A stretch of 64,000 nucleotides of DNA from a virus. Positions 1 to 64,000 of the stretch are shown here, one piece after another. The notes under the pieces are model-generated. The model saw nothing but the letters and a program-made list of their open reading frames with translations, ran no database searches and was not told the DNA's origin. The stretch covers positions 32,001-96,000 of the IMG/VR virus record IMGVR_UViG_3300033148_008025; one strand, written 5' to 3'. The position numbers were made by a program, and so were the translations under genes. Every line of letters starts with the position of its first letter. Positions within the stretch are counted from its first letter, which is position 1.

Positions 1-554
1 GAGATATCCCCCGGGTGGGGGTTTGACTCAATTTCGACTTTGTATCGCTTTACTGCGCGATTTGAATCGGTCCTCTCGTTAAAGACCTCCTTCCTTTCTT
101 TCTCCCAACGCTCCAAGTTGATTCCGATATCAACAACTTTTAGGAGAGCCGCTTTCTGCTCTTTGTCCCCGAGCCTGGAAAACTCAAGAGGATCTAGGAA
201 TCGGCTGCCGATGATCCGATCCAGGACTTTTTGAGGGGAGGAAACTTTACCGTCACGTCCTGTTACCTTGAGTGACGATGTTCCGCTTTTGAGGAAACGC
301 TTGTGAACGTCGTACTCGAGCTTCTCTGCATCGTCCCTGAGCTTGAGTTTGATGTCTGCCTGATCTTCCCCTTCTCGGATTGGTTTCGCGGGGTCTTCGT
401 TCTTTCCGCCGAGGGCGTTGGTGATGGCATCGATAACGGAGCTCTTCCCTTGCTTGTTCAGGCCGCCGATGAGCATAAGGCTGCTTGCTTTGGGCTCGAT
501 GACTACCTTCTTCAGGCACTTGTAGTTTTCTATGTCAACTAGGATAATTTTCAT
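1..554 (-). CDS. SMC/Rad50/RecN-like P-loop ATPase, N-terminal part (runs off the window edge)
   Basis: Absent from the ORF track because it has no stop in the window. Manual translation from ATG at 554 gives MKIILVDIENYKCLKKVVIEP...LIGGLNKQGKSSVIDAI, with the typical i.N(F/Y)K start and a Walker A, followed by the start of a coiled coil. ATGA overlap with 551..736. Confidence 0.8.
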   Translation of the reverse strand, partial: MKIILVDIENYKCLKKVVIEPKASSLMLIGGLNKQGKSSVIDAITNALGGKNEDPAKPIREGEDQADIKLKLRDDAEKLEYDVHKRFLKSGTSSLKVTGRDGKVSSPQKVLDRIIGSRFLDPLEFSRLGDKEQKAALLKVVDIGINLERWEKERKEVFNERTDSNRAVKRYKVEIESNPHPGDI

Positions 555-736
555 TTTGCTTCTCCGGATGATTCTTGGTGCTTGATGTGAAGGTCGACAA
601 TTTCTACGATAGCAATAGCTAGAACAACGGCATTCTCCGCGTCCTCATTCGCACTTGTATCAGCGCTGTGTGTGTAGATGTGTCCGACGATATTCCCGGC
701 CATCCGGCAAATCATGCTTCTGTCTTTTGGGTTCAT
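551..736 (-). CDS. hypothetical protein (61 aa)
   Basis: ATGA overlap with the downstream ATPase; lies in a tightly packed - strand operon. Confidence 0.6.
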   Translation of the reverse strand: MNPKDRSMICRMAGNIVGHIYTHSADTSANEDAENAVVLAIAIVEIVDLHIKHQESSGEAK

Positions 737-756
737 TTGGTTCTTTCTTACGGCTG

Positions 757-1131
757 CTACTGGGACAGTCTTTTTGTTTCATATGCACGATGATTTGCAT
801 CTGCGACTGCTCCGGAAAATTCGCGCAGAACGGCATCTTCACTGACTCCGACATCCTGATCGAGCCCGGTTCTGTAGCTTTTGTAGGCTGTCCAGGCTTC
901 GTAAACTTCATACGACCCATGGCAGTGTGATGGCATTTCCATGTAGATGAAGGAAGCGATTGCAGGCAGTGCTGCTACGGTATCCTGGTCGGCCCTCCCT
1001 ACCCCTTCAAGGAAGTCGTTGGCAAGAATCGCTCGCATGCAGTCACCGGTTCTTGTCCCCTTCTCTGCGTAGCTGATTAGCGAGTGGAGTAAGTGTGGGG
1101 GGATATTGGATTTGTCTCTCGGGTCAGTCAC
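757..1131 (-). CDS. hypothetical phage protein
   Basis: GTG start at 1131 overlaps the upstream TGA (GTGA), with an AAGGA SD; sequence includes ILANDFLEGVGRAD. Confidence 0.65.
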   Translation of the reverse strand: MTDPRDKSNIPPHLLHSLISYAEKGTRTGDCMRAILANDFLEGVGRADQDTVAALPAIASFIYMEMPSHCHGSYEVYEAWTAYKSYRTGLDQDVGVSEDAVLREFSGAVADANHRAYETKRLSQ

Positions 1132-1484
1132 AGCATCCTTTCTTTGAGCCACTCTGTGACTTCTATGATTTCTCTGTCGGTTAGGCTACGAGGTGTTCCG
1201 TCTTCATTGGCGGCTCTAAAAACCGCCGGTCCGACGATCACATCAAAGTCGATATTGATGTTCATTTTCATTCCACTGATCTTTCCTTCTTCGTTACACC
1301 AAAGGTCTACATTCGCGGGGAGGCCTATGGGATTTCCTGGCATCACCTGGAATAGGCCCCCAACAATCTCCTGTAGGACCGAAATTTCATCGTCTGGAAT
1401 GAACCATGGGTACGGTGGCTCCTCCGGGTTTCTGATAATTACGAGTGACATCGCTTCTTTGTTTTCCGACAAGGTGTTGTTCAT
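1128..1484 (-). CDS. DUF3846-like protein
   Basis: LQEIVGG...LWCNEEGK...N...D.IVGPAVF pattern; ATG at 1484 with AAGGA and an ATGA overlap. Confidence 0.7.
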   Translation of the reverse strand: MNNTLSENKEAMSLVIIRNPEEPPYPWFIPDDEISVLQEIVGGLFQVMPGNPIGLPANVDLWCNEEGKISGMKMNINIDFDVIVGPAVFRAANEDGTPRSLTDREIIEVTEWLKERML

Positions 1485-1714
1485 TTCCTTTGTTTGAGGC
1501 CTGCAACAAATCCGTAGTTGGCCATGGCGGCGCACAAGACAGACTTGTCATCGCACAGGTTTTGCGCAACGGTGCTGAAAACCCGGAGGTTTTCGTTGGC
1601 CAGGTCTGCGGCTTCCTCTTCTGAATCGAGGTGTAGTAGGTTTTTGATATTGCGGATGCAGGCGATGGCCATGTTCTTGCCACCAACTTCTTTGATCTTG
1701 TCTAGGTCTTCCAT
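1481..1714 (-). CDS. hypothetical protein (77 aa)
   Basis: First gene of the block; GGAG SD; ATGA coupling to the next gene. Confidence 0.65.
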   Translation of the reverse strand: MEDLDKIKEVGGKNMAIACIRNIKNLLHLDSEEEAADLANENLRVFSTVAQNLCDDKSVLCAAMANYGFVAGLKQRK

Positions 1715-1741
1715 TGGACTCCCGTGCTTGTGGTTCAGGGC

Positions 1742-1750
1742 CCTTATGCC
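1742..1750 (-). promoter_or_regulatory. GGCATAAGG motif, putative phage-specific promoter
   Basis: Exact copy 27 nt upstream of the ATG at 1714; one of five intergenic copies. Confidence 0.65.
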
Positions 1751-1791
1751 ATCAGATTGCAGCTGGGTTGCTGGTATGCGACGATACGGTC

Positions 1792-3027
1792 ATGAACCAT
1801 TTCCTATCTGGCTTCACCGATGAATTGGTGAAGATCGCAGTAGACAGAGAGTCTGGAAAAGGAAACGGGCTTGGCCTCCTGGAGGCCGGGATGGTGGCAT
1901 CGACAATTGCTCCATTTATGGGGCTCATCGGAGAAGAGAAGATTCTCCACGACCCACATGTGCAGAAAAGCATCATGAGGTTTACCTCACTGGAATCCCT
2001 CGAGCGTCACGCAAGGCCTGGAGATATTGTCCTGATGAGCGGGCCCAGAGATCCTACCAGGCCTGTTACCACCGCAATATCCGGAACAGACTGGTCTCAT
2101 GCACAGCCGGTCGTTGGCGTTCGAGACGGAAAGGCCGTAACCCTCAGCGCAGGTCGATTCAACAGAAGAGATGTGAAGGTAAAAACTCGTGCAGATTTCA
2201 TGAAGATGGCTCCAACGCTGGCCAAAGATATGAAGTCATGGGGATATACCGATGCAGTAATTCTTCGTCCAAAAAACAAGATGAGCAATACAGACTTAAA
2301 GAAGTTTGTTGACGAGGTCGTCGATCGGTCGCGTATGCCGTGGGATGCAAAGAAAGCAGTTAGCGGGGTTGCTAAAGATCTGTTTATTCCAAAGCGAATG
2401 GTTTCAGAAGGGGCTCTTAAAAAAATAGAAGGTCAGACGATGATTCGCTATGGGAACATTGTAGATCCTGTTTCCGGCAAGAAGGTTCGAGTCCCAATGA
2501 CGTGCAAGGGAAACACCTGTTCGGGCTTAAGTGCACAGGCAGCTAGAATTGCTGGCGGTGGAGCAATCCTAGGCAGCAAGCTCCCAGCAGATATATTGCC
2601 AGCAGACTTCGTTCGTTCGAAACAGTATCGTCCAGTAGGCGCAGTGATTAACAAAAGCAAGCTTCCAGTAAAAATCCTTCCATACCTAACCCGAGCGGGA
2701 GTGGGTACCGCTGCCGCCGGAGGCATCTACGCAGCCCATGAGCGACCGGAACTGTTGGCAGCAGGAGTAGGAGCAGCGGGAGGATCTGCGCTCCAGGGGG
2801 CGTTGACAAGGCGGATAGGAAAGGCAATGGGGCTATCCTACGGACAGACAAGTCGTAAGATTCCAAATCTGATGAGATCAGTGCAAAAAACAGTGTCCTC
2901 ACCCACGACCATTGGCAGGGTAAGCCCAATCTTAAAATATCTAGCAATGGCAACTCCGATGAGAGTTCTTGGCGGGCTAGCTGCCCTCAAGGTGGGCCGG
3001 GTAGCGCTTGGCCGAGAAGGAGAATAG
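1792..3027 (+). CDS. permuted NlpC/P60 (YiiX/YebB-like) papain-fold protein with DELxKxA leader
   Basis: PGDIVL...WSHA (His), MPWD, CSGL (Cys), ILPADF in the permuted His-before-Cys order; N-terminus MNHFLSGFTDELVKIA. Confidence 0.7.
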   Translation: MNHFLSGFTDELVKIAVDRESGKGNGLGLLEAGMVASTIAPFMGLIGEEKILHDPHVQKSIMRFTSLESLERHARPGDIVLMSGPRDPTRPVTTAISGTDWSHAQPVVGVRDGKAVTLSAGRFNRRDVKVKTRADFMKMAPTLAKDMKSWGYTDAVILRPKNKMSNTDLKKFVDEVVDRSRMPWDAKKAVSGVAKDLFIPKRMVSEGALKKIEGQTMIRYGNIVDPVSGKKVRVPMTCKGNTCSGLSAQAARIAGGGAILGSKLPADILPADFVRSKQYRPVGAVINKSKLPVKILPYLTRAGVGTAAAGGIYAAHERPELLAAGVGAAGGSALQGALTRRIGKAMGLSYGQTSRKIPNLMRSVQKTVSSPTTIGRVSPILKYLAMATPMRVLGGLAALKVGRVALGREGE

Positions 3028-3029
3028 GC

Positions 3030-5129
3030 ATGAACGGCATCCTTACAGGCTTCATAGATGAACTGACAAAGGTATCATCCCAAAAAGAGAAAGAAGCGCC
3101 ACTATACGAAGCAATCATGCGTCCAGGCGAACATGGTCGCGTTAGTATGAAACCGGCTGGTGCAGCACTCGGTGGAACAGTTGGAGCCCTGCTTGGAGAT
3201 TTTGCATCAAAGCGTGCAAGACTTGGCAGCAAATCCAGTATTGGAACAAAGCTTATTCGCGGTAGTGGTATTGCAGGCTTACTGGCTGGAGCCTTGCTTG
3301 CGCCAGGCGGAAAGAAGTCAAAGAAACGATCCGTCGACCTGATTCCGTCGAATCGCGCAGCAAGGGAGATTGCTGCAAAGTCAAAATCACACGAAAAGAA
3401 AGCTGCAGCAAAAACCCACCTAACGCCAGACTCATCCAACATTAACGGTTTCAGCTATGACCCCAGAGCTAAGCAGCTGACCGTGACGTTCAAGGGCGGA
3501 TCGACGTACAGATACAGGGGTGTACCGCAAGCCACCTTTCGCTCACTCAGGCGAAACAAGAGCGCCGGCAAGACACTTAACCGTCTCGTCAAAGCCAGGG
3601 ACTACGAGTACGAGAAGATTGCCAAGAAGAAAAAGCAGAAGTCCTACAAGTGCAAGTTCTGTAAGGACCAAGCTACCAAGGGCGTCATATGGGCCGAAGG
3701 CCGCGGCATCGTTCCCTGCTGTGATAAGCATCTTGGCAAAGGCAAATCTTCTATTGATGATCCGAAAGACATCGACCTGATTCGGGACCTGACAAAGCAG
3801 GCTGGATCTAAATTCACCACCTTCCTTCGGACAGCTCCAGAAGAAAAGCTTTTGGCAGCCCTCGAGAATGTTGTCGGATCTGCCAGGCCAACCTATTACA
3901 AGTCCCTCGATATTACGAAGTTCATGAACTATCTCAGGGGTGGCGGTGACAAGTTTGCTCCGAGCATTTCTTCGATGAAGAGAGATGAATTGGTTAAGGC
4001 CGTTCGCCAGCGACTCGCCGCAGGGTTTCCGAAACAGAGGCTTCGGCATACGAAGGATGGCGATGTTGAATTTGGGCGTAGTCTGAAGGAACGTGCGGGA
4101 TCTAAGATGATCCGAGTTAGTCATGGTGGAAGCGCATCCGAGCTTGAGTCGATCATCAAGTATGGTCCCAACGCGGCGGTTCCTGTTGTCCCCGGTGCGG
4201 CTGGAAAAAAAGAAGTTGTCGGACTTTTTGTTCATAAACCCTCCGATGTTTTAGCGGAACGTCTTCCAGGATACGCCAAGAGGCGGGTGGCCTACGCCGG
4301 AGGAAAACCCGCAGTTCTTAGTTTTGATATCCCAGAGAGATTGATTTCTGAGGGGGGGCGAATTGGGGGTGGTGAACATATAGTTCCGGCAAGCCTTTGG
4401 CGGTACGCGAAGAACACAAAGATCACCAAAGTAGGAGGCTCCTTGCTTGAAAAGACTTCTTCAGATGCACAGCGAGCATTCTACGCTTCAACCAGCATCT
4501 CCCCCTACTACGCCAAAAGGCAGCGCGACAAGCGCAAGCAGCAGGAGATCAATCGCCTGTTGAAGAAAGCAGGCTTCTTGCGCGAGCGCGTCCGCGAAGG
4601 TAACTCGAGTGATCTTATTGGTCGCATGACGAAAAAACGCCGTCAAATCGAGAAGATAGCCGGTGCGTGCGTGAAGACTCTTACCTGGGGAGGACTCACG
4701 ATGAAGTTTGAGTACCTCAAGGATGACATCAGGTCTGGTACCGGGGAAGGCGGAAAGAAGTGGTCTCGTAAAATGAAGGACTGCTATGGATACATTCCCA
4801 ACACCTACGGCAAGGGCGCAGATGGGGAAGCCATTGACGTCTACTTCCAGCCCGATCCGACTGACGGCCCGGTCTTCAAGATCCGTCAGCTAAAAAAAGA
4901 GGGTGGCTATGACGAGGACAAGTTTATGGTCGGGTATGGAACATCCAAGGCGGCAAAAGCAGCCTTCGACAGGAACATGCCAGCATGGGCCTTTGGTGAT
5001 ATCACCAGTCTATCAATGAAAAGTTTTCGAACACTTGTAGGCCAAAGCGGCAGCAAGATTCGTGTACCATCAGACAGCAACGCCGAGCGCGAGCGGGTTC
5101 GCCGGGCCATGGAAAGAAAATCAGCATGA
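3030..5129 (+). CDS. polyvalent multidomain protein: leader, Gly-rich helices, KTSC domain, Zn finger, ART-like domain, InPase-like domain
   Basis: KTSC: SSNINGFSYD...LTVTFKGGSTYRYRGVP...SAG. Zn finger: CKFC...CCDKH. ART-like: VSHGGS...IIKYG...GLFV...GYA...EHIV. InPase-like: W...M...YGYIPNT...DGEAIDVY...YDEDKFMVGY. Confidence 0.75.
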   Translation: MNGILTGFIDELTKVSSQKEKEAPLYEAIMRPGEHGRVSMKPAGAALGGTVGALLGDFASKRARLGSKSSIGTKLIRGSGIAGLLAGALLAPGGKKSKKRSVDLIPSNRAAREIAAKSKSHEKKAAAKTHLTPDSSNINGFSYDPRAKQLTVTFKGGSTYRYRGVPQATFRSLRRNKSAGKTLNRLVKARDYEYEKIAKKKKQKSYKCKFCKDQATKGVIWAEGRGIVPCCDKHLGKGKSSIDDPKDIDLIRDLTKQAGSKFTTFLRTAPEEKLLAALENVVGSARPTYYKSLDITKFMNYLRGGGDKFAPSISSMKRDELVKAVRQRLAAGFPKQRLRHTKDGDVEFGRSLKERAGSKMIRVSHGGSASELESIIKYGPNAAVPVVPGAAGKKEVVGLFVHKPSDVLAERLPGYAKRRVAYAGGKPAVLSFDIPERLISEGGRIGGGEHIVPASLWRYAKNTKITKVGGSLLEKTSSDAQRAFYASTSISPYYAKRQRDKRKQQEINRLLKKAGFLRERVREGNSSDLIGRMTKKRRQIEKIAGACVKTLTWGGLTMKFEYLKDDIRSGTGEGGKKWSRKMKDCYGYIPNTYGKGADGEAIDVYFQPDPTDGPVFKIRQLKKEGGYDEDKFMVGYGTSKAAKAAFDRNMPAWAFGDITSLSMKSFRTLVGQSGSKIRVPSDSNAERERVRRAMERKSA

Positions 5130-5806
5130 GTTACAATTTTTTGAACGGTTTCGTCGACGAGCTCACAAAGACCGCGGGTCCAACCGACCTGGCCAAGCCT
5201 CCCGGGCAGACCATGGAGGTGAAGATTCCTAAGCCCCCCAAGCCACTCCAGGCGCCCAAGCCGGCTACCATGGAGAGCAAACCTGCCGCCGTTCTTCCCA
5301 AGACTGCAGGTGTGAAAGACATGCTTGGCACCATGGGCTCCGCAGTCAAGAAGATGGTGACTAGCGATAAGGCTGTTCGTGCCAAGGTGAAAGCTGGGGA
5401 CTTGGCAGCCAAGGCAAAGTTTCACGGAGCCAAGGCCAAAGGAAGAGGGCAAGACCTTGCCGGAAAAGCTAAGGCATATGCTTCGACAAAGGGCCACCAG
5501 TGGAATGCACTTTCTCCTGCAGAGAAGAAGCGCTACATGGCTATCGCCGGTGCCGGAACGGCCGCCGGTGTTGCTGCTGGGGCCGGTGCATCGAAGCTTG
5601 CTGGCGAAGATAAGGCTGGCGCAATGATCAAGGAAGTGCTTGAAAACGCCAAAGGGAAAAATCGTCCTGAGTCCAAGTCCGGCGATTCCGTTGGGGGCGA
5701 GTACGGTGCGGGTGGGGGTCTTTCAAACTTTGAAGGCAAGACTGCTCCAAAGTTCAACAAGAAGTACAATCCCACCGACATGCCTCAGGCGTTCGGAAAG
5801 CGATAG
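5126..5806 (+). CDS. Lys/Ala-rich putative internal head protein with DELxKxA leader
   Basis: MSYNFLNGFVDELTKTAG; basic Lys/Ala-rich region; Gly/Ala hydrophobic helix; ATGA overlap. Confidence 0.6.
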   Translation: MSYNFLNGFVDELTKTAGPTDLAKPPGQTMEVKIPKPPKPLQAPKPATMESKPAAVLPKTAGVKDMLGTMGSAVKKMVTSDKAVRAKVKAGDLAAKAKFHGAKAKGRGQDLAGKAKAYASTKGHQWNALSPAEKKRYMAIAGAGTAAGVAAGAGASKLAGEDKAGAMIKEVLENAKGKNRPESKSGDSVGGEYGAGGGLSNFEGKTAPKFNKKYNPTDMPQAFGKR

Positions 5807-5811
5807 CACTT

Positions 5812-6438
5812 ATGATTTTCAGAGTGCTCAGGATCGTAGTGATCCTCCTGATTGCCGCTGGTGGAATCCTTGGAATCTACAGCATGCATCACAGGGAAAC
5901 CCTACATGAGCCAACGTGGGATGAGAGGGGAATTGCTGTCGAGCACAGGAGGGGAGATATTCCTCTTTCCGTTTTCGTTGATCGAAGCTTTGGAGGCGAC
6001 CACGTAGCAAGCGCAGAGAGAGCGATTTCCAGTATCAACCGTGATGCCGGATGTACTCTTATGAGCCCAATCTATCTGCTGGACAATGCTGATATCCATA
6101 TTCGCCATGAGGCTTGCGATGAGGGTTCGGAGTTTCAGCCAAATCACCCAGGCTGCACCTGGTCAAATCCTTCCAGGGAGCGCACGATTATCCAGGTTGG
6201 ACAACCAGGTAATACGACAACATCGTACTTAATCTTCTACCACGAACTCACACATGCCATAGGCTTGGCTCACGACGGCGTATATGTCGTCCCAGGGCGA
6301 GGAGATGAATCCTTGATGTTTGTCCCGATCACTGCCAACAACGCCCACGAGCACAGCTACAGGCTTGGTATAGGGAAGCATCTGCCTTCCATGTCTGACA
6401 AAGATCGAAGCGTGCTGAAACAGCGATACTGTGAGTAG
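5812..6438 (+). CDS. membrane-anchored matrixin-like (metzincin) zinc metalloprotease
   Basis: N-terminal hydrophobic helix; HELTHAIGLAH (HExxHxxGxxH); Met-turn SLM. Confidence 0.85.
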   Translation: MIFRVLRIVVILLIAAGGILGIYSMHHRETLHEPTWDERGIAVEHRRGDIPLSVFVDRSFGGDHVASAERAISSINRDAGCTLMSPIYLLDNADIHIRHEACDEGSEFQPNHPGCTWSNPSRERTIIQVGQPGNTTTSYLIFYHELTHAIGLAHDGVYVVPGRGDESLMFVPITANNAHEHSYRLGIGKHLPSMSDKDRSVLKQRYCE

Positions 6439-6440
6439 CT

Positions 6441-6488
6441 AAAAAAAGACCCATCTTCGCAGAGGTTCCACGCAGTGCGAAGAGGGTC
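6441..6488 (-). terminator. Rho-independent terminator of the - strand operon
   Basis: Stem GACCC-TCTTCGCA / TGCGAAGA-GGGTC followed by T7 on the - strand, between convergent genes. Confidence 0.7.
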
Positions 6489-6511
6489 AAAGCTGACATC
6501 ACTGCCAGCTA

Positions 6512-6742
6512 TTAGTAGATAGCGACGGCGACGCCCGCTCCAAGTGTAACAAGGTCTTCAGCAAGGTAGTGGCCTTTGCCTTTGACGAAGTACTTTACGT
6601 GGTCTGGGACGACGACTTCCTTGTTTCCGATTCCGAATACGAGGAATCCCTCGCTGAGGTGAAACCCTTTCTCGGGGTCTTTGTCGGCCCCAACTTCTAG
6701 AAGGAACTTTGCTACGGTTTCAGTATCTCCAATCCAGCTCAT
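6512..6742 (-). CDS. hypothetical protein
   Basis: ATG at 6742 in an ATGA overlap with the upstream gene. Confidence 0.6.
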   Translation of the reverse strand: MSWIGDTETVAKFLLEVGADKDPEKGFHLSEGFLVFGIGNKEVVVPDHVKYFVKGKGHYLAEDLVTLGAGVAVAIY

Positions 6743-6987
6743 TGATGGGGTCTCCCGTGTTTTGTTTCGAGCCTGTGAATACACTCACGCAATGCATCTT
6801 CCGGCTCTTTGTGTTCATTTCTTGAATAGTCGTAAACCCGATCTGGTCCGAGTTTGATGACGCATCGCTCTATTCCGGTTCTATCTAGAACCTCAGAGAT
6901 GATGTTTACTGGCGTGTCTTTACTTACACTCAGATCGAGATAGACGAGTTCACGCAGCTCTCTGATGCACTGGTTGTAGTCAAGCAT
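6739..6987 (-). CDS. hypothetical protein (82 aa)
   Basis: Overlaps both neighbours in the operon. Confidence 0.6.
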   Translation of the reverse strand: MLDYNQCIRELRELVYLDLSVSKDTPVNIISEVLDRTGIERCVIKLGPDRVYDYSRNEHKEPEDALRECIHRLETKHGRPHQ

Positions 6988-7426
6988 CTACCATCTCAGG
7001 GCTGATCGCTACGGCAACTTGCGCAGGGCGTAGCAACTTCCCCTTTCGGGTGTACCCTTGCCTAACTTGGCCGGCAACGTGGTGGTGTGGGATTTCTGCA
7101 GATGGGACCTCTGCAACTGCTTCCATTGTCTGTGGATCGAATGGCATTCCTTCCGCTGGTACGGCCTGGATGCCAATTTCTAGCAGTTTATGAATGAGAT
7201 GGCCTAGTGCCATGTCAATCCCACGTATCGCATCTTTCTTCCTAATGCCCTTCTGCTTTAGGCTGTTTGTTGCTCGAGCAAAATCATCAATTGCATCCAG
7301 CAGGAGACAGGCAATGTTTTCCTCCCCCTGCTCCCTTGCTCTCGACACGGCTACTGCCGTTTGCTTTCTCATGTTTTCGATTTGAGCAAGCGCTCGCTTG
7401 TACCGATCTTCTTCTTCGTTAGTCAC
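6980..7426 (-). CDS. grpE: GrpE nucleotide exchange factor, N-terminally short
   Basis: DRYKRALAQIENMRK, LLDAIDDFARA, G.PFDPQTMEAV, RQGYTRKGKLLRPAQVAVA; GTG at 7426 with AGGAG SD 6 nt upstream. Confidence 0.9.
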   Translation of the reverse strand: MTNEEEDRYKRALAQIENMRKQTAVAVSRAREQGEENIACLLLDAIDDFARATNSLKQKGIRKKDAIRGIDMALGHLIHKLLEIGIQAVPAEGMPFDPQTMEAVAEVPSAEIPHHHVAGQVRQGYTRKGKLLRPAQVAVAISPEMVDA

Positions 7427-7448
7427 AGTAAACTCCTGTGTGTTTTGT

Positions 7449-7537
7449 GGTGGCGACTCCACTACCTTCAAGAAAGTGGGGGACAGCGCAACAAGGCACT
7501 GTCCCCCGGGTTTCCCAGAGGAGGAGTCCAAGCCACC
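7449..7537 (-). ncRNA. candidate structured RNA (multi-way junction) upstream of grpE
   Basis: Outer stems GGTGGC/GCCACC and GACTCC/GGAGTC; 12-bp inner stem GGGGGACAGTGC/GCGCTGTCCCCC; two small hairpins; intergenic. Confidence 0.45.
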
Positions 7538-7566
7538 GCCAAGGTCTAAAATAAATCTGAGTGAAC

Positions 7567-7604
7567 AAAAAGGTGGCCCCGACACATTCGTGTCGAGACC
7601 ACCT
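7567..7604 (-). terminator. Rho-independent terminator
   Basis: AGGTGG/CCACCT and CGACAC/GTGTCG stems followed by T5 on the - strand, just after the 7611 stop. Confidence 0.6.
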
Positions 7605-7610
7605 GAGTCC

Positions 7611-7862
7611 CTAGGATGGGAGGGTTTCTTCTTTTGCTGCCTCAGTGGCAGGGAGTGTGATTTGCTTCTTGAGCTCAGACACTTCCTCCTGCAGTTTTGG
7701 GATGCAGACGTTCTCGGCTTTCAGCTCGATCAGGCCAGACTCAAGAAACTCAACCTTTTCGTTGAGCTCTTTCACCTTACGCCCGCGGAGGATTATTCCT
7801 CCAAGTGTTCCAGCCACGAAGCCAGCTGCAGCAGTAATTCCAGTTTTGATAATATCGGTCAT
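7611..7862 (-). CDS. small membrane-anchored coiled-coil protein
   Basis: Gly/Ala hydrophobic helix then heptad pattern; GGAG SD. Confidence 0.65.
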   Translation of the reverse strand: MTDIIKTGITAAAGFVAGTLGGIILRGRKVKELNEKVEFLESGLIELKAENVCIPKLQEEVSELKKQITLPATEAAKEETLPS

Positions 7863-7905
7863 ATTGGACTCCAATTCTGAGTAGGGGTGATTCCCTCTCT
7901 ACAGT

Positions 7906-7914
7906 CCTTATGCC
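7906..7914 (-). promoter_or_regulatory. GGCATAAGG motif
   Basis: Exact intergenic copy about 44 nt upstream of the ATG at 7862. Confidence 0.65.
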
Positions 7915-7936
7915 CGATAGGCTGCTGTGCCTGGCT

Positions 7937-8509
7937 TTATTTCAGGGCCCATGCCGTGTCTGCCACTCCAGTTTTCAGCCAGAGTTCACCCGTGCCAGCG
8001 TTGTCTCTTGAGCCAAGAGAGCCGATTGGTGCAGCTACTCCGGTTACGCTTGGGTCCGTTGTTAGCAGGTATGGGAGTCTTCGATTTGCTGCACGCATCC
8101 AATCCGTCTGTGCCCTGTGCCAGCCTTTCGTGTTTCCATTGGCGTTGGACTCAGTCTCTTCGCCGTAGCCAGAAATTCTCGCAGCCGTGTTTGGCATTGG
8201 TAGCGAAACCCGAATGTTCTGCTCGTACATGCCGTTGGCAACGCTTGCTCGAACAACGATAGTTCCAGATTCCGCATCCGCATCCGATGGAACTGTCATC
8301 GTCGGTGTTGCGGTGGTTGGGTTGATGAGGGATACCGACGAATCGAGCGGTGACTCGTCGATAAACCATTCGTAGTCTTCTTCTGAGTTTTCAGGGGCAG
8401 TGTCTACGAAGGAAAGCACCTCTCCCTCGACCAGGTCGTCTTTGTCAACGCCATCCAGCTCAGGGCCAGAAGTGCTTCCTGTTACCTGTATGACTGGCTG
8501 TGCTGGCAT
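7937..8509 (-). CDS. stand-alone paralog of the long-fibre N-terminal module (Ig/PKD-like plus attachment segment)
   Basis: Aligns end to end with aa 1-190 of 9426..14642, for example GEETESNANGNTKGWH. Confidence 0.8.
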   Translation of the reverse strand: MPAQPVIQVTGSTSGPELDGVDKDDLVEGEVLSFVDTAPENSEEDYEWFIDESPLDSSVSLINPTTATPTMTVPSDADAESGTIVVRASVANGMYEQNIRVSLPMPNTAARISGYGEETESNANGNTKGWHRAQTDWMRAANRRLPYLLTTDPSVTGVAAPIGSLGSRDNAGTGELWLKTGVADTAWALK

Positions 8510-8515
8510 GGCTGA

Positions 8516-9004
8516 CTAGTTCTGAGCTTGATCTGCGCTTGCAGCTTTTTTGTTTGCAGCTTTTTGTGTTGCAACCCTCTTCGCCTTGCTCGGCTTCTTT
8601 TCTTTGAGGTCGACAACCAGCTCGATGAATGGCATGAACTGCATTGCAATAAATCCATCCCGATAGAGAGGCTGCGATGGGTTCTTGATGACATCGACAA
8701 GAAGCTTCCAATCGCTCTCGTCAAGAATCACCACGGCTCCAGCCTTCGCTCCCTTGCACGCTTTTGTGATTCTAGTGATTTGCTCCCAGGACTCAAATCC
8801 TTCATTGAACTTTTTGTCACGAAGGGCAAACGTCCTGATCCAACTCCAAAATGTTTCCGGATCTGCATCTCGAAAGATGGGACTTGCTCCAGCCTGCATT
8901 TCTGCTTGGCTTGGCTGTGTCTTCTTGTCATCAAGAGCCTGAATCGGCTTGTCGTTGTCGTCGAGAAGGACGATTGGTTCTGGGATGGTGAGATATCTTG
9001 GCAT
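8516..9004 (-). CDS. hypothetical protein, possible fibre assembly chaperone
   Basis: AGAGG SD before ATG 9004; position after the fibre gene; basic C-terminal tail. Confidence 0.55.
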   Translation of the reverse strand: MPRYLTIPEPIVLLDDNDKPIQALDDKKTQPSQAEMQAGASPIFRDADPETFWSWIRTFALRDKKFNEGFESWEQITRITKACKGAKAGAVVILDESDWKLLVDVIKNPSQPLYRDGFIAMQFMPFIELVVDLKEKKPSKAKRVATQKAANKKAASADQAQN

Positions 9005-9076
9005 TTGATGTTTTCCTCTGATTGGGATTTGTGCGGGTACTATGTTTTGCAGTACCCGCACAGCATCATACACATT

Positions 9077-9406
9077 TTAGAGTCCGAGGACAGCCTTCCC
9101 GTCATCGTGGATGCGCTTAAGTACGGGGAAAATCTTGTCCTCATCTCCTGCAACAAGGCCAGAGTGGCCATCCATGACTGCGGTCCACTCGGTCCACCGG
9201 ACCCCACCAGATTTTCCATCCGCCCTTATCACAGGAATACCTCGTCGAACAAAGGTTTGCTCTTTGACTGTAGGGCTGCCTGGGATAGCAGGGGGTAAGC
9301 CGATCACGTCTTCATGATCGGATGGGAGTACAAGGAACTCAATGCGGGTTCCCGCGGAGACGTTTCCGTCTGTCATTTCATTTGCTGATTCGCCTGCGAT
9401 TGCCAT
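9077..9406 (-). CDS. hypothetical fibre-cluster protein
   Basis: ATG at 9406 lies 19 nt after the fibre stop, with a purine-rich SD. Confidence 0.55.
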   Translation of the reverse strand: MAIAGESANEMTDGNVSAGTRIEFLVLPSDHEDVIGLPPAIPGSPTVKEQTFVRRGIPVIRADGKSGGVRWTEWTAVMDGHSGLVAGDEDKIFPVLKRIHDDGKAVLGL

Positions 9407-9425
9407 TTGTTTTTCTTTCCGTTGG

Positions 9426-12400
9426 TTAACACTCGACGCCGAGTGTTGCAAAAACTTTACGAGAACCCGAGTACGACCCGTTAAACAGTGCTCTGATTCT
9501 AACAAGGTCGCCCTTGCTCGCTGCGTCTGTATCCTTGGCTTGCGATGCGTAGTTCACTCGGTCTGTCGGTGCCGTGGTGTTCAGCACTGTTGCTGGGCTA
9601 CCGGACGAGCCCCAAGCATCGCTCCAAGAAGAACCTTCGTCATCTGAGGTCTGCACCCAGAAACTCACCTGTCCCGTACCTAGTGCTGTCTCAGCCCACA
9701 CTGAAATCTCGACGATGGAACCATCACGCGGCATAACAAACCAACCGTAGGAGTCGTCGCCTACTGTGGTCGAGCCATCAAACCGCATAGTATATGTATT
9801 GGACGCTGCTGGGCTGGTTAGATACACAAGAGGCAGAGTTCTTCTGAAGCCTCCTAGCGCGTCGATGTCGAGCGATGCAGTGAGACTGGAGCAAGTAACA
9901 GCGCCACCACACGTTATGGCATCTACGTATAGTCGTTGCCAACGATAAGACGCGTGACCTAGTAACCTAGAACTGTCGGTGCTGGGCCTTACGTCACAGT
10001 TGAAGTGTGCGCCAGAAGAAGTACCGTAGGGAGACTTGAAGGTCAACATCGTTGACCAACCCGTGCTGTCCTGCGTAGCTATCTCAAAGCTTGAATCGAA
10101 CGAAGCTTCTGATTGACTGCCTGCTTTCGCCTGCATAGACCAATTGAACGTACGTAGTGCATCTCCGTACACTGAGCCTTGCCACAGCAATGCCGGTGAG
10201 TCTTGTTCGCCATAGGTCACGTCTGCGTCGGTAGAGTTAGCTAACTCAAGACCTGCAACGTTATGGTCGACTGAAGGACTCGCGTCCCGAACATCGTTGC
10301 GGTAAATCGAGGAGACAGGAACGCCTGTGCCGTTAGATGTCCAACGCTGACGTTCAGTACCACTTGCTGTAACTGCCATCACGCTACCACCAGGGAAGAA
10401 GACCCCTGTATCAGCGTCTGAGTTATTCCTAATCCCTGGAACACTTTCTGTGCCTGTTATCACGGAGAGAGGCACGTAGACCGACAGGATGGTGTTCTTC
10501 AGGTACATCCGACGAGTACCACCAGTCCAGAACTCTAGCTGATCGTCTAGTGGCGCAGTGATGTACGTGTCGCTGGCGTCGAAGTACGTAGCTTGACCTA
10601 AGCCACCGTAGGTGTTCGCAGCGTTGTACATGTGCTGAGAACCGTCCCAGCGACAAGCCTCTAAGAGAGCTGTGGATACTGCAATCTCGGAGTTCGCAGG
10701 GCGGAAGAGTCCTGAGTTGTTGTCGTTCAGGCGTAGTGCAGGAACGGCTGCGTTGTCACCGAAGCCAGACGTTATGTTGATGTCATGAAAACCAATCCCA
10801 AGCCTGTGCCTCTGGGAAGATGCAGAGTATATGTAGAGCACGTCACCCGCACCGTGGTGGATGTAGTCACCCGACGCAACGGGGCCAAAGTATATCCTCG
10901 GATTAGAATTATTGGGTCCTATGTTGATGTCTCCATCCGAGTAAACCTTGAGGACGTCTTCGTATGCTCCACCATCGAGGCTACTCTTTAAGACAAGTTC
11001 TGATGTGGGAGTTGCAGCGTCCTCGACAGTCTCAAGTTGGAAAGCCATCTTGGCTTCTTGGGACTCTACACCCGTGAGGCGTGTCTGCCCTTCGAAGACG
11101 AGCATGGGTGAGTACTGGACGACACCATCTGCTGCATCTTGCAGGTTGAGAAGCTCTACACTGTGAGTCTCTGCCGTTCCGATGTTGTCGTATCGGCCTC
11201 GAAGTTGCCGCCCGAAGACTGTGCTCCATTGCCTGGTCGCACCTCCAAGATTCTTGGTGTTATCTGTGCTCGGCCTAAACGTTGTCGTGACATCGGTATT
11301 GCTCGAACCAAGATTGAGAATCTTGACGCCTAGGTATGCCAGTGAAAGCCCCCCAGCGTCGAGGTAGGTTCCGCTCGTGACGTCGCTTGCGTAGCTGTAG
11401 CTCGGGGCTCCTACTAACCCGTCTGGTACAAGAGTTTGCTGGGATGCGTTCCAGCGCATGGCTTCTAAGCCTGCTGTCGAAATACCGACCTCAGATGCAG
11501 CTGGGCGAAAGACACCTGAGTTTGTGTCAGAGAGCCTAATCGCAGGAGCAGCAGCCGAGCTACCTGCTGTATTTATCTCGTAATAACCTGCGCCGAATTT
11601 GTGCCATTGCCCTGAACCCATGCTGAGTGCCATATAGTTCGACGACGACATGGTGATGTAGTTCGTGGAGCTGTTCGTACCCATGCGAATTCGCGCAGTG
11701 GCACTAACCGGGTTGACCACAAGGTCTCCACCTGACTGAATGACTAAGCGGTCGTCGTATGCTGCGCCGTCTATGCTGCTCTTGAACACAAGGTCGCCAG
11801 TGGGCGGACCTGCCTGTTCTTCCGTGCGAGTCTGCATGGCAAACGCAACGTACTTTGAGCCAACAGCAACAGAGTCATAACCCATCCCCGCCAGCCTAAT
11901 CATGGCGCTGTATTGCTGCGTGCCGCCTCCAATGGCCCCGCTTGAGTTGACAAGGTTGTAGCCTACGCTTTCACCTTCGCCGACGTTCGTGCTGTAGTGT
12001 GTGTGTGTGGCCGCGTTGTAGATATGGCGTGCTCCACCAGCAATGATGAACTGCACGTTGTCATCGGCAGACGCTTTGAACATTGTGTCGCCATCGTCGT
12101 CCAACACAAGTCCCTGACCTGTGCCAAGAACAACGTCACCCGAAAAGGTCGCGTCTAGAGAGGCGTCTAGCAGCAGAGCCTGAGTTCCTCCTGTTGCAAA
12201 GCCTAGAGTGTCTGGGGCTCCAGCGTTCCCCCAGAAGACCCCGGTGTCTACGTCTCCTTGTGATGCTAGTTGCAGTACCGAAGCCGAACCTGAAGCGCTA
12301 GCAGTTCGAATTACGCCGCCACGCAGGAACATGGAGGAGGTCCCGTTGACTACAAATCCCACGGTACCCGCAGCAACTAGGTACATTCCTGATGTTGTCT

Positions 12401-14642
12401 GTGCGCTGAAAGAGTATGTAGGAGCACCAGACGTGCCGCTGCCTAACTGGTGCGGGTCTGGGTGCGTGCCGCCTACGCCTAGCTGAGTCGATACACCAAG
12501 CCCGTCGATGAACCAGAGCGTCTGGTCGTTCTTTGCCCAGACTTGACCGTAACCAGCGTTGCTCGCTGTTGCTGCTGCGCGTTCTTGCAGCTCAAGAGTA
12601 TTACTAATGCGCATCACTGTTGTAGACATGCGCATCTGCTCTGCACCGCCTACAGCAAACTTGAGATAGGTGGCGTCTCCGTACATCCCGCTGCCTAGGT
12701 TGGAGCTGAGCGCTAGCGAGGGCGCTGTTGCGAGACCATCTGGAATGACGCTCTGCTGAGATGCGTTCCAGTGCATCGCTGCTGTCGCTGCTGTGGCTAC
12801 ACCTATTGAATCCGCTGCGAGCCGATAGAACCCAGATGTGAGACTCTGGTTCCAAGTAAACGCAGGCGTTGCAGCGCTACCGTTTACGTTAGAGGCTGTC
12901 TGACTAGGGAGAATTCGTAGCGTGGCTGTCGTAGATGCTACAAGCATCAATGAGTGTCCTACGCCTTTGCATATACCCGTAAGTGTAGAGCCGCTGAAGG
13001 CTAGGGAGGGCACCGCTGCGGAGCCGTCAGGTATAATGGTCTGTTGATTCTCGTTCCACCTCATCGCCTCCACACCTGCCGTGGTGACAGCTGCATGGCC
13101 AACAGTGTCGAAAAAGAATCCCGAATCCGCGTCGTCATTGTTCCTAATGCCTGGTGCTAAAGCCGTGCCTGGTATCGGTGACATCGGAACACTCATCGAC
13201 AGGATGGCACCAGTGAGCCGCATACGCCTACCACTCGATGCGTGGAAGTCCATCGTGTCGTCTACGCTGGCGTGTATGTACGTGTCATCGTCATCGTCAA
13301 GAATAAGACGTTGGCCAATGCCCATGCCAACGTTGGCTTTCACAAGCATGTTTTGCGAAGCGTCCAGACGCATCGCTTCTGCTCCAGCCGTAGCAAAACC
13401 CAGAACGTCCGGGTCACCCGAATTACCCCAGAATGTCCCAGTATTCGCGTCGCCCTGAGAACTTAGGTGTAGATTGACTGCGTCACCTGAACCACCTACT
13501 ACGCGAATCTCGCCAGGCACAAGGTGCATTGCTGCACTGCCTTGAACCGTAAATGACATCTGACCAGCAGCCGAGAGGTATCTACCCGTGTTAGTTTCCG
13601 AGGTATAGCTCGACGAAGGCGCGGTCACCGTCCCATCCACTAGGCGCAAGTTTTTGTTCACCTGGACACGCGACGTAGACATGGAAATGATGGACTGTCC
13701 ACCAGCAACCATGCGTGTCTCGCTTGACACGTAGTACATCCCGTAACCAGTTGCCCCCACAAAGGAGTAGGCCGGTGCGCCGGCAGTAGTACTCCCAGCC
13801 CCCAGGGCCTGCCCGGCATCCCATTCAATGGCAGCTCCACTGCCACTGTTTGCAATAGCCAGTGCAGAATCGTTGGCATTTGCACCCATGATAAGGCTGA
13901 GTGCGTTTCCGGAATTTGCCACCGAAACTGGTGCCTTAGTCAGGCTTAGGACATTGTTTCCATCGTCAAGAGCCCTGCTAATAGCCACAGGGCCACTCGC
14001 AGACGTTATGATGGTCGGCCCTCCGTCGTAGGCCTCCTGCAGGTTGCTGACGCCACCACCTCCACCGCCACCAACGAGGGCCCAGGCAGTATCCCCTCCT
14101 CCGGTTTTCTGCCAGAGCTCTCCTACGCCAGCATTGTCTCTTTGGCCAATCGATCCGATCGGCGCTTCTAGTCCTCCACCCGCGCTCGGATCAGCAGACA
14201 GCAAGTACGCAAGCCGTGCGTTCGCTGCTCGCATCCATTCGGTCTGAGACTTGTGCCATCCCTTCGTGTTGCCATTGGCGTTGGATTCAGTCTCTTCGCC
14301 GAAGTGCGGGATCCTCGTCCCAGTATTCGGCTGCGGCAGCGAGATCCTGATTGTGCTCAGGTAGACACCGTTGACAACTCCGCGAAGAAGGACTGTTCCA
14401 GACCCAGTCGCTGCATCTGCTGGAACCACAAAGCTTGGGCTTGCTGTTCCAGCATTGATGAGTGAAATCGAGGTATCTATCGGTGTGTCATCAAGAAACC
14501 ACTGATAGGATTGCCCAGAGTTTGAAGCCTCAGAATCCACAATGGTGACTACTTCACCGGCAATAAGGTTGACCTTATCAACACCAGGAATGCCAGCTCC
14601 TGAGGAAGATCCTGTTGCCTGAATGATTGGATTAGCTGCCAC
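9426..14642 (-). CDS. long tail/virion fibre protein (about 1738 aa)
   Basis: Gly/Ala/Ser/Thr-rich; many AP-x-S/R-x..D/N-T/S-G-x-Y/F repeats; two RPSTD..LG...W repeats; GTG start at 14642 inferred from the paralog (MAANPIIQ versus MPAQPVIQ). Confidence 0.8.
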   Translation of the reverse strand: MAANPIIQATGSSSGAGIPGVDKVNLIAGEVVTIVDSEASNSGQSYQWFLDDTPIDTSISLINAGTASPSFVVPADAATGSGTVLLRGVVNGVYLSTIRISLPQPNTGTRIPHFGEETESNANGNTKGWHKSQTEWMRAANARLAYLLSADPSAGGGLEAPIGSIGQRDNAGVGELWQKTGGGDTAWALVGGGGGGGVSNLQEAYDGGPTIITSASGPVAISRALDDGNNVLSLTKAPVSVANSGNALSLIMGANANDSALAIANSGSGAAIEWDAGQALGAGSTTAGAPAYSFVGATGYGMYYVSSETRMVAGGQSIISMSTSRVQVNKNLRLVDGTVTAPSSSYTSETNTGRYLSAAGQMSFTVQGSAAMHLVPGEIRVVGGSGDAVNLHLSSQGDANTGTFWGNSGDPDVLGFATAGAEAMRLDASQNMLVKANVGMGIGQRLILDDDDDTYIHASVDDTMDFHASSGRRMRLTGAILSMSVPMSPIPGTALAPGIRNNDDADSGFFFDTVGHAAVTTAGVEAMRWNENQQTIIPDGSAAVPSLAFSGSTLTGICKGVGHSLMLVASTTATLRILPSQTASNVNGSAATPAFTWNQSLTSGFYRLAADSIGVATAATAAMHWNASQQSVIPDGLATAPSLALSSNLGSGMYGDATYLKFAVGGAEQMRMSTTVMRISNTLELQERAAATASNAGYGQVWAKNDQTLWFIDGLGVSTQLGVGGTHPDPHQLGSGTSGAPTYSFSAQTTSGMYLVAAGTVGFVVNGTSSMFLRGGVIRTASASGSASVLQLASQGDVDTGVFWGNAGAPDTLGFATGGTQALLLDASLDATFSGDVVLGTGQGLVLDDDGDTMFKASADDNVQFIIAGGARHIYNAATHTHYSTNVGEGESVGYNLVNSSGAIGGGTQQYSAMIRLAGMGYDSVAVGSKYVAFAMQTRTEEQAGPPTGDLVFKSSIDGAAYDDRLVIQSGGDLVVNPVSATARIRMGTNSSTNYITMSSSNYMALSMGSGQWHKFGAGYYEINTAGSSAAAPAIRLSDTNSGVFRPAASEVGISTAGLEAMRWNASQQTLVPDGLVGAPSYSYASDVTSGTYLDAGGLSLAYLGVKILNLGSSNTDVTTTFRPSTDNTKNLGGATRQWSTVFGRQLRGRYDNIGTAETHSVELLNLQDAADGVVQYSPMLVFEGQTRLTGVESQEAKMAFQLETVEDAATPTSELVLKSSLDGGAYEDVLKVYSDGDINIGPNNSNPRIYFGPVASGDYIHHGAGDVLYIYSASSQRHRLGIGFHDINITSGFGDNAAVPALRLNDNNSGLFRPANSEIAVSTALLEACRWDGSQHMYNAANTYGGLGQATYFDASDTYITAPLDDQLEFWTGGTRRMYLKNTILSVYVPLSVITGTESVPGIRNNSDADTGVFFPGGSVMAVTASGTERQRWTSNGTGVPVSSIYRNDVRDASPSVDHNVAGLELANSTDADVTYGEQDSPALLWQGSVYGDALRTFNWSMQAKAGSQSEASFDSSFEIATQDSTGWSTMLTFKSPYGTSSGAHFNCDVRPSTDSSRLLGHASYRWQRLYVDAITCGGAVTCSSLTASLDIDALGGFRRTLPLVYLTSPAASNTYTMRFDGSTTVGDDSYGWFVMPRDGSIVEISVWAETALGTGQVSFWVQTSDDEGSSWSDAWGSSGSPATVLNTTAPTDRVNYASQAKDTDAASKGDLVRIRALFNGSYSGSRKVFATLGVEC

Positions 14643-14752
14643 GGTGAAACCATTGTACAAGGATTGGAAGAGATAGTGCAGTCCCTGGAATTGTGCCAAC
14701 TTTACACCGATCTGACAGACCAGTAGCTAAAAATAGTTTTTGATGCCTTTCT

Positions 14753-14783
14753 CCCAGAAATCACGCTGAGCGTGATTCCTGGG
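14753..14783. repeat. intergenic inverted repeat (hairpin)
   Basis: CCCAG-A-AATCACG-CTGAG-CGTGATT-C-CTGGG; no U-tract on either side. Confidence 0.6.
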
Positions 14784-14796
14784 ATAAGATGCCCTA

Positions 14797-14982
14797 GTGT
14801 TTAGGTCTCTACAGTGCTGGGTACTTGGCCATCGCTGGCGAGTCATGCTCCTGTCTGAAAGACATGAGCGAATGGTGGATGTGCATCCCATGGCTGGAAC
14901 TCTCGCTCACTGCATGAGATGCAGTCTTGTCTGGGATGACATTCCTAGATCTCCCCAAAAATCGACAACTGCCCACCAGTAG
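14797..14982 (+). CDS. small Cys/His protein, DUF1660-like
   Basis: CWVLGHRW...HCMRC pattern of small phage metal-binding proteins. Confidence 0.45.
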   Translation: MFRSLQCWVLGHRWRVMLLSERHERMVDVHPMAGTLAHCMRCSLVWDDIPRSPQKSTTAHQ

Positions 14983-15568
14983 GCTTTTCCAGCATAAACG
15001 TCATGCCAAACCTTCTTCCTTTCAGGGAATCCTTTGGCCACATGTACCAGCAGTATTCGCTGCTATCCTTCTTGCCGTCAGGTCTAAATGATGGCCTCCA
15101 TGGGAGTTGGCCTTTGTCTGGACAGTATTTCGTGAGCCATGGTCCGCGGCCCGCTCCACCAGAAAACCATCCCTGCGCCTGAAGGCAGACAACTATCCGA
15201 GCCCGCAACAGGGCGACTTGCACAAACTGCATTGTTAGACTGAACGGTGGATTCATGATCAGGACGTCGGCCATCGGGATTTCCCATTCCCTGTGAACGA
15301 AGTCCCCATAGGGGAGAATAATGTCTGACTTCCTCTGAAGGTCGCGCAGATACGGATCGAACTCATTATTGAGTTCGCACATGATCCACTTAACGTCTTT
15401 CCTCCTTTCGTTTACTGCGGAGATCATCCTTCCGGTTCCTGCGCACGGCTCGATCCACGTCCCACCCGGCAGCGTGACAAGATCGCTTTCAAGCAGTGAG
15501 TAGACTACTTCCCTTTCTGTTGGGTAGAACTCGTTTTCTTCTACCTTGCGCTTACCCTTCTTACTCAT
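14945..15568 (-). CDS. DNA methyltransferase (N6-adenine/N4-cytosine class)
   Basis: EFYPT, WIEPCAGTG (motif I), MNPPF (motif IV). Confidence 0.85.
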   Translation of the reverse strand: MSKKGKRKVEENEFYPTEREVVYSLLESDLVTLPGGTWIEPCAGTGRMISAVNERRKDVKWIMCELNNEFDPYLRDLQRKSDIILPYGDFVHREWEIPMADVLIMNPPFSLTMQFVQVALLRARIVVCLQAQGWFSGGAGRGPWLTKYCPDKGQLPWRPSFRPDGKKDSSEYCWYMWPKDSLKGRRFGMTFMLEKPTGGQLSIFGEI

Positions 15569-15824
15569 CGATATCGACGTCTGGCTCTATGTCGAAAACA
15601 GGCTCTCTCGAGGAGAACTTAGCAACCTGGAATTTCATTCCAGATTCCCTTGATCCTGCTTTGGCCAGCGTGGCGATTGTTTTCAGTCGCCCTTCACCGC
15701 CAATAAGCGGTTCCATGATCTTGGTTACTGGGTTAACCGCTGATGCGATTCCCTCGTTTCCATTATTGTCACGCCCGAGGACGACGTAGAGTTCAGTGAT
15801 TGTCGAAGGTGTTGTTTCTTTCAT
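15561..15824 (-). CDS. hypothetical protein (87 aa)
   Basis: Overlaps the methyltransferase start; AGGA SD. Confidence 0.6.
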   Translation of the reverse strand: MKETTPSTITELYVVLGRDNNGNEGIASAVNPVTKIMEPLIGGEGRLKTIATLAKAGSRESGMKFQVAKFSSREPVFDIEPDVDIDE

Positions 15825-15875
15825 CGTATTTCCTGGCCATTCTAGGCCTATGTTTGACTATGATACGCTCGGTGC

Positions 15876-16253
15876 ATGACTTCGCACCTTATGATTGGTT
15901 TTACTGATGAGCTTGTGAAGACTGCCGGAAAGACTTCTCTTTTTACGAAAGCACTAAGGCTTGCAGCGAAGACCGAAAAAGGGAAAACCAAAGCCGGCAA
16001 AAAGGTTATTTCCCGTTTAGCCAAAACGCAATCGAAGACGAAGCACGCCCTCAAAGACCCGGAGTATCGGAAAAGGATTGCCGCTGGCGCTACCCTTGGA
16101 GCTGGAACGGGCGCAGCCACGGCAGTGGCTGGCGGAGGTGATGACTCTGTACTAAAAAGGGCTCTCAAAGGAGCTGGAACGGGTGCGGTGGGTGGAACCA
16201 TCACCGGAGCTGCATTCCCGGGCTGGTTCGCTAGGTCTAATCGCCACCTCTAG
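15876..16253 (+). CDS. small basic protein with DELxKxA leader and Gly-zipper helices
   Basis: MTSHLMIGFTDELVKTAG; Lys-rich middle; two Gly/Ala hydrophobic segments. Confidence 0.7.
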   Translation: MTSHLMIGFTDELVKTAGKTSLFTKALRLAAKTEKGKTKAGKKVISRLAKTQSKTKHALKDPEYRKRIAAGATLGAGTGAATAVAGGGDDSVLKRALKGAGTGAVGGTITGAAFPGWFARSNRHL

Positions 16254-16629
16254 CGAGATAGCTTTTTGCAGAAGCAATCGCTTCCTTCTCCCCAGAGTCA
16301 AAGTCCTCTTCCGCAAAGGCGTCGAGTATTTCAAGCAAAGATTTTACAACCAGATCTGCGTCTTGGGACGCTGGCACGGGTCGAGAGTTCCACTCTTCGT
16401 CTCGAAGTGTCCGGACTTTTGACTTAGCAGCCCGCAGATCGCCGAGTCTGCAGGTGAGCGTGTGCTGCGCAGCCCGCTTCCACTTCCAGTATTCTGCTGC
16501 AGGAATCCTATTTCCAGTATCATCCGTCCTCTGTCTATCCCCTAGTTGGGCTTGAATCTCTTGAACTTCGAGGACGATTTTTTGTCTATCGGCCTCGGCC
16601 ATTTCTAGTTGCGTTTTAGGGGTTGGCAT
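16237..16629 (-). CDS. hypothetical helical protein
   Basis: 130-aa ORF in the - strand operon. Confidence 0.6.
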   Translation of the reverse strand: MPTPKTQLEMAEADRQKIVLEVQEIQAQLGDRQRTDDTGNRIPAAEYWKWKRAAQHTLTCRLGDLRAAKSKVRTLRDEEWNSRPVPASQDADLVVKSLLEILDAFAEEDFDSGEKEAIASAKSYLARGGD

Positions 16630-16652
16630 TTTCTATGGGCGTACAATACCAC

Positions 16653-17117
16653 CTAGGCCGCAAAGTTTGGAGAGTGAGCCTTAAACCAGCGCATCCTTCC
16701 GAACAGATCCAATCCCTCAAGGGGGCTACGAAGTGTCCAATGTCCCTCTTCTTGCTCCGCGGCCTCCATGACAGGCTTTGAATAATTCTTCCCCGTGAGG
16801 AAGACAATGTCCAGGTGTAGCAGTGGGTAGATATCGAGAAGGGTGTTAACAACATGTGTACCCCACTCAAAGTGATTAGACTTGGGGATATTTGCCATTG
16901 AATAGTCGTAAGGAGGTATCGGATCGGCTGGTTCAACAACGCCATGTAACGCGGAAAGGAATAGTACATCCCATCCCATGTCCATGGCATACCGGTACCC
17001 CATCCGACAAAGGCTTCCAGTGTAGAGGTCTTTTGCTGGAAGGCTTTTTTCTGTCACAGCTTTTCTCTTACTGCATCCGACCAGTGCAACTGTAATTGGG
17101 CACTCGGATCTCTTCAC
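16653..17117 (-). CDS. DUF6884-like protein
   Basis: ALVGCSKRK...PAKDLYTGSL...LSALHGVV...PYD; GTGA overlap. Confidence 0.7.
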   Translation of the reverse strand: MKRSECPITVALVGCSKRKAVTEKSLPAKDLYTGSLCRMGYRYAMDMGWDVLFLSALHGVVEPADPIPPYDYSMANIPKSNHFEWGTHVVNTLLDIYPLLHLDIVFLTGKNYSKPVMEAAEQEEGHWTLRSPLEGLDLFGRMRWFKAHSPNFAA

Positions 17118-17860
17118 CCGAACGAGCCTCTAGGGTATGGCTTAGATGCCCCTATGCAGAAATCTGTTCCACACATGTCGCAACTCGCATCGAATGCGTA
17201 TTCAATGAATGGTTGCTCGCCAACGCCTCCTTCATGCGAGTCACCCCCAACATCCCTGAGTTGGACTGGAACACCACAGCATGTAAGCTGAGCGTTCAAA
17301 GATGTCATCATCATTGGATCTGGAGTAGAGCATTGCAGACCTTGTGGTTGGCTTGGAATATTACCCATGGCTGGGCTTGGAATCTGTACGCTGTTTTGCT
17401 GCATTATCCCAACCGGCGCACGTGGCGCAAACGCCTGTATTACTGACTGCTGTGCCGACTGGTTTAGCTGGACACGACTTGGCGCAGGTGCCAATCCATT
17501 CTGTTGTCGTGCTGGGGCTATAGCTGATTGGTTTCTGAAAGCATCGAACCCTTGTTTTTTCATTGTTTCAAATCCTTGCTCTCCTACTGGGAGAGTGTGT
17601 AAGTTGTCTAATACGCCCTGTACATCAGAAGACAGTGGTGTGCGGCCAGAGAAGAATGTTTTCTTCTCATTGACGCTGTTGTATTCGCGCGAGCTTAGAT
17701 ACCCGTACGCAAAGAGTGACTGGAATGCCTCGAGGTGATCGTAAGGAGTCACTTCCGTATGCGCGGGCATTCGGTTTTCATGTATTACAGACACCCATGC
17801 CGCCAGCACCGGGTCATCTCCTGCTGCAACAAGAAGTCTGCAAGCGGAGGCTTCGTTCAT
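17114..17860 (-). CDS. hypothetical protein with Gln-rich linker and C-terminal Cys cluster
   Basis: ATG at 17860 in an ATGA overlap with the upstream ORF; CCG...CDMCG. Confidence 0.65.
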   Translation of the reverse strand: MNEASACRLLVAAGDDPVLAAWVSVIHENRMPAHTEVTPYDHLEAFQSLFAYGYLSSREYNSVNEKKTFFSGRTPLSSDVQGVLDNLHTLPVGEQGFETMKKQGFDAFRNQSAIAPARQQNGLAPAPSRVQLNQSAQQSVIQAFAPRAPVGIMQQNSVQIPSPAMGNIPSQPQGLQCSTPDPMMMTSLNAQLTCCGVPVQLRDVGGDSHEGGVGEQPFIEYAFDASCDMCGTDFCIGASKPYPRGSFG

Positions 17861-18264
17861 ATTTGCTTTCGATGGTGATAGGAGTCCATTAGGGAAGTCC
17901 TGCGTAGACAGTGTTTGCATCCGTCAAAGTTTTCATCGTGGTATCTTCCATGTTCACTCAGGCTCCATACCAAGTCGCGATCATAGAGGCGTGCTCCTTT
18001 CTTGTTCCCTCCGCTTATGCCGATTATCGAGAGGACTCCAAGCATGTGGAGTCTTCTTATTTCGAGCACTACCGTTTCGCGGTTGTCGCGAAGTGAGAAT
18101 ATGAGTTCGGATGTTGTGGCAGGGGATTCGAGAACCTCGACAATGATTCTTCCCTGCACTGGTTCGTTTGATGGTCTAGGGCGCCTCGGATCCGATGGAC
18201 CATGAGACGTCAAATTCCTTGTCGCGATCTTCCTTGCTGTGTTCAAGAAAACTCTTTCTGTCAA
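17857..18264 (-). CDS. possible winged-helix DNA-binding protein (start uncertain)
   Basis: IIVEVLESPATTSELIFSL...VVLEIRRLHMLGVL resembles a wHTH; stop is coupled to the next start. Confidence 0.5.
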   Translation of the reverse strand: MTERVFLNTARKIATRNLTSHGPSDPRRPRPSNEPVQGRIIVEVLESPATTSELIFSLRDNRETVVLEIRRLHMLGVLSIIGISGGNKKGARLYDRDLVWSLSEHGRYHDENFDGCKHCLRRTSLMDSYHHRKQI

Positions 18265-20116
18265 ATTTTCCGTCGGTTATTAGGTCCGACAAGTTCTTCT
18301 TGGCCCTCATGGCTTCGAGTAATTTATCGTCAATGGTGTCCGGCGAGACCAGGAAGTAATAGGTCATAGGCCTGTCCTGTCCTGGACGCGCAATCCTCCT
18401 GTAGCTTTGATAGAGTTCTTCGTAGTTGTAGCTCAGGCTGTAATAGAATGCGTAGTTCGCTTCTGTCAGCGTCAGGCCATGGCCAACGCTTGCTGGATGG
18501 CAAACAAGTAGTCGAGCATCCGGGTCGTTTTGGAAATTTTCGATGGCTCTGTCTTTTGCGCCTGCACTGATTCCCCCGAAGAGTCCTCTGGCGCCGTACT
18601 TCTTCTTATAGCGCTCGACGAGCGTTTTGCACTCCCATCGGTAGTTTGCCCATATGAGGGCCTTGGACGGCGGTCCACTATCCCCGAGTTTACTCGCAAT
18701 GGACTGCTCGAGGAGCAGGTCAAGCTCTTGCATCTTCGGAACAGTTTTACCTATTTGAACATCCTTGCCTTCGTCGGTCCGAAGGAAACCCCCGGTGATT
18801 TCTCTGAGCTTAACGAGTTTGCCTACTGCAACCTTCGCAGTAACAGGCTCACCTTCGAGCTCTGTGTAGAGCATGTTTTCCATGTCCTCGTAGACCTCGG
18901 TCTGCTCCTTGCTCATTGGAACATCGCGAACGAGAACTCGGACTGGCGGCAGGTCTATGCAGTCATCCGTTCTGAATCGGATAACCCTTCCCTTGATGCT
19001 TGTATAAACTGACTTCGGTGCACCACGCTTTGGCCGCCACTGTGTGGCCGTGTGTTTTGCTCCGCTACTGTCTTCCCATGTAACGCCGTAGATCGGAACT
19101 TGTTCATGCGTATCGTGCCTGAAGTCCGTGTATGACCGCTGCAGGGTTTGTCCCCCATCCAGCAACGAGAATTGCGCCCACAGGTCCAAAATCCCATTTG
19201 GCGACGGAGTCCCTGTCATGATGATGCAGTTGTCAGCAAGTGCCCTGAGTCGCTTGAGTGACTTGTATGTCCGCGATGTTCTCGACTTGATTTTTGAGCT
19301 TTCGTCAACAACAAGGCACCAGCGAAAACCTTCTTTAATTTTCCGCTTCATCAAGTCTTTCACCCTTTTTTCCTTTGGATCAGTCCTTAGGTTTTCAGGG
19401 TTGAGGACATAAAAGTCGGCGTCCTTCGCATAGAGTTCTTTGAGTAACTTTGTGTTTCTCAGAGAAGCTCTTCTCTTTGCTTTTGCCTTTTCTGCCGGAT
19501 CATTCCGGTCAGCACCTTTGTCGTAGTCGGCAACGACAACTCTTGCAATGGTCTCTTGCCTCAGTCCCATGCAAGACACATCCGTAAACTTTGCCGCATC
19601 CTTTATCCAGACGTGCTTGATCAAATTGACTGGGCAAACGACAAGAAAGCACCACTTTTCTGTCTGCATAAGGCTCTCGCCGTATGTCAGGATTATGAAT
19701 GTTTTTCCCGTGCCACAGTCGCCGAAGAGTGCGGGGTTGGTCATTGCGTACAGGAACTGCAGGCCAAGTTCTTGATGTTCGTACGGATTCATCTTGAACT
19801 TATAGTCAAGGCATATCCTTTCCCCACCCTTAACTCTATCGCCACGAACCGTTTCCTCGGAGTAGACCTGCCAGTCTTTTTTCATCGACTCCACAGTTTC
19901 CTGCGTGTGCAGATCGTCCGACAGCATGCACCCGAGAGAGCGCAACTTTTGAAAGTTTTGCACGCTCAGTGCGCAAGATATTTTCTTAGGATCACCTTTC
20001 ACATGATTGGACGAGCCGACCATGGAAAAGATGACTTCTTTCTGTCGCATCCAAATGTCATCCTCGATTGATTCGAGTGAGACCTTGATGCGCCCTCGTT
20101 CGACTGCTGCTTTCAT
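18176..20116 (-). CDS. SNF2-family helicase/ATPase
   Basis: YEHQ, GDCGTGKT, VVDESSKIK, MTGTP, GHGLTLT, QSYRRIARPGQ. Confidence 0.9.
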   Translation of the reverse strand: MKAAVERGRIKVSLESIEDDIWMRQKEVIFSMVGSSNHVKGDPKKISCALSVQNFQKLRSLGCMLSDDLHTQETVESMKKDWQVYSEETVRGDRVKGGERICLDYKFKMNPYEHQELGLQFLYAMTNPALFGDCGTGKTFIILTYGESLMQTEKWCFLVVCPVNLIKHVWIKDAAKFTDVSCMGLRQETIARVVVADYDKGADRNDPAEKAKAKRRASLRNTKLLKELYAKDADFYVLNPENLRTDPKEKRVKDLMKRKIKEGFRWCLVVDESSKIKSRTSRTYKSLKRLRALADNCIIMTGTPSPNGILDLWAQFSLLDGGQTLQRSYTDFRHDTHEQVPIYGVTWEDSSGAKHTATQWRPKRGAPKSVYTSIKGRVIRFRTDDCIDLPPVRVLVRDVPMSKEQTEVYEDMENMLYTELEGEPVTAKVAVGKLVKLREITGGFLRTDEGKDVQIGKTVPKMQELDLLLEQSIASKLGDSGPPSKALIWANYRWECKTLVERYKKKYGARGLFGGISAGAKDRAIENFQNDPDARLLVCHPASVGHGLTLTEANYAFYYSLSYNYEELYQSYRRIARPGQDRPMTYYFLVSPDTIDDKLLEAMRAKKNLSDLITDGKFDRKSFLEHSKEDRDKEFDVSWSIGSEAP

Positions 20117-20117
20117 A

Positions 20118-21254
20118 TCATTCTCTGTATACCGGATATTCAGTCTCTCGATTAAGTTTGCTTTTGAGTGATATCAACTCCCTTTTGGATGGCATGTACT
20201 TTGGGCAGCTTGAGTTCTTGCCGCCACATTCGAGCCGAGTACAATAGTCAAGCGTTGGCCGCTCGTCTCTTTCGATGGTGTTTCCATAGCACCATGCACA
20301 CAGATGATGATGATCACCTGTTAGTGGTACGCAGTTCCGAATTTTTCCACAGCAAATGCATCGGTAGGTGTTCTCGATTTGATGGTCCGACATCTGGCCG
20401 TTATGCCGATACAGATCTCTGTTGGGGTGGGATTCAATGTTCTCAACACCGCACCACAGCTTTCCTCCACGGCTGTCCATGATTCGATAGGTCTGTCTTC
20501 CAAATCGACTTACGTTGTTGATGAAATCGAAGTATGGAATTCCTGGTTCTTTTTCATGTGTGCGTACCCAGTGATACCCACTGACTCTATCTTTTCTCGG
20601 CATTGGCCATTCGTAATCTACCTTCTCTTCGATTAGCCATTCGTGGATTTCCGCTGAAACCCACTGGTACATATCATCGCCGGCAACAGGGTTTTCTGTT
20701 TGAGCATTTGGGTCACGAACCCTCCCCATGAGGGTTTGCATGTGGATCATGTTTTCCTCGTCTGGGAGCACAATCGCTGGGTTCTGATCTTTCGATTCCA
20801 GTTCCCTCCAGATGCGAAGTTGCCACTCAGAATCTTCTGTAAGCCTGACTGGATTCCCCGTGTTTGGGTCTTGGTAGTAGTAGGTGTATCCAGACCAGAA
20901 CGCAGGAACCTCCTCGATTCCATGTATTCGCTGAATGTACTCCACGCCTTCCTTCTGGGTGAACCACAGAAAGTGTGCCATGACGGCGCTCAGAACAGAC
21001 CACTTGAACTGTGGTCTTAGCTGCGTTGGCTGGCCATACCCATCGGTCAGTGGAAAGTTTGCTACCTGGCTTTTGAATTTAGCCATCACTCGCTCAACAA
21101 CATCGAACGGAGGCATATCTACCTCGGGTATCCCCCACCCTTCCTGTGCACCCGGCTTCCCTTCCTGGAAGTTGAAGTACTGAGCCTCCAGGTTCCATTG
21201 TTCTATTTCTTCTTGGCTTGCCGGATAATTAGCTGAAACAATATATTGCGACAT
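20118..21254 (-). CDS. hypothetical protein with Cys-rich C-terminus
   Basis: AAGGAGG SD; CICC, CAWC and C..C clusters. Confidence 0.75.
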   Translation of the reverse strand: MSQYIVSANYPASQEEIEQWNLEAQYFNFQEGKPGAQEGWGIPEVDMPPFDVVERVMAKFKSQVANFPLTDGYGQPTQLRPQFKWSVLSAVMAHFLWFTQKEGVEYIQRIHGIEEVPAFWSGYTYYYQDPNTGNPVRLTEDSEWQLRIWRELESKDQNPAIVLPDEENMIHMQTLMGRVRDPNAQTENPVAGDDMYQWVSAEIHEWLIEEKVDYEWPMPRKDRVSGYHWVRTHEKEPGIPYFDFINNVSRFGRQTYRIMDSRGGKLWCGVENIESHPNRDLYRHNGQMSDHQIENTYRCICCGKIRNCVPLTGDHHHLCAWCYGNTIERDERPTLDYCTRLECGGKNSSCPKYMPSKRELISLKSKLNRETEYPVYRE

Positions 21255-21271
21255 GTTTTCCTCCTTGGCTG

Positions 21272-21280
21272 CCTTATGCC
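21272..21280 (-). promoter_or_regulatory. GGCATAAGG motif
   Basis: Exact copy 17 nt upstream of ATG 21254, just before the SD. Confidence 0.7.
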
Positions 21281-21293
21281 CGGAAAGGGCGCG

Positions 21294-21323
21294 TTGACCT
21301 TCTGGCTGTGGGCAGACTAAACT
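21294..21323 (+). promoter_or_regulatory. sigma70-like promoter of the tail operon
   Basis: TTGACC-N18-TAAACT upstream of 21364. Confidence 0.55.
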
Positions 21324-21363
21324 GAGACTTAGTCCAAACCTGTGAAACTGAAGGAGTTAGAAA

Positions 21364-22092
21364 ATGAGAAACGATATAGGACTTCCCCCCGACATCAGGG
21401 AGAATATGGAAGAGCAACAACAGCGGCCTGCTGCAAAGCGAGAGATGGGCGGAATTGGCGCCAGCGCACATGAAAATACGAGGGCTGCGCAGTCTCGAGA
21501 TTTTGCAGTTTCAGGCGGATCTGCAACAGCAGTAACAGAAGAACAGAGCGCTGACCCTGCCGAGAAGAGCGAAGAACTTCGCATCTGTCCAAATGGCAAT
21601 TGCGAAATTGAACTTAACGATGAATGGTTTTACTGCGCAAAGTGCGGGGCAGACCTTCTGCGTGGAGGCCTAGAAGAACGCCTTGGTATCAAGTTCGACG
21701 AGGACGACATCAGTGACTACATCTTCAAGGGGTACATACTCAAGGAGGTTAAAATCCTCGGAAAGCATACTGCGCTGCTGAAAACTTCCCAACCAAAAGA
21801 CCTGGACGAAATTGATGGGTTCATCATGGACGGAAACTGGTCTAAGGGGCCGAAAGGCAAAGACCGGAAAGTCAGTGACTTCTATCTTCAGCAGATGAAT
21901 ACGCTGGCAATTGCTGCTGCAAGTCTTCAGGGAATTGACAATACATCTATCGGGGAAACGCTACCGGAAAAAGTCAACTACCTGTCTGATCGCGGATCTG
22001 CCTTTGTTGATCGCCTTACCGAGCGTGTTTCTCTTTACAACCAGGCGCTTGCAGAGTTCCTCAAGAAAGAAGATACAATCCCGGGGTCCTAA
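21364..22092 (+). CDS. tail assembly chaperone (gpG-like) with Zn ribbon
   Basis: Lies upstream of the tape measure gene; CPNGNC...CAKC; AAGGAG SD. Confidence 0.6.
   Translation: MRNDIGLPPDIRENMEEQQQRPAAKREMGGIGASAHENTRAAQSRDFAVSGGSATAVTEEQSADPAEKSEELRICPNGNCEIELNDEWFYCAKCGADLLRGGLEERLGIKFDEDDISDYIFKGYILKEVKILGKHTALLKTSQPKDLDEIDGFIMDGNWSKGPKGKDRKVSDFYLQQMNTLAIAAASLQGIDNTSIGETLPEKVNYLSDRGSAFVDRLTERVSLYNQALAEFLKKEDTIPGS
22080..22086 (+). other. candidate -1 ribosomal frameshift heptamer C CCG GGG
   Basis: XXXYYYZ pattern in the last codons of 21364..22092; the -1 frame is open from 22011 to 22463. Confidence 0.5.
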
Positions 22093-22463
22093 ACTCTCCG
22101 GTTGGATGGGCCAGGGTTAGCCTCCGATTGGTCCAAGGAGTCGACGTCGAGTACGGCTCAATCCAGGAGAGTTTGGCTATTCAAGCATGGAGGAAGCAAC
22201 AGCGAATCGATCTGTACAAGACTATTGCGATCTGCACGGCAACCGTAAACCCGGATAAGGCACAGGCATCATTGAGGAAATTGCTCGAAGAGATGTTCCC
22301 TGAGGTGGGTGCTGACAGGGATAAGGCTGTGGACAAAGCGATGGAGATCATGGAGAAAGAGAAGAAAAAAACATACGCTGTTGCTGCGGTTGGTCACTCA
22401 GTTAACAAGGGTGCCTTTGGACGTCTTCGGAATATAATGAAGAGCAAGAAATCCGGGAGATAG
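22087..22463 (+). CDS. gpT-like -1 frame extension of the tail chaperone
   Basis: Open frame ...SPVGWARVSLRLVQG...AIQAW with no ATG or SD near its start; ends 6 nt before the tape measure gene. Confidence 0.55.
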
Positions 22464-22469
22464 AGCTGA

Positions 22470-25400
22470 ATGGCAACCGAGTTCAACTATGTAGTCAACG
22501 TCGACACGACCCGAGTAATGGGTGCAATGTCCGAGGTGCGATCTCAGATCGGGATGGCCCTCGGCGGAGCCACCGGATTTGCAGGCGTTGGCGGGCTAAC
22601 CGGCGGGGGTTCCGATTTCTCTGGAGGAGCTTCAGCCGCATTTGGTCGAATGATGGGAGGCATGGGCGGTGGTTTCAAGTTTGGAACCTTTACGAACGAG
22701 GCCATGTCTTACATGCCTCACCATGGAATGGTTCAGGCCCACACCACGCTCGAGCAAGAGCGGGCAGTCAACCAGGGCGGCGTTGCAGCTGCCGCTCAGT
22801 TTAAGCCTCCAGGCGTGAGCTCGGCAGAGTTTGCGATGGGAGTGCAGAGCAACTTCGTCGACCGAAACATAACAGCCAAGTATGAGGCAAATGTTGCGGC
22901 CAGGTCATCCTTCTACGCAGGCGTAGGAGGCCTCGCTGCCGGCGAGCTTGCTTCTAGGATGGTAGGAACTCCACTCGGAGGTGCGATTGGAGCCGGTGTT
23001 GCGACGAAACTATTTGGAGCAGGAGCGGCCAAGACAGGGAAAATGATCGGCGGGTTTGCCGGCATGTTTGCAGCCTACTCTCTTGCTGATGATGTTGTAG
23101 GCGGAGCAATTCGAGGACACTACGCCGAACGTCAAATGACGGAAGGGATCACGAAAGAACTCGGCGAGATTGCCGGCGCGGGGCGAAACCTGTCCCGAAC
23201 ACAGAAATATGATCTTGGTTCCGCTGCGATGGGAGCCGCAAAAGGGCTCAACATGGATGTCCAGGAGATGGGGGACATCCTGGCACTAGGAAGGCAGTCG
23301 GGAATGCTTCCAGGGTCTGCTGATCCAGGAAAGGCTAAACAGCAGTTTCAAGATTTTGCTCGAGCCGTAGAAGAGGGTGCACAGATCCTCCACACCTCCC
23401 TTGCGGGCGCAACCCAGGTAATCAAGACAGCTACGTCGCAAGGGATGAGCGCAGAGGAAGGCGTTATGCGAGCCGCGGGCATGGGCGGTGCGCAAGCCTT
23501 CATGCGTAACCAGGCGTTCATGAACGCTGGTGCACAGACCGGATTATCCATGGGATATACCGCGGCTCAGGGCTCATCCATGTTCGGTGGAGCCATTGGG
23601 CAAGCAGGCGGAGCCGGTCTCACTGGCACCGAAATGCGCATTGGCGGAGGAAAGATGGCTGTTGCCAGGGAGATAGCATCTACGCAGATGGCAATGGCCA
23701 AAGGCCCACTAGGAGACATGCAGCTCATGGCAGCAATGGGAGGCGAAGGCCTTGGCGGGATGATGGATATGCCTGGACAGGCAATGGCTGCAATGAGCCA
23801 GGGTGGCGACTTTATGTCCAACGCTGTCAACTTCATGGTCCACAAGGATGAGTATCGACGAGGGATTGGAGCCAAAGGAATTCGCTCAATGGCTCGTCAG
23901 CAAATTTCAAGCATGGGCGAAATTATACAAGATCTCGCCCCGGGCATTGACCGTGCAACAGCCAACAGGATGGCAGGAATCAGCATGGGGATGACCCCAG
24001 ACCAAGCGGAACGAGTTGTTGGTGGCACGATGGCTCGTGCTGGCGGTGGTAGCGGAGGCAGTGCTGCCACAAAGTCTAGGCAGATTGCAGCGATGCAGGG
24101 GACGATGCTTAGCAATGCAACACAGGGTGTAGAGTCGATTGATTCAAGGATGAGTGGAGGAAGTGGTGGTTTCGACTTGAATGCAACCATGACTGGCGGG
24201 ATGGCCGGAATGATGCTTGGCGGAAAAGGCGCCGTATTGGGTGCTGGAGCCGGTCTTGCTATAGATATCGGCCAAGGTATCCACGGCCTGCTTTCTGGCC
24301 CCACAAGTGCTCGCGAGGCGGCACAGTCCTACGACGCAGAGATGGCTAGGGCTAAAAAGAAAATGGGCTATGTCGACATAGACCAAAGTTCCGCGCAGGC
24401 ATTTCTTCGCGCAGACCTGAGCGGAGCTCGGCTTGACCTTGGTAGCGCTGGCTCTGTCATAGCCGGGCCAACGGCAGCAGCCTTCGGTGCGATGGGATTA
24501 CAGGAGGTAGCCGCCGGCGCTGGCACGATGAGAGTTGGAAGCAAGTATTACTCGTCGTCGGAGGTTCAGTCGCTAGTGAAGAATCAGACTGCCTGGCAGC
24601 CAAAAATCTCAGCCAAGGATGCAAAAAGTTCGCGGGCTATGGCCTATGCGTCGACTTACTCCAAGGAAGGAATCGCGAGCGCGGGGGGAGCGCGGAGGCT
24701 ATCTGAGGATATTGGTGCATTCAAGCTTGCTTACGCAACTATTGCAAAGGGGGGGTCAGCCCTAAATGCAGACACTAGAGAAAAGTATGGGATCGGAAAG
24801 AAGGCTACAACATCGCTAGAAAATGCCCAGGAAGATGTTTTGGCGTACACGAAACAGTTTATCAACAACATCCCCGATACCGACGAAAACCGGTCAAAGA
24901 AACAGGAGCTACTTACCCTTGCATCAAAGCCCGGCGGCCTTCGCAGCCCGAAGGTTCGTGCGTTCATGCAGGATGTTGCGGGAGTCGAGCTTGAAGACAT
25001 CAACCCTGTTCACTGGGGTGGTCGAGCGGGTGCAGTTGCGGTAAAGGAAGGCATCGAAGCATCGATGACCGCAGAGCAGAACTTCCTCTCGGATTTCTAC
25101 GGAGGCGAGCTCAGCGGTGTTTCCATGGAAAAAAGTGTTGCCGGAATAAAATCCAAGACTACAGAGAAAGAGCAGAGCAAGGTAGCATCGCGTTATGTCT
25201 CAATGAAAGGCTCCATGATCGGAATGGGGCAAATGGCAATCATGACCAGCGGGGCAAAATCTCCTGCGCGGGAGTGGGAGGGGTGGGCAAGCATAACGAC
25301 CGGCCAATTCAGGAAAGAACCTACACCAGAGGAGGTCAAGGCAAGCATGGAGGCCAAGGCAGAATATTGGGAAGCGGTTACAACGAGCGAGGATTACATC

Positions 25401-25907
25401 AAAGGCAAAGCAGCTGCTGTCCGCGGCGACTATGACACTGCCAATAAGCTAATTGGGGAATCATACAGGTCATCAAAAGCCTCTATGGGCCAAAGAGGGA
25501 GAGACCTTGCAACACCAATAAGCATCGATGTCGAAAAAAAGTTTCTTCGTCCCGGCGCGGCAGAGACTGGACTTGTTACCACTGGAGCGGCAAAAGCTGC
25601 GCAGATGCTTGGGTTGGAGTCATCTGCAAATTTCCTGAAAGACATAGCCAAAGACATCTTGGAGCCAACGTCATACGCCGAGCAAGCAGCCGCAGAGGCT
25701 GCAGGCATCGGAAAGCTCAAGAAAGCACAAAAGAAAGCACGCCGCGGCGCACAGAATGCTGTTGGATGGGGACAACAAGAAGAGTCGATGGCGCTGATCA
25801 ACAAGTCCCTGAAGCGAACACACAAGATGCTTGAAGTTCTAGAGGGACGTATCGCTGGGACAGGGAAGAACCCAGGCGGAAATGCAAAGACATCGGGAGA
25901 TAACTAG
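22470..25907 (+). CDS. tail tape measure protein
   Basis: 1145 aa, Gly/Ala/Met-rich and helical, following the chaperone pair. Confidence 0.8.
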   Translation: MATEFNYVVNVDTTRVMGAMSEVRSQIGMALGGATGFAGVGGLTGGGSDFSGGASAAFGRMMGGMGGGFKFGTFTNEAMSYMPHHGMVQAHTTLEQERAVNQGGVAAAAQFKPPGVSSAEFAMGVQSNFVDRNITAKYEANVAARSSFYAGVGGLAAGELASRMVGTPLGGAIGAGVATKLFGAGAAKTGKMIGGFAGMFAAYSLADDVVGGAIRGHYAERQMTEGITKELGEIAGAGRNLSRTQKYDLGSAAMGAAKGLNMDVQEMGDILALGRQSGMLPGSADPGKAKQQFQDFARAVEEGAQILHTSLAGATQVIKTATSQGMSAEEGVMRAAGMGGAQAFMRNQAFMNAGAQTGLSMGYTAAQGSSMFGGAIGQAGGAGLTGTEMRIGGGKMAVAREIASTQMAMAKGPLGDMQLMAAMGGEGLGGMMDMPGQAMAAMSQGGDFMSNAVNFMVHKDEYRRGIGAKGIRSMARQQISSMGEIIQDLAPGIDRATANRMAGISMGMTPDQAERVVGGTMARAGGGSGGSAATKSRQIAAMQGTMLSNATQGVESIDSRMSGGSGGFDLNATMTGGMAGMMLGGKGAVLGAGAGLAIDIGQGIHGLLSGPTSAREAAQSYDAEMARAKKKMGYVDIDQSSAQAFLRADLSGARLDLGSAGSVIAGPTAAAFGAMGLQEVAAGAGTMRVGSKYYSSSEVQSLVKNQTAWQPKISAKDAKSSRAMAYASTYSKEGIASAGGARRLSEDIGAFKLAYATIAKGGSALNADTREKYGIGKKATTSLENAQEDVLAYTKQFINNIPDTDENRSKKQELLTLASKPGGLRSPKVRAFMQDVAGVELEDINPVHWGGRAGAVAVKEGIEASMTAEQNFLSDFYGGELSGVSMEKSVAGIKSKTTEKEQSKVASRYVSMKGSMIGMGQMAIMTSGAKSPAREWEGWASITTGQFRKEPTPEEVKASMEAKAEYWEAVTTSEDYIKGKAAAVRGDYDTANKLIGESYRSSKASMGQRGRDLATPISIDVEKKFLRPGAAETGLVTTGAAKAAQMLGLESSANFLKDIAKDILEPTSYAEQAAAEAAGIGKLKKAQKKARRGAQNAVGWGQQEESMALINKSLKRTHKMLEVLEGRIAGTGKNPGGNAKTSGDN

Positions 25908-25909
25908 TA

Positions 25910-26824
25910 ATGGCTGAAAGCAAAGGATGGGGCGAATTACCGTGGGGAGCTGGGCCGTGGGGTGCTGGCATTTCAGACGGTGTTGCCCCACCAGCAATAG
26001 TTGCAGTTGACCCAGAAGAAGGTAGCTCTGGGATCGCATCAAGCACCCATGTTTCCATAGGCGTTTCAGACGAGCAGGAGGTCAACGTCGACACGCTACT
26101 CCTATCCGTTGGCGGAATAACCTATGTTCGAAACGGTGTTGCCATCAACGGAGCAACCATAACCGCTGCGCCAAATGAGCAGAACGGGTTCACGGCACAA
26201 GTCGACCTTCCAATAGACCTGGAGGTTGGAATTTTTCACGATGTAAACGCCATGGTTGTAAACATCAGCGGCATTCGAACCATCAAGCAGTACACCTTCC
26301 AAGTCGGAGTTCAGCCGAGACTGCTTCAAGTGAAAAACCCTGCGAAAGGAATTTTAATCGCGTTTTTCAATCAGGCAATGAAGCACAACGCTGACTTCCT
26401 GTCAGCTGCAAACTGGAAAGTAGATCCGGTCTCCGATGGTGCAATTCCCCTGTCCATCACAGAGGTGATTGCAAATTCAACCCAGCCAGACCAGGCAATT
26501 CTTCGATACGAAGGGGGGGGGTCAACATATAAGCTGACAACGTTCAAGCTTGTCAGCGCAAGCGGGCAACAGATCGAGCCAGGCTACGAATCGGCGCTTT
26601 TCGACATCTTATTCAAGCAGGACGAGAAGCCAAAAATCAGACTCTTTGACACCATTTTTGGCGTAGTCGGGGTTTCACAGGGAGTGATATCCCGGAGGAC
26701 GATGGATGACCATGTCGCCGGACGAGCAATTGCAACGGGAATGGATGAACAGTTTAGGCTCAGAATGCAAACCTTTGATGGGGCGCAGGGTCGAACCGGA
26801 AAACCGGGGACAAGGAGAACATAG
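25910..26824 (+). CDS. virion structural protein with Ig-like domains
   Basis: GWGELPWGAGPWG N-terminus; beta-rich; TAATG coupling. Confidence 0.55.
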   Translation: MAESKGWGELPWGAGPWGAGISDGVAPPAIVAVDPEEGSSGIASSTHVSIGVSDEQEVNVDTLLLSVGGITYVRNGVAINGATITAAPNEQNGFTAQVDLPIDLEVGIFHDVNAMVVNISGIRTIKQYTFQVGVQPRLLQVKNPAKGILIAFFNQAMKHNADFLSAANWKVDPVSDGAIPLSITEVIANSTQPDQAILRYEGGGSTYKLTTFKLVSASGQQIEPGYESALFDILFKQDEKPKIRLFDTIFGVVGVSQGVISRRTMDDHVAGRAIATGMDEQFRLRMQTFDGAQGRTGKPGTRRT

Positions 26825-27948
26825 TGGCCGCTCAACCAAAAGCTACTCGCAAGGAAACCCAGTCTGATCTAATCAACGACGTTAACGGCCTTGGCGGGGA
26901 GGAGATTGTTACATACAACCTCTTTCTCACAGATGCGTTTGGCGGCGGAGCGGGGCTATTGGATGTGCAAGGTCACGTATTCCAGAACGAAGGCTCGGGT
27001 GTTCCAGAAACAATAGATGGACACTCGAACGATGACTCCTATCGCAGGTCAAGGCGACTCCTCCACCGATCCACCTATAGCGATGTTGACTCTGCGGCAA
27101 TTGCTCATATTCGCGAGAACTCCCTGGCCAGGCAGATTGATGAAAAGAAAGATCAGCCCGGTGTTATTCGGCTCATCAGGAGACTCAAGTCTGACGAGCT
27201 CAACGAAGCTGCCAAACAGCCAGGCCCAGTTGTTCCATGGGTAAACCTCATTCCGCCCAATACCAAATTTCTACTGGAAACCGTCCAGGAAAGCCGACAG
27301 GAGAAGGTCCAGATTATCGATACATTTGGTGAATGGGTTGCTTTCTTTTTTGGAAGAAGACCAGAGGTCTACAACTACTCTGGCACACTCATTAACTCAA
27401 GCAACCACGACTGGAAAAATGAGTTTCAATTCAACTACGACCACTTCCTTCGTGGCAGCCAGGCAGTAAAGCATCGAGCAACGATGATCCTCCAATATGA
27501 CGATGTCATGGTTGAGGGATACATGCTCAATTCGAGTATTCAGATGTCTGGCGTAACCGACAAATCGGTTCCGTTTACATTTAGCCTGCTCGTGATCAAT
27601 CGTTCGCAGATGAACCCACGACGACAAATGGGACTCCGCTTTCTTCGCAGTGGACCTTCCATCGGAGAGGGGCAGTTCTACAACGATCTACAGGGTGCAC
27701 TAGATCTGACAGAAAGGGACACAGATGACATGCAAACCTTCCTGCTGATGAGGGAGTATTTCTCAGGTAACTACATCCCAGCTGCCGGCAAGTTTATCCA
27801 TCGAGCGAAAAACAACAACATAGAATCTGAAACGTCTGTCCAGCCTGGACAGAAAGGTGGAAGTAAGAATCCAAAGCCAGTTCCTGCAAGTTTTAGCGCT
27901 AAGACCTCTGGGTCAATCCTTGAGCGCGGTGTTACCCTGCTGGAATAA
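26824..27948 (+). CDS. tail tube-like / tube initiator protein
   Basis: Position between tape measure and hub; FLLETVQESRQEK..I..TFG...FFFG...YNYSG pattern. Confidence 0.5.
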   Translation: MAAQPKATRKETQSDLINDVNGLGGEEIVTYNLFLTDAFGGGAGLLDVQGHVFQNEGSGVPETIDGHSNDDSYRRSRRLLHRSTYSDVDSAAIAHIRENSLARQIDEKKDQPGVIRLIRRLKSDELNEAAKQPGPVVPWVNLIPPNTKFLLETVQESRQEKVQIIDTFGEWVAFFFGRRPEVYNYSGTLINSSNHDWKNEFQFNYDHFLRGSQAVKHRATMILQYDDVMVEGYMLNSSIQMSGVTDKSVPFTFSLLVINRSQMNPRRQMGLRFLRSGPSIGEGQFYNDLQGALDLTERDTDDMQTFLLMREYFSGNYIPAAGKFIHRAKNNNIESETSVQPGQKGGSKNPKPVPASFSAKTSGSILERGVTLLE

Positions 27949-27950
27949 AC

Positions 27951-30869
27951 ATGTCTCGCCAAGGAACAGGTTCTAGAGTTGAGCTCCGTATGTACATGGA
28001 GGGGATTCTTGTCGAGAACGGACTAGCAAACGTTAGCGTTAGTGGCGACATCGGAATGCCAGCATCAGCTCAGCTCGAGCTGGTTCCAACCAACACGATA
28101 AAACACATCCTTCCAGGAACATGGATTCATGTTTTTGTGACAGATCCGTGGGAGGTTAATCCAACAGGCAATCTCGATGACTTCAAGTTGCTGTTCGAAG
28201 GTGTTGTCTCGGCTAAGGGATTCACGAAAACCGACGATGGTAGAAACTTCACAGTGCAATGCATCGCACCAGAAGTATTCTGGACCGAAGCTCGTCAGTT
28301 CTGGGTAAACCTTGCGGCTGGAAGCAGTCTCGTTGACCAAATCGTAGTGCAAACGTCGGGAGGCAGTGGTCGCTTCGGAATGATTGGGGGGAACGCCAAG
28401 TTTGGCTACATGCAAAGCAAGCTCAAAAAAATCGAGGATGGAAGCGAGGAGCGCTTCATGGACACACTCGTGTCAGTTCTCGATGATATCGGAGGAGTCA
28501 ACCCGTATTACACCAACGCAAAAAACAGAATAAGACTTACCGATCGTATTGTTAGGGGGGCCGCAGGAAAGACCGAGGAGCTGTTTCAAATATCGCTCTT
28601 CACCGACTTCCTAGAAGGCCTCGCTTCTCGAACTTCCGATCAGTCAAGCTTGCTCGAAGTGATCAACTCTCTGCTTGGTGCAATTCTCCATGAATGGGTT
28701 TCTGTTCCTGCCCCGCCATACATCAAATCTCAAGTCTTTGACCGGGACACGTTCGGAAATATCAAGCGTGGTAAAAGCACCGTAAGGAAAAATACGGGAG
28801 ACGGAAAAAGAAAGAAGAAGGTCGACATCTACGACTTCAAGACTGCCCAGGACGACATTATCGCGAGCATCATATTCAAGCCTCACATCTACACGCTATC
28901 CCCACCTACGTGCAACATCCTCTACCCCAACATGTATGATCAGATGTCATACAGCCACAACCACATGAATGAAACAACGAGGCTTCAGATGCAGCCGCAG
29001 TTGTTTTCCAGTGCTTTCAGGAAGATCTCGAAACACCTGAGGATCATGCGTCCGACCGAACTGGAAATCTTCACCGGTCTCACTCGAGACAAGAAGGCTG
29101 GGACTAGAGGGAAACGGACACCTGATGCCAAGTACGCAGACGGAGCTGGCCAAGCTCCCGTGTTTCACGACTATGACTGGGCAACAAACGAGGAGCGAAT
29201 CCGTGGAATCAAATACAACTTCATAAATCTCGCTCCGGCCCCGGGCACCCTGACGATGACAAGTCAGGGAAAACGACAACCATCCGGAACAAGAAAAGGT
29301 GGTGCACCGAAGTACTTGCAGAACGTGGCAAGCTACGAGTACTACAAGTCAAAGTTTTCGGCCAGAGGCGCAACAGTGTCCGGCCCCTTGAACATTCGCC
29401 CCGTACCAGGGTTTTCAATCCTATTACTGGATGATTCCGCATCCCAGCAGAACATCGTTGCATATCTTAGCGGGATTACTCATTCCATTAGCGCCGACGG
29501 GATGGCAACAACCCAGTACAGCATCAGCCTTCCAAGGCTGACCGACGAGGTGGACTACAATCGCCCTAAGTTCAAGAAAAGCGCGACAGGTGAAAACGAA
29601 ATCGATTTTGACCTATTCAGAGACGAGGAAGGCAGGTACGACTTTGCGAAGCTGTTTGACGGCGTCAATGAGCCGCCGATTCCTGAGTGGTTTGACGACG
29701 ACTACAAAAACCTCCTCGACCTAGACGTGAGATATCGAGAGTGGTTTGGAACCAATGTCGGGGTAACGCAGAACCTCTTATTTGTAGATCCGGAGCAGAC
29801 GGAAAAGAATGCAATCGCAAATCAGGAGGCTGCAAGAGCAGTATACCTGGAGGAGAACGGCGTTGAGCCGGAACCAGGAGAGATACCCGACTATCCAAAA
29901 TCCCTAAAAGACGACATTGTTCAATCAAACAACACGATCGGATTGAATGAGGCAGTTTTGGAACTAAACGAAAGATACACAAAGGCTCGCGGCAACGGCA
30001 GGGAGAAGGAAGAAGCTGGGGTACGAACGGCGAGAGCATTCACGAAAATCGACGAAGCGTTCAGATTCATCGGAGCTTCTCCGTTCGAATTGTCGGACCA
30101 AGCGATAGGCGAAAAGAGCAAGTCCGATCAAACCACCTTTGTGAAAAACCCGGCGTCGGAGAGGGTTATCAACTACAAGACGATGAGGCTAGACAGGTTC
30201 GTCGGAGACACTTCCCCAGGGTCTGGATATTCAGGTGTCCCAGAGGGAGAGTCCAAGGAAACAAACGATTCAAGCGGGAGCGGGGTTTCCGAGCGCATGT
30301 CTGGTGCTTTTTCAAAATTCGATACGATCGTGCACACCGGCGATAAGGCACTCAAGACAAAGGAGAGGGCTGATGCTGTAAAAGCAGAGAGTGCACCTTC
30401 ATCAAGTCCGCGATATGACGGACGCCCCAGAATGTACGATTTTGAATTTCGTATATGGCAGGACTCAATCAAGGCTGCACAGGCAGCGGGGTTCACCATC
30501 GACGGTGAGAAGATTGCCGATTCTGCTGCCGTCGCAGACCACTATGTCAATGGAAGTAGTGGGACAATACGAGGTGCGACTGCCGAAGAGAAAGCTGCTG
30601 CTCGCGAGAGCAGGGTTGCAACAAACGCACAGAGGACTGCAGAGGAAAGCGATCGCATGTCCAAGGGGCGTCATCCTGTTCGACGAGTTCGTTCTAGGTG
30701 CCCAAACATGCCCCCCGCAAACCAGGCTCCCACCGGAGCCGGACTAGAGGAAGAGCTTGTCCTCCCGCTTCCTCAGCCGCTATCGGAAAAGCAGGTTATT
30801 AACATCAGAAGGTCTATCATCGACGCTTATCGAGACGAATTGGAGAGAACTCGTGGATTCACAGGATAG
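27951..30869 (+). CDS. baseplate hub protein (gp27/gp44/VgrG-like)
   Basis: A(Q)LEL...LLFEG.V N-terminus; late GPLNIRPVPG...YL.GITHSI motif; size and position. Confidence 0.55.
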   Translation: MSRQGTGSRVELRMYMEGILVENGLANVSVSGDIGMPASAQLELVPTNTIKHILPGTWIHVFVTDPWEVNPTGNLDDFKLLFEGVVSAKGFTKTDDGRNFTVQCIAPEVFWTEARQFWVNLAAGSSLVDQIVVQTSGGSGRFGMIGGNAKFGYMQSKLKKIEDGSEERFMDTLVSVLDDIGGVNPYYTNAKNRIRLTDRIVRGAAGKTEELFQISLFTDFLEGLASRTSDQSSLLEVINSLLGAILHEWVSVPAPPYIKSQVFDRDTFGNIKRGKSTVRKNTGDGKRKKKVDIYDFKTAQDDIIASIIFKPHIYTLSPPTCNILYPNMYDQMSYSHNHMNETTRLQMQPQLFSSAFRKISKHLRIMRPTELEIFTGLTRDKKAGTRGKRTPDAKYADGAGQAPVFHDYDWATNEERIRGIKYNFINLAPAPGTLTMTSQGKRQPSGTRKGGAPKYLQNVASYEYYKSKFSARGATVSGPLNIRPVPGFSILLLDDSASQQNIVAYLSGITHSISADGMATTQYSISLPRLTDEVDYNRPKFKKSATGENEIDFDLFRDEEGRYDFAKLFDGVNEPPIPEWFDDDYKNLLDLDVRYREWFGTNVGVTQNLLFVDPEQTEKNAIANQEAARAVYLEENGVEPEPGEIPDYPKSLKDDIVQSNNTIGLNEAVLELNERYTKARGNGREKEEAGVRTARAFTKIDEAFRFIGASPFELSDQAIGEKSKSDQTTFVKNPASERVINYKTMRLDRFVGDTSPGSGYSGVPEGESKETNDSSGSGVSERMSGAFSKFDTIVHTGDKALKTKERADAVKAESAPSSSPRYDGRPRMYDFEFRIWQDSIKAAQAAGFTIDGEKIADSAAVADHYVNGSSGTIRGATAEEKAAARESRVATNAQRTAEESDRMSKGRHPVRRVRSRCPNMPPANQAPTGAGLEEELVLPLPQPLSEKQVINIRRSIIDAYRDELERTRGFTG

Positions 30870-31686
30870 GCAGATTGGACTTGAAATAGAGGCTGAGCTG
30901 GAGGAGTGGCTTGACAAGGAAGCTGCTGCTCGAGGTATTGACCGAGAAGCTCTGCAGCAATCAGAGCTGGAGGCGTGGGAGCGTTGGAGTAAGGACCCCA
31001 ACCAGCAAGACTTTGAGACGCTGTACCAGAGTCACCAGCCACTGTTCGAGACAATAGGTGCTCGATACATGAAAAGCAGCAACCTTCCCACAGCTGCAAT
31101 CAGATCTAGGATGACGCAGAACTACGTGAAGGCCCTCGAGGGATACGACCCAACAAGAGGGGCGAAGCTATCGACGCATGTCATGAACACACTTCCGCAT
31201 CACATTCCAAGATACATACAGAAGTATACAAACATTGGAAGAATTCCTGATGACATGGGTGGGATGATCGGACTACTCGAGGAGCGGAATGCTGCACTAT
31301 CAGACCGCCTTGGACGATTGCCGACAAACGACGAGCTCGCTGATGACATGCTAATGTCTGCGCGGGACTATTCCGATCAAAGGAAAAAACTCATAACACC
31401 AAAAAAGGTGGGGACGCTGAGAAGGTCTTTGCGGCTAGACTTTGTCGCAGAAGAGGCTGGCGGCGTTGCCCCAACGCATGGTGTCTCGAAGCTTGAGCAG
31501 CATGCAGTTTATTTGCATGGCTCATTGAATTCCGAGCAAAAACTAATTCTCGAACATACCTACGAAGGGTTTGATAAGCCGATCATCCAGGACGTTGAAC
31601 GACTGTCCAGGACGGTAAAGATGTCTCCTCAAAAGGTTCGTGCGATCAAGAAGCAAATCTGGAAAAAGATGGAACGGTACATGTAA
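30853..31686 (+). CDS. sigma70-family RNA polymerase sigma factor
   Basis: Region 2 KALEGYDPTRGAKLSTH; region 3 LGRLPTNDELADDM; region 4-like LNSEQKLIL...MSPQKVRAIKKQIWKKM; GTG at 30853 with GGAG SD. Confidence 0.8.
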   Translation: MDSQDRQIGLEIEAELEEWLDKEAAARGIDREALQQSELEAWERWSKDPNQQDFETLYQSHQPLFETIGARYMKSSNLPTAAIRSRMTQNYVKALEGYDPTRGAKLSTHVMNTLPHHIPRYIQKYTNIGRIPDDMGGMIGLLEERNAALSDRLGRLPTNDELADDMLMSARDYSDQRKKLITPKKVGTLRRSLRLDFVAEEAGGVAPTHGVSKLEQHAVYLHGSLNSEQKLILEHTYEGFDKPIIQDVERLSRTVKMSPQKVRAIKKQIWKKMERYM

Positions 31687-31688
31687 CG

Positions 31689-33686
31689 ATGGCTGGCTCA
31701 GACGAAATAAAAGAAGCGATTGCCTGTCTCTCAAATGTCTATCCGCAGTATGTGTCAAAAACACTTGCAGATCTTACGGACCAAATTGAATCAGTAGTCC
31801 AGTCCTACACCGACCCTATGGCTGCGATCGATGATCTGAGCGTTGACTCTCTTGTTGAGAGCGTTGCCGAGTCGGCCAGCGCAGACACCTTTGGAAACCT
31901 TGAGGAGATTGCCACTGGACTACTTTCTCAATATGTAAAGAGAGATGCGTCTTCGTTTTCCGAATCTCTTCCGAAAGAGTTTTCGAACGTGACAAAAAAG
32001 GTTCAAGACATCAGGAACATGTCAGGCAGGGTGATTCAGACCGCATCTCAGATGTTGTCACTATTCCCAGACATGCCATACGTTGCTGCTCAGAAAATGT
32101 GTGAATCAATGATTCGCGTCATCGATATGAAGGTTTGCAACCTGCGGTGCCTGCGAAAGCATATCGTTCAGCTGACCAATTGCGTTTTAGTACTAGTGAA
32201 TCACGTAGATGACTACCACGAGCAAACTCTGTACGAAATCACGCTTGCCTCAGAGGCCATCGACGAAGTGGAGACTGAGCTTGTAAAAAGCCAGAGACTG
32301 GACATCGACAACAACATCACCTTCGACTCACAAGCATTCGAGCGTGCTCGACAGGCTATGCTCAACGCCGTCTCCCACCTGACGCCAGAGCAAGATGGTG
32401 ACAACATCCTCGCCGAGGCCGACCTGATGACTCCAGGCGGAATACAGACAACGCAGATCACAAAGTCCAACAGATCCCTCGTGACCATGGCGATCCCACA
32501 GCTTGTTAAGCTCATAGAAGTTGAATCCGCAGCAGTCAATTCTCAGATTTCGGTCATCAACTATCACGCCAATGCCCTCACAGCCGTGATCAACCAGTTT
32601 CGCATCGCAGGAAAAAGCAGTCGCGTTCAGACGATGCGAGCAAGGGCAATTACGGATATCAGAAACAAGGTTGCAAGGCTCGGATCGAGGATCGATGTTG
32701 CACTCACGAGAGGGTCGACCAGGACACTGGCGGAAGAAATGCTGTCATGGGCCTCCGGCGCCAAGACAATTGTAGCCGCAATGGATAGGGTGAAAACTCT
32801 TACCCTACAGGAAGGATCGATTGAGGGGATTGACAAGGCGTACGAACTCCAGGTGGCCCTAGAGAAGCTTCTCAACGGACTTATCTCAATCAGCGGAATA
32901 AGCTACCCCACTGCAGAGAACGGGATAGAGGACTCAACGGAGATCACTCACAGGGTTACAGCGCTTGCAAAAGGTGCCTTCAGGATTCTTGGAGATTTGG
33001 AAAACAACACAACAAGCGAAAACAGAATAGCCACCTTCCACTTGCTATCTCTCCAGACTGCCACGCTCCAGGTCAACACGATTGACGACTCGATCACTGT
33101 TGCGCTCGAGCAGCGAGCTCTCTGTGAGGAATTCGCCGCAATCAACCTGCAGGTTCGAGAACGATACGACGAACTGCTCGGGTCCATGCGACAGTTGGGC
33201 CTGGATAGAGCCGTAGACCTTCTCAGTGTTGGAAAGTTTGATGACTTCCTTTCGAGCGATCTCGATGACCTGTCGTACCTCGGTGTTGGCATTTCCTGTC
33301 TTACGCATGCGCTTGGAGCCGTCGACGACACGCAAACCCGCGGAGAACTGATTTCGATTAGAGATGAGATGATTTCCAGGCAAACAAACCAAGAGGTTGC
33401 TGCTGCCGACTCCGTAGATCAGGGGCGGGTCAGGATTTTAACTGATGTTAAATCCGAAGTTTCATCTATCCAAAAAAACGCAAAAGTCATCGAATCAATC
33501 CTCGCACAGCTTACGGGAACAGCCGACAAGCTCAATATCGACATTGACGTAGATATGGGGGGCACCCCAGCCTTCCTGGGCAACCTTGACTATCTGTCCG
33601 TTGGAGCAGGAGGCAGGCTCTCAGGCGGGCTTGAGGAGATATCAGAGTATGCTAACGCCGGTGTCGTTAGCTGCAAGCCACTGTGA
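31689..33686 (+). CDS. large helical protein of unknown function in the baseplate operon
   Basis: 665-aa ORF, tightly packed, with no recognised motif. Confidence 0.7.
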   Translation: MAGSDEIKEAIACLSNVYPQYVSKTLADLTDQIESVVQSYTDPMAAIDDLSVDSLVESVAESASADTFGNLEEIATGLLSQYVKRDASSFSESLPKEFSNVTKKVQDIRNMSGRVIQTASQMLSLFPDMPYVAAQKMCESMIRVIDMKVCNLRCLRKHIVQLTNCVLVLVNHVDDYHEQTLYEITLASEAIDEVETELVKSQRLDIDNNITFDSQAFERARQAMLNAVSHLTPEQDGDNILAEADLMTPGGIQTTQITKSNRSLVTMAIPQLVKLIEVESAAVNSQISVINYHANALTAVINQFRIAGKSSRVQTMRARAITDIRNKVARLGSRIDVALTRGSTRTLAEEMLSWASGAKTIVAAMDRVKTLTLQEGSIEGIDKAYELQVALEKLLNGLISISGISYPTAENGIEDSTEITHRVTALAKGAFRILGDLENNTTSENRIATFHLLSLQTATLQVNTIDDSITVALEQRALCEEFAAINLQVRERYDELLGSMRQLGLDRAVDLLSVGKFDDFLSSDLDDLSYLGVGISCLTHALGAVDDTQTRGELISIRDEMISRQTNQEVAAADSVDQGRVRILTDVKSEVSSIQKNAKVIESILAQLTGTADKLNIDIDVDMGGTPAFLGNLDYLSVGAGGRLSGGLEEISEYANAGVVSCKPL

Positions 33687-33704
33687 TAAGGTTTTCCAAG
33701 GACA

Positions 33705-34130
33705 ATGGCAGATCTGAAACTTCTTATCACTGACGAGGGTACGGGTCGATTGCGACTCGGGATACCAAGTCCGCCAGAGTTTGTCGAAGGTATCGACCTG
33801 CTTGCTCAGATAGTAACACTTCGATATCTGAACAACGGTGGGAGGTCTATTTTTAACCCCGGAATGAATGGTGGCCTCAGGCTTTACATTGGTCAGAATT
33901 TTGACCCAGAAGACCCCTCCGAGCTGTTTGCAGATCTGAGGCTGATAACCAGTCGGATCGAACAATCAATAAAAGAAGAGCAGGTTGGCCTCAACCGGTC
34001 ACCATCTGAACGGCTTCAGTCTCTAGACTTCCTGGACATCATCCCCGACGACACGGAGCCTGAGATCGAAATCATTGTCGCAGTCGTAAACGAAGAACAA
34101 CAACAGCAGCGAGCAATCGTTCCGGTGTAA
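33705..34130 (+). CDS. baseplate wedge gp25/gpW-like protein
   Basis: Size 141 aa; GIDLLAQ...GRSIFNP..GG.L; directly precedes the baseplate J-like gene. Confidence 0.55.
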   Translation: MADLKLLITDEGTGRLRLGIPSPPEFVEGIDLLAQIVTLRYLNNGGRSIFNPGMNGGLRLYIGQNFDPEDPSELFADLRLITSRIEQSIKEEQVGLNRSPSERLQSLDFLDIIPDDTEPEIEIIVAVVNEEQQQQRAIVPV

Positions 34131-34132
34131 CT

Positions 34133-36196
34133 ATGGCACTCCCAGTAAAAGAATTCATCATTGAAAGGCTTCTTGAGTTTGACTCATCCTTTGACACGGG
34201 GTCCGGTGTCCCGACAACCGGGCTACTCATTGAGCCGCTTTCTGTGATTTTGCAACCAGTTATCGATGAGCTATCTGTAGTTCAGGCGAGTTCCTCGATC
34301 CTCACAATCCTTGAGTCTTCTGATCCCGACTCTTTCCCGGAAGACATTGTTGACGGACTGGCATCAAATGCATTTGTCGACAGAAACCCAGGGGAGATTG
34401 GCTCCGATGTCATGCGAATTCGTTTTTTTGAGCCGCAGCAATTTGAGGCGCAACAAGGGGTACTCATCTTCCGCGGCCCAAGCGGTCAACGGTTTACAAA
34501 TTCCGAATCTTTCGTAGTGACCTCATCGGAGATGAGCCTGAACAAAGACGGGAGTCTCTACTTTGCAGACATTCCGATTGTCTCCCTCGAGGAGGGGGAG
34601 GACTTCAATGTCAGTTCTGGTGCAATCACTTCCATGGAGGCCGAACCAAGTGGAGTTGCAAACGTAACAAACCTGTTTGGAATATTAGACGGAAGAGATA
34701 GGGAAACAAACACGGAATTAATCGATCGTATCAAGGTCGCAGTAACCGTTAGGGCACTTGTTACCGGGCGCGGAATCATCGTCACCCTCACCGAGAATTT
34801 CTCCACAATTGAAGAGATTACTCCCGTAGGATTTGGCGACCCTGAGATGATGAGGGACATTGTTTACAACGTTCACATCGGTGGGAATTCCGACGTCTAC
34901 GTGAAAACATCGAATTTCACATCAGGGTTCAAAGATTTTTTCGGAATAGAAGTTGATACTTCTAGGCAGAAATCCGGTTACGGAACAATCTCTCTCCCGC
35001 TCGACTCCGTTGGATACTTCCTTGGGAACTCCGGAATTGACAGGACGAACATCGCGCCAACTGTAAGGGCTATCGATGGGCTTGTTGCCTACGCAGAAAC
35101 CACAGACTACATACTAGACGACACATCTGGAACTATTTTCAGAGTTCCAGCCGGGTCGATTTTTCATCGTGAGGGAATATCTGGAGTTGTAACCGACACC
35201 AAGACATTGACTCAGGTCGGTGAGTTTGCAAGTGCACGGAGAGGTATGATCTTGACTATTGATACCCCGGCAACGGTGTCGGGGAGATACACGGTCAGGG
35301 AGTCTCCAGATGCTGACACTGTCATCATCTACGGGGAGTTCTCAGTGGGATCGGAGACTGGCGTAAACTGGAGTCTTGATGACAACCTTACCGTGTCCTA
35401 CGAGTACAATCCTATCTCTATCGACATAGCTGAAGCTGCAAGGTCTGATGACCGTGAAATATTCACCATTACAGATATCCCGCTTATGTATGTTGAATCC
35501 GTAGAAGTACTTGATCCGCTGTCCGGAGAGCAGACAGGCGTAACCCTGGAACCGCTGGGTGGGTTTGGTGCAGGCGGGTTTGGAGTTGGGGGATTCGGGG
35601 TTGGCAGCGGAGCGGATTTCAAGCTTGTTGTTGTAGACCCAACCCTTCGCCACTCGTCGGAGGAAAGCAACTACATCGAGTTTGACGCTAGCTATGCTGG
35701 CTATGCACTTAGGTTGAACTACTTTTATGCTTCTGCGATTCCGCCGATCCAGGCATTCATGGATGACAGGAACAATCAGAGTCAAACAGCATCGCTACTT
35801 GCTCGCCACCACATCCCAGTGTTTGTTGATACTCAGAAGACGATCAGCTACGACATCTCCGCATCGTCCGAAGCTACTGCGCTGAGCACGGAAGAGATGG
35901 TCTCGCTCATCAGCGACTATATTAACGACATCGACCAGGACGGAGACCTTGAAATCTCCGACATCATTGATGTCATGTATGACAGCGGTGCAACCCGGGT
36001 TGACCTCGGTGCCATACAGGAAATGCGCGGGGAAATTCACAACCATGATGGCTCAATTGAATACACACTTCCTGACAGCACGGGAAGTATGGTTATTCCA
36101 GATAACGACATCGAAGACCCAACTGACAAACCACTGTCCCCGCGCATTGCTAGATTTCGTTCTAGAACAATATCCCTTCAAAGGAACGTTGTATGA
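34133..36196 (+). CDS. baseplate J / gp6-like wedge protein
   Basis: VANVTN...GRDRETNTELIDRI motif. Confidence 0.75.
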   Translation: MALPVKEFIIERLLEFDSSFDTGSGVPTTGLLIEPLSVILQPVIDELSVVQASSSILTILESSDPDSFPEDIVDGLASNAFVDRNPGEIGSDVMRIRFFEPQQFEAQQGVLIFRGPSGQRFTNSESFVVTSSEMSLNKDGSLYFADIPIVSLEEGEDFNVSSGAITSMEAEPSGVANVTNLFGILDGRDRETNTELIDRIKVAVTVRALVTGRGIIVTLTENFSTIEEITPVGFGDPEMMRDIVYNVHIGGNSDVYVKTSNFTSGFKDFFGIEVDTSRQKSGYGTISLPLDSVGYFLGNSGIDRTNIAPTVRAIDGLVAYAETTDYILDDTSGTIFRVPAGSIFHREGISGVVTDTKTLTQVGEFASARRGMILTIDTPATVSGRYTVRESPDADTVIIYGEFSVGSETGVNWSLDDNLTVSYEYNPISIDIAEAARSDDREIFTITDIPLMYVESVEVLDPLSGEQTGVTLEPLGGFGAGGFGVGGFGVGSGADFKLVVVDPTLRHSSEESNYIEFDASYAGYALRLNYFYASAIPPIQAFMDDRNNQSQTASLLARHHIPVFVDTQKTISYDISASSEATALSTEEMVSLISDYINDIDQDGDLEISDIIDVMYDSGATRVDLGAIQEMRGEIHNHDGSIEYTLPDSTGSMVIPDNDIEDPTDKPLSPRIARFRSRTISLQRNVV

Positions 36197-36495
36197 ATAT
36201 GGTTAGCTTTGTTGATGAACTGATAAGGGTTGGAGTCAGCAAGGCTCTAGCAAAACATGCTTCCTTCGTTGGAGCAGAGCCGCACGAAGGGCTCGTTGGG
36301 AGCAGTGCGTATGCTGAAGACAACGTTCTTGTTCCAAGCGACGTAGCAACTAGGATTCCTAGAACAGCAAGCCTTCCATCAAGCATTGCAGTTGGTAGGT
36401 TGGGTGAAATTAGTCCCGCAAATGATCCGATAGATAACAGAACAGAGGGGGGACGACGTGAGTGTCTCTTCTGCCTTCCTTTGGCGATTTCTTGA
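36193..36495 (+). CDS. small protein with variant DELxKxA leader
   Basis: MNMVSFVDELIRVG; ATGA overlap upstream and 38-nt overlap downstream. Confidence 0.5.
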   Translation: MNMVSFVDELIRVGVSKALAKHASFVGAEPHEGLVGSSAYAEDNVLVPSDVATRIPRTASLPSSIAVGRLGEISPANDPIDNRTEGGRRECLFCLPLAIS

Positions 36496-38860
36496 CGATG
36501 TATGGGACCTTCTTCCAACCAAAGACAGGAGCCTGTTTGAAAGCTACTGGTCCGGACTAATCCAGGTTGCATCAGACTTGGAGCAGAAAACCATTGAGGC
36601 CGGGCTTTCAAACGAGATTTCCACTGTTCCCGTGTTCCTTACGGATAGATGGAATCGATACTCGATGGATGAGGAGAACACTGACACGTTTGACGCGTCT
36701 GACAGTCTTACACTTCTGGGGAGCACCCTATCTAGGATGTCAAAGGAAGCTGGTTTTTACGACACACTGAAAGTTTCACTTCCATCAGGGCAGATTGCAC
36801 ACGAAGAAACAATGCAATTCTTCGATCAGTCTGTCCGGCATCTTCGATACGGGAAGATTGTGAAAGGAACGATCTCCATCGTCTCTGGCGATTTCGAATA
36901 TACCCAAAACAGGGACTATGCAATTAACGTTGCCGATGGGTCTATCCAGACCATCAACTCGGGACGGATTCCGATTGATGACATCGTCACAATCCGATAC
37001 CTCCACGAGGAATACACTCGAGGGCTTGACTACGAAATTGACGAGCTTAACTCTGGAGTCTACCGAACAGCCAGTACGGTCATTCCTGACGGAAAGGTAG
37101 TGACAGCAAGCTACTCATACAACAGCACAGCTACGCTTCCGTTGGAAGGTTCTTCCGCTTCCATCAAGGGCGCTGAACTCACGGACCTGTCGAAGGACTT
37201 CAGTACACTTCTTCCAAGCAGAACTCTTACCATTTCCAGTGGGCCAAACTCCGGAGAGTACTCGGTCAATTCAGTTCTCAGTACCAACAAGATACAGATT
37301 TCAACGTCGTTTCCCGTAGACCAAGAAACGGATGTAGTCTATTCGATCAACGCATTTCCGTATGGCCTGAAAATTGACAAGCAAGTCGTATCTATTCCAC
37401 TCATTCAAGACAGAGTAGATCTCCCGTCATCCGTGATGGTAGAGGGCATTGATTACGTTTTGCGCGACGGAATTTTTTCGTGCAGAACCGCATTCAGAAT
37501 AAGTGAACTTGGATCTGAGAGTACTCGGACCAGGCAAATGTGGGCCGAGGTCACAAAGGTCGACAAGGAAACGCCGTATAGGAACTTCGGTGTACTCATA
37601 GACTTCTACCGAAAAAACTCAGACAGCTACAAGCTGGCACTGCAGGGGCTCTGGTACACGTTCTGGACCGGTTCCACGCCTGGAAACCTCGAGAGAGGGT
37701 TGCACATCCTCCTGGGCCTACCATTTGCCAGGAAAGCGGGGACGGTTACCAGGGTGGACTCAACGGCTGGGATTATCGAGATCACAGATGGGCGAGGTCA
37801 GATCATTACCTATACGATTCCGTCTGAGTTGGAGGCCGAGGTCTCGCGCGGCGACGAAGTTTTCAGGTTCCAGCAACTAACAACTGGGGTTGAAATAGTA
37901 GACAGGAACAACTATCCAGGATTTGTTTCAAGCCATATCGGACGAGCAGGAATCCAGCGTTTTTTAACTGACAACGCAACCAGGGGGAGCGGCAGCTCTG
38001 ACGAGACAAGAGCTTTGACGCTGCTTGAAAACCACCTACTGCTTCCCCAGGTACTCGCCTCCGCAGTAACGGAAAGGGTTAACGTTTCTGAACTCACAAC
38101 GTTCCTGGACAACATGAAACCCAGCTGGACTGAGTATGTGTTTTCATTCGCAGTTGAAGAGGATGAGTCTCTTCTCGCAGAAGAGGACCTCGGCCCTGTT
38201 GAGCCGGCGCTCAACCTGACAACGACAATTTCCAACAATGAGTGGAACCAGTCCTACGGGAATGGCAATTTCTCTGTTGAAAGCTCAACGGGGAAAACAA
38301 TTGGAATTGGCAGCATCGCAGCCGGCAACTTTAGCGATATCTCTGGCAACTTTATCGCAAACAATGTCAAGCCTGGGGATTTCCTTCAGATTTTCAACCA
38401 AACATTCAAGGGCTATCACCGAGTAATCGAAGTTTTCAGTCTCAACCTGCTGTCGATTGACATACCAGATTCCGACCTGGCTGAGGAGTTCTCACTTTCG
38501 TATGTCATCATCCCGAAGGAGCGTGCCGGTCTAAACCATGATTCGGTGTGCCTTGCCAGGGAGAACATAATCATGAATGGGTCAGCTTATTCAACCCCGG
38601 CTACACTGAATACAAAAACAGACATAGACTTTTCTGAGACATCTATCGAGGATGACGATGTTCTCTCATTACTTCTGGTCGACATCGGGATCACTGGTGA
38701 CGAGGTCCAGGTCATAACGGCTGCAGATGTCATCAGCCAGGAGTTTTCCGTCGGGACACCCCCTGCGGCACCTATCTCAAGAGATCACCAACTTGCCTCA
38801 ACAGTGCTGAAGAGAACAGATAATAGCGGCCCAACCGTCACAGATGCGTTCGCTATCTAA
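36458..38860 (+). CDS. baseplate wedge protein (gp7/gpI-like)
   Basis: GTG start with GGGGG SD; YKLALQGLW..FW.GST...L.RGL.ILLG.P; position after the J-like gene. Confidence 0.55.
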   Translation: MSVSSAFLWRFLDDVWDLLPTKDRSLFESYWSGLIQVASDLEQKTIEAGLSNEISTVPVFLTDRWNRYSMDEENTDTFDASDSLTLLGSTLSRMSKEAGFYDTLKVSLPSGQIAHEETMQFFDQSVRHLRYGKIVKGTISIVSGDFEYTQNRDYAINVADGSIQTINSGRIPIDDIVTIRYLHEEYTRGLDYEIDELNSGVYRTASTVIPDGKVVTASYSYNSTATLPLEGSSASIKGAELTDLSKDFSTLLPSRTLTISSGPNSGEYSVNSVLSTNKIQISTSFPVDQETDVVYSINAFPYGLKIDKQVVSIPLIQDRVDLPSSVMVEGIDYVLRDGIFSCRTAFRISELGSESTRTRQMWAEVTKVDKETPYRNFGVLIDFYRKNSDSYKLALQGLWYTFWTGSTPGNLERGLHILLGLPFARKAGTVTRVDSTAGIIEITDGRGQIITYTIPSELEAEVSRGDEVFRFQQLTTGVEIVDRNNYPGFVSSHIGRAGIQRFLTDNATRGSGSSDETRALTLLENHLLLPQVLASAVTERVNVSELTTFLDNMKPSWTEYVFSFAVEEDESLLAEEDLGPVEPALNLTTTISNNEWNQSYGNGNFSVESSTGKTIGIGSIAAGNFSDISGNFIANNVKPGDFLQIFNQTFKGYHRVIEVFSLNLLSIDIPDSDLAEEFSLSYVIIPKERAGLNHDSVCLARENIIMNGSAYSTPATLNTKTDIDFSETSIEDDDVLSLLLVDIGITGDEVQVITAADVISQEFSVGTPPAAPISRDHQLASTVLKRTDNSGPTVTDAFAI

Positions 38861-38869
38861 ATCAACAGA

Positions 38870-38899
38870 TTGACGACCTGCCATCGGTCAAACTAGAAT
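38870..38899 (+). promoter_or_regulatory. sigma70-like promoter
   Basis: TTGACG-N18-TAGAAT upstream of 38912. Confidence 0.6.
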
Positions 38900-38911
38900 C
38901 CGAGGAGAATC

Positions 38912-39550
38912 ATGCGCTTGCCCAAATTTCTTAGGTTCCTGGAGCCACAGCAACCATCTCAGCCAGAGAGAGACAAACTCGGGGTTGCCGGACACATCAC
39001 AGTCGAACGACGAGCTGGCAGTGGACCAAGTGAGGTTGTTGTTGACCAAAAAAACTTCATTGTCGATGGCGGGCTGACAGGTGTTCGAGACCTGCTTGCA
39101 GGAGTAAACGGCGGAGGGTTCGCTGGGTCTATTTTCAGAATGGCAATTGGGGATGGAGGCGTTCCCGCGGGAGAGCTATTCAACCCCAAACTCCCAGATT
39201 CAACCTGGCCGACTAGGACGGAGCTTTATCACGAAGTCCTAAGACATGATATTTCCGTTTTCTCCACTCCGACTGACACGTCGATTCGATTCGTTGGAAG
39301 CTTCAACTCGTCAGTAATCGACGACACCAGCTACGACCTGGCCGACAGGGTCATCAATGAAGCATCACTCATCATCGGTGATGGAATCCTAACGATCGGT
39401 GGAGACCCGAAGCAGGTCAACAAGGATACGCCAGACGTTGTAGATGCCGACGAGCTCATGTTTTCAACAAGAACATTCAAATCTGTATCGTTCGACTCCC
39501 TGGAAGATGTCACAGTGACAATCACATGGACAATTACGATTAAATCGTAA
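38912..39550 (+). CDS. baseplate / tail-collar fibre-attachment protein
   Basis: KNFIVDGG...MAIGDGG...T.LYHEV pattern; GAGGAG SD. Confidence 0.55.
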   Translation: MRLPKFLRFLEPQQPSQPERDKLGVAGHITVERRAGSGPSEVVVDQKNFIVDGGLTGVRDLLAGVNGGGFAGSIFRMAIGDGGVPAGELFNPKLPDSTWPTRTELYHEVLRHDISVFSTPTDTSIRFVGSFNSSVIDDTSYDLADRVINEASLIIGDGILTIGGDPKQVNKDTPDVVDADELMFSTRTFKSVSFDSLEDVTVTITWTITIKS

Positions 39551-39562
39551 CGGAGAATCTGC

Positions 39563-41098
39563 ATGCCAAAGCAAACATCATTCCTCAGCCTAATCCTTCC
39601 AGAAAAAAACGAGTTCGTTGACAGCTGGAATGATCCAGTTAACCAGAATTCCGAAGACATCGACTCCTGGATCGAAGACCTTTATGATTCCCTCGTTGGA
39701 ACATCCTCGACTTCGACCTGGTCTTCCCTTCGAGGGAGCCATGGCAGCCTTGCTGCACGGCTAAATGTATCCATCAACAGCGATGGAACAATCAACGTTT
39801 CAAGCTCCCCAGACATACTTGATATGTCAACATCCGAGGTACGAGGGCAATTTAGCGGACCTCGAGACCGGCTGAATGACAGCGATCATCAAATGTTTGA
39901 TGCTCGACAACCAGTCGCTGACGGTCGGTTTTCGCCAATGGCATCGGGCGGCCCTTCCGCAGGTTTCCCAGGGGAAGACCTTGATGCTGGAATGGCCCTA
40001 CGCTCTGCCGACTTCGGCGCTTCCTCTGATTCCCCGCTCGGATCCCCGATGATGCCATCAGCTCCTGGCCTCGTCAGGGGTGGGGCCTCCAGTCTGATTA
40101 CTGGCACAGCCGAACATCAAGTCACGTTTCATGCTGACACTACACCCGCAATCTTCAATATCGACGGATACATTTTCAGGATACGCGAGCAAATCCAACT
40201 AGACTACGCACTTTTATCTCCCGCCGCTGGCAACTACGTTTGGATTTTCGCAGAAAGAAATGATGCATCCTACGGAACATCTAGCTATCGATATAGCCAG
40301 GATGGTGGGTTCGCATCAAAAGATCTTCGTCGACGTCAGGAGGGAAGCGATGGTCTTACCTCTGGCTCGGTGTTCACGTCATCGTCGGCAAAGTTCACAA
40401 CTGCAATTCTTGGCAAGGTAAAAGAGGGGGATACTCTCGTAATCGAAGGCGGCGATGCTGCCGGAAGCTACGTGATTAACGCAATCGACCTGACCAGCAC
40501 AGATACTAAGCTGACGGTCAAAGGAATCTTCAAGGCAGATTTGAGCGGTCTGTCTTGGCATGTACTCGACAATGCAATTCCAAATATTGGTGCTGTCGTT
40601 ACCGACTCAGATCCAACTACGGAGCCACCGTTTGTTGCCGGTAGAGTCTACATTGGTCGAGCACTACACGTCGTTTCTTCCCCGCCAGACCCTGTTGTTC
40701 CGTTTGCCGACTGTGGTGTTTTTGACTCTGGCTGGCAAGCGGTTACTGCTGCAGGTATCGCTGCAAGCGGTGCTTCATACGACCATAACCTTGGGGCAAT
40801 TCCAAGCAGTGTTGAAATTCAGTTTCGAGTAGATCCACAGAGCGATGCATACGAGCCGATAGTACGAAGAACTTTCGTTACAAACGTAACAGGGCTGACT
40901 GACGGAGATGCTGCAGTTGGAAGTATTTCAAACGCAGTGGTTTACATCCCGTCTACTCAGTGGAAGTCATCGAATACAACGTTAGTCGTTTCACTCAAAA
41001 ACTCATTTACCGACCCGTCGGTTGCGGAAGCGCTTTTTACCGATATTTCTGGCGCAGACCAAATAAGCGGGGAGATGCGCGTCATAGCGCGGAGATAG
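39563..41098 (+). CDS. tail fibre / baseplate-associated protein
   Basis: T..L.L..P......W..P.N.N...ID fibre-type N-terminus; beta-rich. Confidence 0.55.
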   Translation: MPKQTSFLSLILPEKNEFVDSWNDPVNQNSEDIDSWIEDLYDSLVGTSSTSTWSSLRGSHGSLAARLNVSINSDGTINVSSSPDILDMSTSEVRGQFSGPRDRLNDSDHQMFDARQPVADGRFSPMASGGPSAGFPGEDLDAGMALRSADFGASSDSPLGSPMMPSAPGLVRGGASSLITGTAEHQVTFHADTTPAIFNIDGYIFRIREQIQLDYALLSPAAGNYVWIFAERNDASYGTSSYRYSQDGGFASKDLRRRQEGSDGLTSGSVFTSSSAKFTTAILGKVKEGDTLVIEGGDAAGSYVINAIDLTSTDTKLTVKGIFKADLSGLSWHVLDNAIPNIGAVVTDSDPTTEPPFVAGRVYIGRALHVVSSPPDPVVPFADCGVFDSGWQAVTAAGIAASGASYDHNLGAIPSSVEIQFRVDPQSDAYEPIVRRTFVTNVTGLTDGDAAVGSISNAVVYIPSTQWKSSNTTLVVSLKNSFTDPSVAEALFTDISGADQISGEMRVIARR

Positions 41099-41101
41099 TT
41101 C

Positions 41102-44100
41102 ATGGCAACGCAGGTAACAACAGCATCCAGCAAGACTGTTTCGTTCAAGTCTCCGTATACGGGATCTACGTTTCAGAAACTGGTAGAGGAACTGCTCGGT
41201 CAGGATGGATATCTTTCGGGAGGCCTGACATCCGACAACGGAGCAACAATCACCGTCGAAGCGTTTAAGTTTGTTTCTAGGGGGATCATAGGTGAATCCC
41301 TTGCAAGCTCGGCATTGGACGTTCCGACATCCTCTGAGAATTGGTACATCGTCGCTTCACTTCCAGACGATGATCCGGACTCCGGTATTGTCGTGTGGGT
41401 CACCACCAGTAGAGCCGCTGCTGCAAATGGCGTAGTTATAGCCACCAAAACTGGTGATGTCTGGAGGAACCCAGACGGCGTTGATATCAAGGCTGCGCTA
41501 GAACGTCCCACTGAGCCTGGGCCAGAATCCGGATTCACAGGAACATATCGAAACACCGGGGACGTTTACGACTCAGCGGATGGAACAACAGTTGTAGATC
41601 TAATTATGGCCAACAGAGGTTTGGCCGTTCACCCGCTTGGGGGGCGAAGGGTTACAGATCCTATCGCAGGGGAAAGTGCACGACACCTAGAGTCATCTCC
41701 TGTCCCCGCTTCAATTATTGGCAATCGATCTGATCGCATTGTTCTCCGACAGAGAGAGGCGTTTTCGTCGGAGGTTGCTTATCTCGTTGGAGGGATGAGC
41801 AATGAAATCAACCAGACGATTACCGCACTTGGAACTGGTGATGGACATTCTCATTGGCACGGGGAATCGAGTGGTGCACTTGCCGATCAGTGGATGGTCT
41901 GGGGCGACGGGTCTGACTTACACAACTACGGTCCATTTGGAAACCTAACGCTACTTACCGGTGGAGCAACAATCGGTGAAGTAAAAATCCTAGGGCAACG
42001 CGATTCCGACGGAGCCCTTATCGTTGTCTATATCGACGGATCAGATCTCAGGATGGTTTCATTCCATCCAACTACTGGTGCAATCGTAAATGCATCAATT
42101 GCACTAGAGGCACTTGGAAGTGTGGTTTTGAGGTTTGATGCGACGCTGGATCAGGAAGAAAAAGTTCGAGTAGTATTTGAATACGACGATGGAACATCGC
42201 CCAGTCAACAGATTTACTACGGGAAATTCAATACAGCGACAGCTTCATTCGGCGTAGCTGAAAGAACCCCTAGATATCTTGAACTGGCAAACAGCGGTTT
42301 CAATGATACCAAGCCAGAAATTCAAATATGTAGGAATGGGATTTCACACATTGTTTTCATTCGCGGAGTTGGCACTGACGAATTTGGCAGTATGCGCTAT
42401 GTTCGCCTCGACCAGAACGATAATGTTTTAGATGGTCGAACGTACTCCGCTGCCACAGAGGTTGGTACGCCAGATTCCCAGGTTGAGGTTGGCATCGGCC
42501 CGGAGGCCTACGACGACTTCGAACTGCTTTCACTTACCGTTACTCCACATGATGAGGTTTTTGCTGCTGTAGGCGTGCGACCAGTCGGCCAAACATCCCC
42601 ACAAGGGCTCTTGCTATTCAGTCCAGACCTTGAAGATCGGACGGGGTATCCGTTTGTAACGATTCCCCAGTCAAGCGGTGCAGTAGAACGAGACTCTATC
42701 GGAATCACGCATGGTGACGGTGGGGAACTCTACGTATCGTCGATGCTCACTACTGATAAGATCCTGACAACCCATATCAGCCCGAAGCCGGGAATCAGTG
42801 GGGTGGCCGACTTCATTGTCGGGGAATCAAGCGGTGGCGAAGACTCTGTTGCTAACACGTCGATTGGAATGCTTACCGTTGGATTTGGCCCAACAGGAGA
42901 GCTTATTTACGTCTACGACAAGGGAGCCAACGGGATCACAAGAGATCGACGATCGGCTATAGCCAATGTTGTCCCGAGCCTCCATCCAAACGATGTTCTG
43001 CTTCAGACGGTAAGTATCGAGCAAAGTGCTGTTGGAGCAGTAACGGAGGGGTCGGTTGAGGTTCTGCAATCTCGACAAAAAGGAACAAAGCTGCCGGTCG
43101 TCATTGGACAAGAAGGTGACTACCAGGGATACGGTTCACTGGAAAGCGCACTTGCTGCACTCAGTGAAAGCGGAGGGGGGCAGGCCATTCTTCGCGGAGG
43201 CGTACATAAAACCAATGCAGCAACCCTCGAGGTCCCGGCCAACGTCTCGCTGTCTGGGCAGCCTGGAGCCGTCGTGGATGGCTCTATCAGCGTCAAGGGG
43301 TTGGGGGTGGGAGCTGTCACTATGTTTGGCAGCGTTATGGAAAGTGCTACAGACTTTTCCGCCTACGCCAATCCCGGTGGATGGGTCTTCCTAAGCGGAA
43401 CCGGTGGGACCGGATGGCACAGGATCAGGAAGGTTCTTCGCAACCCAGCAACCGGATCCAGGGCATTGCTTGATGATGGTATTGGAGGTGTAACTCCTGT
43501 TGGAACGATTGCAGAGATTGTTGCTTCGAACATCTCTCTTGAGAACATTGCAATCCTTGGAAACCTCACAGTTGACAGATGTAGGCAGTGCGTCTTCCGC
43601 AACATATCGCTGATATCTGACACAGCGGTGATTAGCAGCAACCTTACTTACCAGTCGCTGTTTGACAACGTCGACCTAACGCAGGCCGCTGCGAGTGGCA
43701 GTGCTCTTGTTGCTAGTAACGGTGAATACAACACCTACCAAGGCATTAGACTTTCGGACACTCGAGGACTTATTGAGATTGCCGACAGCGAACAGCACCC
43801 AACGCTGATTGCTTGCAAGGGCGACGAGTCAAATTCCGCACTCGCCATCTACGACCTGACTGGAACCAGGACAACGCCAGCAAAGGTGATTGGATGCGAG
43901 GGGCGCTTTGCAGCAACAAACCTTGATTGGATTGTGTCCAATATTGGAAGTGTCGTTCGCTCCGGCGAAGGGCTGGGGGCCATGAGGCTTGAGGATGACG
44001 GAACCAGAGCCGCGGGTGGTGATGGTGCCATATCTCTCACGGGCGTTAGCGGAAACTTCAACGGAAGCTCTCCGGGGGCTCTTACCGATTCGGTCAATGA

Positions 44101-44998
44101 GCGAATTAAGGCTGCAGGCGACACCATGTCTGGGAATCTGGTAATGGGTGCCAGTATTGTTACAGACGGAACAAAGCGCACACTCGGAGGTTCGTCTGGA
44201 AACGACACGGACAAGTTTGACATCCATGCAGATGACATTCACATACGAAAAGATTTACACCTTAGGAGCAATGGTGGGGGACATGATATCTACGGACTGA
44301 ACGGCTTGCCGTGGCAGGTGTTCAACCCTCATGGCGTGATTGAATCGAGGGGTCCAATACATCATGACGAATTCATGCGACCGCTGGATGCTGGTGGGGG
44401 GGGGAGTTTTTGGGTAAGTGCAACTGCTGGTGCTACGAGTCCTGGCTCTGTTCTTAGGCTACAGTGTGATACCGCGGACAATGATCTGCAGGAGGTTAGA
44501 AGCTACAACTCAGTCGACGGAACAGTTCTGCCTGGCTTTAGTACGAGCCTGAAAATGAAGACTGCAACGACTGATAGGCTAGACCTCGTTGGCTGGCATG
44601 AGAACGTAAATGTTTTTTCTGTTCAGAGGGATACGGACATAAGCAATAACTGGTTTATAAATTTCAGAGACGGTGGCGGAACGGACCAATCAATAGATAC
44701 TGGAATATCATTCGTAAGCCTGAACAATTGGATCTACTTGTCATTGCTCATGATAGGCAGTTCTATGGTGATTTTCAGAATTGGCGATACTCAAAAGTGG
44801 GCTGGGGGGGTTGGCTTCCTCTACGAAAGCGCATCTCTTCCTGGAACGGGGACTATTGAGCAGTCATCCAATGAATGGGATTTTCGACACAGATGCATAA
44901 ACAGAGCTCCAATGGTTACTGGATCCGAAGCCCTGTATGGATTCCTTACAGTCCACTGCAGGGACCGTCCCGATGGGGCAACCGGAAACCAGGGGTAG
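41102..44998 (+). CDS. tail spike/fibre with probable propeller-like and beta-helix regions
   Basis: GDYQGYGSLESALAAL..GGG..ILRGG.H typical beta-helix entry; beta-strand repeats; 1298 aa. Confidence 0.6.
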   Translation: MATQVTTASSKTVSFKSPYTGSTFQKLVEELLGQDGYLSGGLTSDNGATITVEAFKFVSRGIIGESLASSALDVPTSSENWYIVASLPDDDPDSGIVVWVTTSRAAAANGVVIATKTGDVWRNPDGVDIKAALERPTEPGPESGFTGTYRNTGDVYDSADGTTVVDLIMANRGLAVHPLGGRRVTDPIAGESARHLESSPVPASIIGNRSDRIVLRQREAFSSEVAYLVGGMSNEINQTITALGTGDGHSHWHGESSGALADQWMVWGDGSDLHNYGPFGNLTLLTGGATIGEVKILGQRDSDGALIVVYIDGSDLRMVSFHPTTGAIVNASIALEALGSVVLRFDATLDQEEKVRVVFEYDDGTSPSQQIYYGKFNTATASFGVAERTPRYLELANSGFNDTKPEIQICRNGISHIVFIRGVGTDEFGSMRYVRLDQNDNVLDGRTYSAATEVGTPDSQVEVGIGPEAYDDFELLSLTVTPHDEVFAAVGVRPVGQTSPQGLLLFSPDLEDRTGYPFVTIPQSSGAVERDSIGITHGDGGELYVSSMLTTDKILTTHISPKPGISGVADFIVGESSGGEDSVANTSIGMLTVGFGPTGELIYVYDKGANGITRDRRSAIANVVPSLHPNDVLLQTVSIEQSAVGAVTEGSVEVLQSRQKGTKLPVVIGQEGDYQGYGSLESALAALSESGGGQAILRGGVHKTNAATLEVPANVSLSGQPGAVVDGSISVKGLGVGAVTMFGSVMESATDFSAYANPGGWVFLSGTGGTGWHRIRKVLRNPATGSRALLDDGIGGVTPVGTIAEIVASNISLENIAILGNLTVDRCRQCVFRNISLISDTAVISSNLTYQSLFDNVDLTQAAASGSALVASNGEYNTYQGIRLSDTRGLIEIADSEQHPTLIACKGDESNSALAIYDLTGTRTTPAKVIGCEGRFAATNLDWIVSNIGSVVRSGEGLGAMRLEDDGTRAAGGDGAISLTGVSGNFNGSSPGALTDSVNERIKAAGDTMSGNLVMGASIVTDGTKRTLGGSSGNDTDKFDIHADDIHIRKDLHLRSNGGGHDIYGLNGLPWQVFNPHGVIESRGPIHHDEFMRPLDAGGGGSFWVSATAGATSPGSVLRLQCDTADNDLQEVRSYNSVDGTVLPGFSTSLKMKTATTDRLDLVGWHENVNVFSVQRDTDISNNWFINFRDGGGTDQSIDTGISFVSLNNWIYLSLLMIGSSMVIFRIGDTQKWAGGVGFLYESASLPGTGTIEQSSNEWDFRHRCINRAPMVTGSEALYGFLTVHCRDRPDGATGNQG

Positions 44999-45001
44999 TC
45001 G

Positions 45002-45316
45002 ATGAGCGAAGATAGAGAAGAATTCAAACTCGGTGAGGACATGAAGGCAGGGCTTGACGAAGCCGATCGCTGGGTCAAAACCGCGTCCTCCGAACTCGGT
45101 CTAGCCTACCTTGAGTATGAAGATGCTAAACTCAGATTTGAAGTGGCAAGTGGGAGGTTGAATAACCTCGGCGTTGCAACGCGCAAAGCAGAAATTCAGC
45201 GCAGCCATGTTCTGGCTAAAATGTCAGCAATGCTAAATCTTGGCCCTGGGGAATGGGTATACGATGGCATTGATAAGCTTGTGAGAAAGGATGCTCCTGA
45301 TGCAAAGTCGTCATAG
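45002..45316 (+). CDS. coiled-coil protein, possible fibre chaperone
   Basis: Directly follows the fibre gene; heptad pattern. Confidence 0.55.
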   Translation: MSEDREEFKLGEDMKAGLDEADRWVKTASSELGLAYLEYEDAKLRFEVASGRLNNLGVATRKAEIQRSHVLAKMSAMLNLGPGEWVYDGIDKLVRKDAPDAKSS

Positions 45317-45920
45317 TCGCGGTTCAACCGCTCGTATTTTCATGGAAATCATCAGCTCTGGGGCTGGCGTTGTCGGACTATCTCCAACTGTCGCAATCCA
45401 GCGACGAGCCGACGGCTATTGGCTACAGGGGGCAGACGGGGCATGGGTTCCAACCAAGGTTGAAAACGCTATGACTGCAACGGATGTTGCAAACCTTCCA
45501 GGGCTCTATCATTTTGATTTTGATCAATCGCTGGACATCCTTGCCGGTTCCTCTGAGTACACCGTAAAGAAAACAAACATTGCGACCACGCCAGCCCAGG
45601 CCTACGAGGACCTCGCATTTGGCCCGATGTCAGGCGTTTCGGAGATCGGACTATGCTCCGTACAGGGAACCGTCGCAGGCGCTCAGGGGGGACCTGTGTC
45701 AAACGTTCTGATACGAGCCACCCTTGTTCCAATCAAGGTTGATTCTCTTGCTAGGGCCGTGCAGGCGGACACGGTTGCAACGACTTACACTGATGCTCAG
45801 GGCGACTTTGATTTGCCGCTAGTCATCGGAGGTACCTTTCGGCTCGAAATCGACGGAGTTGGGTATGATCGGCGAGTTTTGATTCCAGAACAATCGTCTG
45901 TACTGTTTTCGGATTTGTAG
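45300..45920 (+). CDS. virion protein with carboxypeptidase-regulatory/prealbumin-like fold (start uncertain)
   Basis: CSVQGTV...G.PVSNV.I.A...TDAQGDF.L.L; paralogous to 46737..47036. Confidence 0.6.
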   Translation: MQSRHSRGSTARIFMEIISSGAGVVGLSPTVAIQRRADGYWLQGADGAWVPTKVENAMTATDVANLPGLYHFDFDQSLDILAGSSEYTVKKTNIATTPAQAYEDLAFGPMSGVSEIGLCSVQGTVAGAQGGPVSNVLIRATLVPIKVDSLARAVQADTVATTYTDAQGDFDLPLVIGGTFRLEIDGVGYDRRVLIPEQSSVLFSDL

Positions 45921-45945
45921 TTCTGCATGATACCCTTTTACGGCA

Positions 45946-46176
45946 ATGCCAGACCAGGGAGCCACAAGTTTTATCAGGGAGTTTGGTTTCCCAATATTTG
46001 TGGTTGTCTGGTTTATGTGGCGAATGGAAAAGCGATTAGACCGCTTTCTCGAGCTTTTGACATCGTTGATGAAAGCCACAGCTTTGTTGGCAAAATCAAT
46101 CGACCATATGGACTCTGACAATGTACTGCCAGCGCCGGACAGCGACGATGGCAGCCAGGACGAGGATACCGAATGA
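45946..46176 (+). CDS. small membrane protein, YvrJ/holin-like
   Basis: FGFPIFVVVWFMWRMEKRLD pattern. Confidence 0.55.
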   Translation: MPDQGATSFIREFGFPIFVVVWFMWRMEKRLDRFLELLTSLMKATALLAKSIDHMDSDNVLPAPDSDDGSQDEDTE

Positions 46177-46424
46177 GTGGATCGCTTCTTTCTTTTCTTG
46201 CCTGGTGCCTCATGATGTTGGCGATAATTGGAGTCATGCTATATCTTGGACGCAAATCCAGGCGACGTGACAGCAAGGTCGAAGATGTTGCATCGGAAGC
46301 ACTTCCGCAAATAGGAATCATCGCAGACTCTTGTCATGAGAAGCGGTTTGGGAGTCGCCCATGTAAGGACGGCAAGGACGCATGGTATCCAGCTGCTAAA
46401 AAAAAACGATTCAAGCACGCATGA
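46173..46424 (+). CDS. single-TM membrane protein
   Basis: N-terminal hydrophobic helix and basic tail; ATGA overlap. Confidence 0.55.
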   Translation: MSGSLLSFLAWCLMMLAIIGVMLYLGRKSRRRDSKVEDVASEALPQIGIIADSCHEKRFGSRPCKDGKDAWYPAAKKKRFKHA

Positions 46425-46433
46425 AGAAAACGA

Positions 46434-46727
46434 ATGGACACGCTGTACTACATACTCTCGGTGATCAGTGCAGCTCTGTGGATTCCGATTCTCACCAAGT
46501 TTTATAAGAGCTGGTATGCCAGGCAGAATCCAGTAAGCCTTGCAATCTGCTCATTGATCCTCCTTATTCTCTGGATGGCGGCTGCCGGTGTCTGGATCTT
46601 CTCCAGCGACGTTAGCCAAGAGCTGATCACGGTATGTTCATCTGGGCTATCAGCCATGGTTGCGATTGTCTTCCATGTTGCATTTTACTGGTCCGATCAT
46701 AGATTCACTGACTCCAGGTCTGGATAG
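46434..46727 (+). CDS. three-TM membrane protein, possible holin
   Basis: Three hydrophobic helices in 97 aa. Confidence 0.55.
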   Translation: MDTLYYILSVISAALWIPILTKFYKSWYARQNPVSLAICSLILLILWMAAAGVWIFSSDVSQELITVCSSGLSAMVAIVFHVAFYWSDHRFTDSRSG

Positions 46728-46736
46728 GATAGTAGA

Positions 46737-47036
46737 ATGGCAGCTCCAGCAACATGCGATATAAGCGGGACCGTCTACCGTGGAGACGGTGTCGCCGTGG
46801 AAGGCGCTACAGTCAAGGCATCGATTCATTCAACGGCTGATGACATGGGGGGACAGTTTGTTGACATGAATGGAATCTCTTCCAGCCCTGTCGAAGCCTT
46901 CACCGATGACACTGGTTCATTCACTATTACCCTGGCCCAGGGAGGAGTGTTTCTGCTAGAGATACCTGAGATCAGCCTCCGAAAAGAAGTCGTGGTTCCA
47001 GCTTTACCATCAGCGCTTCTCGCCGACATAGTCTAA
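46737..47036 (+). CDS. small prealbumin-like fold virion protein
   Basis: CDISGTV...G.AVEGATV.A...TDDTGSF.I.L; paralog of the 45300 C-terminal half. Confidence 0.6.
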   Translation: MAAPATCDISGTVYRGDGVAVEGATVKASIHSTADDMGGQFVDMNGISSSPVEAFTDDTGSFTITLAQGGVFLLEIPEISLRKEVVVPALPSALLADIV

Positions 47037-47073
47037 AAAAAAAGCAGGGTCCACAATGGATCCTGCCTTTTCT
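47035..47073. terminator. bidirectional Rho-independent terminator
   Basis: A-tract, stem GCAGGGTCCA/TGGATCCTGC, then CTTTTCT; between convergent genes. Confidence 0.8.
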
Positions 47074-47075
47074 CC

Positions 47076-47411
47076 TTACTTGCGAATCAGGCTTACCGCC
47101 CACTTTGCAATAGTGAGAAGGCCGTTGGCTGCCATGCCCGCGGTCTCCTCACTCCCACCACCCTTAAATGCTGCGTCGACAAGCCCCGCGGGGGCTGCTT
47201 CCGCTGCATCGGACACTGCGCCCTTTGAGCCACTAAAGATGCTGCCAGCAGCACCTTTGATCGCCCCCCCAGCCTTTCCAAGGGGCCCTTTCGCTGTTGC
47301 AATTGCAGCCGTTGTTGCAACGGTTGTTGCCGCCGTTGAGATGATTGGATGCTTTCCGCAAGCAGCGACCTCTTTCTCAGAGATGGTGTCAAATATGTTT
47401 CTTTTTTCCAT
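47076..47411 (-). CDS. small Ala-rich protein
   Basis: Ends at the terminator; a degenerate motif GGCATAGC lies at 47493-47500. Confidence 0.55.
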   Translation of the reverse strand: MEKRNIFDTISEKEVAACGKHPIISTAATTVATTAAIATAKGPLGKAGGAIKGAAGSIFSGSKGAVSDAAEAAPAGLVDAAFKGGGSEETAGMAANGLLTIAKWAVSLIRK

Positions 47412-47503
47412 TGGGTTCCCTTTTCTTATGTTGGACTTGGAAGGAATAGTACTGTTTCCTCCTTACATATCTTTTGCCGGTAAAGTCTCAGTGCTATGCC
47501 TAA

Positions 47504-47533
47504 TTGACCGTTTTTGCGGGAGCATGATACCTT
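47504..47533 (+). promoter_or_regulatory. sigma70-like promoter of the head/portal operon
   Basis: TTGACC-N18-TACCTT upstream of 47559. Confidence 0.5.
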
Positions 47534-47558
47534 CACGTAAGGTTTTAGGAGTTCATCA

Positions 47559-48710
47559 ATGACAATTGCCGCAGCCGTTCTCGATTTTTATGACGATAGC
47601 TCGAAAGAGTTGATGACTAAGATTTCATCACCGCAAGGATTTGGTGATACACAGGTCAACGTCCTCACCCCTGAAGAAATGAGTCGTCTCCCCGACTCTG
47701 ACTTCGGACTTGTGATCTTCACGAAGAGGGCTTCCGTACTTAAAAAGTACCCCGTGAACGATCCTGGAAATGCCTGGCTATCAGCTCAGTATTTCGATCA
47801 GACTCATACCAAGCTAGCATTCCCTGCAAGATTTGTTGCAGCAAAGTTCATCAAGCAAGCCTGCGATGCATACGGAGTTCCAGCATCTCCACGAGTGGAA
47901 GCCTACGCAGCTCGTGTGGAACCAGGAGAAGCACAGGAAAACGTTTTTTCCGAAGGATCAGAAAGTCGATGGATGCTTCGAAAGCTTGCCAACCAGGAGT
48001 TCCTGGAAAAACAAGCATCCGCGACCGAGGTCAATGCACTTGTCCACATGCCCGATGAACACTTTGCACTGGTAGTACAGACCGGCGACGGGAGCGTTAT
48101 TCGAAAATACGCAATGCCCGATGGCGGTCACGTCCTTAGAGCAGCTGAATACTTCGACAAGTACGCAATGGACCTAGCCCCTTCCCATCGACATCGCTTT
48201 GCGACATCGGTTCAGAATCGCGCAGAGGAATTAGACGTAGACATATCAGGGAACACGATGCTTTGTAAGTGGGCTGGGGAAACATGGAGTCGCCACGTTC
48301 ACGCACACCTTGAGCAGCGAAAGTCCCTACTTCCTCATCCTGAGCATGAAGGGGCTCGCGGAATATTGGACAAGCTCGCAGCATCCATAGCAGAGACTAC
48401 GCCATCAGATATGGCCTCGGCACTTGAAACCTTTGACGAAGCTACTGGCCTGTCAAAGTATCATGACCGAGGGCTTGCAGATCCGTACTCGAGCACAATG
48501 AACAAAGTTGCTTCATCGTGGTCAGCGGAAGTCGATGGGCAAACGATCACAGAAGCAGACCTGAGGAAAGTTGCATCGACGAAGAAGCTAGCTGGATACC
48601 TTGGGGATACTTTCACAAAGCAGTTCGCGAAAAATCCTGTCGAAATATTCGAATCACTACCAAGTCCCGAGAAATCCATGATCAAGCAGGTCATTAACGG
48701 CGAGGCGTAG
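47559..48710 (+). CDS. putative head morphogenesis protein with a duplicated domain
   Basis: LPDSDFGLV...KKYPVND and MPDEHFALV...RKYAMPD repeats (DUF6582-like from memory); several K-x-A/S sites; AGGAG SD. Confidence 0.55.
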   Translation: MTIAAAVLDFYDDSSKELMTKISSPQGFGDTQVNVLTPEEMSRLPDSDFGLVIFTKRASVLKKYPVNDPGNAWLSAQYFDQTHTKLAFPARFVAAKFIKQACDAYGVPASPRVEAYAARVEPGEAQENVFSEGSESRWMLRKLANQEFLEKQASATEVNALVHMPDEHFALVVQTGDGSVIRKYAMPDGGHVLRAAEYFDKYAMDLAPSHRHRFATSVQNRAEELDVDISGNTMLCKWAGETWSRHVHAHLEQRKSLLPHPEHEGARGILDKLAASIAETTPSDMASALETFDEATGLSKYHDRGLADPYSSTMNKVASSWSAEVDGQTITEADLRKVASTKKLAGYLGDTFTKQFAKNPVEIFESLPSPEKSMIKQVINGEA

Positions 48711-48711
48711 T

Positions 48712-49746
48712 GTGGGAAGACATAGCATCAACAGCGCAGAGGCGGGCTTCTTTAGCTCCCTCCTCTCCGAGGGAGCGTCTATCACCAAGGAAGCCGTATC
48801 ACTTGATAGTGAGACAGCGGAAGCATTGGGCGTTGCAACCGTATCCCCGAGCGTTCTCGACGAAATAGAGAACGAAGCGGAGAAAATTACACAGGAAAGC
48901 AACGCAGACGATGTTGAGCCAAAGCCTGAACCAGAAACATACAACCCATCGCCAGTAGAATTCCTACAGGAAAAAAAACCGGATCCGGAAAAGGCGAAGT
49001 CGGTCGAGCTCGACAAATACGATGGTGACGATACTCCCGCAGAGTCGTCAGATCCATCGCCTCCACTTCCGTCGAGGGAATCACACGGAAAGCTGTTTAC
49101 TGACAAGCGAGCTCATCCACTACAACTCTTTGACACCCTGAATATGAGGTACAGGGAGGACTGGGCTGAGTGGGAACCAGAGACCTTGCAGTGGGCAATC
49201 CGACGAGACTTTAGCCCGCTTGGCGAGCTAAGCCTCAACAAGATTCAGGCCCTGGGCGTTGCCGGAAGAACGAATGTTCCGTGGCTTGACTGGGATATTT
49301 TCGAAAACGCCGGACTTGCCTGGAACGACACCATTCCGATCTTTGGAGCATTCCAGGCTATGACTCCAATGCAAATTGCATTTGCAGTTCACATCCTAAA
49401 CTCGATCAGGAATGAAGAATTCTCTCACGAAGTTAATTCGTATATTGCTGCAATTCTGGATGATCATGGTTTCGTTTACGCCCCGAGCGAATGGTTTGCA
49501 GGTGCCCAGAACATCCTGAGTCGCGGAAGCAAGGTCATGGGGCTTCATGGACAGGTGGAAGATGCCTGGGGCAAAATCAAAAATGTCCCCCCCGAAACAG
49601 TTGAATGGGATTACAGCAATTCGCTGGATGTTCACCTGATGAAGATGGCTGTCATCAAGAAATACCTCGAGGGCCGGAAGCTTCTCCGGAGTAAAGTTCC
49701 CGGAGTAGTGATGGCCTCTACAACCACCGACACCCTTGTGCCATGA
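48712..49746 (+). CDS. hypothetical protein in the head operon
   Basis: 344 aa; acidic disordered N-terminus and Trp-rich folded C-terminus. Confidence 0.7.
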   Translation: MGRHSINSAEAGFFSSLLSEGASITKEAVSLDSETAEALGVATVSPSVLDEIENEAEKITQESNADDVEPKPEPETYNPSPVEFLQEKKPDPEKAKSVELDKYDGDDTPAESSDPSPPLPSRESHGKLFTDKRAHPLQLFDTLNMRYREDWAEWEPETLQWAIRRDFSPLGELSLNKIQALGVAGRTNVPWLDWDIFENAGLAWNDTIPIFGAFQAMTPMQIAFAVHILNSIRNEEFSHEVNSYIAAILDDHGFVYAPSEWFAGAQNILSRGSKVMGLHGQVEDAWGKIKNVPPETVEWDYSNSLDVHLMKMAVIKKYLEGRKLLRSKVPGVVMASTTTDTLVP

Positions 49747-49946
49747 TGAACAGCAAGGAAAGTGAAGAGTTTGAAAGTTCCGCCAGGGCTATTGCTGAAG
49801 AAATTTCCGCATTTAGGCGAGAATGGATCGATAGCGCAGCGGGCGACATACTCGACGAGATGGAAGACTTAGAAAAAGAAGGCTTCGACCCTGCACGAGG
49901 CAGGGGGCGAGGCCCCAGCTGGATGAACGGAGAACAACATGAGTAA
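49743..49946 (+). CDS. small acidic protein
   Basis: Overlaps both neighbours. Confidence 0.5.
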   Translation: MMNSKESEEFESSARAIAEEISAFRREWIDSAAGDILDEMEDLEKEGFDPARGRGRGPSWMNGEQHE

Positions 49947-51093
49947 ACATTTTGCATATTTGATGGATGACGACAGTTCAAACTTCTTCCAGAAGCTAGC
50001 CTGCGAAGAGGCTGACAGAGACCTTCTTCCAGCAACAGCGCCATTGCCGCTGGTGGAAAAAATTGCTGCAGCCAAGGGCATTGACAAGGTTGCAGCCCGC
50101 GTTGATCGCGACATTCAGATTGTTAAAACCGCGGGAGTATCGGGACATAACTTTGGTTCCATTCGTCGTGGGCTAAATTACATCGACGGCCTGGTTCAGC
50201 GTGAACAGTTCAGCGTTGAGTCGGCTGGGACAGTTTTTGACAAGGTTGCATCCGCTGCTATCGAGCATGACCTATCCATTATCGAGCATGACCTTCGAGG
50301 TATGGTTGGCCACGAATACAATGAGTGGGTCGACAACACCGTCGCCGACATAGGACTAGACCTGGTTAAGGCCGCCGCACTCGACAAGGAAGCTCTTATC
50401 GGAGTTGTGCGGGCATTCAAGGCGACGAAAGGACTTAGCGGAGCCTCGCGGGCAAGGGCAGTTGCAAAGGCTCCAGGACAGTCATTCAAGCAGTGGCGAA
50501 CGGAAGCAGCAGTAGCCAAGCGCGGCAAGGCTGCCAAAAAGCTAAACAGGGCAACGAGGAAGGCTCAAACATCGGTTCTTTCTAGCGCAAAAGAAATGAG
50601 GACAGCAAGGAAGATCAAAGACCCGGCTATTCAGCGAAGTGTCATGCCAGGTATCAAGACGCAAGCTGCAAAAGATGCCGCTAAACATCAAAAGCGAATA
50701 CAAAAAGCATCCGACGCTCATTCAAAGCGACAAGCCAAAGTTCAACAGCGTGAAGCCATTGAGTCTGGCCGTAAGCCTGCCGCTAAGCCGAAAGACACAA
50801 AGCAGCTCTCAGACAAGATAGAGACGGCCCAAGGCAAGATGGAGACCGGGCGTAGCCAGGCAAAGGACAAAGCTGCCGATGCCGCAAAAGGAGGAAAGCC
50901 CTCGAAAGCGGAACCTCCGAAAACAGAGCCTGGGAAGACGAAGGCAAACGCGGGCGGCGAAAAAGAGACAGGAATGCTCGATTCACTGGGCAAGCTGAGG
51001 GATAAGGGGTGGAAGAACCTCAGCCCTGCTGAAAAAAACAAGGTTCTTCAGGCAGGAGCAGGAGCCTATGTTGCCAAAGAAACGCTAACCTAG
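49939..51093 (+). CDS. putative internal head protein with many K-x-A sites and a very basic C-terminal half
   Basis: FQKLA, VEKIA, IDKVA, IVKTAG, FDKVAS, LDKEA, then a Lys/Ala/Arg-rich region. Confidence 0.6.
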   Translation: MSKHFAYLMDDDSSNFFQKLACEEADRDLLPATAPLPLVEKIAAAKGIDKVAARVDRDIQIVKTAGVSGHNFGSIRRGLNYIDGLVQREQFSVESAGTVFDKVASAAIEHDLSIIEHDLRGMVGHEYNEWVDNTVADIGLDLVKAAALDKEALIGVVRAFKATKGLSGASRARAVAKAPGQSFKQWRTEAAVAKRGKAAKKLNRATRKAQTSVLSSAKEMRTARKIKDPAIQRSVMPGIKTQAAKDAAKHQKRIQKASDAHSKRQAKVQQREAIESGRKPAAKPKDTKQLSDKIETAQGKMETGRSQAKDKAADAAKGGKPSKAEPPKTEPGKTKANAGGEKETGMLDSLGKLRDKGWKNLSPAEKNKVLQAGAGAYVAKETLT

Positions 51094-51114
51094 TGGTAGT
51101 CTCCTCGTAGTCCA

Positions 51115-53157
51115 ATGGCAAGCACGCAATCAGGATCTTTGGATCGACGTCGGGGAACGGTATATCCATCACCGTTCTTTGATATCGCCCAGACATATAT
51201 GCCGCCAACCGTGAAAGAACTTTTCCGGTGGTGTGCATATTTCTTTTACAAAGATCCAATGATCGGCTCGGTGGTCACGAAGATCGCCGAGTACCCTGTT
51301 ACGGACTTTGTCTACAACGCAAGCCAAAAACATGTTCGCGACGGGTGGAAAGAAATCCTCGAAGACACGCTGAACATGAAACCGTTCCTCATAGAGGTCG
51401 GGCTAGACTACTTCGCATACGGCAATGCATTCATCAGTATCAACCTCCCATTTACACGATGGATCCAGTGTCCCAGTTGTTCGAGTCTTTACAAACTGGA
51501 AGATGAATCCTTCAAGTTCTCGTTCAAAAATTTCGAGTTTCACTTCGAGTGCAAGGACTGTAAATCCAACGTAGTTGGGAAGATCGTCGACAATCCAATA
51601 AGAGATCGCACTGGAATCAATTTCGTCCGGTGGGACCCCAAGAACATAGACATTCACTACAATCCTATTACTGGAAAGTCTAAGTACCGGTACCAGATTC
51701 CAAACAAGATCAAGAAGGCAATCCACAAGGGTAGCCGTGAAATACTGGTCGACATCCCAGAGATTTTCTTCATCGCGCTCAAGAAGAAAAGGGACATACA
51801 GCTATCAGACCAGAACCTTTTTCACTTCAAGCGTCCAACGCTCGCAGAGCAAGACATGGGATGGGGGAAGCCACTAATCATCCATTCGATGGGAAGGATG
51901 TTCTACCTCTACGTTCTCAGAAGGGCTCAAGAGGCTATTGCCTTGCAACGCATAATGCCAATGGAATTCATCTTCCCGCAGGCAAATGCTCAGCAAGACC
52001 CATATCAGCACGTAAATTTATCCTCTTGGCAGGGAAACATAGAGAACGAAATTCACAAATGGAGGCAGGACCCCAATTACATCTCAATCGTTTCTGTTCC
52101 GCTCGGCTTTGAACGTCTTGGCGGTGATGGCAGAGCGCTTCTTCTTGGGCCTGAGATTGAAGTCACGAACAAGGAGATCACGGGTGGAATGGGAGTTCCG
52201 TTAGAATTCGTATTCGGAGGGCTGTCTTGGTCCGGATCCAGTGTTTCGCTACGAACACTGGAAAACCACTTCCTGATGTATCGCCGACTTCTTCTTCGAT
52301 TTGTAAACTGGTCAAAAAATCGAATCAGGCTGTACCTTGGACTTCCCGATATCGACATTGGATTCACAGAATTCAAGATGGCTGATGACGTTCAGCGAAA
52401 ACAAATTGTCATCCAGCTTAACGCTGCCAATAAAATCTCAGACCATACCATGCTCACAGAACTTGGATTTGATTACGACGATGAGCAGGAGATGATAGAG
52501 AAAGAGACCGATCAGCGAAACCAGATTCAGGCGATGACGATGAAGGCTCAGGCAGAAGCACAGGGTGAGTCATCCATCGTCTCCGCAAAGTATCAGGCAA
52601 GAGCGCAGGAAACTTTCCAGGAAGCACAGGGGGCGATCTCTGGCGGGCAACCTGGGCAAACAGAGCAAGCGCAGGCGCAGGTATCAGAAGGCCAGGAGCA
52701 GAACCCTGAAGAGGGCGGAGGGCAGCCTCGGCAACAACAAGGCGAACAACAACAGCCTCAGGACGGGCAACAGCAGATAACGCAAATCCCAACTTCTGCA
52801 CAAGGAATCGGAAAGTCCGAGGATCAGTCCATGGCTGCACAAGCCGCTGCACAGGGTGCTGCACAGGGCCAGGCTGCCGTCGAGGGACAGGCTGGCACTC
52901 AAGCTGGCGGGACTTCTACGGACGTCAAAGACGCCGCGGGGCAGGCAAAGGAGTGGGCCAACATAATCGCCAAGAAGCCACCAGAGGAGCAGGCAAAGAT
53001 TCTCGCAGAAATGGACAGAAAGTTGCCAGCCATGACAAGGCTGGTGAAACAACTTCTTGCGCAAATGGCTCCCGGAGAGACCTCGGGAGATGCCGCAAAG
53101 AAAATGAAGCCCCTTCCACAGAAGGCCCCACCCAGGCGTAACCAGGGGGTCATCTAA
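51115..53157 (+). CDS. portal protein with Zn-ribbon insertion and Gln-rich tail
   Basis: DPMIGSVV.KIAEYP; DYFAYGNAF; FHFK...WGKP; I.GGMGVP.EF..G..SWSGS; CPSC...CKDC. Confidence 0.7.
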   Translation: MASTQSGSLDRRRGTVYPSPFFDIAQTYMPPTVKELFRWCAYFFYKDPMIGSVVTKIAEYPVTDFVYNASQKHVRDGWKEILEDTLNMKPFLIEVGLDYFAYGNAFISINLPFTRWIQCPSCSSLYKLEDESFKFSFKNFEFHFECKDCKSNVVGKIVDNPIRDRTGINFVRWDPKNIDIHYNPITGKSKYRYQIPNKIKKAIHKGSREILVDIPEIFFIALKKKRDIQLSDQNLFHFKRPTLAEQDMGWGKPLIIHSMGRMFYLYVLRRAQEAIALQRIMPMEFIFPQANAQQDPYQHVNLSSWQGNIENEIHKWRQDPNYISIVSVPLGFERLGGDGRALLLGPEIEVTNKEITGGMGVPLEFVFGGLSWSGSSVSLRTLENHFLMYRRLLLRFVNWSKNRIRLYLGLPDIDIGFTEFKMADDVQRKQIVIQLNAANKISDHTMLTELGFDYDDEQEMIEKETDQRNQIQAMTMKAQAEAQGESSIVSAKYQARAQETFQEAQGAISGGQPGQTEQAQAQVSEGQEQNPEEGGGQPRQQQGEQQQPQDGQQQITQIPTSAQGIGKSEDQSMAAQAAAQGAAQGQAAVEGQAGTQAGGTSTDVKDAAGQAKEWANIIAKKPPEEQAKILAEMDRKLPAMTRLVKQLLAQMAPGETSGDAAKKMKPLPQKAPPRRNQGVI

Positions 53158-53504
53158 TGGCTAAGGCTACCCCTGTTCCGTTCGGAGGAAACTCCACCGA
53201 CCACGGTGAGTTTCATTCTGAAAAATTCAACATCTTCGAAGAAGAGGATATGGTGCAATACTCAGCTCTTCGAACCAAAGCAAATGACGCTTCCTCCGGG
53301 GTTGTCATAGAACAAATCCGAGAGTACACACGAAAGACTACTGAACGAGAAGGTAGCGGTGAAGACGTGTCTGTCATCACAACAGAAGACATCTACCTGG
53401 TAGTGCAGTATTGGAAAAAGAAACCGAAACGGAAAAATGGAGAATCTGATGATGAAATCAACAAAGCAAAAAAAAGCTGGTCGACTGAGCGCACTACGAG
53501 TTAG
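53157..53504 (+). CDS. hypothetical protein
   Basis: TAATG coupling to the portal. Confidence 0.65.
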   Translation: MAKATPVPFGGNSTDHGEFHSEKFNIFEEEDMVQYSALRTKANDASSGVVIEQIREYTRKTTEREGSGEDVSVITTEDIYLVVQYWKKKPKRKNGESDDEINKAKKSWSTERTTS

Positions 53505-54099
53505 CGCACTCGCAGTTTTTGCAACACTTGCAATCGGAGTTTCAACTCCAGTGTTCGCACAACAATTTGACGCAGGCGAAGTTTCCGCTGAGCTGGCAAT
53601 TGCAAGCGACGCAATGCCAGCCCCCGCCGTATCACTGGAGGTAGCCTCTCTGGTCACACCAGGCCCAGAGCTACCCACCTCGGAAGATCAGGCGGATGCG
53701 CGAACCTCCCTTGATAAACTCAGTAGCGAACTTCTGAACATCTTGGTTCCAACATTTGTCTTGCTCATCGGAGCGCTGGCAACGGCACTACTGAATTGGA
53801 CCCGAAAGCGTTTCAAGCTCGATGTTAGCGACAGGCAAATTTACCATTGGTCCACAATCGCAGAAATGGCAGGAGACAGGGCTGCAGAGTGGGCGCGAAA
53901 CAAAGCAAAAGACCTGACTGAAGGAGAAACTGTGCCTGGCCCAGAACTTCTAGAGGTAGCTGCAAACTGGGGCATTGACTATGGGATTGCTCAAGGACTC
54001 CCGGAAATTGGTCGAAGAAAATTCGAAGGCTTAGTTGAGAGCCAGCTTCACGTCAAACGTATCAGTCTTATCGCCGACATCCAGGTAGATGAAAGCTGA
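53449..54099 (+). CDS. exported membrane protein, holin LL-H-like C-terminal half
   Basis: Signal peptide ending VFA-QQ; TM LLNILVPTFVLLIGALATALL; GGAG SD before ATG 53449. Confidence 0.5.
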   Translation: MMKSTKQKKAGRLSALRVSALAVFATLAIGVSTPVFAQQFDAGEVSAELAIASDAMPAPAVSLEVASLVTPGPELPTSEDQADARTSLDKLSSELLNILVPTFVLLIGALATALLNWTRKRFKLDVSDRQIYHWSTIAEMAGDRAAEWARNKAKDLTEGETVPGPELLEVAANWGIDYGIAQGLPEIGRRKFEGLVESQLHVKRISLIADIQVDES

Positions 54100-54526
54100 A
54101 CAACCAGCACCCGATCCCGCGAAGCTCCTAAAGGAGATCAAAGATTTTCTTGTCAAAAAAAGTGAGCCGTCGACTAACTCGGGTGGCCGCAGAAGCAAGT
54201 CATGGCTCTGGGCGATTATCATCCCACTGATCGTTATTGCTGGGATTGCGGTATATTCCTGGACCGCTTTTCGGCGGAATCGGGAGCTTGCCAAACTTCG
54301 CCATGAAAAGTTTAAGCTAGACTTCAGAAAAGAACAGGTCGAACTGTTCGTCGAATTCAACAAAAACTCATCAAAAATCGAAGAAGCAGGCAGAGAGCTT
54401 GCCCTGTCCAGGGATAGGGTAAGAAGCATCGACGCGGACATCTCAGCTCTGGAGAAAAAACATGAAGCAGATCTTGCTGCTATTGACAGTATTCGCTCTT
54501 GGGACGAAGCCGACATACGCAGATAA
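54089..54526 (+). CDS. TM plus coiled-coil protein, i-spanin-like
   Basis: WLWAIIIPLIVIAGIAVYSW followed by a coiled coil. Confidence 0.45.
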   Translation: MKAEQPAPDPAKLLKEIKDFLVKKSEPSTNSGGRRSKSWLWAIIIPLIVIAGIAVYSWTAFRRNRELAKLRHEKFKLDFRKEQVELFVEFNKNSSKIEEAGRELALSRDRVRSIDADISALEKKHEADLAAIDSIRSWDEADIRR

Positions 54527-54926
54527 TACAAAGCCGGCTGCGGGGCTAACCGTTATTCCCGACTGTACACTGAAGAAAATCGGCAACGAAGTCTTCTGCG
54601 TTCACTCACTCGAGGAGTGGAAAAAAGTGATGAAGGCCGACCTTGAAATTGTCTATCTTCGTGAACAGCTAAAAAATTACGAAAGACGCTCTGCCGCTCT
54701 GACCCAGCAGGTGAGACTGCTTACAGGCCAGAGGGATGTGTACGCTGAAAGCCAGGGGCTGATCCTGGGCAGGAATGAAGACATCTCGAATCGGCTCATT
54801 GAGATGAATCGAAAGTATGAAAATGAGAGAGCCAAGCCGTCCTTCGGCCCTCCCGTTGCATGGACAATTTCTGCAGTATCTGCCTCTATTCTTGCCGGGT
54901 TTATACTCAAAGAACAAATGGACTAA
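54462..54926 (+). CDS. signal peptide, coiled coil and C-terminal TM protein (spanin-like, no lipobox)
   Basis: MKQILLLLTVFALG; C-terminal VAWTISAVSASILAGFIL; overlaps 54089..54526. Confidence 0.45.
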   Translation: MKQILLLLTVFALGTKPTYADNTKPAAGLTVIPDCTLKKIGNEVFCVHSLEEWKKVMKADLEIVYLREQLKNYERRSAALTQQVRLLTGQRDVYAESQGLILGRNEDISNRLIEMNRKYENERAKPSFGPPVAWTISAVSASILAGFILKEQMD

Positions 54927-55456
54927 CAGGGGTAGCGGTCGAGCACGCTTCTTTGCTGTGACGGCACTCCTTGGGGCTGAGACGGGTAGTGCGGTGGTGG
55001 AGCTCCCAGTGGTATCCCGTAGCCCGCCGGACCCTGCTGGGGCTGCTGATGCTGCTGGCTAGGGGGGAACCCAAGTGGTGAGCTTCTAGCATGGTTTGGC
55101 ATAGACGGATTTCCTGTCATTGTGCCAAGTGCTGCTATTGGGAGAATCGGTAATCCGCTTCCTTCCCACTTTCCTAGGAAGTGTTGGTAAACCATGGACC
55201 CTGCCGCGAGCATGAATGCCCAGGCGCAGGCCGCGAAAAATGTTCGCATCCCACTGCCAACAGGTGTCTGATTGACGGCCCCTGTGGTGGGGGGGACAAG
55301 CCCAGAATTATCTGTGATAAATCCTGAGGCTGGGACTGCAGCGGCTGCAACTGCAAGAAAACCCAGGTCTGACAGTGTTGGCCCTTTCTTCTTTGCTGTA
55401 ACTCTTCGCTTTTTGGTGGGGAAGCTGTTCTTTGCTAGAACGATGTAACAAATCAT
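54923..55456 (-). CDS. membrane protein with Pro/Gln-rich tail
   Basis: Two or three hydrophobic segments; downstream of a GGCATAAGG motif. Confidence 0.6.
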   Translation of the reverse strand: MICYIVLAKNSFPTKKRRVTAKKKGPTLSDLGFLAVAAAAVPASGFITDNSGLVPPTTGAVNQTPVGSGMRTFFAACAWAFMLAAGSMVYQHFLGKWEGSGLPILPIAALGTMTGNPSMPNHARSSPLGFPPSQQHQQPQQGPAGYGIPLGAPPPHYPSQPQGVPSQQRSVLDRYPC

Positions 55457-55548
55457 TGATTTTCCTATTAGCGGTAGTCGGCGGTTTAATCTTGGTACTA
55501 TTTTCTACGTCTTGTAGAAACGTGGTGGGCGTAATTCATCCTTGATGC

Positions 55549-55557
55549 CCTTATGCC
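55549..55557 (-). promoter_or_regulatory. GGCATAAGG motif
   Basis: Exact intergenic copy, back to back with the RNAP start. Confidence 0.6.
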
Positions 55558-55569
55558 AAGACAATGTAG

Positions 55570-58500
55570 GTGCCGACTATGGAAAGCTTCGATTACCAGG
55601 ACCAGTTCAACAGGGTTAAGAAGGATGTTATTGCATCCGTGACCAAGGCTCTCGATATCCAATCTGCTGGTGCAAACCGCAAAATGGTTGTCCATAAAGT
55701 ATGGATCGATGACAACAAAAACCCAGCAGACTGGGAGTCTCAAAAGCAGGCCGTACGAAAAGATAAGACTTGGGGAGTACCTGTCTATGCAACCGTTGAT
55801 CTCATTGACCGAAAGACCGGAGCGGTTCTTTCCTCTGAGGAAAGGATCAAGGTAGCCACACTTCCGAGGCCCACGAACCTCGGGAGTTTCATCATCGACG
55901 GAAAACACTATCAGGTTCAGTCTCAGCTTCGCCGCAAACCTGGTGTCTACACCGTTCAGAAGCGAAACAAACAACTCAAGACTGAGGTGAACATCCAGAA
56001 GCGCCCATTTGATATCGATATGGATCCGGAAACTCAGATCTTCAAAATGAAGAAAGCGGGTTCCGACCAGGCGTTTGCCTTGTATCCGATTCTCTCTAGG
56101 CTTGGAATCTCAGATGTGGCAATGGCTCGAAGATGGGGCAAAGACGTTCTCGAGGCAAACAAATCAATCAAGCCGAAGAACGCCGAGGTCTCAGTAAGAA
56201 AGGCTGCGTTGTTCTTTACTGGAAGCAACTTTGATTCTGCCGAGGACGCAGCAAATGCAATAAAGGAGTACTTTCAGGATACCGAAATAAAGCCAGAGGT
56301 GACCAAGTCAACCCTCGGAAAAGCGTATACGAAGGTTACGCCCGACCTCTTGCTAAGAGGATCAGAAGAGCTTCTTCGGGCAAACAGGGGAGAGCGCGAA
56401 GCGGATGACAGGCAAGCTCTTGAGTTCAAGAAAGTTCTCGGAATGAGCGACCTGATGAGAGAGAGAATGCTCCAAAGCGATGGGCAACTAGCTGGTGCCA
56501 TGTCCAAAGTAAGAGGCGGAATCTCCAGGAAAATCAACAACCGAAAGAAACCTGTCTCGGAAATCTCCAAACTCATAAAGACGAACGAGTTCACGCCGTT
56601 CTTCAACTCTTTTTTTAGCCAATCTTCGCTATCAAACATCACAGACCAAACTAATCCGATCACCATGCTGAACGGAACCGCCAAGATCACCGTACTCGGG
56701 GAAGGGGGGGTAATGGATGCCACCAGAGTTCGAGGCGAAGAGAGAGCTGTACACCCATCTCAGATGGGATTTATAGATCCGATCCATACGCCCGACTCTG
56801 GAAACATTGGACTGGTAATGAACCTTCCACTTGGAGTCACCAAGAATGGGGAGAATCTACAAACAAAGGTGATAGATCCGATAACTAAAAAAATCAGATC
56901 GATTACCCCGAGTGAAGCAAGAAACATGGTCGTAGCTTTCCCGGATCAGTATTCAAAGAAGACTGGAAAGTTCCTGGGAGACAAAGTCAGAGCATTTGTG
57001 AATGGGCAATTTGAGAACGTGTCGCCAGACAGGGTTGATGTCGTTCTTGCTAGCCCAAAGCAAGCATTCTCAATTGCATCAAATACCATCCCGTTCCTTC
57101 CTGCGGCACAGGGCGTTAGAGCGCAGATGGCAACCAAGATGCTTGAGCAGGCAATTCCTCTCTCGGAAAGAGAAGCTCCTTTGGTCCAGGTTGGACTTGG
57201 TAGAAGCACTATCGAGAAAAGCATAGGAGAGGGGTTCTCTGTCCAGGCGCTGGACGACGGAATCATAGAGAAAGTCGAAGACGGCAAGATCACGATAAAG
57301 ACCAAGGATGGAAAGGTGGAGCAAAAACTCTACACGAATATCCCGCTAAACAAAAAAGCGTTTCTGACGTCAACCTCGACAGTCAAAGAGGGGGATGCCG
57401 TCAAAAAGGGAGACGTTATCGCTGACTCGAATTTCACGAAAGATGGTCAGCTTGCACTTGGAACAAACCTTCGAGCAGCCTACATCCCATACAAGGGATA
57501 CAACTTCGAAGATGGAATTGTAATCACTGAGAGCGCGGCAAAAAAACTTACCAGCGAGCACATGAACGAGTTTGCATCATCCATAGAAAAAGGAATGGAG
57601 GTCTCACTTAAAGACTACATGGCATGGAAGGGTGGGGGGCTCGACCTCAGCCAGCGACGAAAACTTGACAAGGATGGGGTCATCAAAATTGGCGAAACTG
57701 TTCACAAGGGCGATGCACTTTGGGTCGGAACAAGGGAGAATAAGTATGACCCAGACTATATCGCAGCCAAGAAAATGAATCCCAACCAAGATCCTAAGAA
57801 GGCCTACAGGGAGGAGTGGACAAAGGATGGGTTAGGGGAAGTTGTCGACGTAGTCAAAAGCAACGGTAAGATCAAGGTTTACGTGAAGTCTAAGGAGGCT
57901 GCGGTCATAGGTGATAAGCTCACAAATCGTCACGGCGGAAAAGGAATTGTAACCAAAATTATCCCGGACGGAGAAGCACCTTATACAGCAGACGGAAGAG
58001 CTGTCGATATCCTGCTCAACCCTCACGGCGTCGTGAGCAGAATCAATCCTTCCCAGATCCTCGAAACAGCAGCAGCCAAAATTGCCGACCTCGAAGGCAA
58101 GCCGTATGTTGTCGAAAACTTTTCCGGCGAAAATTACACGGAGTCTGTAACGAAAGCTGTCAAGAAGGCAGGCATCTCAGATACTGAAACCCTGTATGAC
58201 CCGCACACAAAGAAAGCACTCGGTGATGTTCTTGTTGGCCCCCAGTACACCCTGAAGCTTTCAAAGCAGGCAACGTCTCAGTTCTCTGCACGCTCTGAGG
58301 GGAAGTACGATGCAGATCTTGCTCCGCTCAAGGGTGGAGAAGATGGTGCAAAAGCCCTCGACATGTTGACGTTCTACTCGATGCTTTCGCATGGCGCTCG
58401 TTCAAACATTAGGGAGATGGCAACATACAAAGCAACCGAGAACAAAGAGTTCTGGCGATGGGTCGAGAGAGGGGCCTCGTCCGGAATGATTACGCCTCCG

Positions 58501-61500
58501 CCAGAACCAACTCTTGCATACAAGAAGTTCGAAGCCTACATGAAGGGCGCCGGTGTCAACATGGAACGACGTGGGTCAAAGATGGTGCTTGGGCCAATGA
58601 CCGACGAGATGACAGACAAGATCAGTAATGGGAAAGTTCGAGATGCAACATTCCTTCGAGCGAAAGATCTGAAGTACGAGCGCGGCGGACTGATGGATCC
58701 AAACATATTCGGCCAAGGCGACAAGTGGGGACACATCGAACTTGCCGAATCCATTCCAAATCCAGTCTTTGAAAAACCAATCAAAGTACTCACCGGCATA
58801 GATGACAGAACATTCAAGGCAGTGGTCAAAGGCGAAAGATTCTTAGACCCTAAAACCAATGAGTGGAATGAAAAGAAAGGGCTTACTGGTGGCGAAGCCA
58901 TCTCTCATTTACTGAAGCAGGTTGACGTAGATAAAGAAATTGCCATCTGGACAGACAAAGCAAAAGGAGCGGCCTACAAAAAAAGGAAGGACGGGACTCG
59001 AACGGAGGACGAACTGAACACTGCCAATAAAAGGCTTCGCTATCTTCATGCCCTCAAGAAACTAAACATGTCCCCGGACAAGGCTTACATCCAAAAGAAA
59101 ATTCCAGTTGTCCCAACGCAGTTTAGGAAGATCATCGAAATGGAGGGAGGCAACCTCTCCAACGCCGGACTCAACTCTCTGTACCGAGATGTTGGTTTGA
59201 TTAGCGACCAGCTCAAGTGGCAGAAAACCGTCGACTACATGCCCGAGTCCGTAAAGGCGGAGCTTAGGGAGAATCTGTACGGAAGTGTGAAGGCCGTAGC
59301 TGGACTCGGAGAGCAGGTGAGGCGAGGAGGAAGTCAGAAAGCTGACAAGCGTCCAAGGGGCATCATCGAACAACTAAAAGGAAAGAAAGCAAAAGAAGGG
59401 TTCTTTCAGCGGAAGGTTTTGCGCAGAACGCAGAACCTCGTCGGGAGAGGAACGATCATTCCAGATCCGAAGCTCGGGGTTGACGAGGTCGGCCTCCCGA
59501 AAGAAATGTCCTGGACACTGTTCGAGAAGTTTGTAACTCGACGCCTAGTCAATAGTGGGTACAAACCGAATGATGCAATCGAGGCAGTAAACAATCGAAC
59601 CCCTGCAGCACTATCTGCCCTGCAAGCGGAGATGGAAAGCAGGCCGGTAATGCTCAACAGGGCACCGTCACTCCATAAGTTCTCTATCCAATCGTTCAAA
59701 CCAAGAATGGTCGATGGAAAAGCGATCAAGATCCCTCCACTCATTGTCGGAGGCTTCAACGCCGACTTCGATGGAGACGCAATGACTGTGCACGTTCCAG
59801 TACTCAGCGACTCAGTGGCCGAGGCTAAGAAGATGCTCCCATCTAGGAACCTGTACAGTCCCGGAACTGGCGACATCATGATCAAACCCCAGAATGAAGC
59901 CGCCCTAGGGCTGTATCAGATGTCAATCGATCCAAAGCTCAAGGGGAAGATCTTAGAAGAACTTCCCGAGAAGACCAGAGCCAAATTCGAAAACCGTCCA
60001 CTCGATAAGAAGGGGCTTGGAGATCTGATGAAGAGCCTCGCAATCGAAAGTCCGGATGGGCATGGTGCGGTTGTCGACAAGCTCAAGCTTATGGGTGACG
60101 ACCACACATACAAGACTGGATTCACAGTCAGCCTGAAAGACTTGTCCCCGGTTCTTCCTGAGAGGAATGCAATATTCGCAAGAACGAAAAAAGACCTAGC
60201 GGGAATTGATACTAAAACCAGGAAAGGAAGAGAGGAAGCATCTGCTTTAATTTCCGCCGCAGACAAAGAACTGGAAGCCGTCTTAGCCAGTCGCCTCGAT
60301 GAGCAAGGAAACAGTTTTCGACTAATGGTGAGATCTGGCGCTCGAGGGAACATGCAGCAGCTCAAGCAGATCCTATCTGCTCCGTTTGCCGTTCCAGACC
60401 ATAGGGGGCAAGTGCTGGCAGAACCGATTACAACATCCTTTGCCGAAGGGCTGCCATTCTCGGATTACTGGAACACGCTATATGGGGCGAGGGCTGTTGC
60501 AACGGATAAGCAACTCCAAACCCAATTGCCGGGGGCATTCAACAAAGACATCATGGCCTCTTCCGTTACCAACGTGATCTCCGGCGCGGATTGTGGGGTT
60601 AATCGAGGAGTGAAGATTTCACTCAAGAGTAAAATCGATGACGCAGAAGATCGTTACCTGGCCAAGGACATAAGTGTTGGCGGAACAGTTGTTGCCAGAG
60701 CGGGAACGCTTATGAGTACTGGACTGCTCAACACGCTGCGAGACCGAAAAGTCGACAACGTGGAAGTTCGCTCTCCACTCACCTGTAATAAGCCGAAGGG
60801 TACATGCGCAAAATGCTTTGGACTCAACGAGAGTGGAAATCTATCTCAGATTGGGGACAACATTGGAGCTACCGCCGGCCAGGCTCTGTCTGAACCATTG
60901 ACCCAGATGACACTGAGAACCTTCCACCAGGGAGGTGTTGCTGGAGGGCGAGGTGTTGTGAGCGGATACGACAAAATCGACAAGCTCTTTAAGATGCCAA
61001 AGATCAAAAGAGGAAAAGCCACCCTTGCCAAAAGTGATGGAGTCATTGAAAGCGTAAAAAATGCACCTGGTCGAACAGGGAAAAACATCAAAATCAGTGG
61101 CTATAGAAAAACTCATTTTGTTGAAAACGATCTGTGGAACAGCAACAAAGCTCGCGTTGGGAAGAATGTTTTCAAGGGGGACATCCTCTCCGACGGACTT
61201 GTTCAGCCACAGGAACTCGTCGAATTAAAAGGAATGCAGAGTGCACAAGAATACCTTGTCGATGAGATTCAAGATGCCTACGGATCTCAGGGAGTGAAGC
61301 TGAAAAGAAAGACTGTAGAAACAGTAATCAGGGCAGTTGCGAACACCACAAAGATCCACGACGCAGGCGACAGCAACTTCCTCATCGGCGATGTTGCACC
61401 ATGGACGGTTGTGGAGGATTACAACCGGAGATCTCTAGGTAAAAAAGGACTCGATGAGATTATCGGACTTGCCCTCAAAGAGGACGTTCCTGGCATCAGA

Positions 61501-61800
61501 AAGAATACGATTATCTCCGAGAAAATTCGAAGCACGCTGGAGCGCATGGGCAAATCGGAAGTTGAGGTGGGACCGCGTCCAATCGGGCACGAGCCGTTCC
61601 TGAAGGGGATTGAGCAGATTCCAATGTTGCGCAAAGACTGGATGAGCCAGATGGGATACCGGAACATAGAAAAGGCGATCACTGAGGGTGCTGCTACTCT
61701 TTCAGAGTCCGACATCCACGGGTATGCGCCGGTCCCAGCATTTGCCTACGGAGCCGAATTTGGGCTACCTGGCGGAGGAAAAGAGGAGGGAAGTTACTAA
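55570..61800 (+). CDS. rpoBC: fused beta-beta' multisubunit-type DNA-directed RNA polymerase (2076 aa)
   Basis: Beta motifs: GSFIIDG...SQLRRKPG, VHPSQMGFIDPIHTPD, GYNFEDGI, GDKLTNRHGGKG, LNPHGVVSRIN. Beta' motifs: GHIELA, LNRAPSLH, NADFDGD (59758-59778), SGARG, CNKPKGTCAKCFG, EPLTQMTLRTFH. No stop at the junction near 58560-58590. Confidence 0.97.
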   Translation: MPTMESFDYQDQFNRVKKDVIASVTKALDIQSAGANRKMVVHKVWIDDNKNPADWESQKQAVRKDKTWGVPVYATVDLIDRKTGAVLSSEERIKVATLPRPTNLGSFIIDGKHYQVQSQLRRKPGVYTVQKRNKQLKTEVNIQKRPFDIDMDPETQIFKMKKAGSDQAFALYPILSRLGISDVAMARRWGKDVLEANKSIKPKNAEVSVRKAALFFTGSNFDSAEDAANAIKEYFQDTEIKPEVTKSTLGKAYTKVTPDLLLRGSEELLRANRGEREADDRQALEFKKVLGMSDLMRERMLQSDGQLAGAMSKVRGGISRKINNRKKPVSEISKLIKTNEFTPFFNSFFSQSSLSNITDQTNPITMLNGTAKITVLGEGGVMDATRVRGEERAVHPSQMGFIDPIHTPDSGNIGLVMNLPLGVTKNGENLQTKVIDPITKKIRSITPSEARNMVVAFPDQYSKKTGKFLGDKVRAFVNGQFENVSPDRVDVVLASPKQAFSIASNTIPFLPAAQGVRAQMATKMLEQAIPLSEREAPLVQVGLGRSTIEKSIGEGFSVQALDDGIIEKVEDGKITIKTKDGKVEQKLYTNIPLNKKAFLTSTSTVKEGDAVKKGDVIADSNFTKDGQLALGTNLRAAYIPYKGYNFEDGIVITESAAKKLTSEHMNEFASSIEKGMEVSLKDYMAWKGGGLDLSQRRKLDKDGVIKIGETVHKGDALWVGTRENKYDPDYIAAKKMNPNQDPKKAYREEWTKDGLGEVVDVVKSNGKIKVYVKSKEAAVIGDKLTNRHGGKGIVTKIIPDGEAPYTADGRAVDILLNPHGVVSRINPSQILETAAAKIADLEGKPYVVENFSGENYTESVTKAVKKAGISDTETLYDPHTKKALGDVLVGPQYTLKLSKQATSQFSARSEGKYDADLAPLKGGEDGAKALDMLTFYSMLSHGARSNIREMATYKATENKEFWRWVERGASSGMITPPPEPTLAYKKFEAYMKGAGVNMERRGSKMVLGPMTDEMTDKISNGKVRDATFLRAKDLKYERGGLMDPNIFGQGDKWGHIELAESIPNPVFEKPIKVLTGIDDRTFKAVVKGERFLDPKTNEWNEKKGLTGGEAISHLLKQVDVDKEIAIWTDKAKGAAYKKRKDGTRTEDELNTANKRLRYLHALKKLNMSPDKAYIQKKIPVVPTQFRKIIEMEGGNLSNAGLNSLYRDVGLISDQLKWQKTVDYMPESVKAELRENLYGSVKAVAGLGEQVRRGGSQKADKRPRGIIEQLKGKKAKEGFFQRKVLRRTQNLVGRGTIIPDPKLGVDEVGLPKEMSWTLFEKFVTRRLVNSGYKPNDAIEAVNNRTPAALSALQAEMESRPVMLNRAPSLHKFSIQSFKPRMVDGKAIKIPPLIVGGFNADFDGDAMTVHVPVLSDSVAEAKKMLPSRNLYSPGTGDIMIKPQNEAALGLYQMSIDPKLKGKILEELPEKTRAKFENRPLDKKGLGDLMKSLAIESPDGHGAVVDKLKLMGDDHTYKTGFTVSLKDLSPVLPERNAIFARTKKDLAGIDTKTRKGREEASALISAADKELEAVLASRLDEQGNSFRLMVRSGARGNMQQLKQILSAPFAVPDHRGQVLAEPITTSFAEGLPFSDYWNTLYGARAVATDKQLQTQLPGAFNKDIMASSVTNVISGADCGVNRGVKISLKSKIDDAEDRYLAKDISVGGTVVARAGTLMSTGLLNTLRDRKVDNVEVRSPLTCNKPKGTCAKCFGLNESGNLSQIGDNIGATAGQALSEPLTQMTLRTFHQGGVAGGRGVVSGYDKIDKLFKMPKIKRGKATLAKSDGVIESVKNAPGRTGKNIKISGYRKTHFVENDLWNSNKARVGKNVFKGDILSDGLVQPQELVELKGMQSAQEYLVDEIQDAYGSQGVKLKRKTVETVIRAVANTTKIHDAGDSNFLIGDVAPWTVVEDYNRRSLGKKGLDEIIGLALKEDVPGIRKNTIISEKIRSTLERMGKSEVEVGPRPIGHEPFLKGIEQIPMLRKDWMSQMGYRNIEKAITEGAATLSESDIHGYAPVPAFAYGAEFGLPGGGKEEGSY

Positions 61801-62129
61801 TGGACGAAATAAGAAAACTGGCTGAGAGTTCACTGCAGGAGGCTGTGAGCATAGCTAGGCTCGCGGGGGGCGCCGGGATGAGGATTAAGCTTGGAGCTGC
61901 CCTACCCAAGCTCCCGAGTGCTGCGCAGCAGCTTAGGGCTACTGCGAGCTCCTCTTGGAGGATGGGAGCCTCGCCGCCAAAGCCGAAGTCTATGCGTCCA
62001 AACGGACGCATAGGAGATCCGGCTAGGACCAGGTCGCCAGCCAAGCCTCCAAGCAAGAAGGCATTTTACCGAGACATGGTTCTCGGAATGGACCCGAGTT
62101 ATGGCAACCGTATGGCTGTCAAAGGCTAA
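61800..62129 (+). CDS. small basic protein with DEIRKLA leader, coupled to the RNAP gene
   Basis: TAATG overlap with the RNAP stop; Pro/Arg/Lys-rich. Confidence 0.55.
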   Translation: MDEIRKLAESSLQEAVSIARLAGGAGMRIKLGAALPKLPSAAQQLRATASSSWRMGASPPKPKSMRPNGRIGDPARTRSPAKPPSKKAFYRDMVLGMDPSYGNRMAVKG

Positions 62130-62134
62130 AAAAA

Positions 62135-62638
62135 TTAGCTTGGTGGCAGTAGGTAGCCTACGCAAGCATCGTCAGCACCCTTCGTTCCCATCTCAACACA
62201 CGAAAGTTCACTATTGGTGTCGCTGTCATCTGGAGCCGTAACAAACCATCGACAACCCCTGCACTTCGGAACAGAGCCTGAGCACACTGATTGTCGATAG
62301 TCGTCTGACATGTTCGCCTTACCATCTCCTCGCAAGAAATATTCTCGTAGTCTTTCTCGAGCCTGTGGTTCTAGGTCCTTCATGTCCATCCGGTTGATTA
62401 TTAGATAATCCCTGAAATTCCGTAAATTCCTTTTGGGAATATCAATCCCGTGATGTTTTAGAATACGGGCAAGTTTGACCAGACTCCCCGTCTCAGTACT
62501 TCTCCTGATAATCTTCGCAAGACTAGCATCTTGCTCTGCAGTTATTTGAAGTCGAGTTTCCACTGACTTCGAAATCTTTTCATCGAAGTCATGCAGCATC
62601 TTTTCCTGAGAAGAGGTGGAACCGTCTGGCTGTTTCAT
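62135..62638 (-). CDS. hypothetical protein with C-terminal Cys cluster
   Basis: C...CRGCRWF...C...C. Confidence 0.65.
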   Translation of the reverse strand: MKQPDGSTSSQEKMLHDFDEKISKSVETRLQITAEQDASLAKIIRRSTETGSLVKLARILKHHGIDIPKRNLRNFRDYLIINRMDMKDLEPQARERLREYFLRGDGKANMSDDYRQSVCSGSVPKCRGCRWFVTAPDDSDTNSELSCVEMGTKGADDACVGYLLPPS

Positions 62639-62648
62639 AGCTGAGATG

Positions 62649-63128
62649 CTACCTCAGAACAAGCTCCGCGTACTCAATCAGATCGTCTTTGGACATCTGT
62701 CGAACTCGCTCCAACTCGTTGTGAAGTGAAGCCCGTGGACACCTTTCAATCAGGTGCCATGAGCTTGCTATCGAACCCAGCAGGCTGCTGGAATCGCAAT
62801 CGCGCCCAACTAGCATGTCTTCAAATCCGTAGGCACCAACAAAGTGCTCAACATCATCAAAGTCTACGCCTGCCGATTCTATTTTCTTGTTTACCATCGA
62901 GTGCATCTCGAAGGTGTGCTCGTCTTCACTGGCAACCCTAAGCATCGCAAGACACTTAGGGGCCAGATCCCACGGAACACACCCAGAAAACACACCGTTG
63001 CTTCCCTCGAGAACGAACTTAACACCATCGCTCCCGACGAACATTTTTCCTCGCGGACATTCTGCATCCGCCTTGGACTTACTGAGGACTGTAAACGCAA
63101 TCATTGTTTGTGGAACCTCTGTTTGCAT
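62649..63128 (-). CDS. hypothetical protein
   Basis: ATG at 63128, 4 nt after the ssb stop. Confidence 0.65.
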   Translation of the reverse strand: MQTEVPQTMIAFTVLSKSKADAECPRGKMFVGSDGVKFVLEGSNGVFSGCVPWDLAPKCLAMLRVASEDEHTFEMHSMVNKKIESAGVDFDDVEHFVGAYGFEDMLVGRDCDSSSLLGSIASSWHLIERCPRASLHNELERVRQMSKDDLIEYAELVLR

Positions 63129-63132
63129 TTTT

Positions 63133-63555
63133 CTAGAATGGGATATCGGAATCACTACTACCACCACCGAAGTCTGGTGGAGGCCCATCATTGCGACTGG
63201 ATGAATCCGATCTACTTTCTCCATCTTTCTTGCCTGGGATAAAGGCCCAGCTTGTGCATACAGTTTCAGTGGAATATCTCTTGTTTCCGTCCTTGTCCTC
63301 CCAGGAGCGAGTCTGCGTTTTCCCTTCTAGGTAGATGCCGTCTCCCTTCTTGAAAAACTTGGCGATGGTCTCGCCACTCTTCCCCCAACAAACAATCCGA
63401 TGCCACTCGGTTCGCTCCTGCTTTTCCCCTTCTTTATCTTTCCACTCATCCGATGTCGCCACCGAGAAGTTGGTTACGGAACTCTCCCCGATTTGCCTCG
63501 TCTCTGGGTCCTGCCCAAGACGACCCATTACGATATGTTTGTTAATACCTGACAT
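63133..63555 (-). CDS. ssb: single-stranded DNA-binding protein
   Basis: NKHIVMGRLGQDPE, FSVATS, ERTEWHRIV, IYLEGK.QTRSW, C-terminal DIPF. Confidence 0.95.
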   Translation of the reverse strand: MSGINKHIVMGRLGQDPETRQIGESSVTNFSVATSDEWKDKEGEKQERTEWHRIVCWGKSGETIAKFFKKGDGIYLEGKTQTRSWEDKDGNKRYSTETVCTSWAFIPGKKDGESRSDSSSRNDGPPPDFGGGSSDSDIPF

Positions 63556-63606
63556 TGTTCTGCATTTCTTTCCCCGGACAATCGACCGGATTTTCTTGTT
63601 CATTAA

Positions 63607-63615
63607 CCTTATGCC
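63607..63615 (-). promoter_or_regulatory. GGCATAAGG motif
   Basis: Exact copy about 52 nt upstream of the ssb ATG. Confidence 0.65.
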
Positions 63616-63650
63616 ACTGAACGAGACGTGCTTAAGGTACTATCCAACAC

Positions 63651-64000
63651 GTGCTGGATATCTTTGGCAACAACCCGCTTGCGAACAAAATTCTAATTGG
63701 AATTCTCGGGGAAGAGAAGGATGGTAGGCCGGGCATTTACGCATTTGGGTCGACGGACGGATACCCTCTTCCAGATGTCCAGATCTTAAGCCAGGATGCA
63801 TCCATCGATGGTTCAGGAGAGGTCACTCGCCCTCGAGCTGGCTCTCCGTGTGTAGTTGCTGTCAGCAACGATGGTGGGCAGGGATACGTAATCGGATTCA
63901 TTCAGGTACCAGAGTTTGACGAGGACGGTGACGATGATCCATCTGTTGGTAACCCCAACGAAAACACTGTTGCGGGTGACAAGGTTTACAAGACCGCAGG
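63651..64000 (+). CDS. partial ORF, possible baseplate spike (gp5/gpV OB-fold) N-terminus
   Basis: Absent from the ORF track. Manual translation from GTG 63651 gives MLDIFGNNPLANKILIG...GSGEVTRPRAGSPCVVAVSNDGGQGYVIGFI...VAGDKVYKT; open to the window end. Confidence 0.45.
   Translation, partial: MLDIFGNNPLANKILIGILGEEKDGRPGIYAFGSTDGYPLPDVQILSQDASIDGSGEVTRPRAGSPCVVAVSNDGGQGYVIGFIQVPEFDEDGDDDPSVGNPNENTVAGDKVYKTA

What the first reader, a model, noticed from the sequence alone, without database searches (positions are those of the whole stretch)
1742..63615. GGCATAAGG 9-mer marks the start of five minus-strand gene blocks
Seen: exact copies at 1742, 7906, 21272, 55549 and 63607, all intergenic, all on the - strand, 17-92 nt upstream of the first gene of a block, and always preceded by T or G. 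Variants occur at 47493-47500 (GGCATAGC) and inside a gene at 18013-18021 (GGCATAAGC). A given 9-mer is expected about 0.24 times per strand in 64 kb at equal base frequencies; the motif was chosen post hoc, but the positional bias is strong. I could see no shared -35 element. The CATA core resembles -10 elements of group 3 sigma factors (sigmaE/K/G type). Inferred: a promoter for the phage RNAP/sigma.
Basis: partly seen in the sequence, partly recalled or inferred. Interest (0 to 1): 0.8.

Follow-up and report, generated by a model that had tools for sequence, protein, structure and literature searches.

The report
Phage-private GGCATAAG promoter class
The repeated GGCATAAGG word is almost certainly the -10-type transcription start signal in front of the replication and accessory genes of a large uncultured phage that carries its own bacterial-type RNA polymerase and sigma factor; the same signal recurs across that phage lineage, including the cultured Salmonella phage Arash.

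Summary
GGCATAAGG occurs 5 times in the window (0.2 expected) and 9 times in the 121-kb phage record. The 8-mer GGCATAAG occurs 11 times. Every copy is on the minus strand, in non-coding DNA or overlapping only the last codons of the preceding gene, ahead of minus-strand genes (SSB, SNF2 helicase, GrpE).

The word is not private to this genome. A relative with only 57% RNAP identity has 9 copies on one strand and none on the other. Salmonella phage Arash has GGTATAAG 30:1. Across 69 relatives' RNAP loci, GG[CT]ATAAG is 76:14 against the RNAP strand.

A pyrimidine-purine step sits exactly 6 nt after the word (10/11 here, 29/30 in Arash). This fits A-11...G-7 of a -10 element with +1 seven nt later. 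The ATAA core and G/C-rich extension match sigma-28 and extended -10 promoters, but -7 is G, not T.

The lineage always carries a sigma70-family gene (window 30853-31686). Its Arash orthologue, gp10, was found in virions together with the RNAP.

Best reading: a promoter class read by the phage's own sigma and fused beta-beta' RNAP. The promoter call is strong; which enzyme reads it is inferred. I found no published description. This scan has already noted the same promoter class in at least 8 other genomes.

The parts
1742..1750 (-). Promoter core GGCATAAGG. Predicted +1 at 1736 (T-G step). First gene is 1481-1714, with a 22-nt leader.
7906..7914 (-). Promoter core GGCATAAGG, internal to a minus-strand region. 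Predicted +1 at 7900. Drives 7611-7862, then the GrpE-like gene 6980-7585.
18013..18021 (-). Variant GGCATAAGC (8-mer intact) in the gap after the helicase gene. Next gene is 17114-17920. The only site here without a pyrimidine-purine step at +13/+14.
21272..21280 (-). Promoter core GGCATAAGG at a divergent junction. Predicted +1 at 21266. Drives 20118-21254 and the SNF2 helicase 18176-20116.
55549..55557 (-). Promoter core GGCATAAGG, divergent from the RNAP gene and 12 nt from its GTG. Predicted +1 at 55543. Drives 54923-55456. Relatives carry a GG-N-ATAAG word at the same place.
63607..63615 (-). Promoter core GGCATAAGG. Predicted +1 at 63601. Drives the SSB gene (probable start 63555, end 63133) and 62135-63224. 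Relative G002 has the word before its SSB gene too.
47471..47478 (-). Possible weak variant GGCAAAAG (change at the tolerant -10 T; T-A at +13/+14), 59 nt before minus ORF 47076-47411. Uncertain.
   Evidence: neither overlapping ORF has a family match
30853..31686 (+). Sigma70-family factor and candidate reader of the motif. Orthologue of the virion-associated sigma gp10 of phage Arash.
   Evidence: PMC10585845
55570..61800 (+). Single-chain beta-beta' multisubunit-type RNA polymerase (2076 aa).
7571..7604 (-). Strong intrinsic-terminator-like hairpin (15 pairs plus a T run) after the first gene of the 7906 unit.

Best explanation
GGCATAAG(G) is the -10-type core of a promoter class that drives the non-structural genes of this phage (replication, chaperone and small accessory genes). 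All of these genes lie on the minus strand.

Reading the word as G-14 G-13 C-12 A-11 T-10 A-9 A-8 G-7, transcription would start 7 nt after the last G, at a conserved pyrimidine(-1)/purine(+1) step. Window positions of +1 would be 1736, 7900, 21266, 55543 and 63601.

The promoter has no strong -35 box. Only a weak A-rich or GCAC signal is seen upstream.

The most likely reader is the phage's own sigma70-family factor (window 30853-31686) bound to the phage's single-chain beta-beta' RNAP (55570-61800). G at -7, where host primary sigma needs T, would keep the class separate from host promoters.

In the cultured relative Arash the RNAP and the orthologous sigma are found in virions. The class may therefore be the early one, fired by an injected holoenzyme.

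Shown: the motif, its strand and position, its conservation, the start-site-like step, and the presence and sigma homology of the factor. Inferred: that it is a promoter, which enzyme reads it, and when.
For: 1. Enrichment and strand lock. 5 copies against 0.2 expected in the window. The 9-mer is 9:0 and the 8-mer 11:0 in the record.
2. Position. The copies lie in non-coding DNA, or overlap only the last codons of the preceding minus gene, 5-185 nt before minus-strand starts. Some lie between co-directional minus genes, so they cannot serve a plus-strand gene.
3. Independent conservation.
   - G002 (68% GC, RNAP 57% identical): GGCATAAG 9:0 on the strand opposite its RNAP, including before SSB and divergent from RNAP.
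   - Arash: GGTATAAG 30:1, reversed-word control 4 and 6. Each minus-strand copy is followed by an SD and ATG.
   - 69 RNAP loci (1.54 Mb): GG[CT]ATAAG 76 opposite versus 14 same strand. Most of the 21 other words counted are near-symmetrical; the widest other skews (GG[CT]ATAAC 23:8, TG[CT]ATAAG 17:43) stay below threefold.
   - 39% of those sites fall in the 5.7% of bases that lie outside any ORF of 100 aa or more.
   - Ten further near-complete to complete genomes (91-100% by CheckV): nine have more GG-N-ATAAG words than the reversed-word control; G015 does not (10 versus 15).
4. Start-site signature. A pyrimidine-purine step lies at +13/+14 from the first G in 10/11 sites here (p 4e-6; 1.4e-4 after correction for 32 offsets) and in 29/30 sites in Arash (p 4e-17). 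In the family logo T is 52/90 and G 51/90 at these positions.
5. -10-like logic. Only the -10 T tolerates change. The ATAA core at -11 to -8 is identical to the sigma-28 -10 element (-15)GCCGATAA(-8) (PMC12784957).
6. Reader.
   - The profile of the window protein's family hits SigA, RpoS and RpoD structures at E 8e-20 across regions 2-4.
   - One orthologue is present in 10/10 near-complete to complete relatives, in G002 and in Arash.
   - Arash gp10 sigma and the RNAP subunits were detected in virions (PMC10585845).
7. Canonical sigma70-type promoters are not enriched: 13 against 12.3 expected, and 6 against 14.3 expected.
Against: No RNA 5' ends, binding data or in vitro transcription exist for any member. 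No RNA run could be listed for this phage.

The start-site step is not significant in G002 (4/9).

Only 11-12 sites serve about 55 kb of minus-strand genes, so other promoters or long operons must exist.

Arash has a second sigma (gp196). It has no homologue in this incomplete record and could be the true reader.

An attempt to link the -12 base (C, T or G by lineage) to the sigma segment aligned with region 2.4 was suggestive only. It is confounded by phylogeny.

The timing (early) rests on virion proteomics of one relative.
Confidence: 0.65

Rival explanations
1. It is a promoter, but the host RNA polymerase holoenzyme reads it, using the host primary sigma as an extended -10 promoter or a host sigma-28-type factor. 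The phage sigma and RNAP would serve other genes.
For: In Arash the word is usually preceded by T. That gives TGGTATAAG, which is the extended -10 consensus TGnTATAAT apart from the last base. The ATAA core equals the sigma-28 -10 core.
Against: G at -7 is essentially invariant and the T version is absent: GGCATAAT 0/0 here, GGTATAAT 1/0 in Arash. This phage also has C at -12, so the two positions that matter most to primary sigma both differ. The word is conserved in phages from 32% to 69% GC, which probably have very different hosts, and it travels with a phage sigma. Sigma-28 promoters have CG at -13/-12 in their consensus; this word has GC or GT there.
Confidence: 0.12
2. It is a phage-holoenzyme promoter of a middle class, read through a different phage sigma (the Arash gp196 type). 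The virion sigma would read another signal.
For: Arash encodes two sigma-like proteins, and gp196 does not appear in the parts of its virion protein table that I read. The genes behind the motif include replication functions, which are often middle genes.
Against: No gp196 homologue was found in this record or in G002, although both carry the motif. Both records are incomplete. The gp10-type sigma is the one present in every relative checked. In Arash a single motif class covers the whole minus strand.
Confidence: 0.13
3. It is not a promoter. It is instead an operator for a phage DNA-binding regulator, or an RNA-level signal in 5' leaders such as a processing or translation element.
For: Strand-locked words just upstream of genes would also fit a leader-RNA element. 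No RNA data are available.
Against: The word is asymmetric and short, with no dyad. Its distance to start codons varies from 5 to 185 nt. In two cases its TAA is the stop codon of the preceding gene. A fixed pyrimidine-purine step lies 6 nt downstream. The core is identical to a known sigma -10 element. No Rfam family matches.
Confidence: 0.07
4. The functional strand is the plus strand. CCTTATGCC contains TATG, the word I recalled, from memory and unchecked, for phiKZ late promoters, and would start plus-strand transcripts at divergent junctions.
For: Four of the five window sites lie at divergent junctions next to plus-strand genes.
Against: TATG is not conserved: the T-type lineages read CTTATACC. 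Several sites lie between two minus-strand genes with no plus gene nearby (window 7906; genome 19557 and 108866). The downstream SD-ATG pattern and the start-site step are on the minus strand.
Confidence: 0.02

Closest known systems
Sigma-28 (FliA/WhiG, group 3) promoters: -35 TCTAAAG, -10 (-15)GCCGATAA(-8) (PMC12784957)
   Same: Identical A-T-A-A at -11 to -8, with a G/C-rich extension at -15 to -12. The weak A-rich signal 15 nt upstream of the extended box matches the TAAA spacing. The -10 element dominates.
   Different: -13/-12 is GC or GT instead of CG. An essentially invariant G follows at -7. The upstream box is weak or absent here.
Extended -10 promoters of primary sigma (TGnTATAAT)
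   Same: G at -14, A-11, T-10, A-9 and A-8. No need for a -35 box. +1 lies about 7 nt after the hexamer. In Arash the full word TGGTATAAG differs from the consensus at one base only.
   Different: G replaces the nearly invariant T at -7. In this phage C replaces T at -12. The class is restricted to one strand and gene class of a phage.
phiKZ early promoters read by the virion-packaged multisubunit RNAP (PMC8244752)
   Same: About 30 copies of one conserved, extended -10-like word in front of early genes of a phage whose own multisubunit-type RNAP is carried in the virion.
   Different: The phiKZ enzymes are split into several subunits and are reported to lack a sigma70-family factor (PMC7824862). 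The phiKZ word is AT-rich with a T-rich upstream part. Here the RNAP is one chain and a true sigma homologue co-occurs with it.
mReC lineage (Weinheimer & Aylward 2020, PMC7481178) and Salmonella phage Arash (PMC10585845)
   Same: Phages of about 170-190 kb that encode bacterial-type beta and beta'. Arash carries the same promoter word (30:1) and an orthologous sigma.
   Different: Neither paper's main text contains the word 'promoter'. Assigning this record to mReC is by likeness; it was not tested on their tree.
T4 late promoters (TATAAATA) read by gp55. Recalled from memory, not checked here.
   Same: A -10-only phage promoter read by a phage-encoded sigma-family protein.
   Different: T4 uses the host core enzyme with gp33 and the sliding clamp. 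The word differs and serves late genes.

Membership tests
Sigma70-family-dependent promoter (-10-type element) | A conserved A/T-rich -10-like element with an A at the -11 equivalent | tested here: met
   GG[C/T]ATAAG is invariant at 7 of 8 positions in three genomes. Only the -10 T tolerates change.
Sigma70-family-dependent promoter (-10-type element) | Transcription starts at a fixed distance (about 6-8 nt) downstream of the element | tested here: inconclusive
   No RNA data. The proxy is a pyrimidine-purine step exactly 6 nt after the word: 10/11 here, 29/30 in Arash, 4/9 in G002.
Sigma70-family-dependent promoter (-10-type element) | A cognate sigma factor is available | tested here: met
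   The family profile of window 30853-31686 hits SigA, RpoS and RpoD at E 8e-20 over regions 2-4. One orthologue is present in 10/10 near-complete to complete relatives.
Sigma70-family-dependent promoter (-10-type element) | Holoenzyme binds and initiates at the site | not testable with these tools
   Needs in vitro transcription or 5'-end mapping.
Sigma-28 (FliA) promoter | -10 element GCCGATAA, with CG at -13/-12 | tested here: not met
   The ATAA core matches, but -13/-12 is GC here or GT in Arash, and G-7 is an extra requirement.
Sigma-28 (FliA) promoter | -35 element TAAA about 15 nt upstream of the extended -10 | tested here: inconclusive
   The family logo shows A at 44/90 and 51/90 at the matching positions. 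In this genome only a GCAC-like signal appears, in about half the sites.
Primary-sigma extended -10 promoter | T at -7 and T at -12 | tested here: not met
   G at -7 in all copies. C at -12 in this phage. The T-7 versions are absent.
Early promoter of a virion-delivered RNAP (phiKZ/N4 logic) | The RNAP and its specificity factor are packaged in the virion | not testable with these tools
   Shown only for the relative Arash by mass spectrometry (PMC10585845). Here the sigma gene sits in the baseplate operon with the same synteny.
Early promoter of a virion-delivered RNAP (phiKZ/N4 logic) | The genes behind the promoter are expressed first after infection | not testable with these tools
   Gene content (SSB, helicase, GrpE, small ORFs) fits early or middle genes. 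No time course exists.

The most novel reading that the evidence does not exclude
GG-N-ATAAG is the early promoter of a self-contained transcription machine that is injected with the DNA: a single-chain bacterial-type beta-beta' RNAP plus a packaged sigma70-family factor. The factor's preference for G at -7 would make the phage programme orthogonal to every host promoter. This would be the first sigma-dependent holoenzyme known to be delivered by a virion. A second sigma and a second word (TAAAATA in Arash) would then switch the same core to virion genes.
Probability: 0.35. Interest if true: 0.8.

Novelty: new variant of a known kind. Interest (0 to 1): 0.6.

Why it matters
The finding gives a concrete start signal that can be tested at the bench. 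It concerns a widespread but unstudied viral transcription system: hundreds of metagenomic relatives and at least one cultured phage, Arash on Salmonella Typhimurium.

If the phage sigma reads it, three things follow. The G-for-T switch at -7 would be a natural example of how a sigma70-family factor can be re-tuned to be orthogonal to host promoters. The single-chain RNAP plus one sigma plus an 8-bp promoter would be a compact expression module. And the motif allows gene classes and operon starts to be annotated in this whole lineage from sequence alone.

Tried and rejected
Relatives were fetched through the search for related loci and the genome search instead.
- Megablast of 12 kb against the phage collection gave no match. 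A single-protein locus search gave only one distant locus.
- No RNA holder was listed for the window.
- Rfam gave no family and no tRNA genes were found in the window.
- The sigma70-type promoter scan showed no enrichment.
- The plus-strand TATG reading (phiKZ-late-like) was rejected, because T-type lineages lack TATG and several sites have no plus gene nearby.
- The 'SD plus ORF within 130 nt' test had a 25% background and was only weakly informative: 49% against 25%.
- A plus-strand CTAAA word in this genome turned out to be the reverse complement of minus-strand terminator tails. No late promoter word was found for this phage.
- ORF 53437-54099 gave a weak tblastn hit to Arash gp10, but it is not sigma-like by profile comparison or by PHROGs.
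- Covariation between the -12 base and the sigma segment aligned to region 2.4 was inconclusive: 13 genomes, confounded by phylogeny.
- Neither the sigma nor the RNAP carries the strict GFxDELxKxA head-loading tag.
- The literature searches found no description of this promoter.
Full report
**Observation.** GGCATAAGG occurs five times in the window, at 1742, 7906, 21272, 55549 and 63607, always on the minus strand. Dinucleotide-preserving shuffles give a mean of 0.20 and never more than 1. The window is bases 32001-96000 of a 121,454-bp IMG/VR virus record that CheckV rates 67% complete. The whole record has nine copies, none on the forward strand. The 8-mer GGCATAAG has eleven copies, none on the plus strand. 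The two extra copies are GGCATAAGC at window 18013 and GGCATAAGA at genome 26396. Single-base variants of the 8-mer sit at background on both strands, so the word is sharply defined.

**Position.** Every copy lies in non-coding DNA, or overlaps only the last codons of the preceding minus gene, ahead of a minus-strand gene. Four of the five exact window sites are at divergent junctions. Site 7906 lies between two minus-strand ORFs, as do genome sites 19557 and 108866. At those two genome sites the TAA inside the word is also the stop codon of the preceding gene. Sites between co-directional minus genes cannot serve a plus-strand gene.

**Gene classes.** The genes behind the word include an SSB (63133-63555), an SNF2-family helicase (18176-20116), a GrpE-like protein (6980-7585) and small unknown ORFs. 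The plus strand carries baseplate, portal and other virion genes, and a 2076-aa single-chain beta-beta' RNA polymerase at 55570-61800. The word therefore marks the non-structural gene class, which in this phage happens to lie entirely on one strand.

**Conservation in relatives.** The RNAP has hundreds of metagenomic relatives of about 2000-2100 aa on contigs of 150-190 kb.
- In 69 RNAP-centred loci from IMG/VR (1.54 Mb), GG[CT]ATAAG occurs 76 times on the strand opposite the RNAP gene and 14 times on the same strand. Most of the 21 other words counted are roughly symmetrical; the widest other skews, GG[CT]ATAAC (23:8) and TG[CT]ATAAG (17:43), stay below threefold.
- 39% of these sites fall in the 5.7% of bases not covered by any ORF of 100 aa or more.
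- The record behind L011 (G002: 111.7 kb, 68% GC, RNAP 57% identical) has nine GGCATAAG copies, all on the strand opposite its RNAP. One lies before its SSB gene and one is divergent from its RNAP gene, as in the window. The flanking DNA is unrelated.
- The cultured Salmonella phage Arash (OQ632216.1) has GGTATAAG 30 times on one strand and once on the other. The reversed-word control gives 4 and 6. Each minus-strand copy is followed by a Shine-Dalgarno sequence and an ATG within about 20-60 nt.
- Ten further near-complete to complete genomes (91-100% by CheckV) were checked. Nine have more GG-N-ATAAG words than the reversed-word control; G015 does not (10 versus 15). The third base is set by lineage: C here and in G002; T in Arash, G007, G012 and G014; G in G006, G009, G010 and G013.

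**Anatomy.**
- Beyond the 8-mer, a logo of 90 family sites shows T (52/90) and G (51/90; purine 77/90) at positions +13 and +14 from the first G. It also shows a weak A preference at -18/-17.
- A pyrimidine-purine step occupies exactly +13/+14 in 10 of 11 sites here (binomial p 4e-6; 1.4e-4 after correction for 32 offsets) and in 29 of 30 sites in Arash (p 4e-17). In G002 it is not significant, at 4 of 9.
- If ATAAG is read as -11 to -7, the step is -1/+1, the usual distance for sigma70-family promoters.
- The only position that tolerates change is the T at -10: GGTAGAAG is 7:0 in Arash, and GGCACAAG is 4:0 and GGCAGAAG 3:0 in G002.
- At genome site 19557 the predicted +1 is the A of the start codon, which would give a leaderless transcript.
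- There is no strong -35 box. In this genome a GCAC-like signal lies 13-16 nt upstream of the word in about half the sites.

**Comparison with known elements.** The sigma-28 -10 element is (-15)GCCGATAA(-8) with A-11 flipped out, and its -35 is TCTAAAG at -36 to -30 (PMC12784957). The ATAA core, the G/C-rich extension and the position of the weak upstream A signal all line up with that architecture. In Arash the word is usually preceded by T, giving TGGTATAAG. That is the extended -10 consensus TGnTATAAT except for the last base. The distinguishing feature is G at -7. The T versions are absent: 0/0 here and in G002, and 1/0 in Arash. Canonical sigma70-type two-hexamer sites are not enriched in the window: 13 found against 12.3 expected, and 6 against 14.3.

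**Candidate reader.**
- Window 30853-31686 encodes a 277-aa protein that Pfam alone barely recognises (Sigma70_r3, E 8e-4).
- A profile of its family hits SigA, RpoS and RpoD structures at E 8e-20 to 1e-12, across regions 2 to 4.
- Its relatives sit on contigs of the same lengths as those listed for the RNAP relatives.
- One orthologue is present in each of ten near-complete to complete relatives, in G002 and in Arash.
- The Arash orthologue is gp10: 30% identity over 132 aa, pairwise E 1e-16, at the same position after a large structural gene.
- Mass spectrometry of Arash particles found the RNAP subunits gp206 (highest spectral count) and gp216, and the sigma gp10 (PMC10585845).
- The main texts of that paper and of the paper defining the probably equivalent 'mReC' lineage (PMC7481178) do not contain the word 'promoter'. 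My literature searches found no description of the motif.

**Interpretation.** I put the probability that the word is a promoter core at about 0.85-0.9. That it is read by a phage-encoded sigma on the phage RNAP is inferred from three things: co-inheritance, the non-host -7 base, and conservation across phages from 32% to 69% GC. I put the whole statement at 0.65. That it is the early class, fired by an injected holoenzyme, is a further inference from one relative's virion proteome.

**Rivals.**
- Host holoenzyme (0.12).
- A second phage sigma of the Arash gp196 type (0.13). No homologue is present in this incomplete record.
- An operator or leader-RNA signal (0.07).
- A plus-strand reading through TATG (0.02). 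T-type lineages lack TATG, which speaks against it.

**Limits.** My gene maps are simple longest-ORF maps and are unreliable in high-GC relatives. The link between the -12 base and the sigma sequence is not established.

**Earlier notes.** Earlier notes of this scan, consulted after my own analysis was largely in place, describe the same ATAAG promoter class in at least eight other genomes. They agree with this reading. The sigma-28 comparison and the '(C)AA-N19-ATAAG' upstream box came from them, and I checked both against my own logo and against PMC12784957.

Noticed in passing
Arash record OQ632216.1 (L098-L106), e.g. 30633, 109249, 111110, 137631, 139407, 142677, 173499: TAAAATA occurs 10 times on the plus strand and 3 times on the minus strand. 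Eight plus copies lie 15-35 nt before the SD and ATG of plus-strand (virion-type) genes. Three abut the reverse complement of the minus promoter (CTTATACC(C)TAAAATA). This is a candidate second, late promoter class that resembles the T4 late word. It was not found in this window's phage (2 versus 1).
   Followed up: partly
genome 19557-19565 and 108866-108874 (outside the window: window coordinates -12443 and 76866): The TAA inside GGCATAAGG is the stop codon of the preceding minus-strand gene. At 19557 the predicted +1 is the A of the next gene's ATG, which would give a leaderless mRNA.
   Followed up: partly
window 1715-1727 and 7865-7877; also genome 26276-26290 and 108842-108856: Several minus-strand genes share the ribosome-binding context GGAGTCCAA just before the ATG (4 observed, 0.2 expected in upstream regions).
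   Followed up: no
genome 23731-23738 (window coordinate -8269): GGCACAAG lies directly after a terminator-like GGGGCTTTTTT. It is followed by a T-G step at +13/+14 and then AAGGAG and ATG. This is a likely weaker promoter variant with a change at the tolerant -10 T.
   Followed up: partly
window 47044-47562: Plus ORF 47056-47562 and minus ORF 47076-47411 overlap, and neither has a family match. A terminator-like hairpin (47044-47066) and a possible variant promoter (47471-47478) suggest that a lone minus-strand gene sits inside the plus block.
   Followed up: partly
window 14945-15568 (-): DNA methyltransferase-like gene (phrog_799, E 1e-24) in the minus-strand block.
   Followed up: no
Arash 11588-11595 (+), L097: The single plus-strand GGTATAAG in Arash lies immediately before gp9 and gp10 (the virion sigma). 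Its predicted +1 falls inside the gp9 start codon. This could be early-class expression of the sigma, or chance.
   Followed up: no
Arash 130093-134670 and 139441-141261 (L096): In Arash the RNAP is annotated in two pieces, gp206 and gp216, separated by about 4.7 kb that holds nine small genes. In this window it is one 2076-aa chain. Some relatives carry intein or homing-endonuclease domains in the gene.
   Followed up: no
window 1810, 3048, 5147, 15897; genome 81641-83207 and 76285 in window numbering: Eight proteins begin with the peptide GF-x-DEL-x-K-x-A, the head-loading tag noted earlier in this scan. The sigma and the RNAP do not carry the strict form.
   Followed up: partly

What the first reader, a model, noticed from the sequence alone, without database searches (positions are those of the whole stretch)
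1792..62129. Shared N-terminal leader (G/S)F-x-DE[LI]-x-K-x-A on unrelated proteins: a candidate capsid-targeting or protease-cleavage code
Seen: SGFTDELVKIA (1792), TGFIDELTKVS (3030), NGFVDELTKTA (5126), IGFTDELVKTA (15876), VSFVDELIRVG (36193) and MDEIRKLA (61800). These genes are scattered over 60 kb and their downstream sequences differ. Shorter h-x-K-x-A/S sites cluster in the head-operon proteins 47559 and 49939. Several members then share a basic segment plus Gly/Ala hydrophobic helices. Known: T4 internal proteins carry a short capsid-targeting leader removed by gp21 after Glu, and the phiKZ head protease cleaves S/A/G-x-E. Inferred: an analogous system with a K-x-A specificity that loads diverse cargo into the head for injection. 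An alternative reading is a double-glycine-like export leader (ELxKxAG).
Basis: partly seen in the sequence, partly recalled or inferred. Interest (0 to 1): 0.85.

Follow-up and report, generated by a model that had tools for sequence, protein, structure and literature searches.

The report
Shared head-loading tag on phage proteins
An uncultured large phage and most of its relatives start many unrelated, mostly very basic proteins with the same ~16-residue peptide, which copies a conserved piece of the phage's own scaffold protein and ends in the likely cut site (Lys-x-Ala) of its T4-type head protease; it most likely works as a 'load into the head, then clip off' label, but no packaging or cutting has been measured.

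Summary
A profile of the peptide M-x(3-7)-(G/S)-F-x-D-E-L-x-K-x-(A/S/G) finds 5 members in the window and 11 in the 121-kb contig, cleanly separated from noise (strict regex: 5 hits against 0.04 expected). All lie 3-8 residues after the start codon. The cargo parts share no similarity, and 9 of 11 have pI >= 10. The sixth listed case (61800) is not a profile member; 36193 is an outlier.

The K-x-A clustering in 47559 and 49939 is also real (z 8.2 and 4.4).

The tag equals a conserved module inside the scaffold-like protein next to the protease.

Best reading: a T4-CTS-like loading tag with a different cleavage rule. It is a new variant of a known kind, and everything is inferred from sequence.

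This scan had already noted the same tag on this genome and on other DNA. Cultured relatives (Arash, Vibrio D69) share the K-x-A code but lack the tag.

The parts
1792..1839 (+). Leader (16 aa, ends K-I-A) of gene 1792-3027 (411 aa, pI 10.3)
   Evidence: Regex and profile hit, 23.0 bits. The cargo has an atlas lead to a permuted papain-like amidase, Peptidase_C92/NlpC-P60-like; score 0.79, so a lead only.
3030..3077 (+). Leader (16 aa, ends K-V-S) of gene 3030-5129 (699 aa polyvalent protein: Gly-zipper, KTSC, Zn-ribbon-like module, variable module, InPase)
   Evidence: Profile 21.6 bits. Pfam KTSC 9.5e-14 and InPase 1.3e-29. 12 of 15 homologues keep a recognisable leader while the middle module is swapped. 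In the AF2 model the leader is a helix (residues 3-21), and 6 of 8 K-x-A/S sites lie at domain borders or in linkers.
5126..5176 (+). Leader (17 aa, ends K-T-A) of gene 5126-5806 (226 aa, basic, Pro/Ala/Lys-rich)
   Evidence: Profile 25.7 bits; cargo pI 10.1.
15876..15926 (+). Leader (17 aa, ends K-T-A) of gene 15876-16253 (125 aa, basic segment plus Gly/Ala zipper)
   Evidence: Profile 26.2 bits; cargo pI 11.2, 5 GxxxG-type motifs.
36193..36234 (+). Divergent leader (ends R-V-G) of ORF 36193-36495 (100 aa, acidic) between two baseplate genes; outlier member
   Evidence: Profile 24.0 bits; cargo pI 5.6. It lies between homologues of Arash gp13 and gp14 and overlaps the next gene in another frame.
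61800..61823 (+). M-D-E-I-R-K-L-A start of ORF 61800-62129; doubtful, truncated leader-like start
   Evidence: Matches only the loose D-E-[LIV]-x-[KR]-x-[AGS] pattern and is not found by the profile. It lies directly after the RNA polymerase gene.
47559..48710 (+). 383-aa protein densely marked with h-x-K-x-A/S sites; candidate prohead core or scaffold-like substrate
   Evidence: 8 sites against 0.9 expected, z 8.2; site contexts. No Pfam or PHROG family. Atlas: virus-only clusters of unnamed proteins.
49939..51093 (+). 384-aa protein with an acidic, K-x-A-rich N-half and a very basic C-half; candidate processed internal head protein
   Evidence: 7 sites against 1.8 expected, z 4.4. It lies immediately upstream of the portal gene.
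51115..53157 (+). Portal protein (context: anchors the head-related block in the window)
   Evidence: tblastn to the annotated Arash portal, 29% identity, E 1e-64, and to Vibrio phage D69, 3e-71; weak PHROG portal hit.

Best explanation
The peptide is a capsid-targeting tag of the T4 CTS kind, with a different sequence and cutting rule. Shown at sequence level: it is a short amphipathic helix placed at the very N-terminus of many unrelated, mostly strongly basic proteins. It is a copy of a conserved module of the acidic scaffold-like protein encoded next to the head protease; in that protein the module is bracketed by two K-x-A sites. Inferred steps: (1) during prohead assembly the helix docks the tagged protein into the scaffolding core, using the contact the scaffold module uses. 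The receptor is unknown. (2) The gp21-fold head protease, itself fused to a helical, K-x-A-rich C-terminal region, cuts after Lys-x-Ala. P3 Lys, P1 Ala and a small P1' residue are inferred. This removes the tag, trims the capsid protein's N-terminal ~27 residues, frees the protease from its tail and chops the acidic scaffold proteins into fragments that leave. (3) The basic cargo stays with the DNA and is delivered to the host with it. The cargo includes enzymes (a papain-like amidase candidate; a KTSC/InPase polyvalent protein that may be cut into modules) and Gly-zipper membrane segments.
Against: No experiment exists: no tag-bearing phage is cultured. The closest cultured relatives (Arash, Vibrio D69/D148/D181) lack the tag. 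The Arash proteome of 252 proteins 'virion' and gives no peptide-level data. Arash has no homologues of the window's cargo. The receptor of the tag is unknown. P1' after the tag's K-x-A is variable (G, V, S, I, L, F). Three of the 11 copies end in V-G (two in K-V-G, one in R-V-G) and two in K-x-S rather than K-x-A. One member sits in the baseplate operon with acidic cargo. In the polyvalent cargo 2 of 8 sites lie inside helices or domains, and the linker association is not significant because 47% of that model is low-confidence. Pfam Peptidase_S77 does not match the protease. Two complete related genomes have no copy at all.
Confidence: 0.6

Rival explanations
1. The peptide is an assembly or docking helix that brings proteins into the virion but is not removed. 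The K-x-A at its end belongs to the binding surface, and the K-x-A enrichment in head proteins reflects a structural repeat, not cleavage.
For: The invariant residues of the scaffold module go well beyond K-x-A (G, R, A, R, F, D, E), as expected of a binding surface. P1' is variable and some tags end in V-G or x-S. No cleavage has been measured anywhere in the family.
Against: K-x-A sits where prohead proteases are known to cut: the capsid protein's N-terminal arm (46 of 47 orthologues, with site turnover), the disordered linker behind the protease domain (27 of 27) and repeatedly in acidic scaffold-like proteins. A purely structural repeat would not be expected to keep these positions.
Confidence: 0.15
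2. The tag addresses proteins to another place than the head interior, for example to the inner membrane or to a tail/baseplate-associated ejection complex, using the amphipathic helix and the Gly-zipper segments.
For: Several cargos have Gly/Ala zipper, membrane-like segments. One member lies in the baseplate operon. Three members form an operon far from the head genes (1792-5806).
Against: The same module is embedded in acidic scaffold-like proteins between the protease and capsid genes across the whole family. Four further members lie in that head module. The helix is too short and too polar for a membrane anchor.
Confidence: 0.1
3. The shared N-terminus is mainly a recombination or cassette boundary, or a remnant of common descent, with no addressing function of its own.
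For: Modules are swapped behind a constant leader in homologues of the polyvalent cargo. Several small basic Gly-rich cargos could be fast-diverged paralogues.
Against: Conservation is at residue level, not nucleotide level, with synonymous codons differing between copies. The core is kept at 30% protease identity on dozens of different proteins. It ends in the family's enriched head motif.
Confidence: 0.07
4. Double-glycine-type export leader, cut by a C39 peptidase ABC transporter.
For: Loose resemblance of E-L-x-K-x-A-G to the E-L-x-x-I-x-G-G leader consensus (from general knowledge); 4 of 11 copies continue with Gly.
Against: No Gly-Gly or Gly-Ala pair at a fixed distance. No Peptidase_C39 on the contig, while the same search finds it in 7 of 14 control genomes. 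The cargos reach 699 aa and include cytoplasmic-type enzymes. The peptide also lies inside scaffold proteins.
Confidence: 0.03

Closest known systems
Phage T4 capsid targeting sequence (CTS) of internal proteins IPI-III and Alt, removed by prohead protease gp21 (Mullaney and Black 1996, as cited in PMC10052503; review PMC3012670)
   Same: A short N-terminal peptide shared by otherwise unrelated, often basic proteins. It ends in the cleavage motif of the phage's own gp21-fold protease. The cargo set is diverse and fast-evolving. The protease also processes the capsid protein's N-terminus, itself and the scaffold.
   Different: No sequence similarity to the T4 tag. It is about 16 residues long rather than about 10. 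The inferred cut is after Lys-x-Ala rather than (L/I)-x-Glu. The tag is demonstrably a copy of a module inside the scaffold-like protein. It is used on 4-11 or more proteins per genome, including enzymes up to 699 aa. Nothing here has been tested experimentally.
Giant-phage head proteolysis (phiKZ gp175; SPN3US gp245, A-x-E sites; PMC10052503)
   Same: A gp21-type protease removes N-terminal propeptides of 20-254 residues from many head and ejection proteins, cuts long propeptides at several sites, and auto-removes a C-terminal piece of itself.
   Different: Those propeptides are not one shared portable tag, and P1 is Glu. Here P1 is inferred to be Ala with Lys at P3.
Herpesvirus assemblin with its scaffold fusion (for example HCMV or HSV-1 protease; PDB 1njt, 8bq1)
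Polyvalent proteins of phages and conjugative elements (KTSC, InPase and swapped enzyme modules; Pfam PF13619, PF18823)
   Same: The 3030-5129 cargo has KTSC and InPase ends and a swappable middle module (GNAT or cupin in homologues), as in polyvalent proteins delivered with the DNA.
   Different: Here the protein starts with the shared tag, and K-x-A sites sit at the module borders, suggesting processing into separate pieces. This is not a described feature of that class as far as I know.

Membership tests
T4-type capsid targeting sequence system | One short N-terminal peptide shared by otherwise unrelated proteins of one phage | tested here: met
   11 profile members on the contig, none similar beyond the tag.
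T4-type capsid targeting sequence system | The peptide ends in the cleavage motif of the phage's own prohead protease | tested here: inconclusive
   The tag ends in K-x-A/S, the top-ranked enriched motif of head-module proteins, and the motif is conserved at the capsid N-terminus and in the protease linker. That this motif is the cut site is inferred, not measured.
T4-type capsid targeting sequence system | A gp21-type prohead protease is encoded by the phage | tested here: met
T4-type capsid targeting sequence system | Sequence relationship to the T4 tag and an (L/I)-x-E cut site | tested here: not met
   The consensus (G/S)-F-x-D-E-L-x-K-x-A has no Glu at the end. Enrichment is for K-x-A; no x-E pattern is among the top patterns.
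T4-type capsid targeting sequence system | Tagged proteins are found inside proheads or virions, the tag is absent from the mature form, and the tag suffices to load a foreign protein | not testable with these tools
   No cultured tag-bearing phage. The Arash proteome has no tag and no peptide-level data.
Prohead protease of the gp21/assemblin fold (MEROPS S77-like) | Match to Pfam Peptidase_S77 (PF03420) | tested here: not met
   No match at E<=1 on the contig. The 739-member family has no Pfam domain, so it is a separate sequence family with the same fold.
Prohead protease of the gp21/assemblin fold (MEROPS S77-like) | Conserved catalytic Ser and His | tested here: inconclusive
   H105 and S157 (in D-V-S-M-G) are invariant in 27 sequences, but I did not obtain a residue-level superposition on the gp21 triad.
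Double-glycine (C39) export leader | Gly-Gly or Gly-Ala immediately before the cut, with a cognate C39 peptidase/ABC transporter | tested here: not met
   No such pair in the 11 leaders. PF03412 is absent from the contig, which is about 67% complete, while it is found in 7 of 14 control genomes.
Polyvalent proteins (cargo 3030-5129 only) | KTSC and InPase domains combined with swappable enzyme modules | tested here: met
   Pfam KTSC 9.5e-14 and InPase 1.3e-29. Homologues carry GNAT or cupin modules between the same ends.

The most novel reading that the evidence does not exclude
Cargo enters the head by scaffold mimicry. The tag is a portable copy of the scaffold protein's own conserved docking module, so any protein given this ~16-residue helix is co-assembled into the prohead core and then released by a gp21-fold protease that has switched to a Lys-x-Ala (P1 Ala, assemblin-like) rule. 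If so, the whole injected-protein repertoire of a large clade of uncultured ~170-210-kb phages (500 related loci in the viral-contig collection; a 739-member protease family in the protein database) can be read from sequence alone, and the tag plus protease would be a ready-made protein-loading system.
Probability: 0.4. Interest if true: 0.75.

Novelty: new variant of a known kind. Interest (0 to 1): 0.6.

Why it matters
T4's capsid-targeting sequence is the textbook case of protein loading into a phage head and is used to engineer T4 particles, but few other portable tags are known. This system appears to be family-wide, it has a different and simple predicted cutting rule, and its origin in the scaffold protein is visible in the sequences. 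If confirmed, three things would follow. The proteins these phages inject (candidate anti-defence and takeover factors, including enzymes and membrane-active segments) could be listed from sequence alone. The binding partner of such tags, still undefined even for T4, could be approached through the conserved scaffold module. There would also be a second, orthogonal tag and protease pair for loading proteins into capsids. The shared K-x-A code can already be tested in a cultured phage (Arash).

Tried and rejected
1. Arash virion proteomics (PMC10585845) as a test. Arash has no tag, and its list is very permissive at 116 of 252 proteins. The supplement holds only the annotation table, and Arash has no homologues of the window's cargo. 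Several abundant Arash virion proteins start M-x(1-4)-K-x-A (gp95, gp97, gp100, RNAP gp206), but 5 of 8 such proteins being in the list against a 46% base rate is not significant.

2. Complex prediction of protease domain + capsid protein + scaffold module gave 'no answer' (score 0.00, controls not run). This counts neither for nor against binding.

4. My first impression from the +/-10 kb neighbourhoods was that N-terminal tags are confined to close relatives. Genome-wide counts corrected this: distant relatives also have 4-9 copies, elsewhere in their genomes.

5. Phage G, whose protease gp19 is 34.5% identical. The open papers held give no cleavage sites, and the 2020 structure paper is not held. 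In the sequence, gp19 is K-x-A-enriched and some N-termini read M-K-R-L-I-x-K-x-A/S, but the capsid protein lacks the site.

6. Pfam S77 search of the contig gave no hit. PDB sequence search of the protease gave no hit.

7. The capsid-protein candidate named by position in the window (49939-51093) is not the capsid protein. The real one, an orthologue of Arash gp226, is at contig 120321-121214.

8. Linker test on the polyvalent cargo: 6 of 8 sites lie at borders, but the model is 47% low-confidence, so this is not significant.

9. Whether 36193 is the frameshifted N-terminus of the next gene was left open.
Full report
**What the window is.** The window is positions 32001-96000 of a single 121,454-bp viral contig, estimated about 67% complete. 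Most of its proteins match no Pfam or PHROG family. By portal protein, the closest cultured relatives are Vibrio phages D69/D148/D181 and Salmonella phage Arash at about 30% identity, with Bacillus phage G more distant. A BLAST map against Arash places the large terminase at contig 100168-101946 and the major capsid protein at 120321-121214. It also matches a 605-aa protein at 115873-117690 to Arash gp222. The true head module therefore lies just beyond the window's right end.

**Check of the observation.** The strict pattern F-x-D-E-[LI]-x-[KR]-x-[AGS] occurs five times in the six-frame translation of the window. All five are on the + strand and lie 5-8 residues after an ATG; shuffles give 0.04. 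A profile built from the leaders finds 11 ORFs on the contig at 14-28 bits, and the next hit is at 5.7 bits.

- The window members start at 1792, 3030, 5126, 15876 and 36193.
- The others start at contig 108303 (minus strand), 110598, 113626, 114925, 115189 and 118070.
- The copies use different synonymous codons, so the peptide is what is conserved, not an RNA or DNA signal.
- After removal of the tag the cargos show no pairwise similarity at E<0.01. Nine of 11 have pI>=10 against 10% of the other genes (p=2e-4), and most carry GxxxG-type Gly/Ala stretches.
- 36193 is an outlier: it ends in R-V-G, has acidic cargo and sits in the baseplate operon.

**The protease.** The 605-aa protein gives a PHROG 'head maturation protease' hit over residues 72-202 (1.5e-6). 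It belongs to a family of 739 database proteins with no Pfam domain, several of them interrupted by inteins. An AlphaFold2 model built on 27 homologues has a confident N-domain covering residues 1-215.

- Foldseek's top three hits are all T4 gp21 (5JBL) at probability 1.0, and the next hit is at 0.08.
- H105 and S157 are invariant.
- Directly behind the domain, in a disordered linker, K226-x-A228 is invariant in 27 of 27 sequences. The helical C-terminal 390 residues carry 4-11 K-x-A in every homologue, against 1-3 in the domain.
- Pfam Peptidase_S77 itself does not match. This is therefore a separate sequence family with the gp21 fold.

**K-x-A as the likely cleavage code.** Four tests support this reading.

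- Localisation: on this contig the enrichment is confined to 47559, 49939, the polyvalent cargo 3030-5129 and the genes between 109645 and 119738. In Arash it is confined to gp220, gp223, gp225 and gp242, beside the protease and capsid genes.
- Unbiased ranking: K-x-A ranks first of all 400 X-x-Y patterns in 193 ORFs chosen only by their position between the protease and capsid genes of 37 relatives (830 against 394 expected). It also ranks first in Arash (36 against 14.4). The runners-up L-x-K, F-x-K and E-x-L are the flanks of the same extended motif.
- The capsid protein: its only K-x-A lies at residues 25-27 and is conserved in Arash. Of 47 non-redundant orthologues, 46 have a K-x-A in residues 9-40, where the density in the rest of the protein predicts about 0.07. 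In one sub-clade the site has moved ~7 residues upstream instead of being lost.
- Site context: a hydrophobic residue (often F or L, often after an acidic one) two or three positions before the Lys, then K, then L/V/I/T/Q, then A, then mostly S, A or G.

These are the positions where gp21-type proteases are known to act: the capsid N-terminus, the protease's own tail and the scaffold (PMC10052503). No cut has been measured.

**Link between the tag and the scaffold.** Two acidic proteins of the head module (contig 114811-115179 and 117650-118411) contain the tag internally, preceded by A-G-R-I-M-A-R. In 80 related loci this internal copy sits in the gene just downstream of the protease, down to 30% protease identity. 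An alignment of 11 such segments, otherwise 27-40% identical, has an invariant K-x-A followed, 6 residues later, by an invariant G-R-x-x-A-R-x-F-x-D-E-x-x-K. The module is thus bracketed by two putative cut sites. The N-terminal tags on cargo are copies of its second half. In contig ORF 113113-113931 the tag is internal as well and is directly preceded by E-E-K-I-A.

**Breadth.** A back-translated pattern scan of the viral-contig collection, followed by genome-wide counts, shows the word F-x-D-E-L-x-K in multiple copies in related phages: 7 in a 48-kb fragment and 4-9 in eight large genomes. Two complete genomes have none, and every reversed-pattern control gives 0.

- Of 49 sites in eight further genomes, 32 have a Met within 12 residues upstream and 37 sit on basic cargo.
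- Each lineage has its own extension upstream of a constant (A/G)-F-x-D-E-L-x-K-(I/L)-(A/S) core.
- Arash has no tag and D69 has one internal D-E-F-E-K-V-A.

So the K-x-A code is shared more widely than the tag.

**Cargo.**

- Gene 3030-5129 encodes a Gly-zipper segment, KTSC, a Zn-ribbon-like module, a variable module and InPase. PHROGs place the InPase part among minor head and virion proteins and DarB-like proteins.
- Twelve of its 15 homologues keep a recognisable leader, and one begins exactly where the basic mature part would start. The middle module is swapped for GNAT or cupin. Three K-x-A sites are conserved at module borders.
- In the AF2 model the leader is a helix (residues 3-21) running into disorder, and 6 of 8 sites lie at borders or in linkers. 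That is not significant, because 47% of the model is low-confidence.
- Gene 1792-3027 has a lead to a permuted papain-like amidase (lead only).
- The other cargos are small, basic and rich in Gly, Ala and Pro.
- The leaders have about twice the helical hydrophobic moment of their own shuffles.

**Interpretation.** The anatomy fits the T4 scheme: a tag that addresses diverse internal proteins to the scaffolding core and is removed by the prohead protease (PMC3012670). It differs in tag sequence and in the inferred specificity. P1 Ala with a small P1' residue recalls the Ala|Ser rule of the structurally related herpesvirus assemblins; that comparison rests on general knowledge and was not tested here.

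The new element is that the tag is visibly derived from the scaffold's own conserved module, which suggests loading by scaffold mimicry. Shown: the tag, its distribution, the protease fold, the motif statistics and conservation, and the identity of the tag with the scaffold module. Inferred: docking, cutting, retention with the DNA and injection.

The rivals are an uncleaved docking helix, another destination, a recombination boundary and an export leader. They are weighed in their own sections. The export-leader reading is the weakest.

**Relation to earlier notes of this scan.** The same tag and the K-x-A code had already been noted on this genome and on other uncultured phages. I used those notes as leads (Arash, protease beyond the window) and re-tested them here.

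- the 400-pattern ranking;
- the capsid N-terminus statistics with site turnover;
- the scaffold-module alignment;
- the genome-wide counts showing that the tag is family-wide;
- the finding that cultured relatives share the code but not the tag.

**Limits.** There is no experimental evidence. The contig is incomplete.

Noticed in passing
window 55570-61800: A 2076-aa single ORF homologous (32% over 1489 residues) to Arash gp206, annotated RNA polymerase beta subunit and the most abundant protein in the Arash virion list. A phage multisubunit-type RNAP fused in one chain, probably virion-borne.
   Followed up: no
window 30757-31686: A sigma-factor-like protein (PHROG 7.8e-09; homologue of Arash gp10, which is in the Arash virion list) embedded among baseplate genes.
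   Followed up: no
window 5812-6438: The gene right after the three-gene leader operon has an N-terminal transmembrane segment and sub-threshold matches to zincin metallopeptidases (Reprolysin/Astacin, E 0.04-0.09) around residues 122-155. It has no leader.
   Followed up: no
window 36193-36495 and 36458-38860: The divergent leader ORF overlaps the start of the next baseplate gene (Arash gp14 homologue) in another frame. A frameshift or assembly indel joining the two cannot be excluded.
   Followed up: partly
contig 113113-113931 (L006:6113-6931): A 272-aa ORF carries the leader internally at residue 172, directly after E-E-K-I-A, followed by a basic Gly-zipper tail. The same layout recurs in relatives. 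It is either a polyprotein with the tag between two cut sites or a nested start.
   Followed up: partly
protease family (P0041, P0043, P0048, P0059, P0064, P0069, P0076, P0096): Several homologues of the head protease are about 1000 aa long and contain intein/homing-endonuclease domains (PF14528, PF14890, PF05203), that is, inteins inside a prohead protease gene.
   Followed up: no
Salmonella phage Arash (L002: gp95c, gp97c, gp100c; L003: gp206): Abundant virion proteins encoded outside the structural modules begin with a minimal M-x(1-4)-K-x-A. This is possibly a short form of the same processing signal, but the enrichment is not statistically significant with the published list.
   Followed up: partly
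Bacillus phage G, L162 (gp13, gp17, gp19, gp38): The protease homologue gp19 is K-x-A-enriched (8 against 2.6 expected), and several neighbouring proteins begin M-K-R-L-I-x-K-x-(A/S). The capsid protein gp27 has no N-terminal K-x-A.
   Followed up: partly
window 45291-45920: A 209-aa protein with a carboxypeptidase-regulatory-like (CarboxypepD_reg) beta-sandwich domain (E 4.9e-07, just under Pfam's cut-off), downstream of a 1298-aa structural protein; probably a fibre or adhesin module.
   Followed up: no

Follow-up and report, generated by a model that had tools for sequence, protein, structure and literature searches.

A phage polyvalent protein whose modules are bordered by a lysine-centred motif of head proteins, and its probable maturation as virion cargo

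We propose, with a probability of about 0.6, that the 699-aa protein P0001 serves as a virion-cargo polyprotein in an uncultured clade of ~160–180 kb myoviruses, and that the head-maturation protease of the phage cuts it into separate effectors. Its gene lies in a stretch of 64,000 nt (the window; positions 32,001 to 96,000 of IMG/VR virus record IMGVR_UViG_3300033148_008025); the virus record encodes TerL, MCP and the protease, and the nearest cultured relative of the clade is Salmonella phage Arash. Virion packaging, cleavage, ejection and module functions would, we infer, run as follows. By analogy with the internal proteins and Alt of T4, a GF-x-DEL-x-K leader would direct the precursor into the assembling prohead, where a maturation protease of the T4 gp21 fold would take off the leader and cleave six internal sites of the form [L/I/Y/H]-[E/T/L]-K-x-[A/S]-[small]. 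The pieces freed would be a Gly-zipper membrane-active one, a KTSC nucleic-acid-binding one, a Zn-ribbon, an H-Y-E ADP-ribosyltransferase (ART)-fold enzyme, two small basic peptides and a polyvalent-type inorganic pyrophosphatase (InPase), and ejection together with the DNA would let them act at an early stage of infection.

P0001 is encoded by an uninterrupted ORF (3030..5129, plus strand, like the other window features given below) with an ATG start and the RBS GAAGGAGAA 5' of it. Residues 1–14 (3030..3071) form the leader M-x5-GF-x-DEL-T-K, whose last residue is site 1 (K14) and which is kept in 18 of the 22 family members (P0001–P0022). Module 1 (residues 15–123; 3072..3398), delineated by sequence and hydropathy, consists of Gly-rich hydrophobic, glycine-zipper-like helices with hydropathy peaks at residues ~71–95 and ends in site 2 (H-E-K123-K-A-A). 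Module 2 (residues 124–196; 3399..3617) carries a KTSC domain (Pfam PF13619, residues 134–190, nt 3429–3599, E 9.5e-14) and ends in site 3 (Y-E-K196-I-A), and module 3 (residues 197–256; 3618..3797) joins a basic linker to a CxxC...CC..H Zn-ribbon (ligands C208, C211, C230/C231 and H234) and ends in site 4 (L-T-K256-Q-A-G). Module 4 (residues 257–475; 3798..4454) has a helical N-terminal part and an H-Y-E ART-fold core up to site 5 (L-E-K475-T-S-S). Two short basic peptides follow. Peptide A (residues 476–512; 4455..4565), in which homologues keep ...AQRAFYAS..YYAKK.R..., ends in site 6 (L-L-K512-K-A-G), and peptide B (residues 513–542; 4566..4655) ends in site 7 (I-E-K542-I-A-G) and has F-L-R-E-R-V-R-E at 516–523, an 8-mer pattern that a six-frame scan of the genome finds only here and in the MCP N-arm, and that is present in 7 of the 22 family members. 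Module 5 (residues 543–699; 4656..5126) comprises the InPase (Pfam PF18823, residues 549–668, nt 4674–5033, E 1.3e-29) and a variable basic tail. In PHROG this InPase matches the corresponding part of minor head, virion and DarB-like proteins, and 397 phage records match P0001 in the InPase part only; neither a megablast search of the phage collection with 12 kb nor a scan of viral contigs with P0001 revealed close relatives. With at least two unrelated effector-type domains on one polypeptide of a phage, P0001 is a polyvalent protein. The original prediction, made from the DNA alone, had given the order as leader, Gly-rich helices, KTSC, Zn finger, ART and InPase, and this order is borne out by Pfam, by the zinc ligands and by AF2 with Foldseek/VIA, the Pfam coordinates of KTSC and InPase agreeing with the positions then proposed.

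Checked segment by segment, KTSC and InPase were identified by Pfam, and the ART fold is supported by the AF2 model, its Foldseek/VIA matches and the invariance of the H-Y-E triad, P0001 having no match to a Pfam ART family. The AF2 model of module 4 has a pLDDT of 78 overall and ~90 in the ART-like core (residues ~360–469, nt 4107–4436). Its top Foldseek/VIA matches are all of the ART fold (Tpt1/KptA Z 6.8, TreTu Z 6.6, PARPs), though modest as structural matches (Z ≤ 6.8, Foldseek E ≥ 4e-3), and the Atlas matches are to Tox-ART-HYD1 and DUF3990 clusters. H365, Y415 and E449 are invariant across 14 homologues. Module 4 is thus predicted from its model to be an enzyme of the H-Y-E clade of the ADP-ribosyltransferase superfamily. 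It also occurs in stand-alone genes of 212–233 aa, which align from their own residue ~17–22 to the C-terminus, behind a leader of ~17–22 aa with the motif at its end; at locus L015 one such gene immediately precedes that of a protease homologue.

The central claim of the original prediction was that every recognisable domain is bracketed by a K-x-A/S/G motif. All seven sites, with K at residues 14, 123, 196, 256, 475, 512 and 542, were found exactly at module borders (expected by chance 0.3–0.7), and no mismatch between borders and motif occurred. As a delimiter, however, the motif stands only with a hydrophobic residue at –2 and E/T at –1, since bare K-x-A/S/G is too loose (30 vs 23 in shuffled sequence, p 0.05). 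The pattern [LIVMFYH][ETL]K.[AS][SAGK] occurs 7 times in P0001, where 0.29 would be expected from the remaining proteome and 0.26 from shuffled sequence (7 being reached in 0 of 2000 shuffles), and the looser, less fitted [ET]K.[AS][SAG] occurs 5 times against 0.35–0.40 expected. A PSSM trained only on the N-terminal leaders of other proteins places sites at K196, K256, K467, K475 and K542 (score ≥6) and at K512 (5.2), and ranks P0001 as the most enriched protein of the genome (Poisson 5e-4); its match at K623, inside the InPase, is probably not a site. The coincidence of module borders and motif sites is shown by the Pfam envelopes, by the homology of the ART to stand-alone genes and by the breakpoints of HSPs, of whose 108 internal ends 64 fall within 10 aa of a site (21% expected), many of them at residues 197–198, after the KTSC module.

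The 21 metagenomic homologues (P0002–P0022) keep the sites and exchange the cassettes between them, so that domain architectures are combinatorially variable. According to the precomputed Pfam lists of individual members, the cassettes include GNAT, SNF2 helicase and cupin/AraC-type domains, and some members have a second InPase-like segment. The post-KTSC site Y-x-Y-E-K-[VIL]-[AGS] is present in 21 of 21 homologues, as is the pre-InPase [IL]-x-K-x-A; the pre-KTSC K-x-[AGS]-A occurs in all 19 that have the anchor, and RDLTK-x-[SA] follows the Zn-ribbon in all 16 that possess one. Cassettes inserted ahead of the Zn-ribbon end in K-[TK]-A-[AK] in five cases out of five, and the ART cassette (residues 257–475) is precisely missing from P0005 and P0006, which read DLTK|TSS where P0001 reads DLTK|QAG...LLEK|TSS. 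The suggestion that comparison with homologues would reveal domains swapped exactly at the motif was therefore confirmed by the conserved sites, the cassette ends and the insertion or deletion of the ART at K.

Exchange of cassettes at a conserved short sequence is also what homologous recombination would yield, and it would be tempting to explain the motif in this way: P0001 would be made or packaged intact, with K-x-A a conserved inter-domain linker, a helix cap or a recombination joint easing cassette shuffling. Polyvalent proteins packaged unprocessed, for example N4 vRNAP, have been noted (Iyer et al.; PMC5512222). We nevertheless consider this unlikely, although it survives better than any other alternative, and what speaks against it is the distribution of the motif outside P0001. 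A pure linker would be unexpected at the N-terminal border of the MCP (gene at genome 120321–121214), where G-[LIM]-x-K-[AT]-[AS] stands at residues ~22–27 in 116 of 120 homologues and also in Arash. Nor would a linker be 7- to 13-fold enriched in the head-module proteins of two distant phages. With leaders excluded, head and cargo proteins have 4.4 copies of [LIMVFY]-x-K-x-[AS]-[AGS] per 1000 aa, whereas the tail/baseplate block has 0.26 and the minus-strand genes have 0.52 (OR 7.4, P 2e-11 for head/cargo, a class partly chosen after the motif had been seen). In Arash, where the choice of class was independent of the motif, the head module gp218–226 has 7.7 motifs per 1000 aa against 0.59 elsewhere (OR 13, P 4e-15). 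Acidic proteins between protease and MCP have dense motifs in both phages. In the window, the PSSM finds 5 and 4 sites (P 0.001 and 0.007) in two proteins of 383 and 384 aa (47559..51093) beside a candidate portal of 680 aa (51115–53157), whose PHROG portal matches are weak. The second of the two (49939–51093) had been considered as the MCP, and its composition is scaffold-like, the MCP being located as given above. Finally, a linker would not end a leader common to unrelated stand-alone proteins. The motif thus appears, by its sequence context, to mark the MCP propeptide border and scaffold/core proteins, as in T4-type systems.

The genome also encodes a protease that could act at such sites. 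A 605-aa protein at genome 115873–117690, outside the window, matches PHROG 18299 (head maturation protease; E 1.5e-6) and, by tblastn, annotated prohead proteases. The Pfam profiles S77 and S78 have no match in the contig, and phmmer of the protease against PDB sequences gave none, so that it was found via PHROGs, tblastn and fold. In its AF2 model (pLDDT 77.5) the top three Foldseek matches of the N-domain are all 5JBL (T4 gp21), with probability 0.98–0.99, a modest E of 5e-3 and TMt 0.48–0.55, the next match being at 0.08; His105 and Ser157 are invariant. The model indicates that the phage encodes a prohead protease of the T4 gp21/assemblin fold. T4 gp21 recognizes [L/I]-x-E and cuts after E, and by analogy we favour a scissile bond directly after Lys here; we know of no documented trypsin-like cutting after Lys by a gp21-family protease. 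The originally proposed cleavage inside the head is supported, as far as sequence comparison and modelling can indicate, by the gp21-fold protease, by the motif at the MCP border in 116 of 120 homologues and by the enrichment in the head modules of this phage and Arash.

That the precursor is cut at these sites by another enzyme or at another time is improbable. Zincin (MPTase) domains have been proposed by Iyer et al. (PMC5512222) to process polyvalent proteins, and candidates are at hand. The operon closes with a 208-aa protein (5812..6438) that bears an N-terminal membrane anchor and a HExxHxxGxxH zincin motif, and two further HExxH proteins (481 and 272 aa) are among the leader-bearing genes of the head module; a host protease acting after ejection would be a third option. 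P0001 itself has no peptidase family by Pfam at E ≤ 1, the zincin-motif proteins being separate genes. The metzincin matches of the 208-aa protein in Pfam are weak, however (E 0.04–0.2), and its presence inside proheads is unlikely, given the membrane anchor and the missing leader. Moreover, the motif extends to classic substrates of prohead proteases, namely the MCP, scaffold-like proteins and the C-terminal part of the protease itself.

Packaging is indicated indirectly, by the shared leader, by the head-module neighbours and by the motif that head proteins also carry. GF-x-DEL-x-K-x-A, which ends in the motif, heads nine otherwise unrelated genes of the genome, and 7–8 genes in each of the related loci L005 and L007 begin with it; a short N-terminal leader is thus common to unrelated proteins, as in T4-type systems. 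Because Arash is without the GF-x-DEL-x-K leader, the leader is restricted to the clade, a point against our proposal. In the operon of P0001 the upstream gene (1789..3027) encodes a leader-bearing 412-aa protein with a Gly-rich C-terminus, for which Atlas structural matches to C92-type clusters (TM 0.57–0.76 by row) give a lead, no more, to a permuted papain (Peptidase_C92/NlpC-P60-like). It starts at ATG 1789 rather than TTG 1714, and the reading of ORF 1714–3027 as a portal, suggested by position, was rejected in favour of this C92-like protein. Downstream lies a leader-bearing K/A/P-rich low-complexity protein of 226 aa (5126..5806; F-V-D-E-L-T-K-T-A-G at residues 9–18), followed by the zincin-motif gene. 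An isolated leader-bearing gene of 125 aa (15876..16253; G-F-T-D-E-L-V-K-T-A-G) is also in the window. The cargo operon is ~70 kb from the head module and surrounded by minus-strand genes, which also counts against the proposal. A 9-mer, CCTTATGCC, was considered as a promoter common to cargo and structural operons, but each of its 11 copies is also a short distance 5' of a gene start on the minus strand, so that an element of minus-strand genes is the better reading and the 9-mer lends no support to co-regulation. Least probable of all is that the leader targets another compartment, such as the membrane, and that P0001 acts in the producing cell: several leader-bearing proteins do have Gly-rich hydrophobic helices and the operon does sit among non-structural genes, but the leader, acidic and amphipathic, does not resemble a Sec or Tat signal, the protease gene in the head module is flanked by genes with the leader, polyvalent domains of the InPase type form fusions elsewhere with minor head, portal and virion proteins, and one protease homologue (P0259) itself carries an InPase fusion.

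What is new in P0001 is the combination of a polyvalent protein with what looks, from sequence, like T4-style capsid targeting and processing, the two parts being known separately. Polyvalent proteins with InPase were inferred to be packaged in virions (Iyer, Burroughs, Anand, de Souza, Aravind 2017; PMC5512222), and P0001 resembles them in its several unrelated effector-type domains, phage-specific InPase (PF18823), ART fold, variable architectures and inferred delivery with DNA. It differs in being without a match to MuF and without MPTase/zincin (frequent there, not obligatory) or another known anchoring or auto-processing domain, and in having instead a portable N-terminal leader and, between modules, a short motif shared with head proteins; in its family, KTSC, Zn-ribbon and C-terminal InPase are a fixed frame taking inserted cassettes. 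In T4, the capsid targeting sequence (CTS; Mullaney and Black 1996, as cited in PMC10052503) goes with the internal proteins IPI–III and Alt, which gp21 processes at [L/I]-x-E. Like that system, the present one has a leader of ~10–15 residues on unrelated proteins that ends in the putative protease motif, a protease of the gp21 fold and, as with Alt in T4, an ART-fold enzyme among the predicted cargo. The clade is unrelated to T4 by sequence, however, and differs in its leader (GF-x-DEL-x-K) and site (Lys-centred, with a conserved small residue at +2), and T4 cargo is single-domain whereas P0001 is a multi-module polyprotein. In T4 and SPN3US the prohead protease acts at short motifs on many packaged proteins, often more than once on the same protein (PMC10052503), and phiKZ, 201phi2-1 and SPN3US use [S/A/G]-x-E with multiple cuts in ejection-protein precursors (PMC10052503, PMC5694885). 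Head or ejection proteins with several copies of a short motif and a gp21-like protease are common to these phages and ours, here as read from sequence, and Arash-type and phiKZ-type virions both contain RNA polymerase. In SPN3US, however, the cuts mainly remove N-terminal propeptides, whereas the sites of P0001 bracket recognisable enzymatic domains that are also found as separate genes, which implies the release of several functional products. MuF-anchored polymorphic cargo and toxin proteins are a known class of modular, rapidly shuffled head-associated cargo that includes ARTs. Targeting there is by the MuF domain, and in P0001 presumably by the short leader; Phage_Mu_F (PF04233) has no match in P0001 or in six frames of the 121-kb contig (~67% complete; distant versions could escape the profile). 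Fusions of MuF with ART have been noted (PMC9503650). The literature on phage G gave no information on cleavage sites, and the mass spectrometry of the Arash virion gives 116 proteins without termini or an analysis of cleavage, metabolic enzymes including ribonucleotide reductase among them. Arash gp23, annotated as a pyrophosphatase, was set aside as a homologue of the InPase cargo: the block in which it is annotated also contains ribonucleotide reductase and a nucleotide kinase and runs on the strand opposite to the adjoining structural genes.

A bolder reading, which we advance only tentatively, is that the clade uses a portable two-part code, with the GF-x-DEL-x-K leader to encapsidate and an [L/I/M]-x-K-x-[A/S] site to release. 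Domains flanked by the code could then pass from a gene of their own into a polyprotein, or back, without losing packaging or release, and P0001 would be the dsDNA-phage counterpart of an RNA-virus polyprotein. The spacer peptides would be functional, as basic DNA-condensing peptides and as a mimic of the MCP N-arm (F-L-R-E-R-V-R-E) docking cargo to shell or scaffold, and the P1 specificity of the gp21-fold protease would have shifted from Glu to Lys.

If P0001 is matured as we propose, polyvalent proteins could be processed by a head-maturation protease and not by a peptidase domain of their own, cassette exchange at protease sites would explain how these proteins diversify, and a Lys-centred specificity would join the gp21/assemblin protease family. 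The leader-plus-site tag could also be tried as a means of bringing foreign proteins into capsids, for which the T4 CTS has served. Should the code be real, every effector that is packaged and ejected could be read directly from sequence in a large and almost uncharacterised phage clade, with at least 1900 metagenomic homologues of the MCP and, in Arash, one cultured member.

The plus-strand ORF at window 3030-5129 has a good ribosome-binding site and encodes a 699-residue protein (P0001) whose modules are largely those of the original prediction. Pfam places a KTSC domain at residues 134-190 and a polyvalent-type InPase at residues 549-668. Between the two lie the expected Zn finger, a CxxC...CC..H Zn-ribbon, and a 219-residue module (residues 257-475) whose C-terminal ~110 residues have a predicted ADP-ribosyltransferase (ART) fold. 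The ART core was modeled by AF2 with a pLDDT of ~90, its top Foldseek and VIA neighbors were all ARTs (Tpt1/KptA, Z 6.8; the Rhs toxin TreTu, Z 6.6; PARPs), its ESM-Atlas neighbors include Tox-ART-HYD1 and DUF3990 clusters, and H365, Y415 and E449 are invariant in 14 homologs; with modest structural scores, this model-based fold assignment is good. All seven motif sites proposed to delimit the modules are present, with Lys at residues 14, 123, 196, 256, 475, 512 and 542, but the proposed K-x-A/S/G code held only in part: bare K-x-[ASG] is not significant, whereas a pattern that also requires a hydrophobic -2 position and E/T/L at -1 is. This fuller pattern, which was fitted after the fact, occurs 7 times in P0001 against about 0.3-0.7 expected, a count reached in 0 of 2000 shuffles. 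We therefore built a PSSM solely from 24 N-terminal leaders, all from proteins other than P0001; it still finds the internal sites, and by its scores no other protein in the genome is as enriched as P0001.

Comparison with 21 metagenomic homologs indicates that cassettes are exchanged at these sites. All have in common a frame of leader, Gly-rich segment, KTSC, Zn-ribbon and C-terminal InPase, within which the cassettes differ (GNAT, SNF2 helicase, cupin, a second InPase-like domain and others) while the sites between them are kept: K-x-[AGS]-A before KTSC in 19/19, Y-x-Y-E-K-[VIL]-[AGS] after KTSC in 21/21, RDLTK-x-[SA] after the Zn-ribbon in 16/16, and [IL]-x-K-x-A-[GDS] before the InPase in 21/21. 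Cassettes inserted ahead of the Zn-ribbon end in K-[TK]-A-[AK] in five of five cases. Two homologs (P0005 and P0006) read DLTK|TSS where P0001 reads DLTK|QAG...(ART)...LLEK|TSS, which puts the point of insertion of the ART cassette precisely at the Lys. Stand-alone ART-module proteins of 212-233 aa also turned up in an exhaustive HMMER search with residues 259-475; their alignment starts at their residue ~17-22 and extends to the C-terminus, and the same motif closes their short N-terminal leader (L-E-K-R-A-S, L-E-K-F-A-G or F-A-D-E-L-E-K-I-A, for instance). Of 108 internal BLAST HSP ends on P0001, which are non-independent events, 64 are no more than 10 residues from a site, versus 21% expected, and the ends cluster at 196-198, 253-260 and 465-475. 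The domain borders thus match the motif positions, as had been predicted, and the mismatch that would have counted against the prediction was not seen.

The leader of P0001, M-x5-GF-x-DEL-T-K, recurs: nine contig genes carry it, all but one of them at the very start. The window accounts for four (P0001, its flanking genes at 1789-3027 and 5126-5806, and 15876-16253), and five more surround the head protease gene outside it. The sequences that follow are unrelated between genes and include a C92/NlpC-P60-like lead, zincin-motif, Gly-zipper and low-complexity basic proteins; a single leader heading unrelated proteins is the arrangement of the T4 capsid-targeting sequence (cited in PMC10052503). 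For the ORF at 1714-3027, the mechanically called TTG start at 1714 is probably wrong, and the ATG at 1789 gives a leader-headed protein; a structural lead from the Atlas points to a permuted papain of Peptidase_C92/NlpC-P60-like type, and hence possibly to a cell-wall amidase that is ejected. The cargo operon closes with 5812-6438, whose leaderless 208-aa product combines an N-terminal membrane anchor with an HExxHxxGxxH metzincin-type motif; its Pfam matches are weak (E 0.04-0.2). In two related metagenomic loci (L005 around P0019, L007 around P0016), a P0001-type gene lies in an operon in which 7-8 genes begin with the same leader. Synteny of the cargo operon extends across related phages, and RadC, GrpE, DnaJ, cREC_REC and SNF2-helicase genes flank it on the opposite strand. 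Elsewhere in the genome, a 272-aa ORF (L002:8113-8931; genome 113113-113931) has an HExxH zincin-like N-part, an internal leader M-F-N-I-A-S-F-A-D-E-L-T-K at residue ~172 and then a Gly-rich segment; it is either another precursor with two modules or a pair of genes merged into a single ORF. The adjoining 481-aa protein carries a leader variant, F-F-V-N-E-K-V-A-S, plus HELGH.

The window spans bases 32001-96000 of a single IMG/VR virus record (121,454 bp; CheckV completeness estimate 67%). This record encodes TerL, the major capsid protein (MCP), a head protease and a baseplate wedge protein, and is therefore a tailed phage, probably a myovirus. The phage collection holds no near-identical relative. 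Metagenomes yielded 1907 MCP matches, on contigs reaching 160-178 kb, and protease and MCP searches gave as closest cultured relatives Salmonella phage Arash and three ~187-kb Vibrio phages, with Bacillus phage G more distant. Arash, a 180.8-kb ‘orphan’ myovirus, has a published virion MS inventory of 116 proteins, RNA polymerase subunits being the most abundant (PMC10585845). The GF-x-DEL-x-K leader is absent from Arash. Separately, C(C)TTATGCC occurs in 11 mostly intergenic copies in a single orientation, versus ~3.6 expected on both strands (window 1743, 7907, 18014, 21273, 55550 and 63608; five outside). Each copy shortly precedes the start of a minus-strand gene and on that strand reads GGCATAAGG; the sequence probably serves the minus-strand blocks as a promoter-like element, and co-regulation of the cargo operon with structural genes finds no support in it.

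A candidate processing enzyme is encoded at genome 115873-117690. This 605-aa protein matches the PHROG ‘head maturation protease’ and annotated prohead proteases, and 33 homologs all keep its His105 and Ser157. The three best structural matches of its AF2-modeled N-domain are all to T4 gp21 (5JBL) (probability 0.98-0.99; next match 0.08), although the structural matches behind this fold, like those behind the ART fold, are modest. Several homologs (P0200, P0205, P0206, P0219, P0224, P0229, P0236 and P0257) reach ~1000 aa, with intein/LAGLIDADG Pfam domains, and the 822-aa homolog P0259 has a fused InPase domain. Locus L015 has a stand-alone ART-module gene immediately 5' of a gene for a protease homolog (37% identity, E 5e-44). 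Downstream of the protease gene come acidic scaffold-like proteins in which the motif is dense, and after them the MCP, whose N-terminus reads ...G-L-E-K-A-A-Q-A-G-G-A-F-V-R-E-R-L-R-E; [LIM]-x-K-[AT]-[AS] is found at MCP residues ~22-27 in 116 of 120 homologs and in Arash. With the first 20 residues of each protein left out, [LIMVFY]-x-K-x-[AS]-[AGS] occurs at 4.4 sites per 1000 aa in the contig's head and cargo proteins, a class partly defined after the motif had been seen (OR 7.4, P 2e-11 versus all other genes), at 0.26 in the tail/baseplate block and at 0.52 in minus-strand genes. The Arash comparison (head module gp218-226, 7.7 per 1000 aa; rest of genome, 0.59; OR 13, P 4e-15) is the cleaner of the two, because that module was defined from protease and MCP matches and the record annotation. 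In Arash (OQ632216), [LIM]-x-K-x-A-[SAG] is dense in gp220-225 and in the N-termini of gp218, gp222 and the MCP gp226. Another sequence, F-[VL]-R-E-R-[LV]-R-E, has just two copies across six frames of the 121-kb contig: at window 4575-4598 (P0001 residues 516-523), just past site 6, and at L002:15393-15416 (MCP residues ~33-40), in the MCP N-arm just past the MCP motif. It is present in 7 of the 22 family members and could be an N-arm mimic docking cargo to shell or scaffold, or a coincidence.

Our results establish a modular precursor, a leader in common, a gp21-fold protease, and a motif found in cargo, scaffold-like proteins, protease and MCP alike. We propose that the leader would bring the P0001 precursor into the prohead, where the protease would take off the leader and cleave the internal sites, and that the products would leave the capsid with the DNA. 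A cut after Ala/Ser is possible given the conserved small residue at +2, as herpesvirus assemblin cuts at A|S sites. By analogy, a cut after Lys is favored, since the spacing from the hydrophobic -2 to the Lys at 0 parallels the T4 site [L/I]-x-E, which is cleaved after Glu. From family knowledge (PMC5512222, PMC9503650), the ART module may modify host targets, the InPase may clear PPi or nucleotide signals, KTSC may bind nucleic acid, and the Gly-zipper may insert into membranes.

Polyvalent proteins and their InPase domain were already known, an intrinsic zincin having been proposed as their processor by Iyer et al. (PMC5512222), as were packaged proteins cut at multiple sites by gp21-like proteases in T4 and phiKZ/SPN3US (PMC10052503). 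What is new is the Lys-centered motif, the portable leader in this phage clade, and the enzymatic cassettes between sites, which occur in some cases within a polyprotein and in others as stand-alone proteins with a leader.
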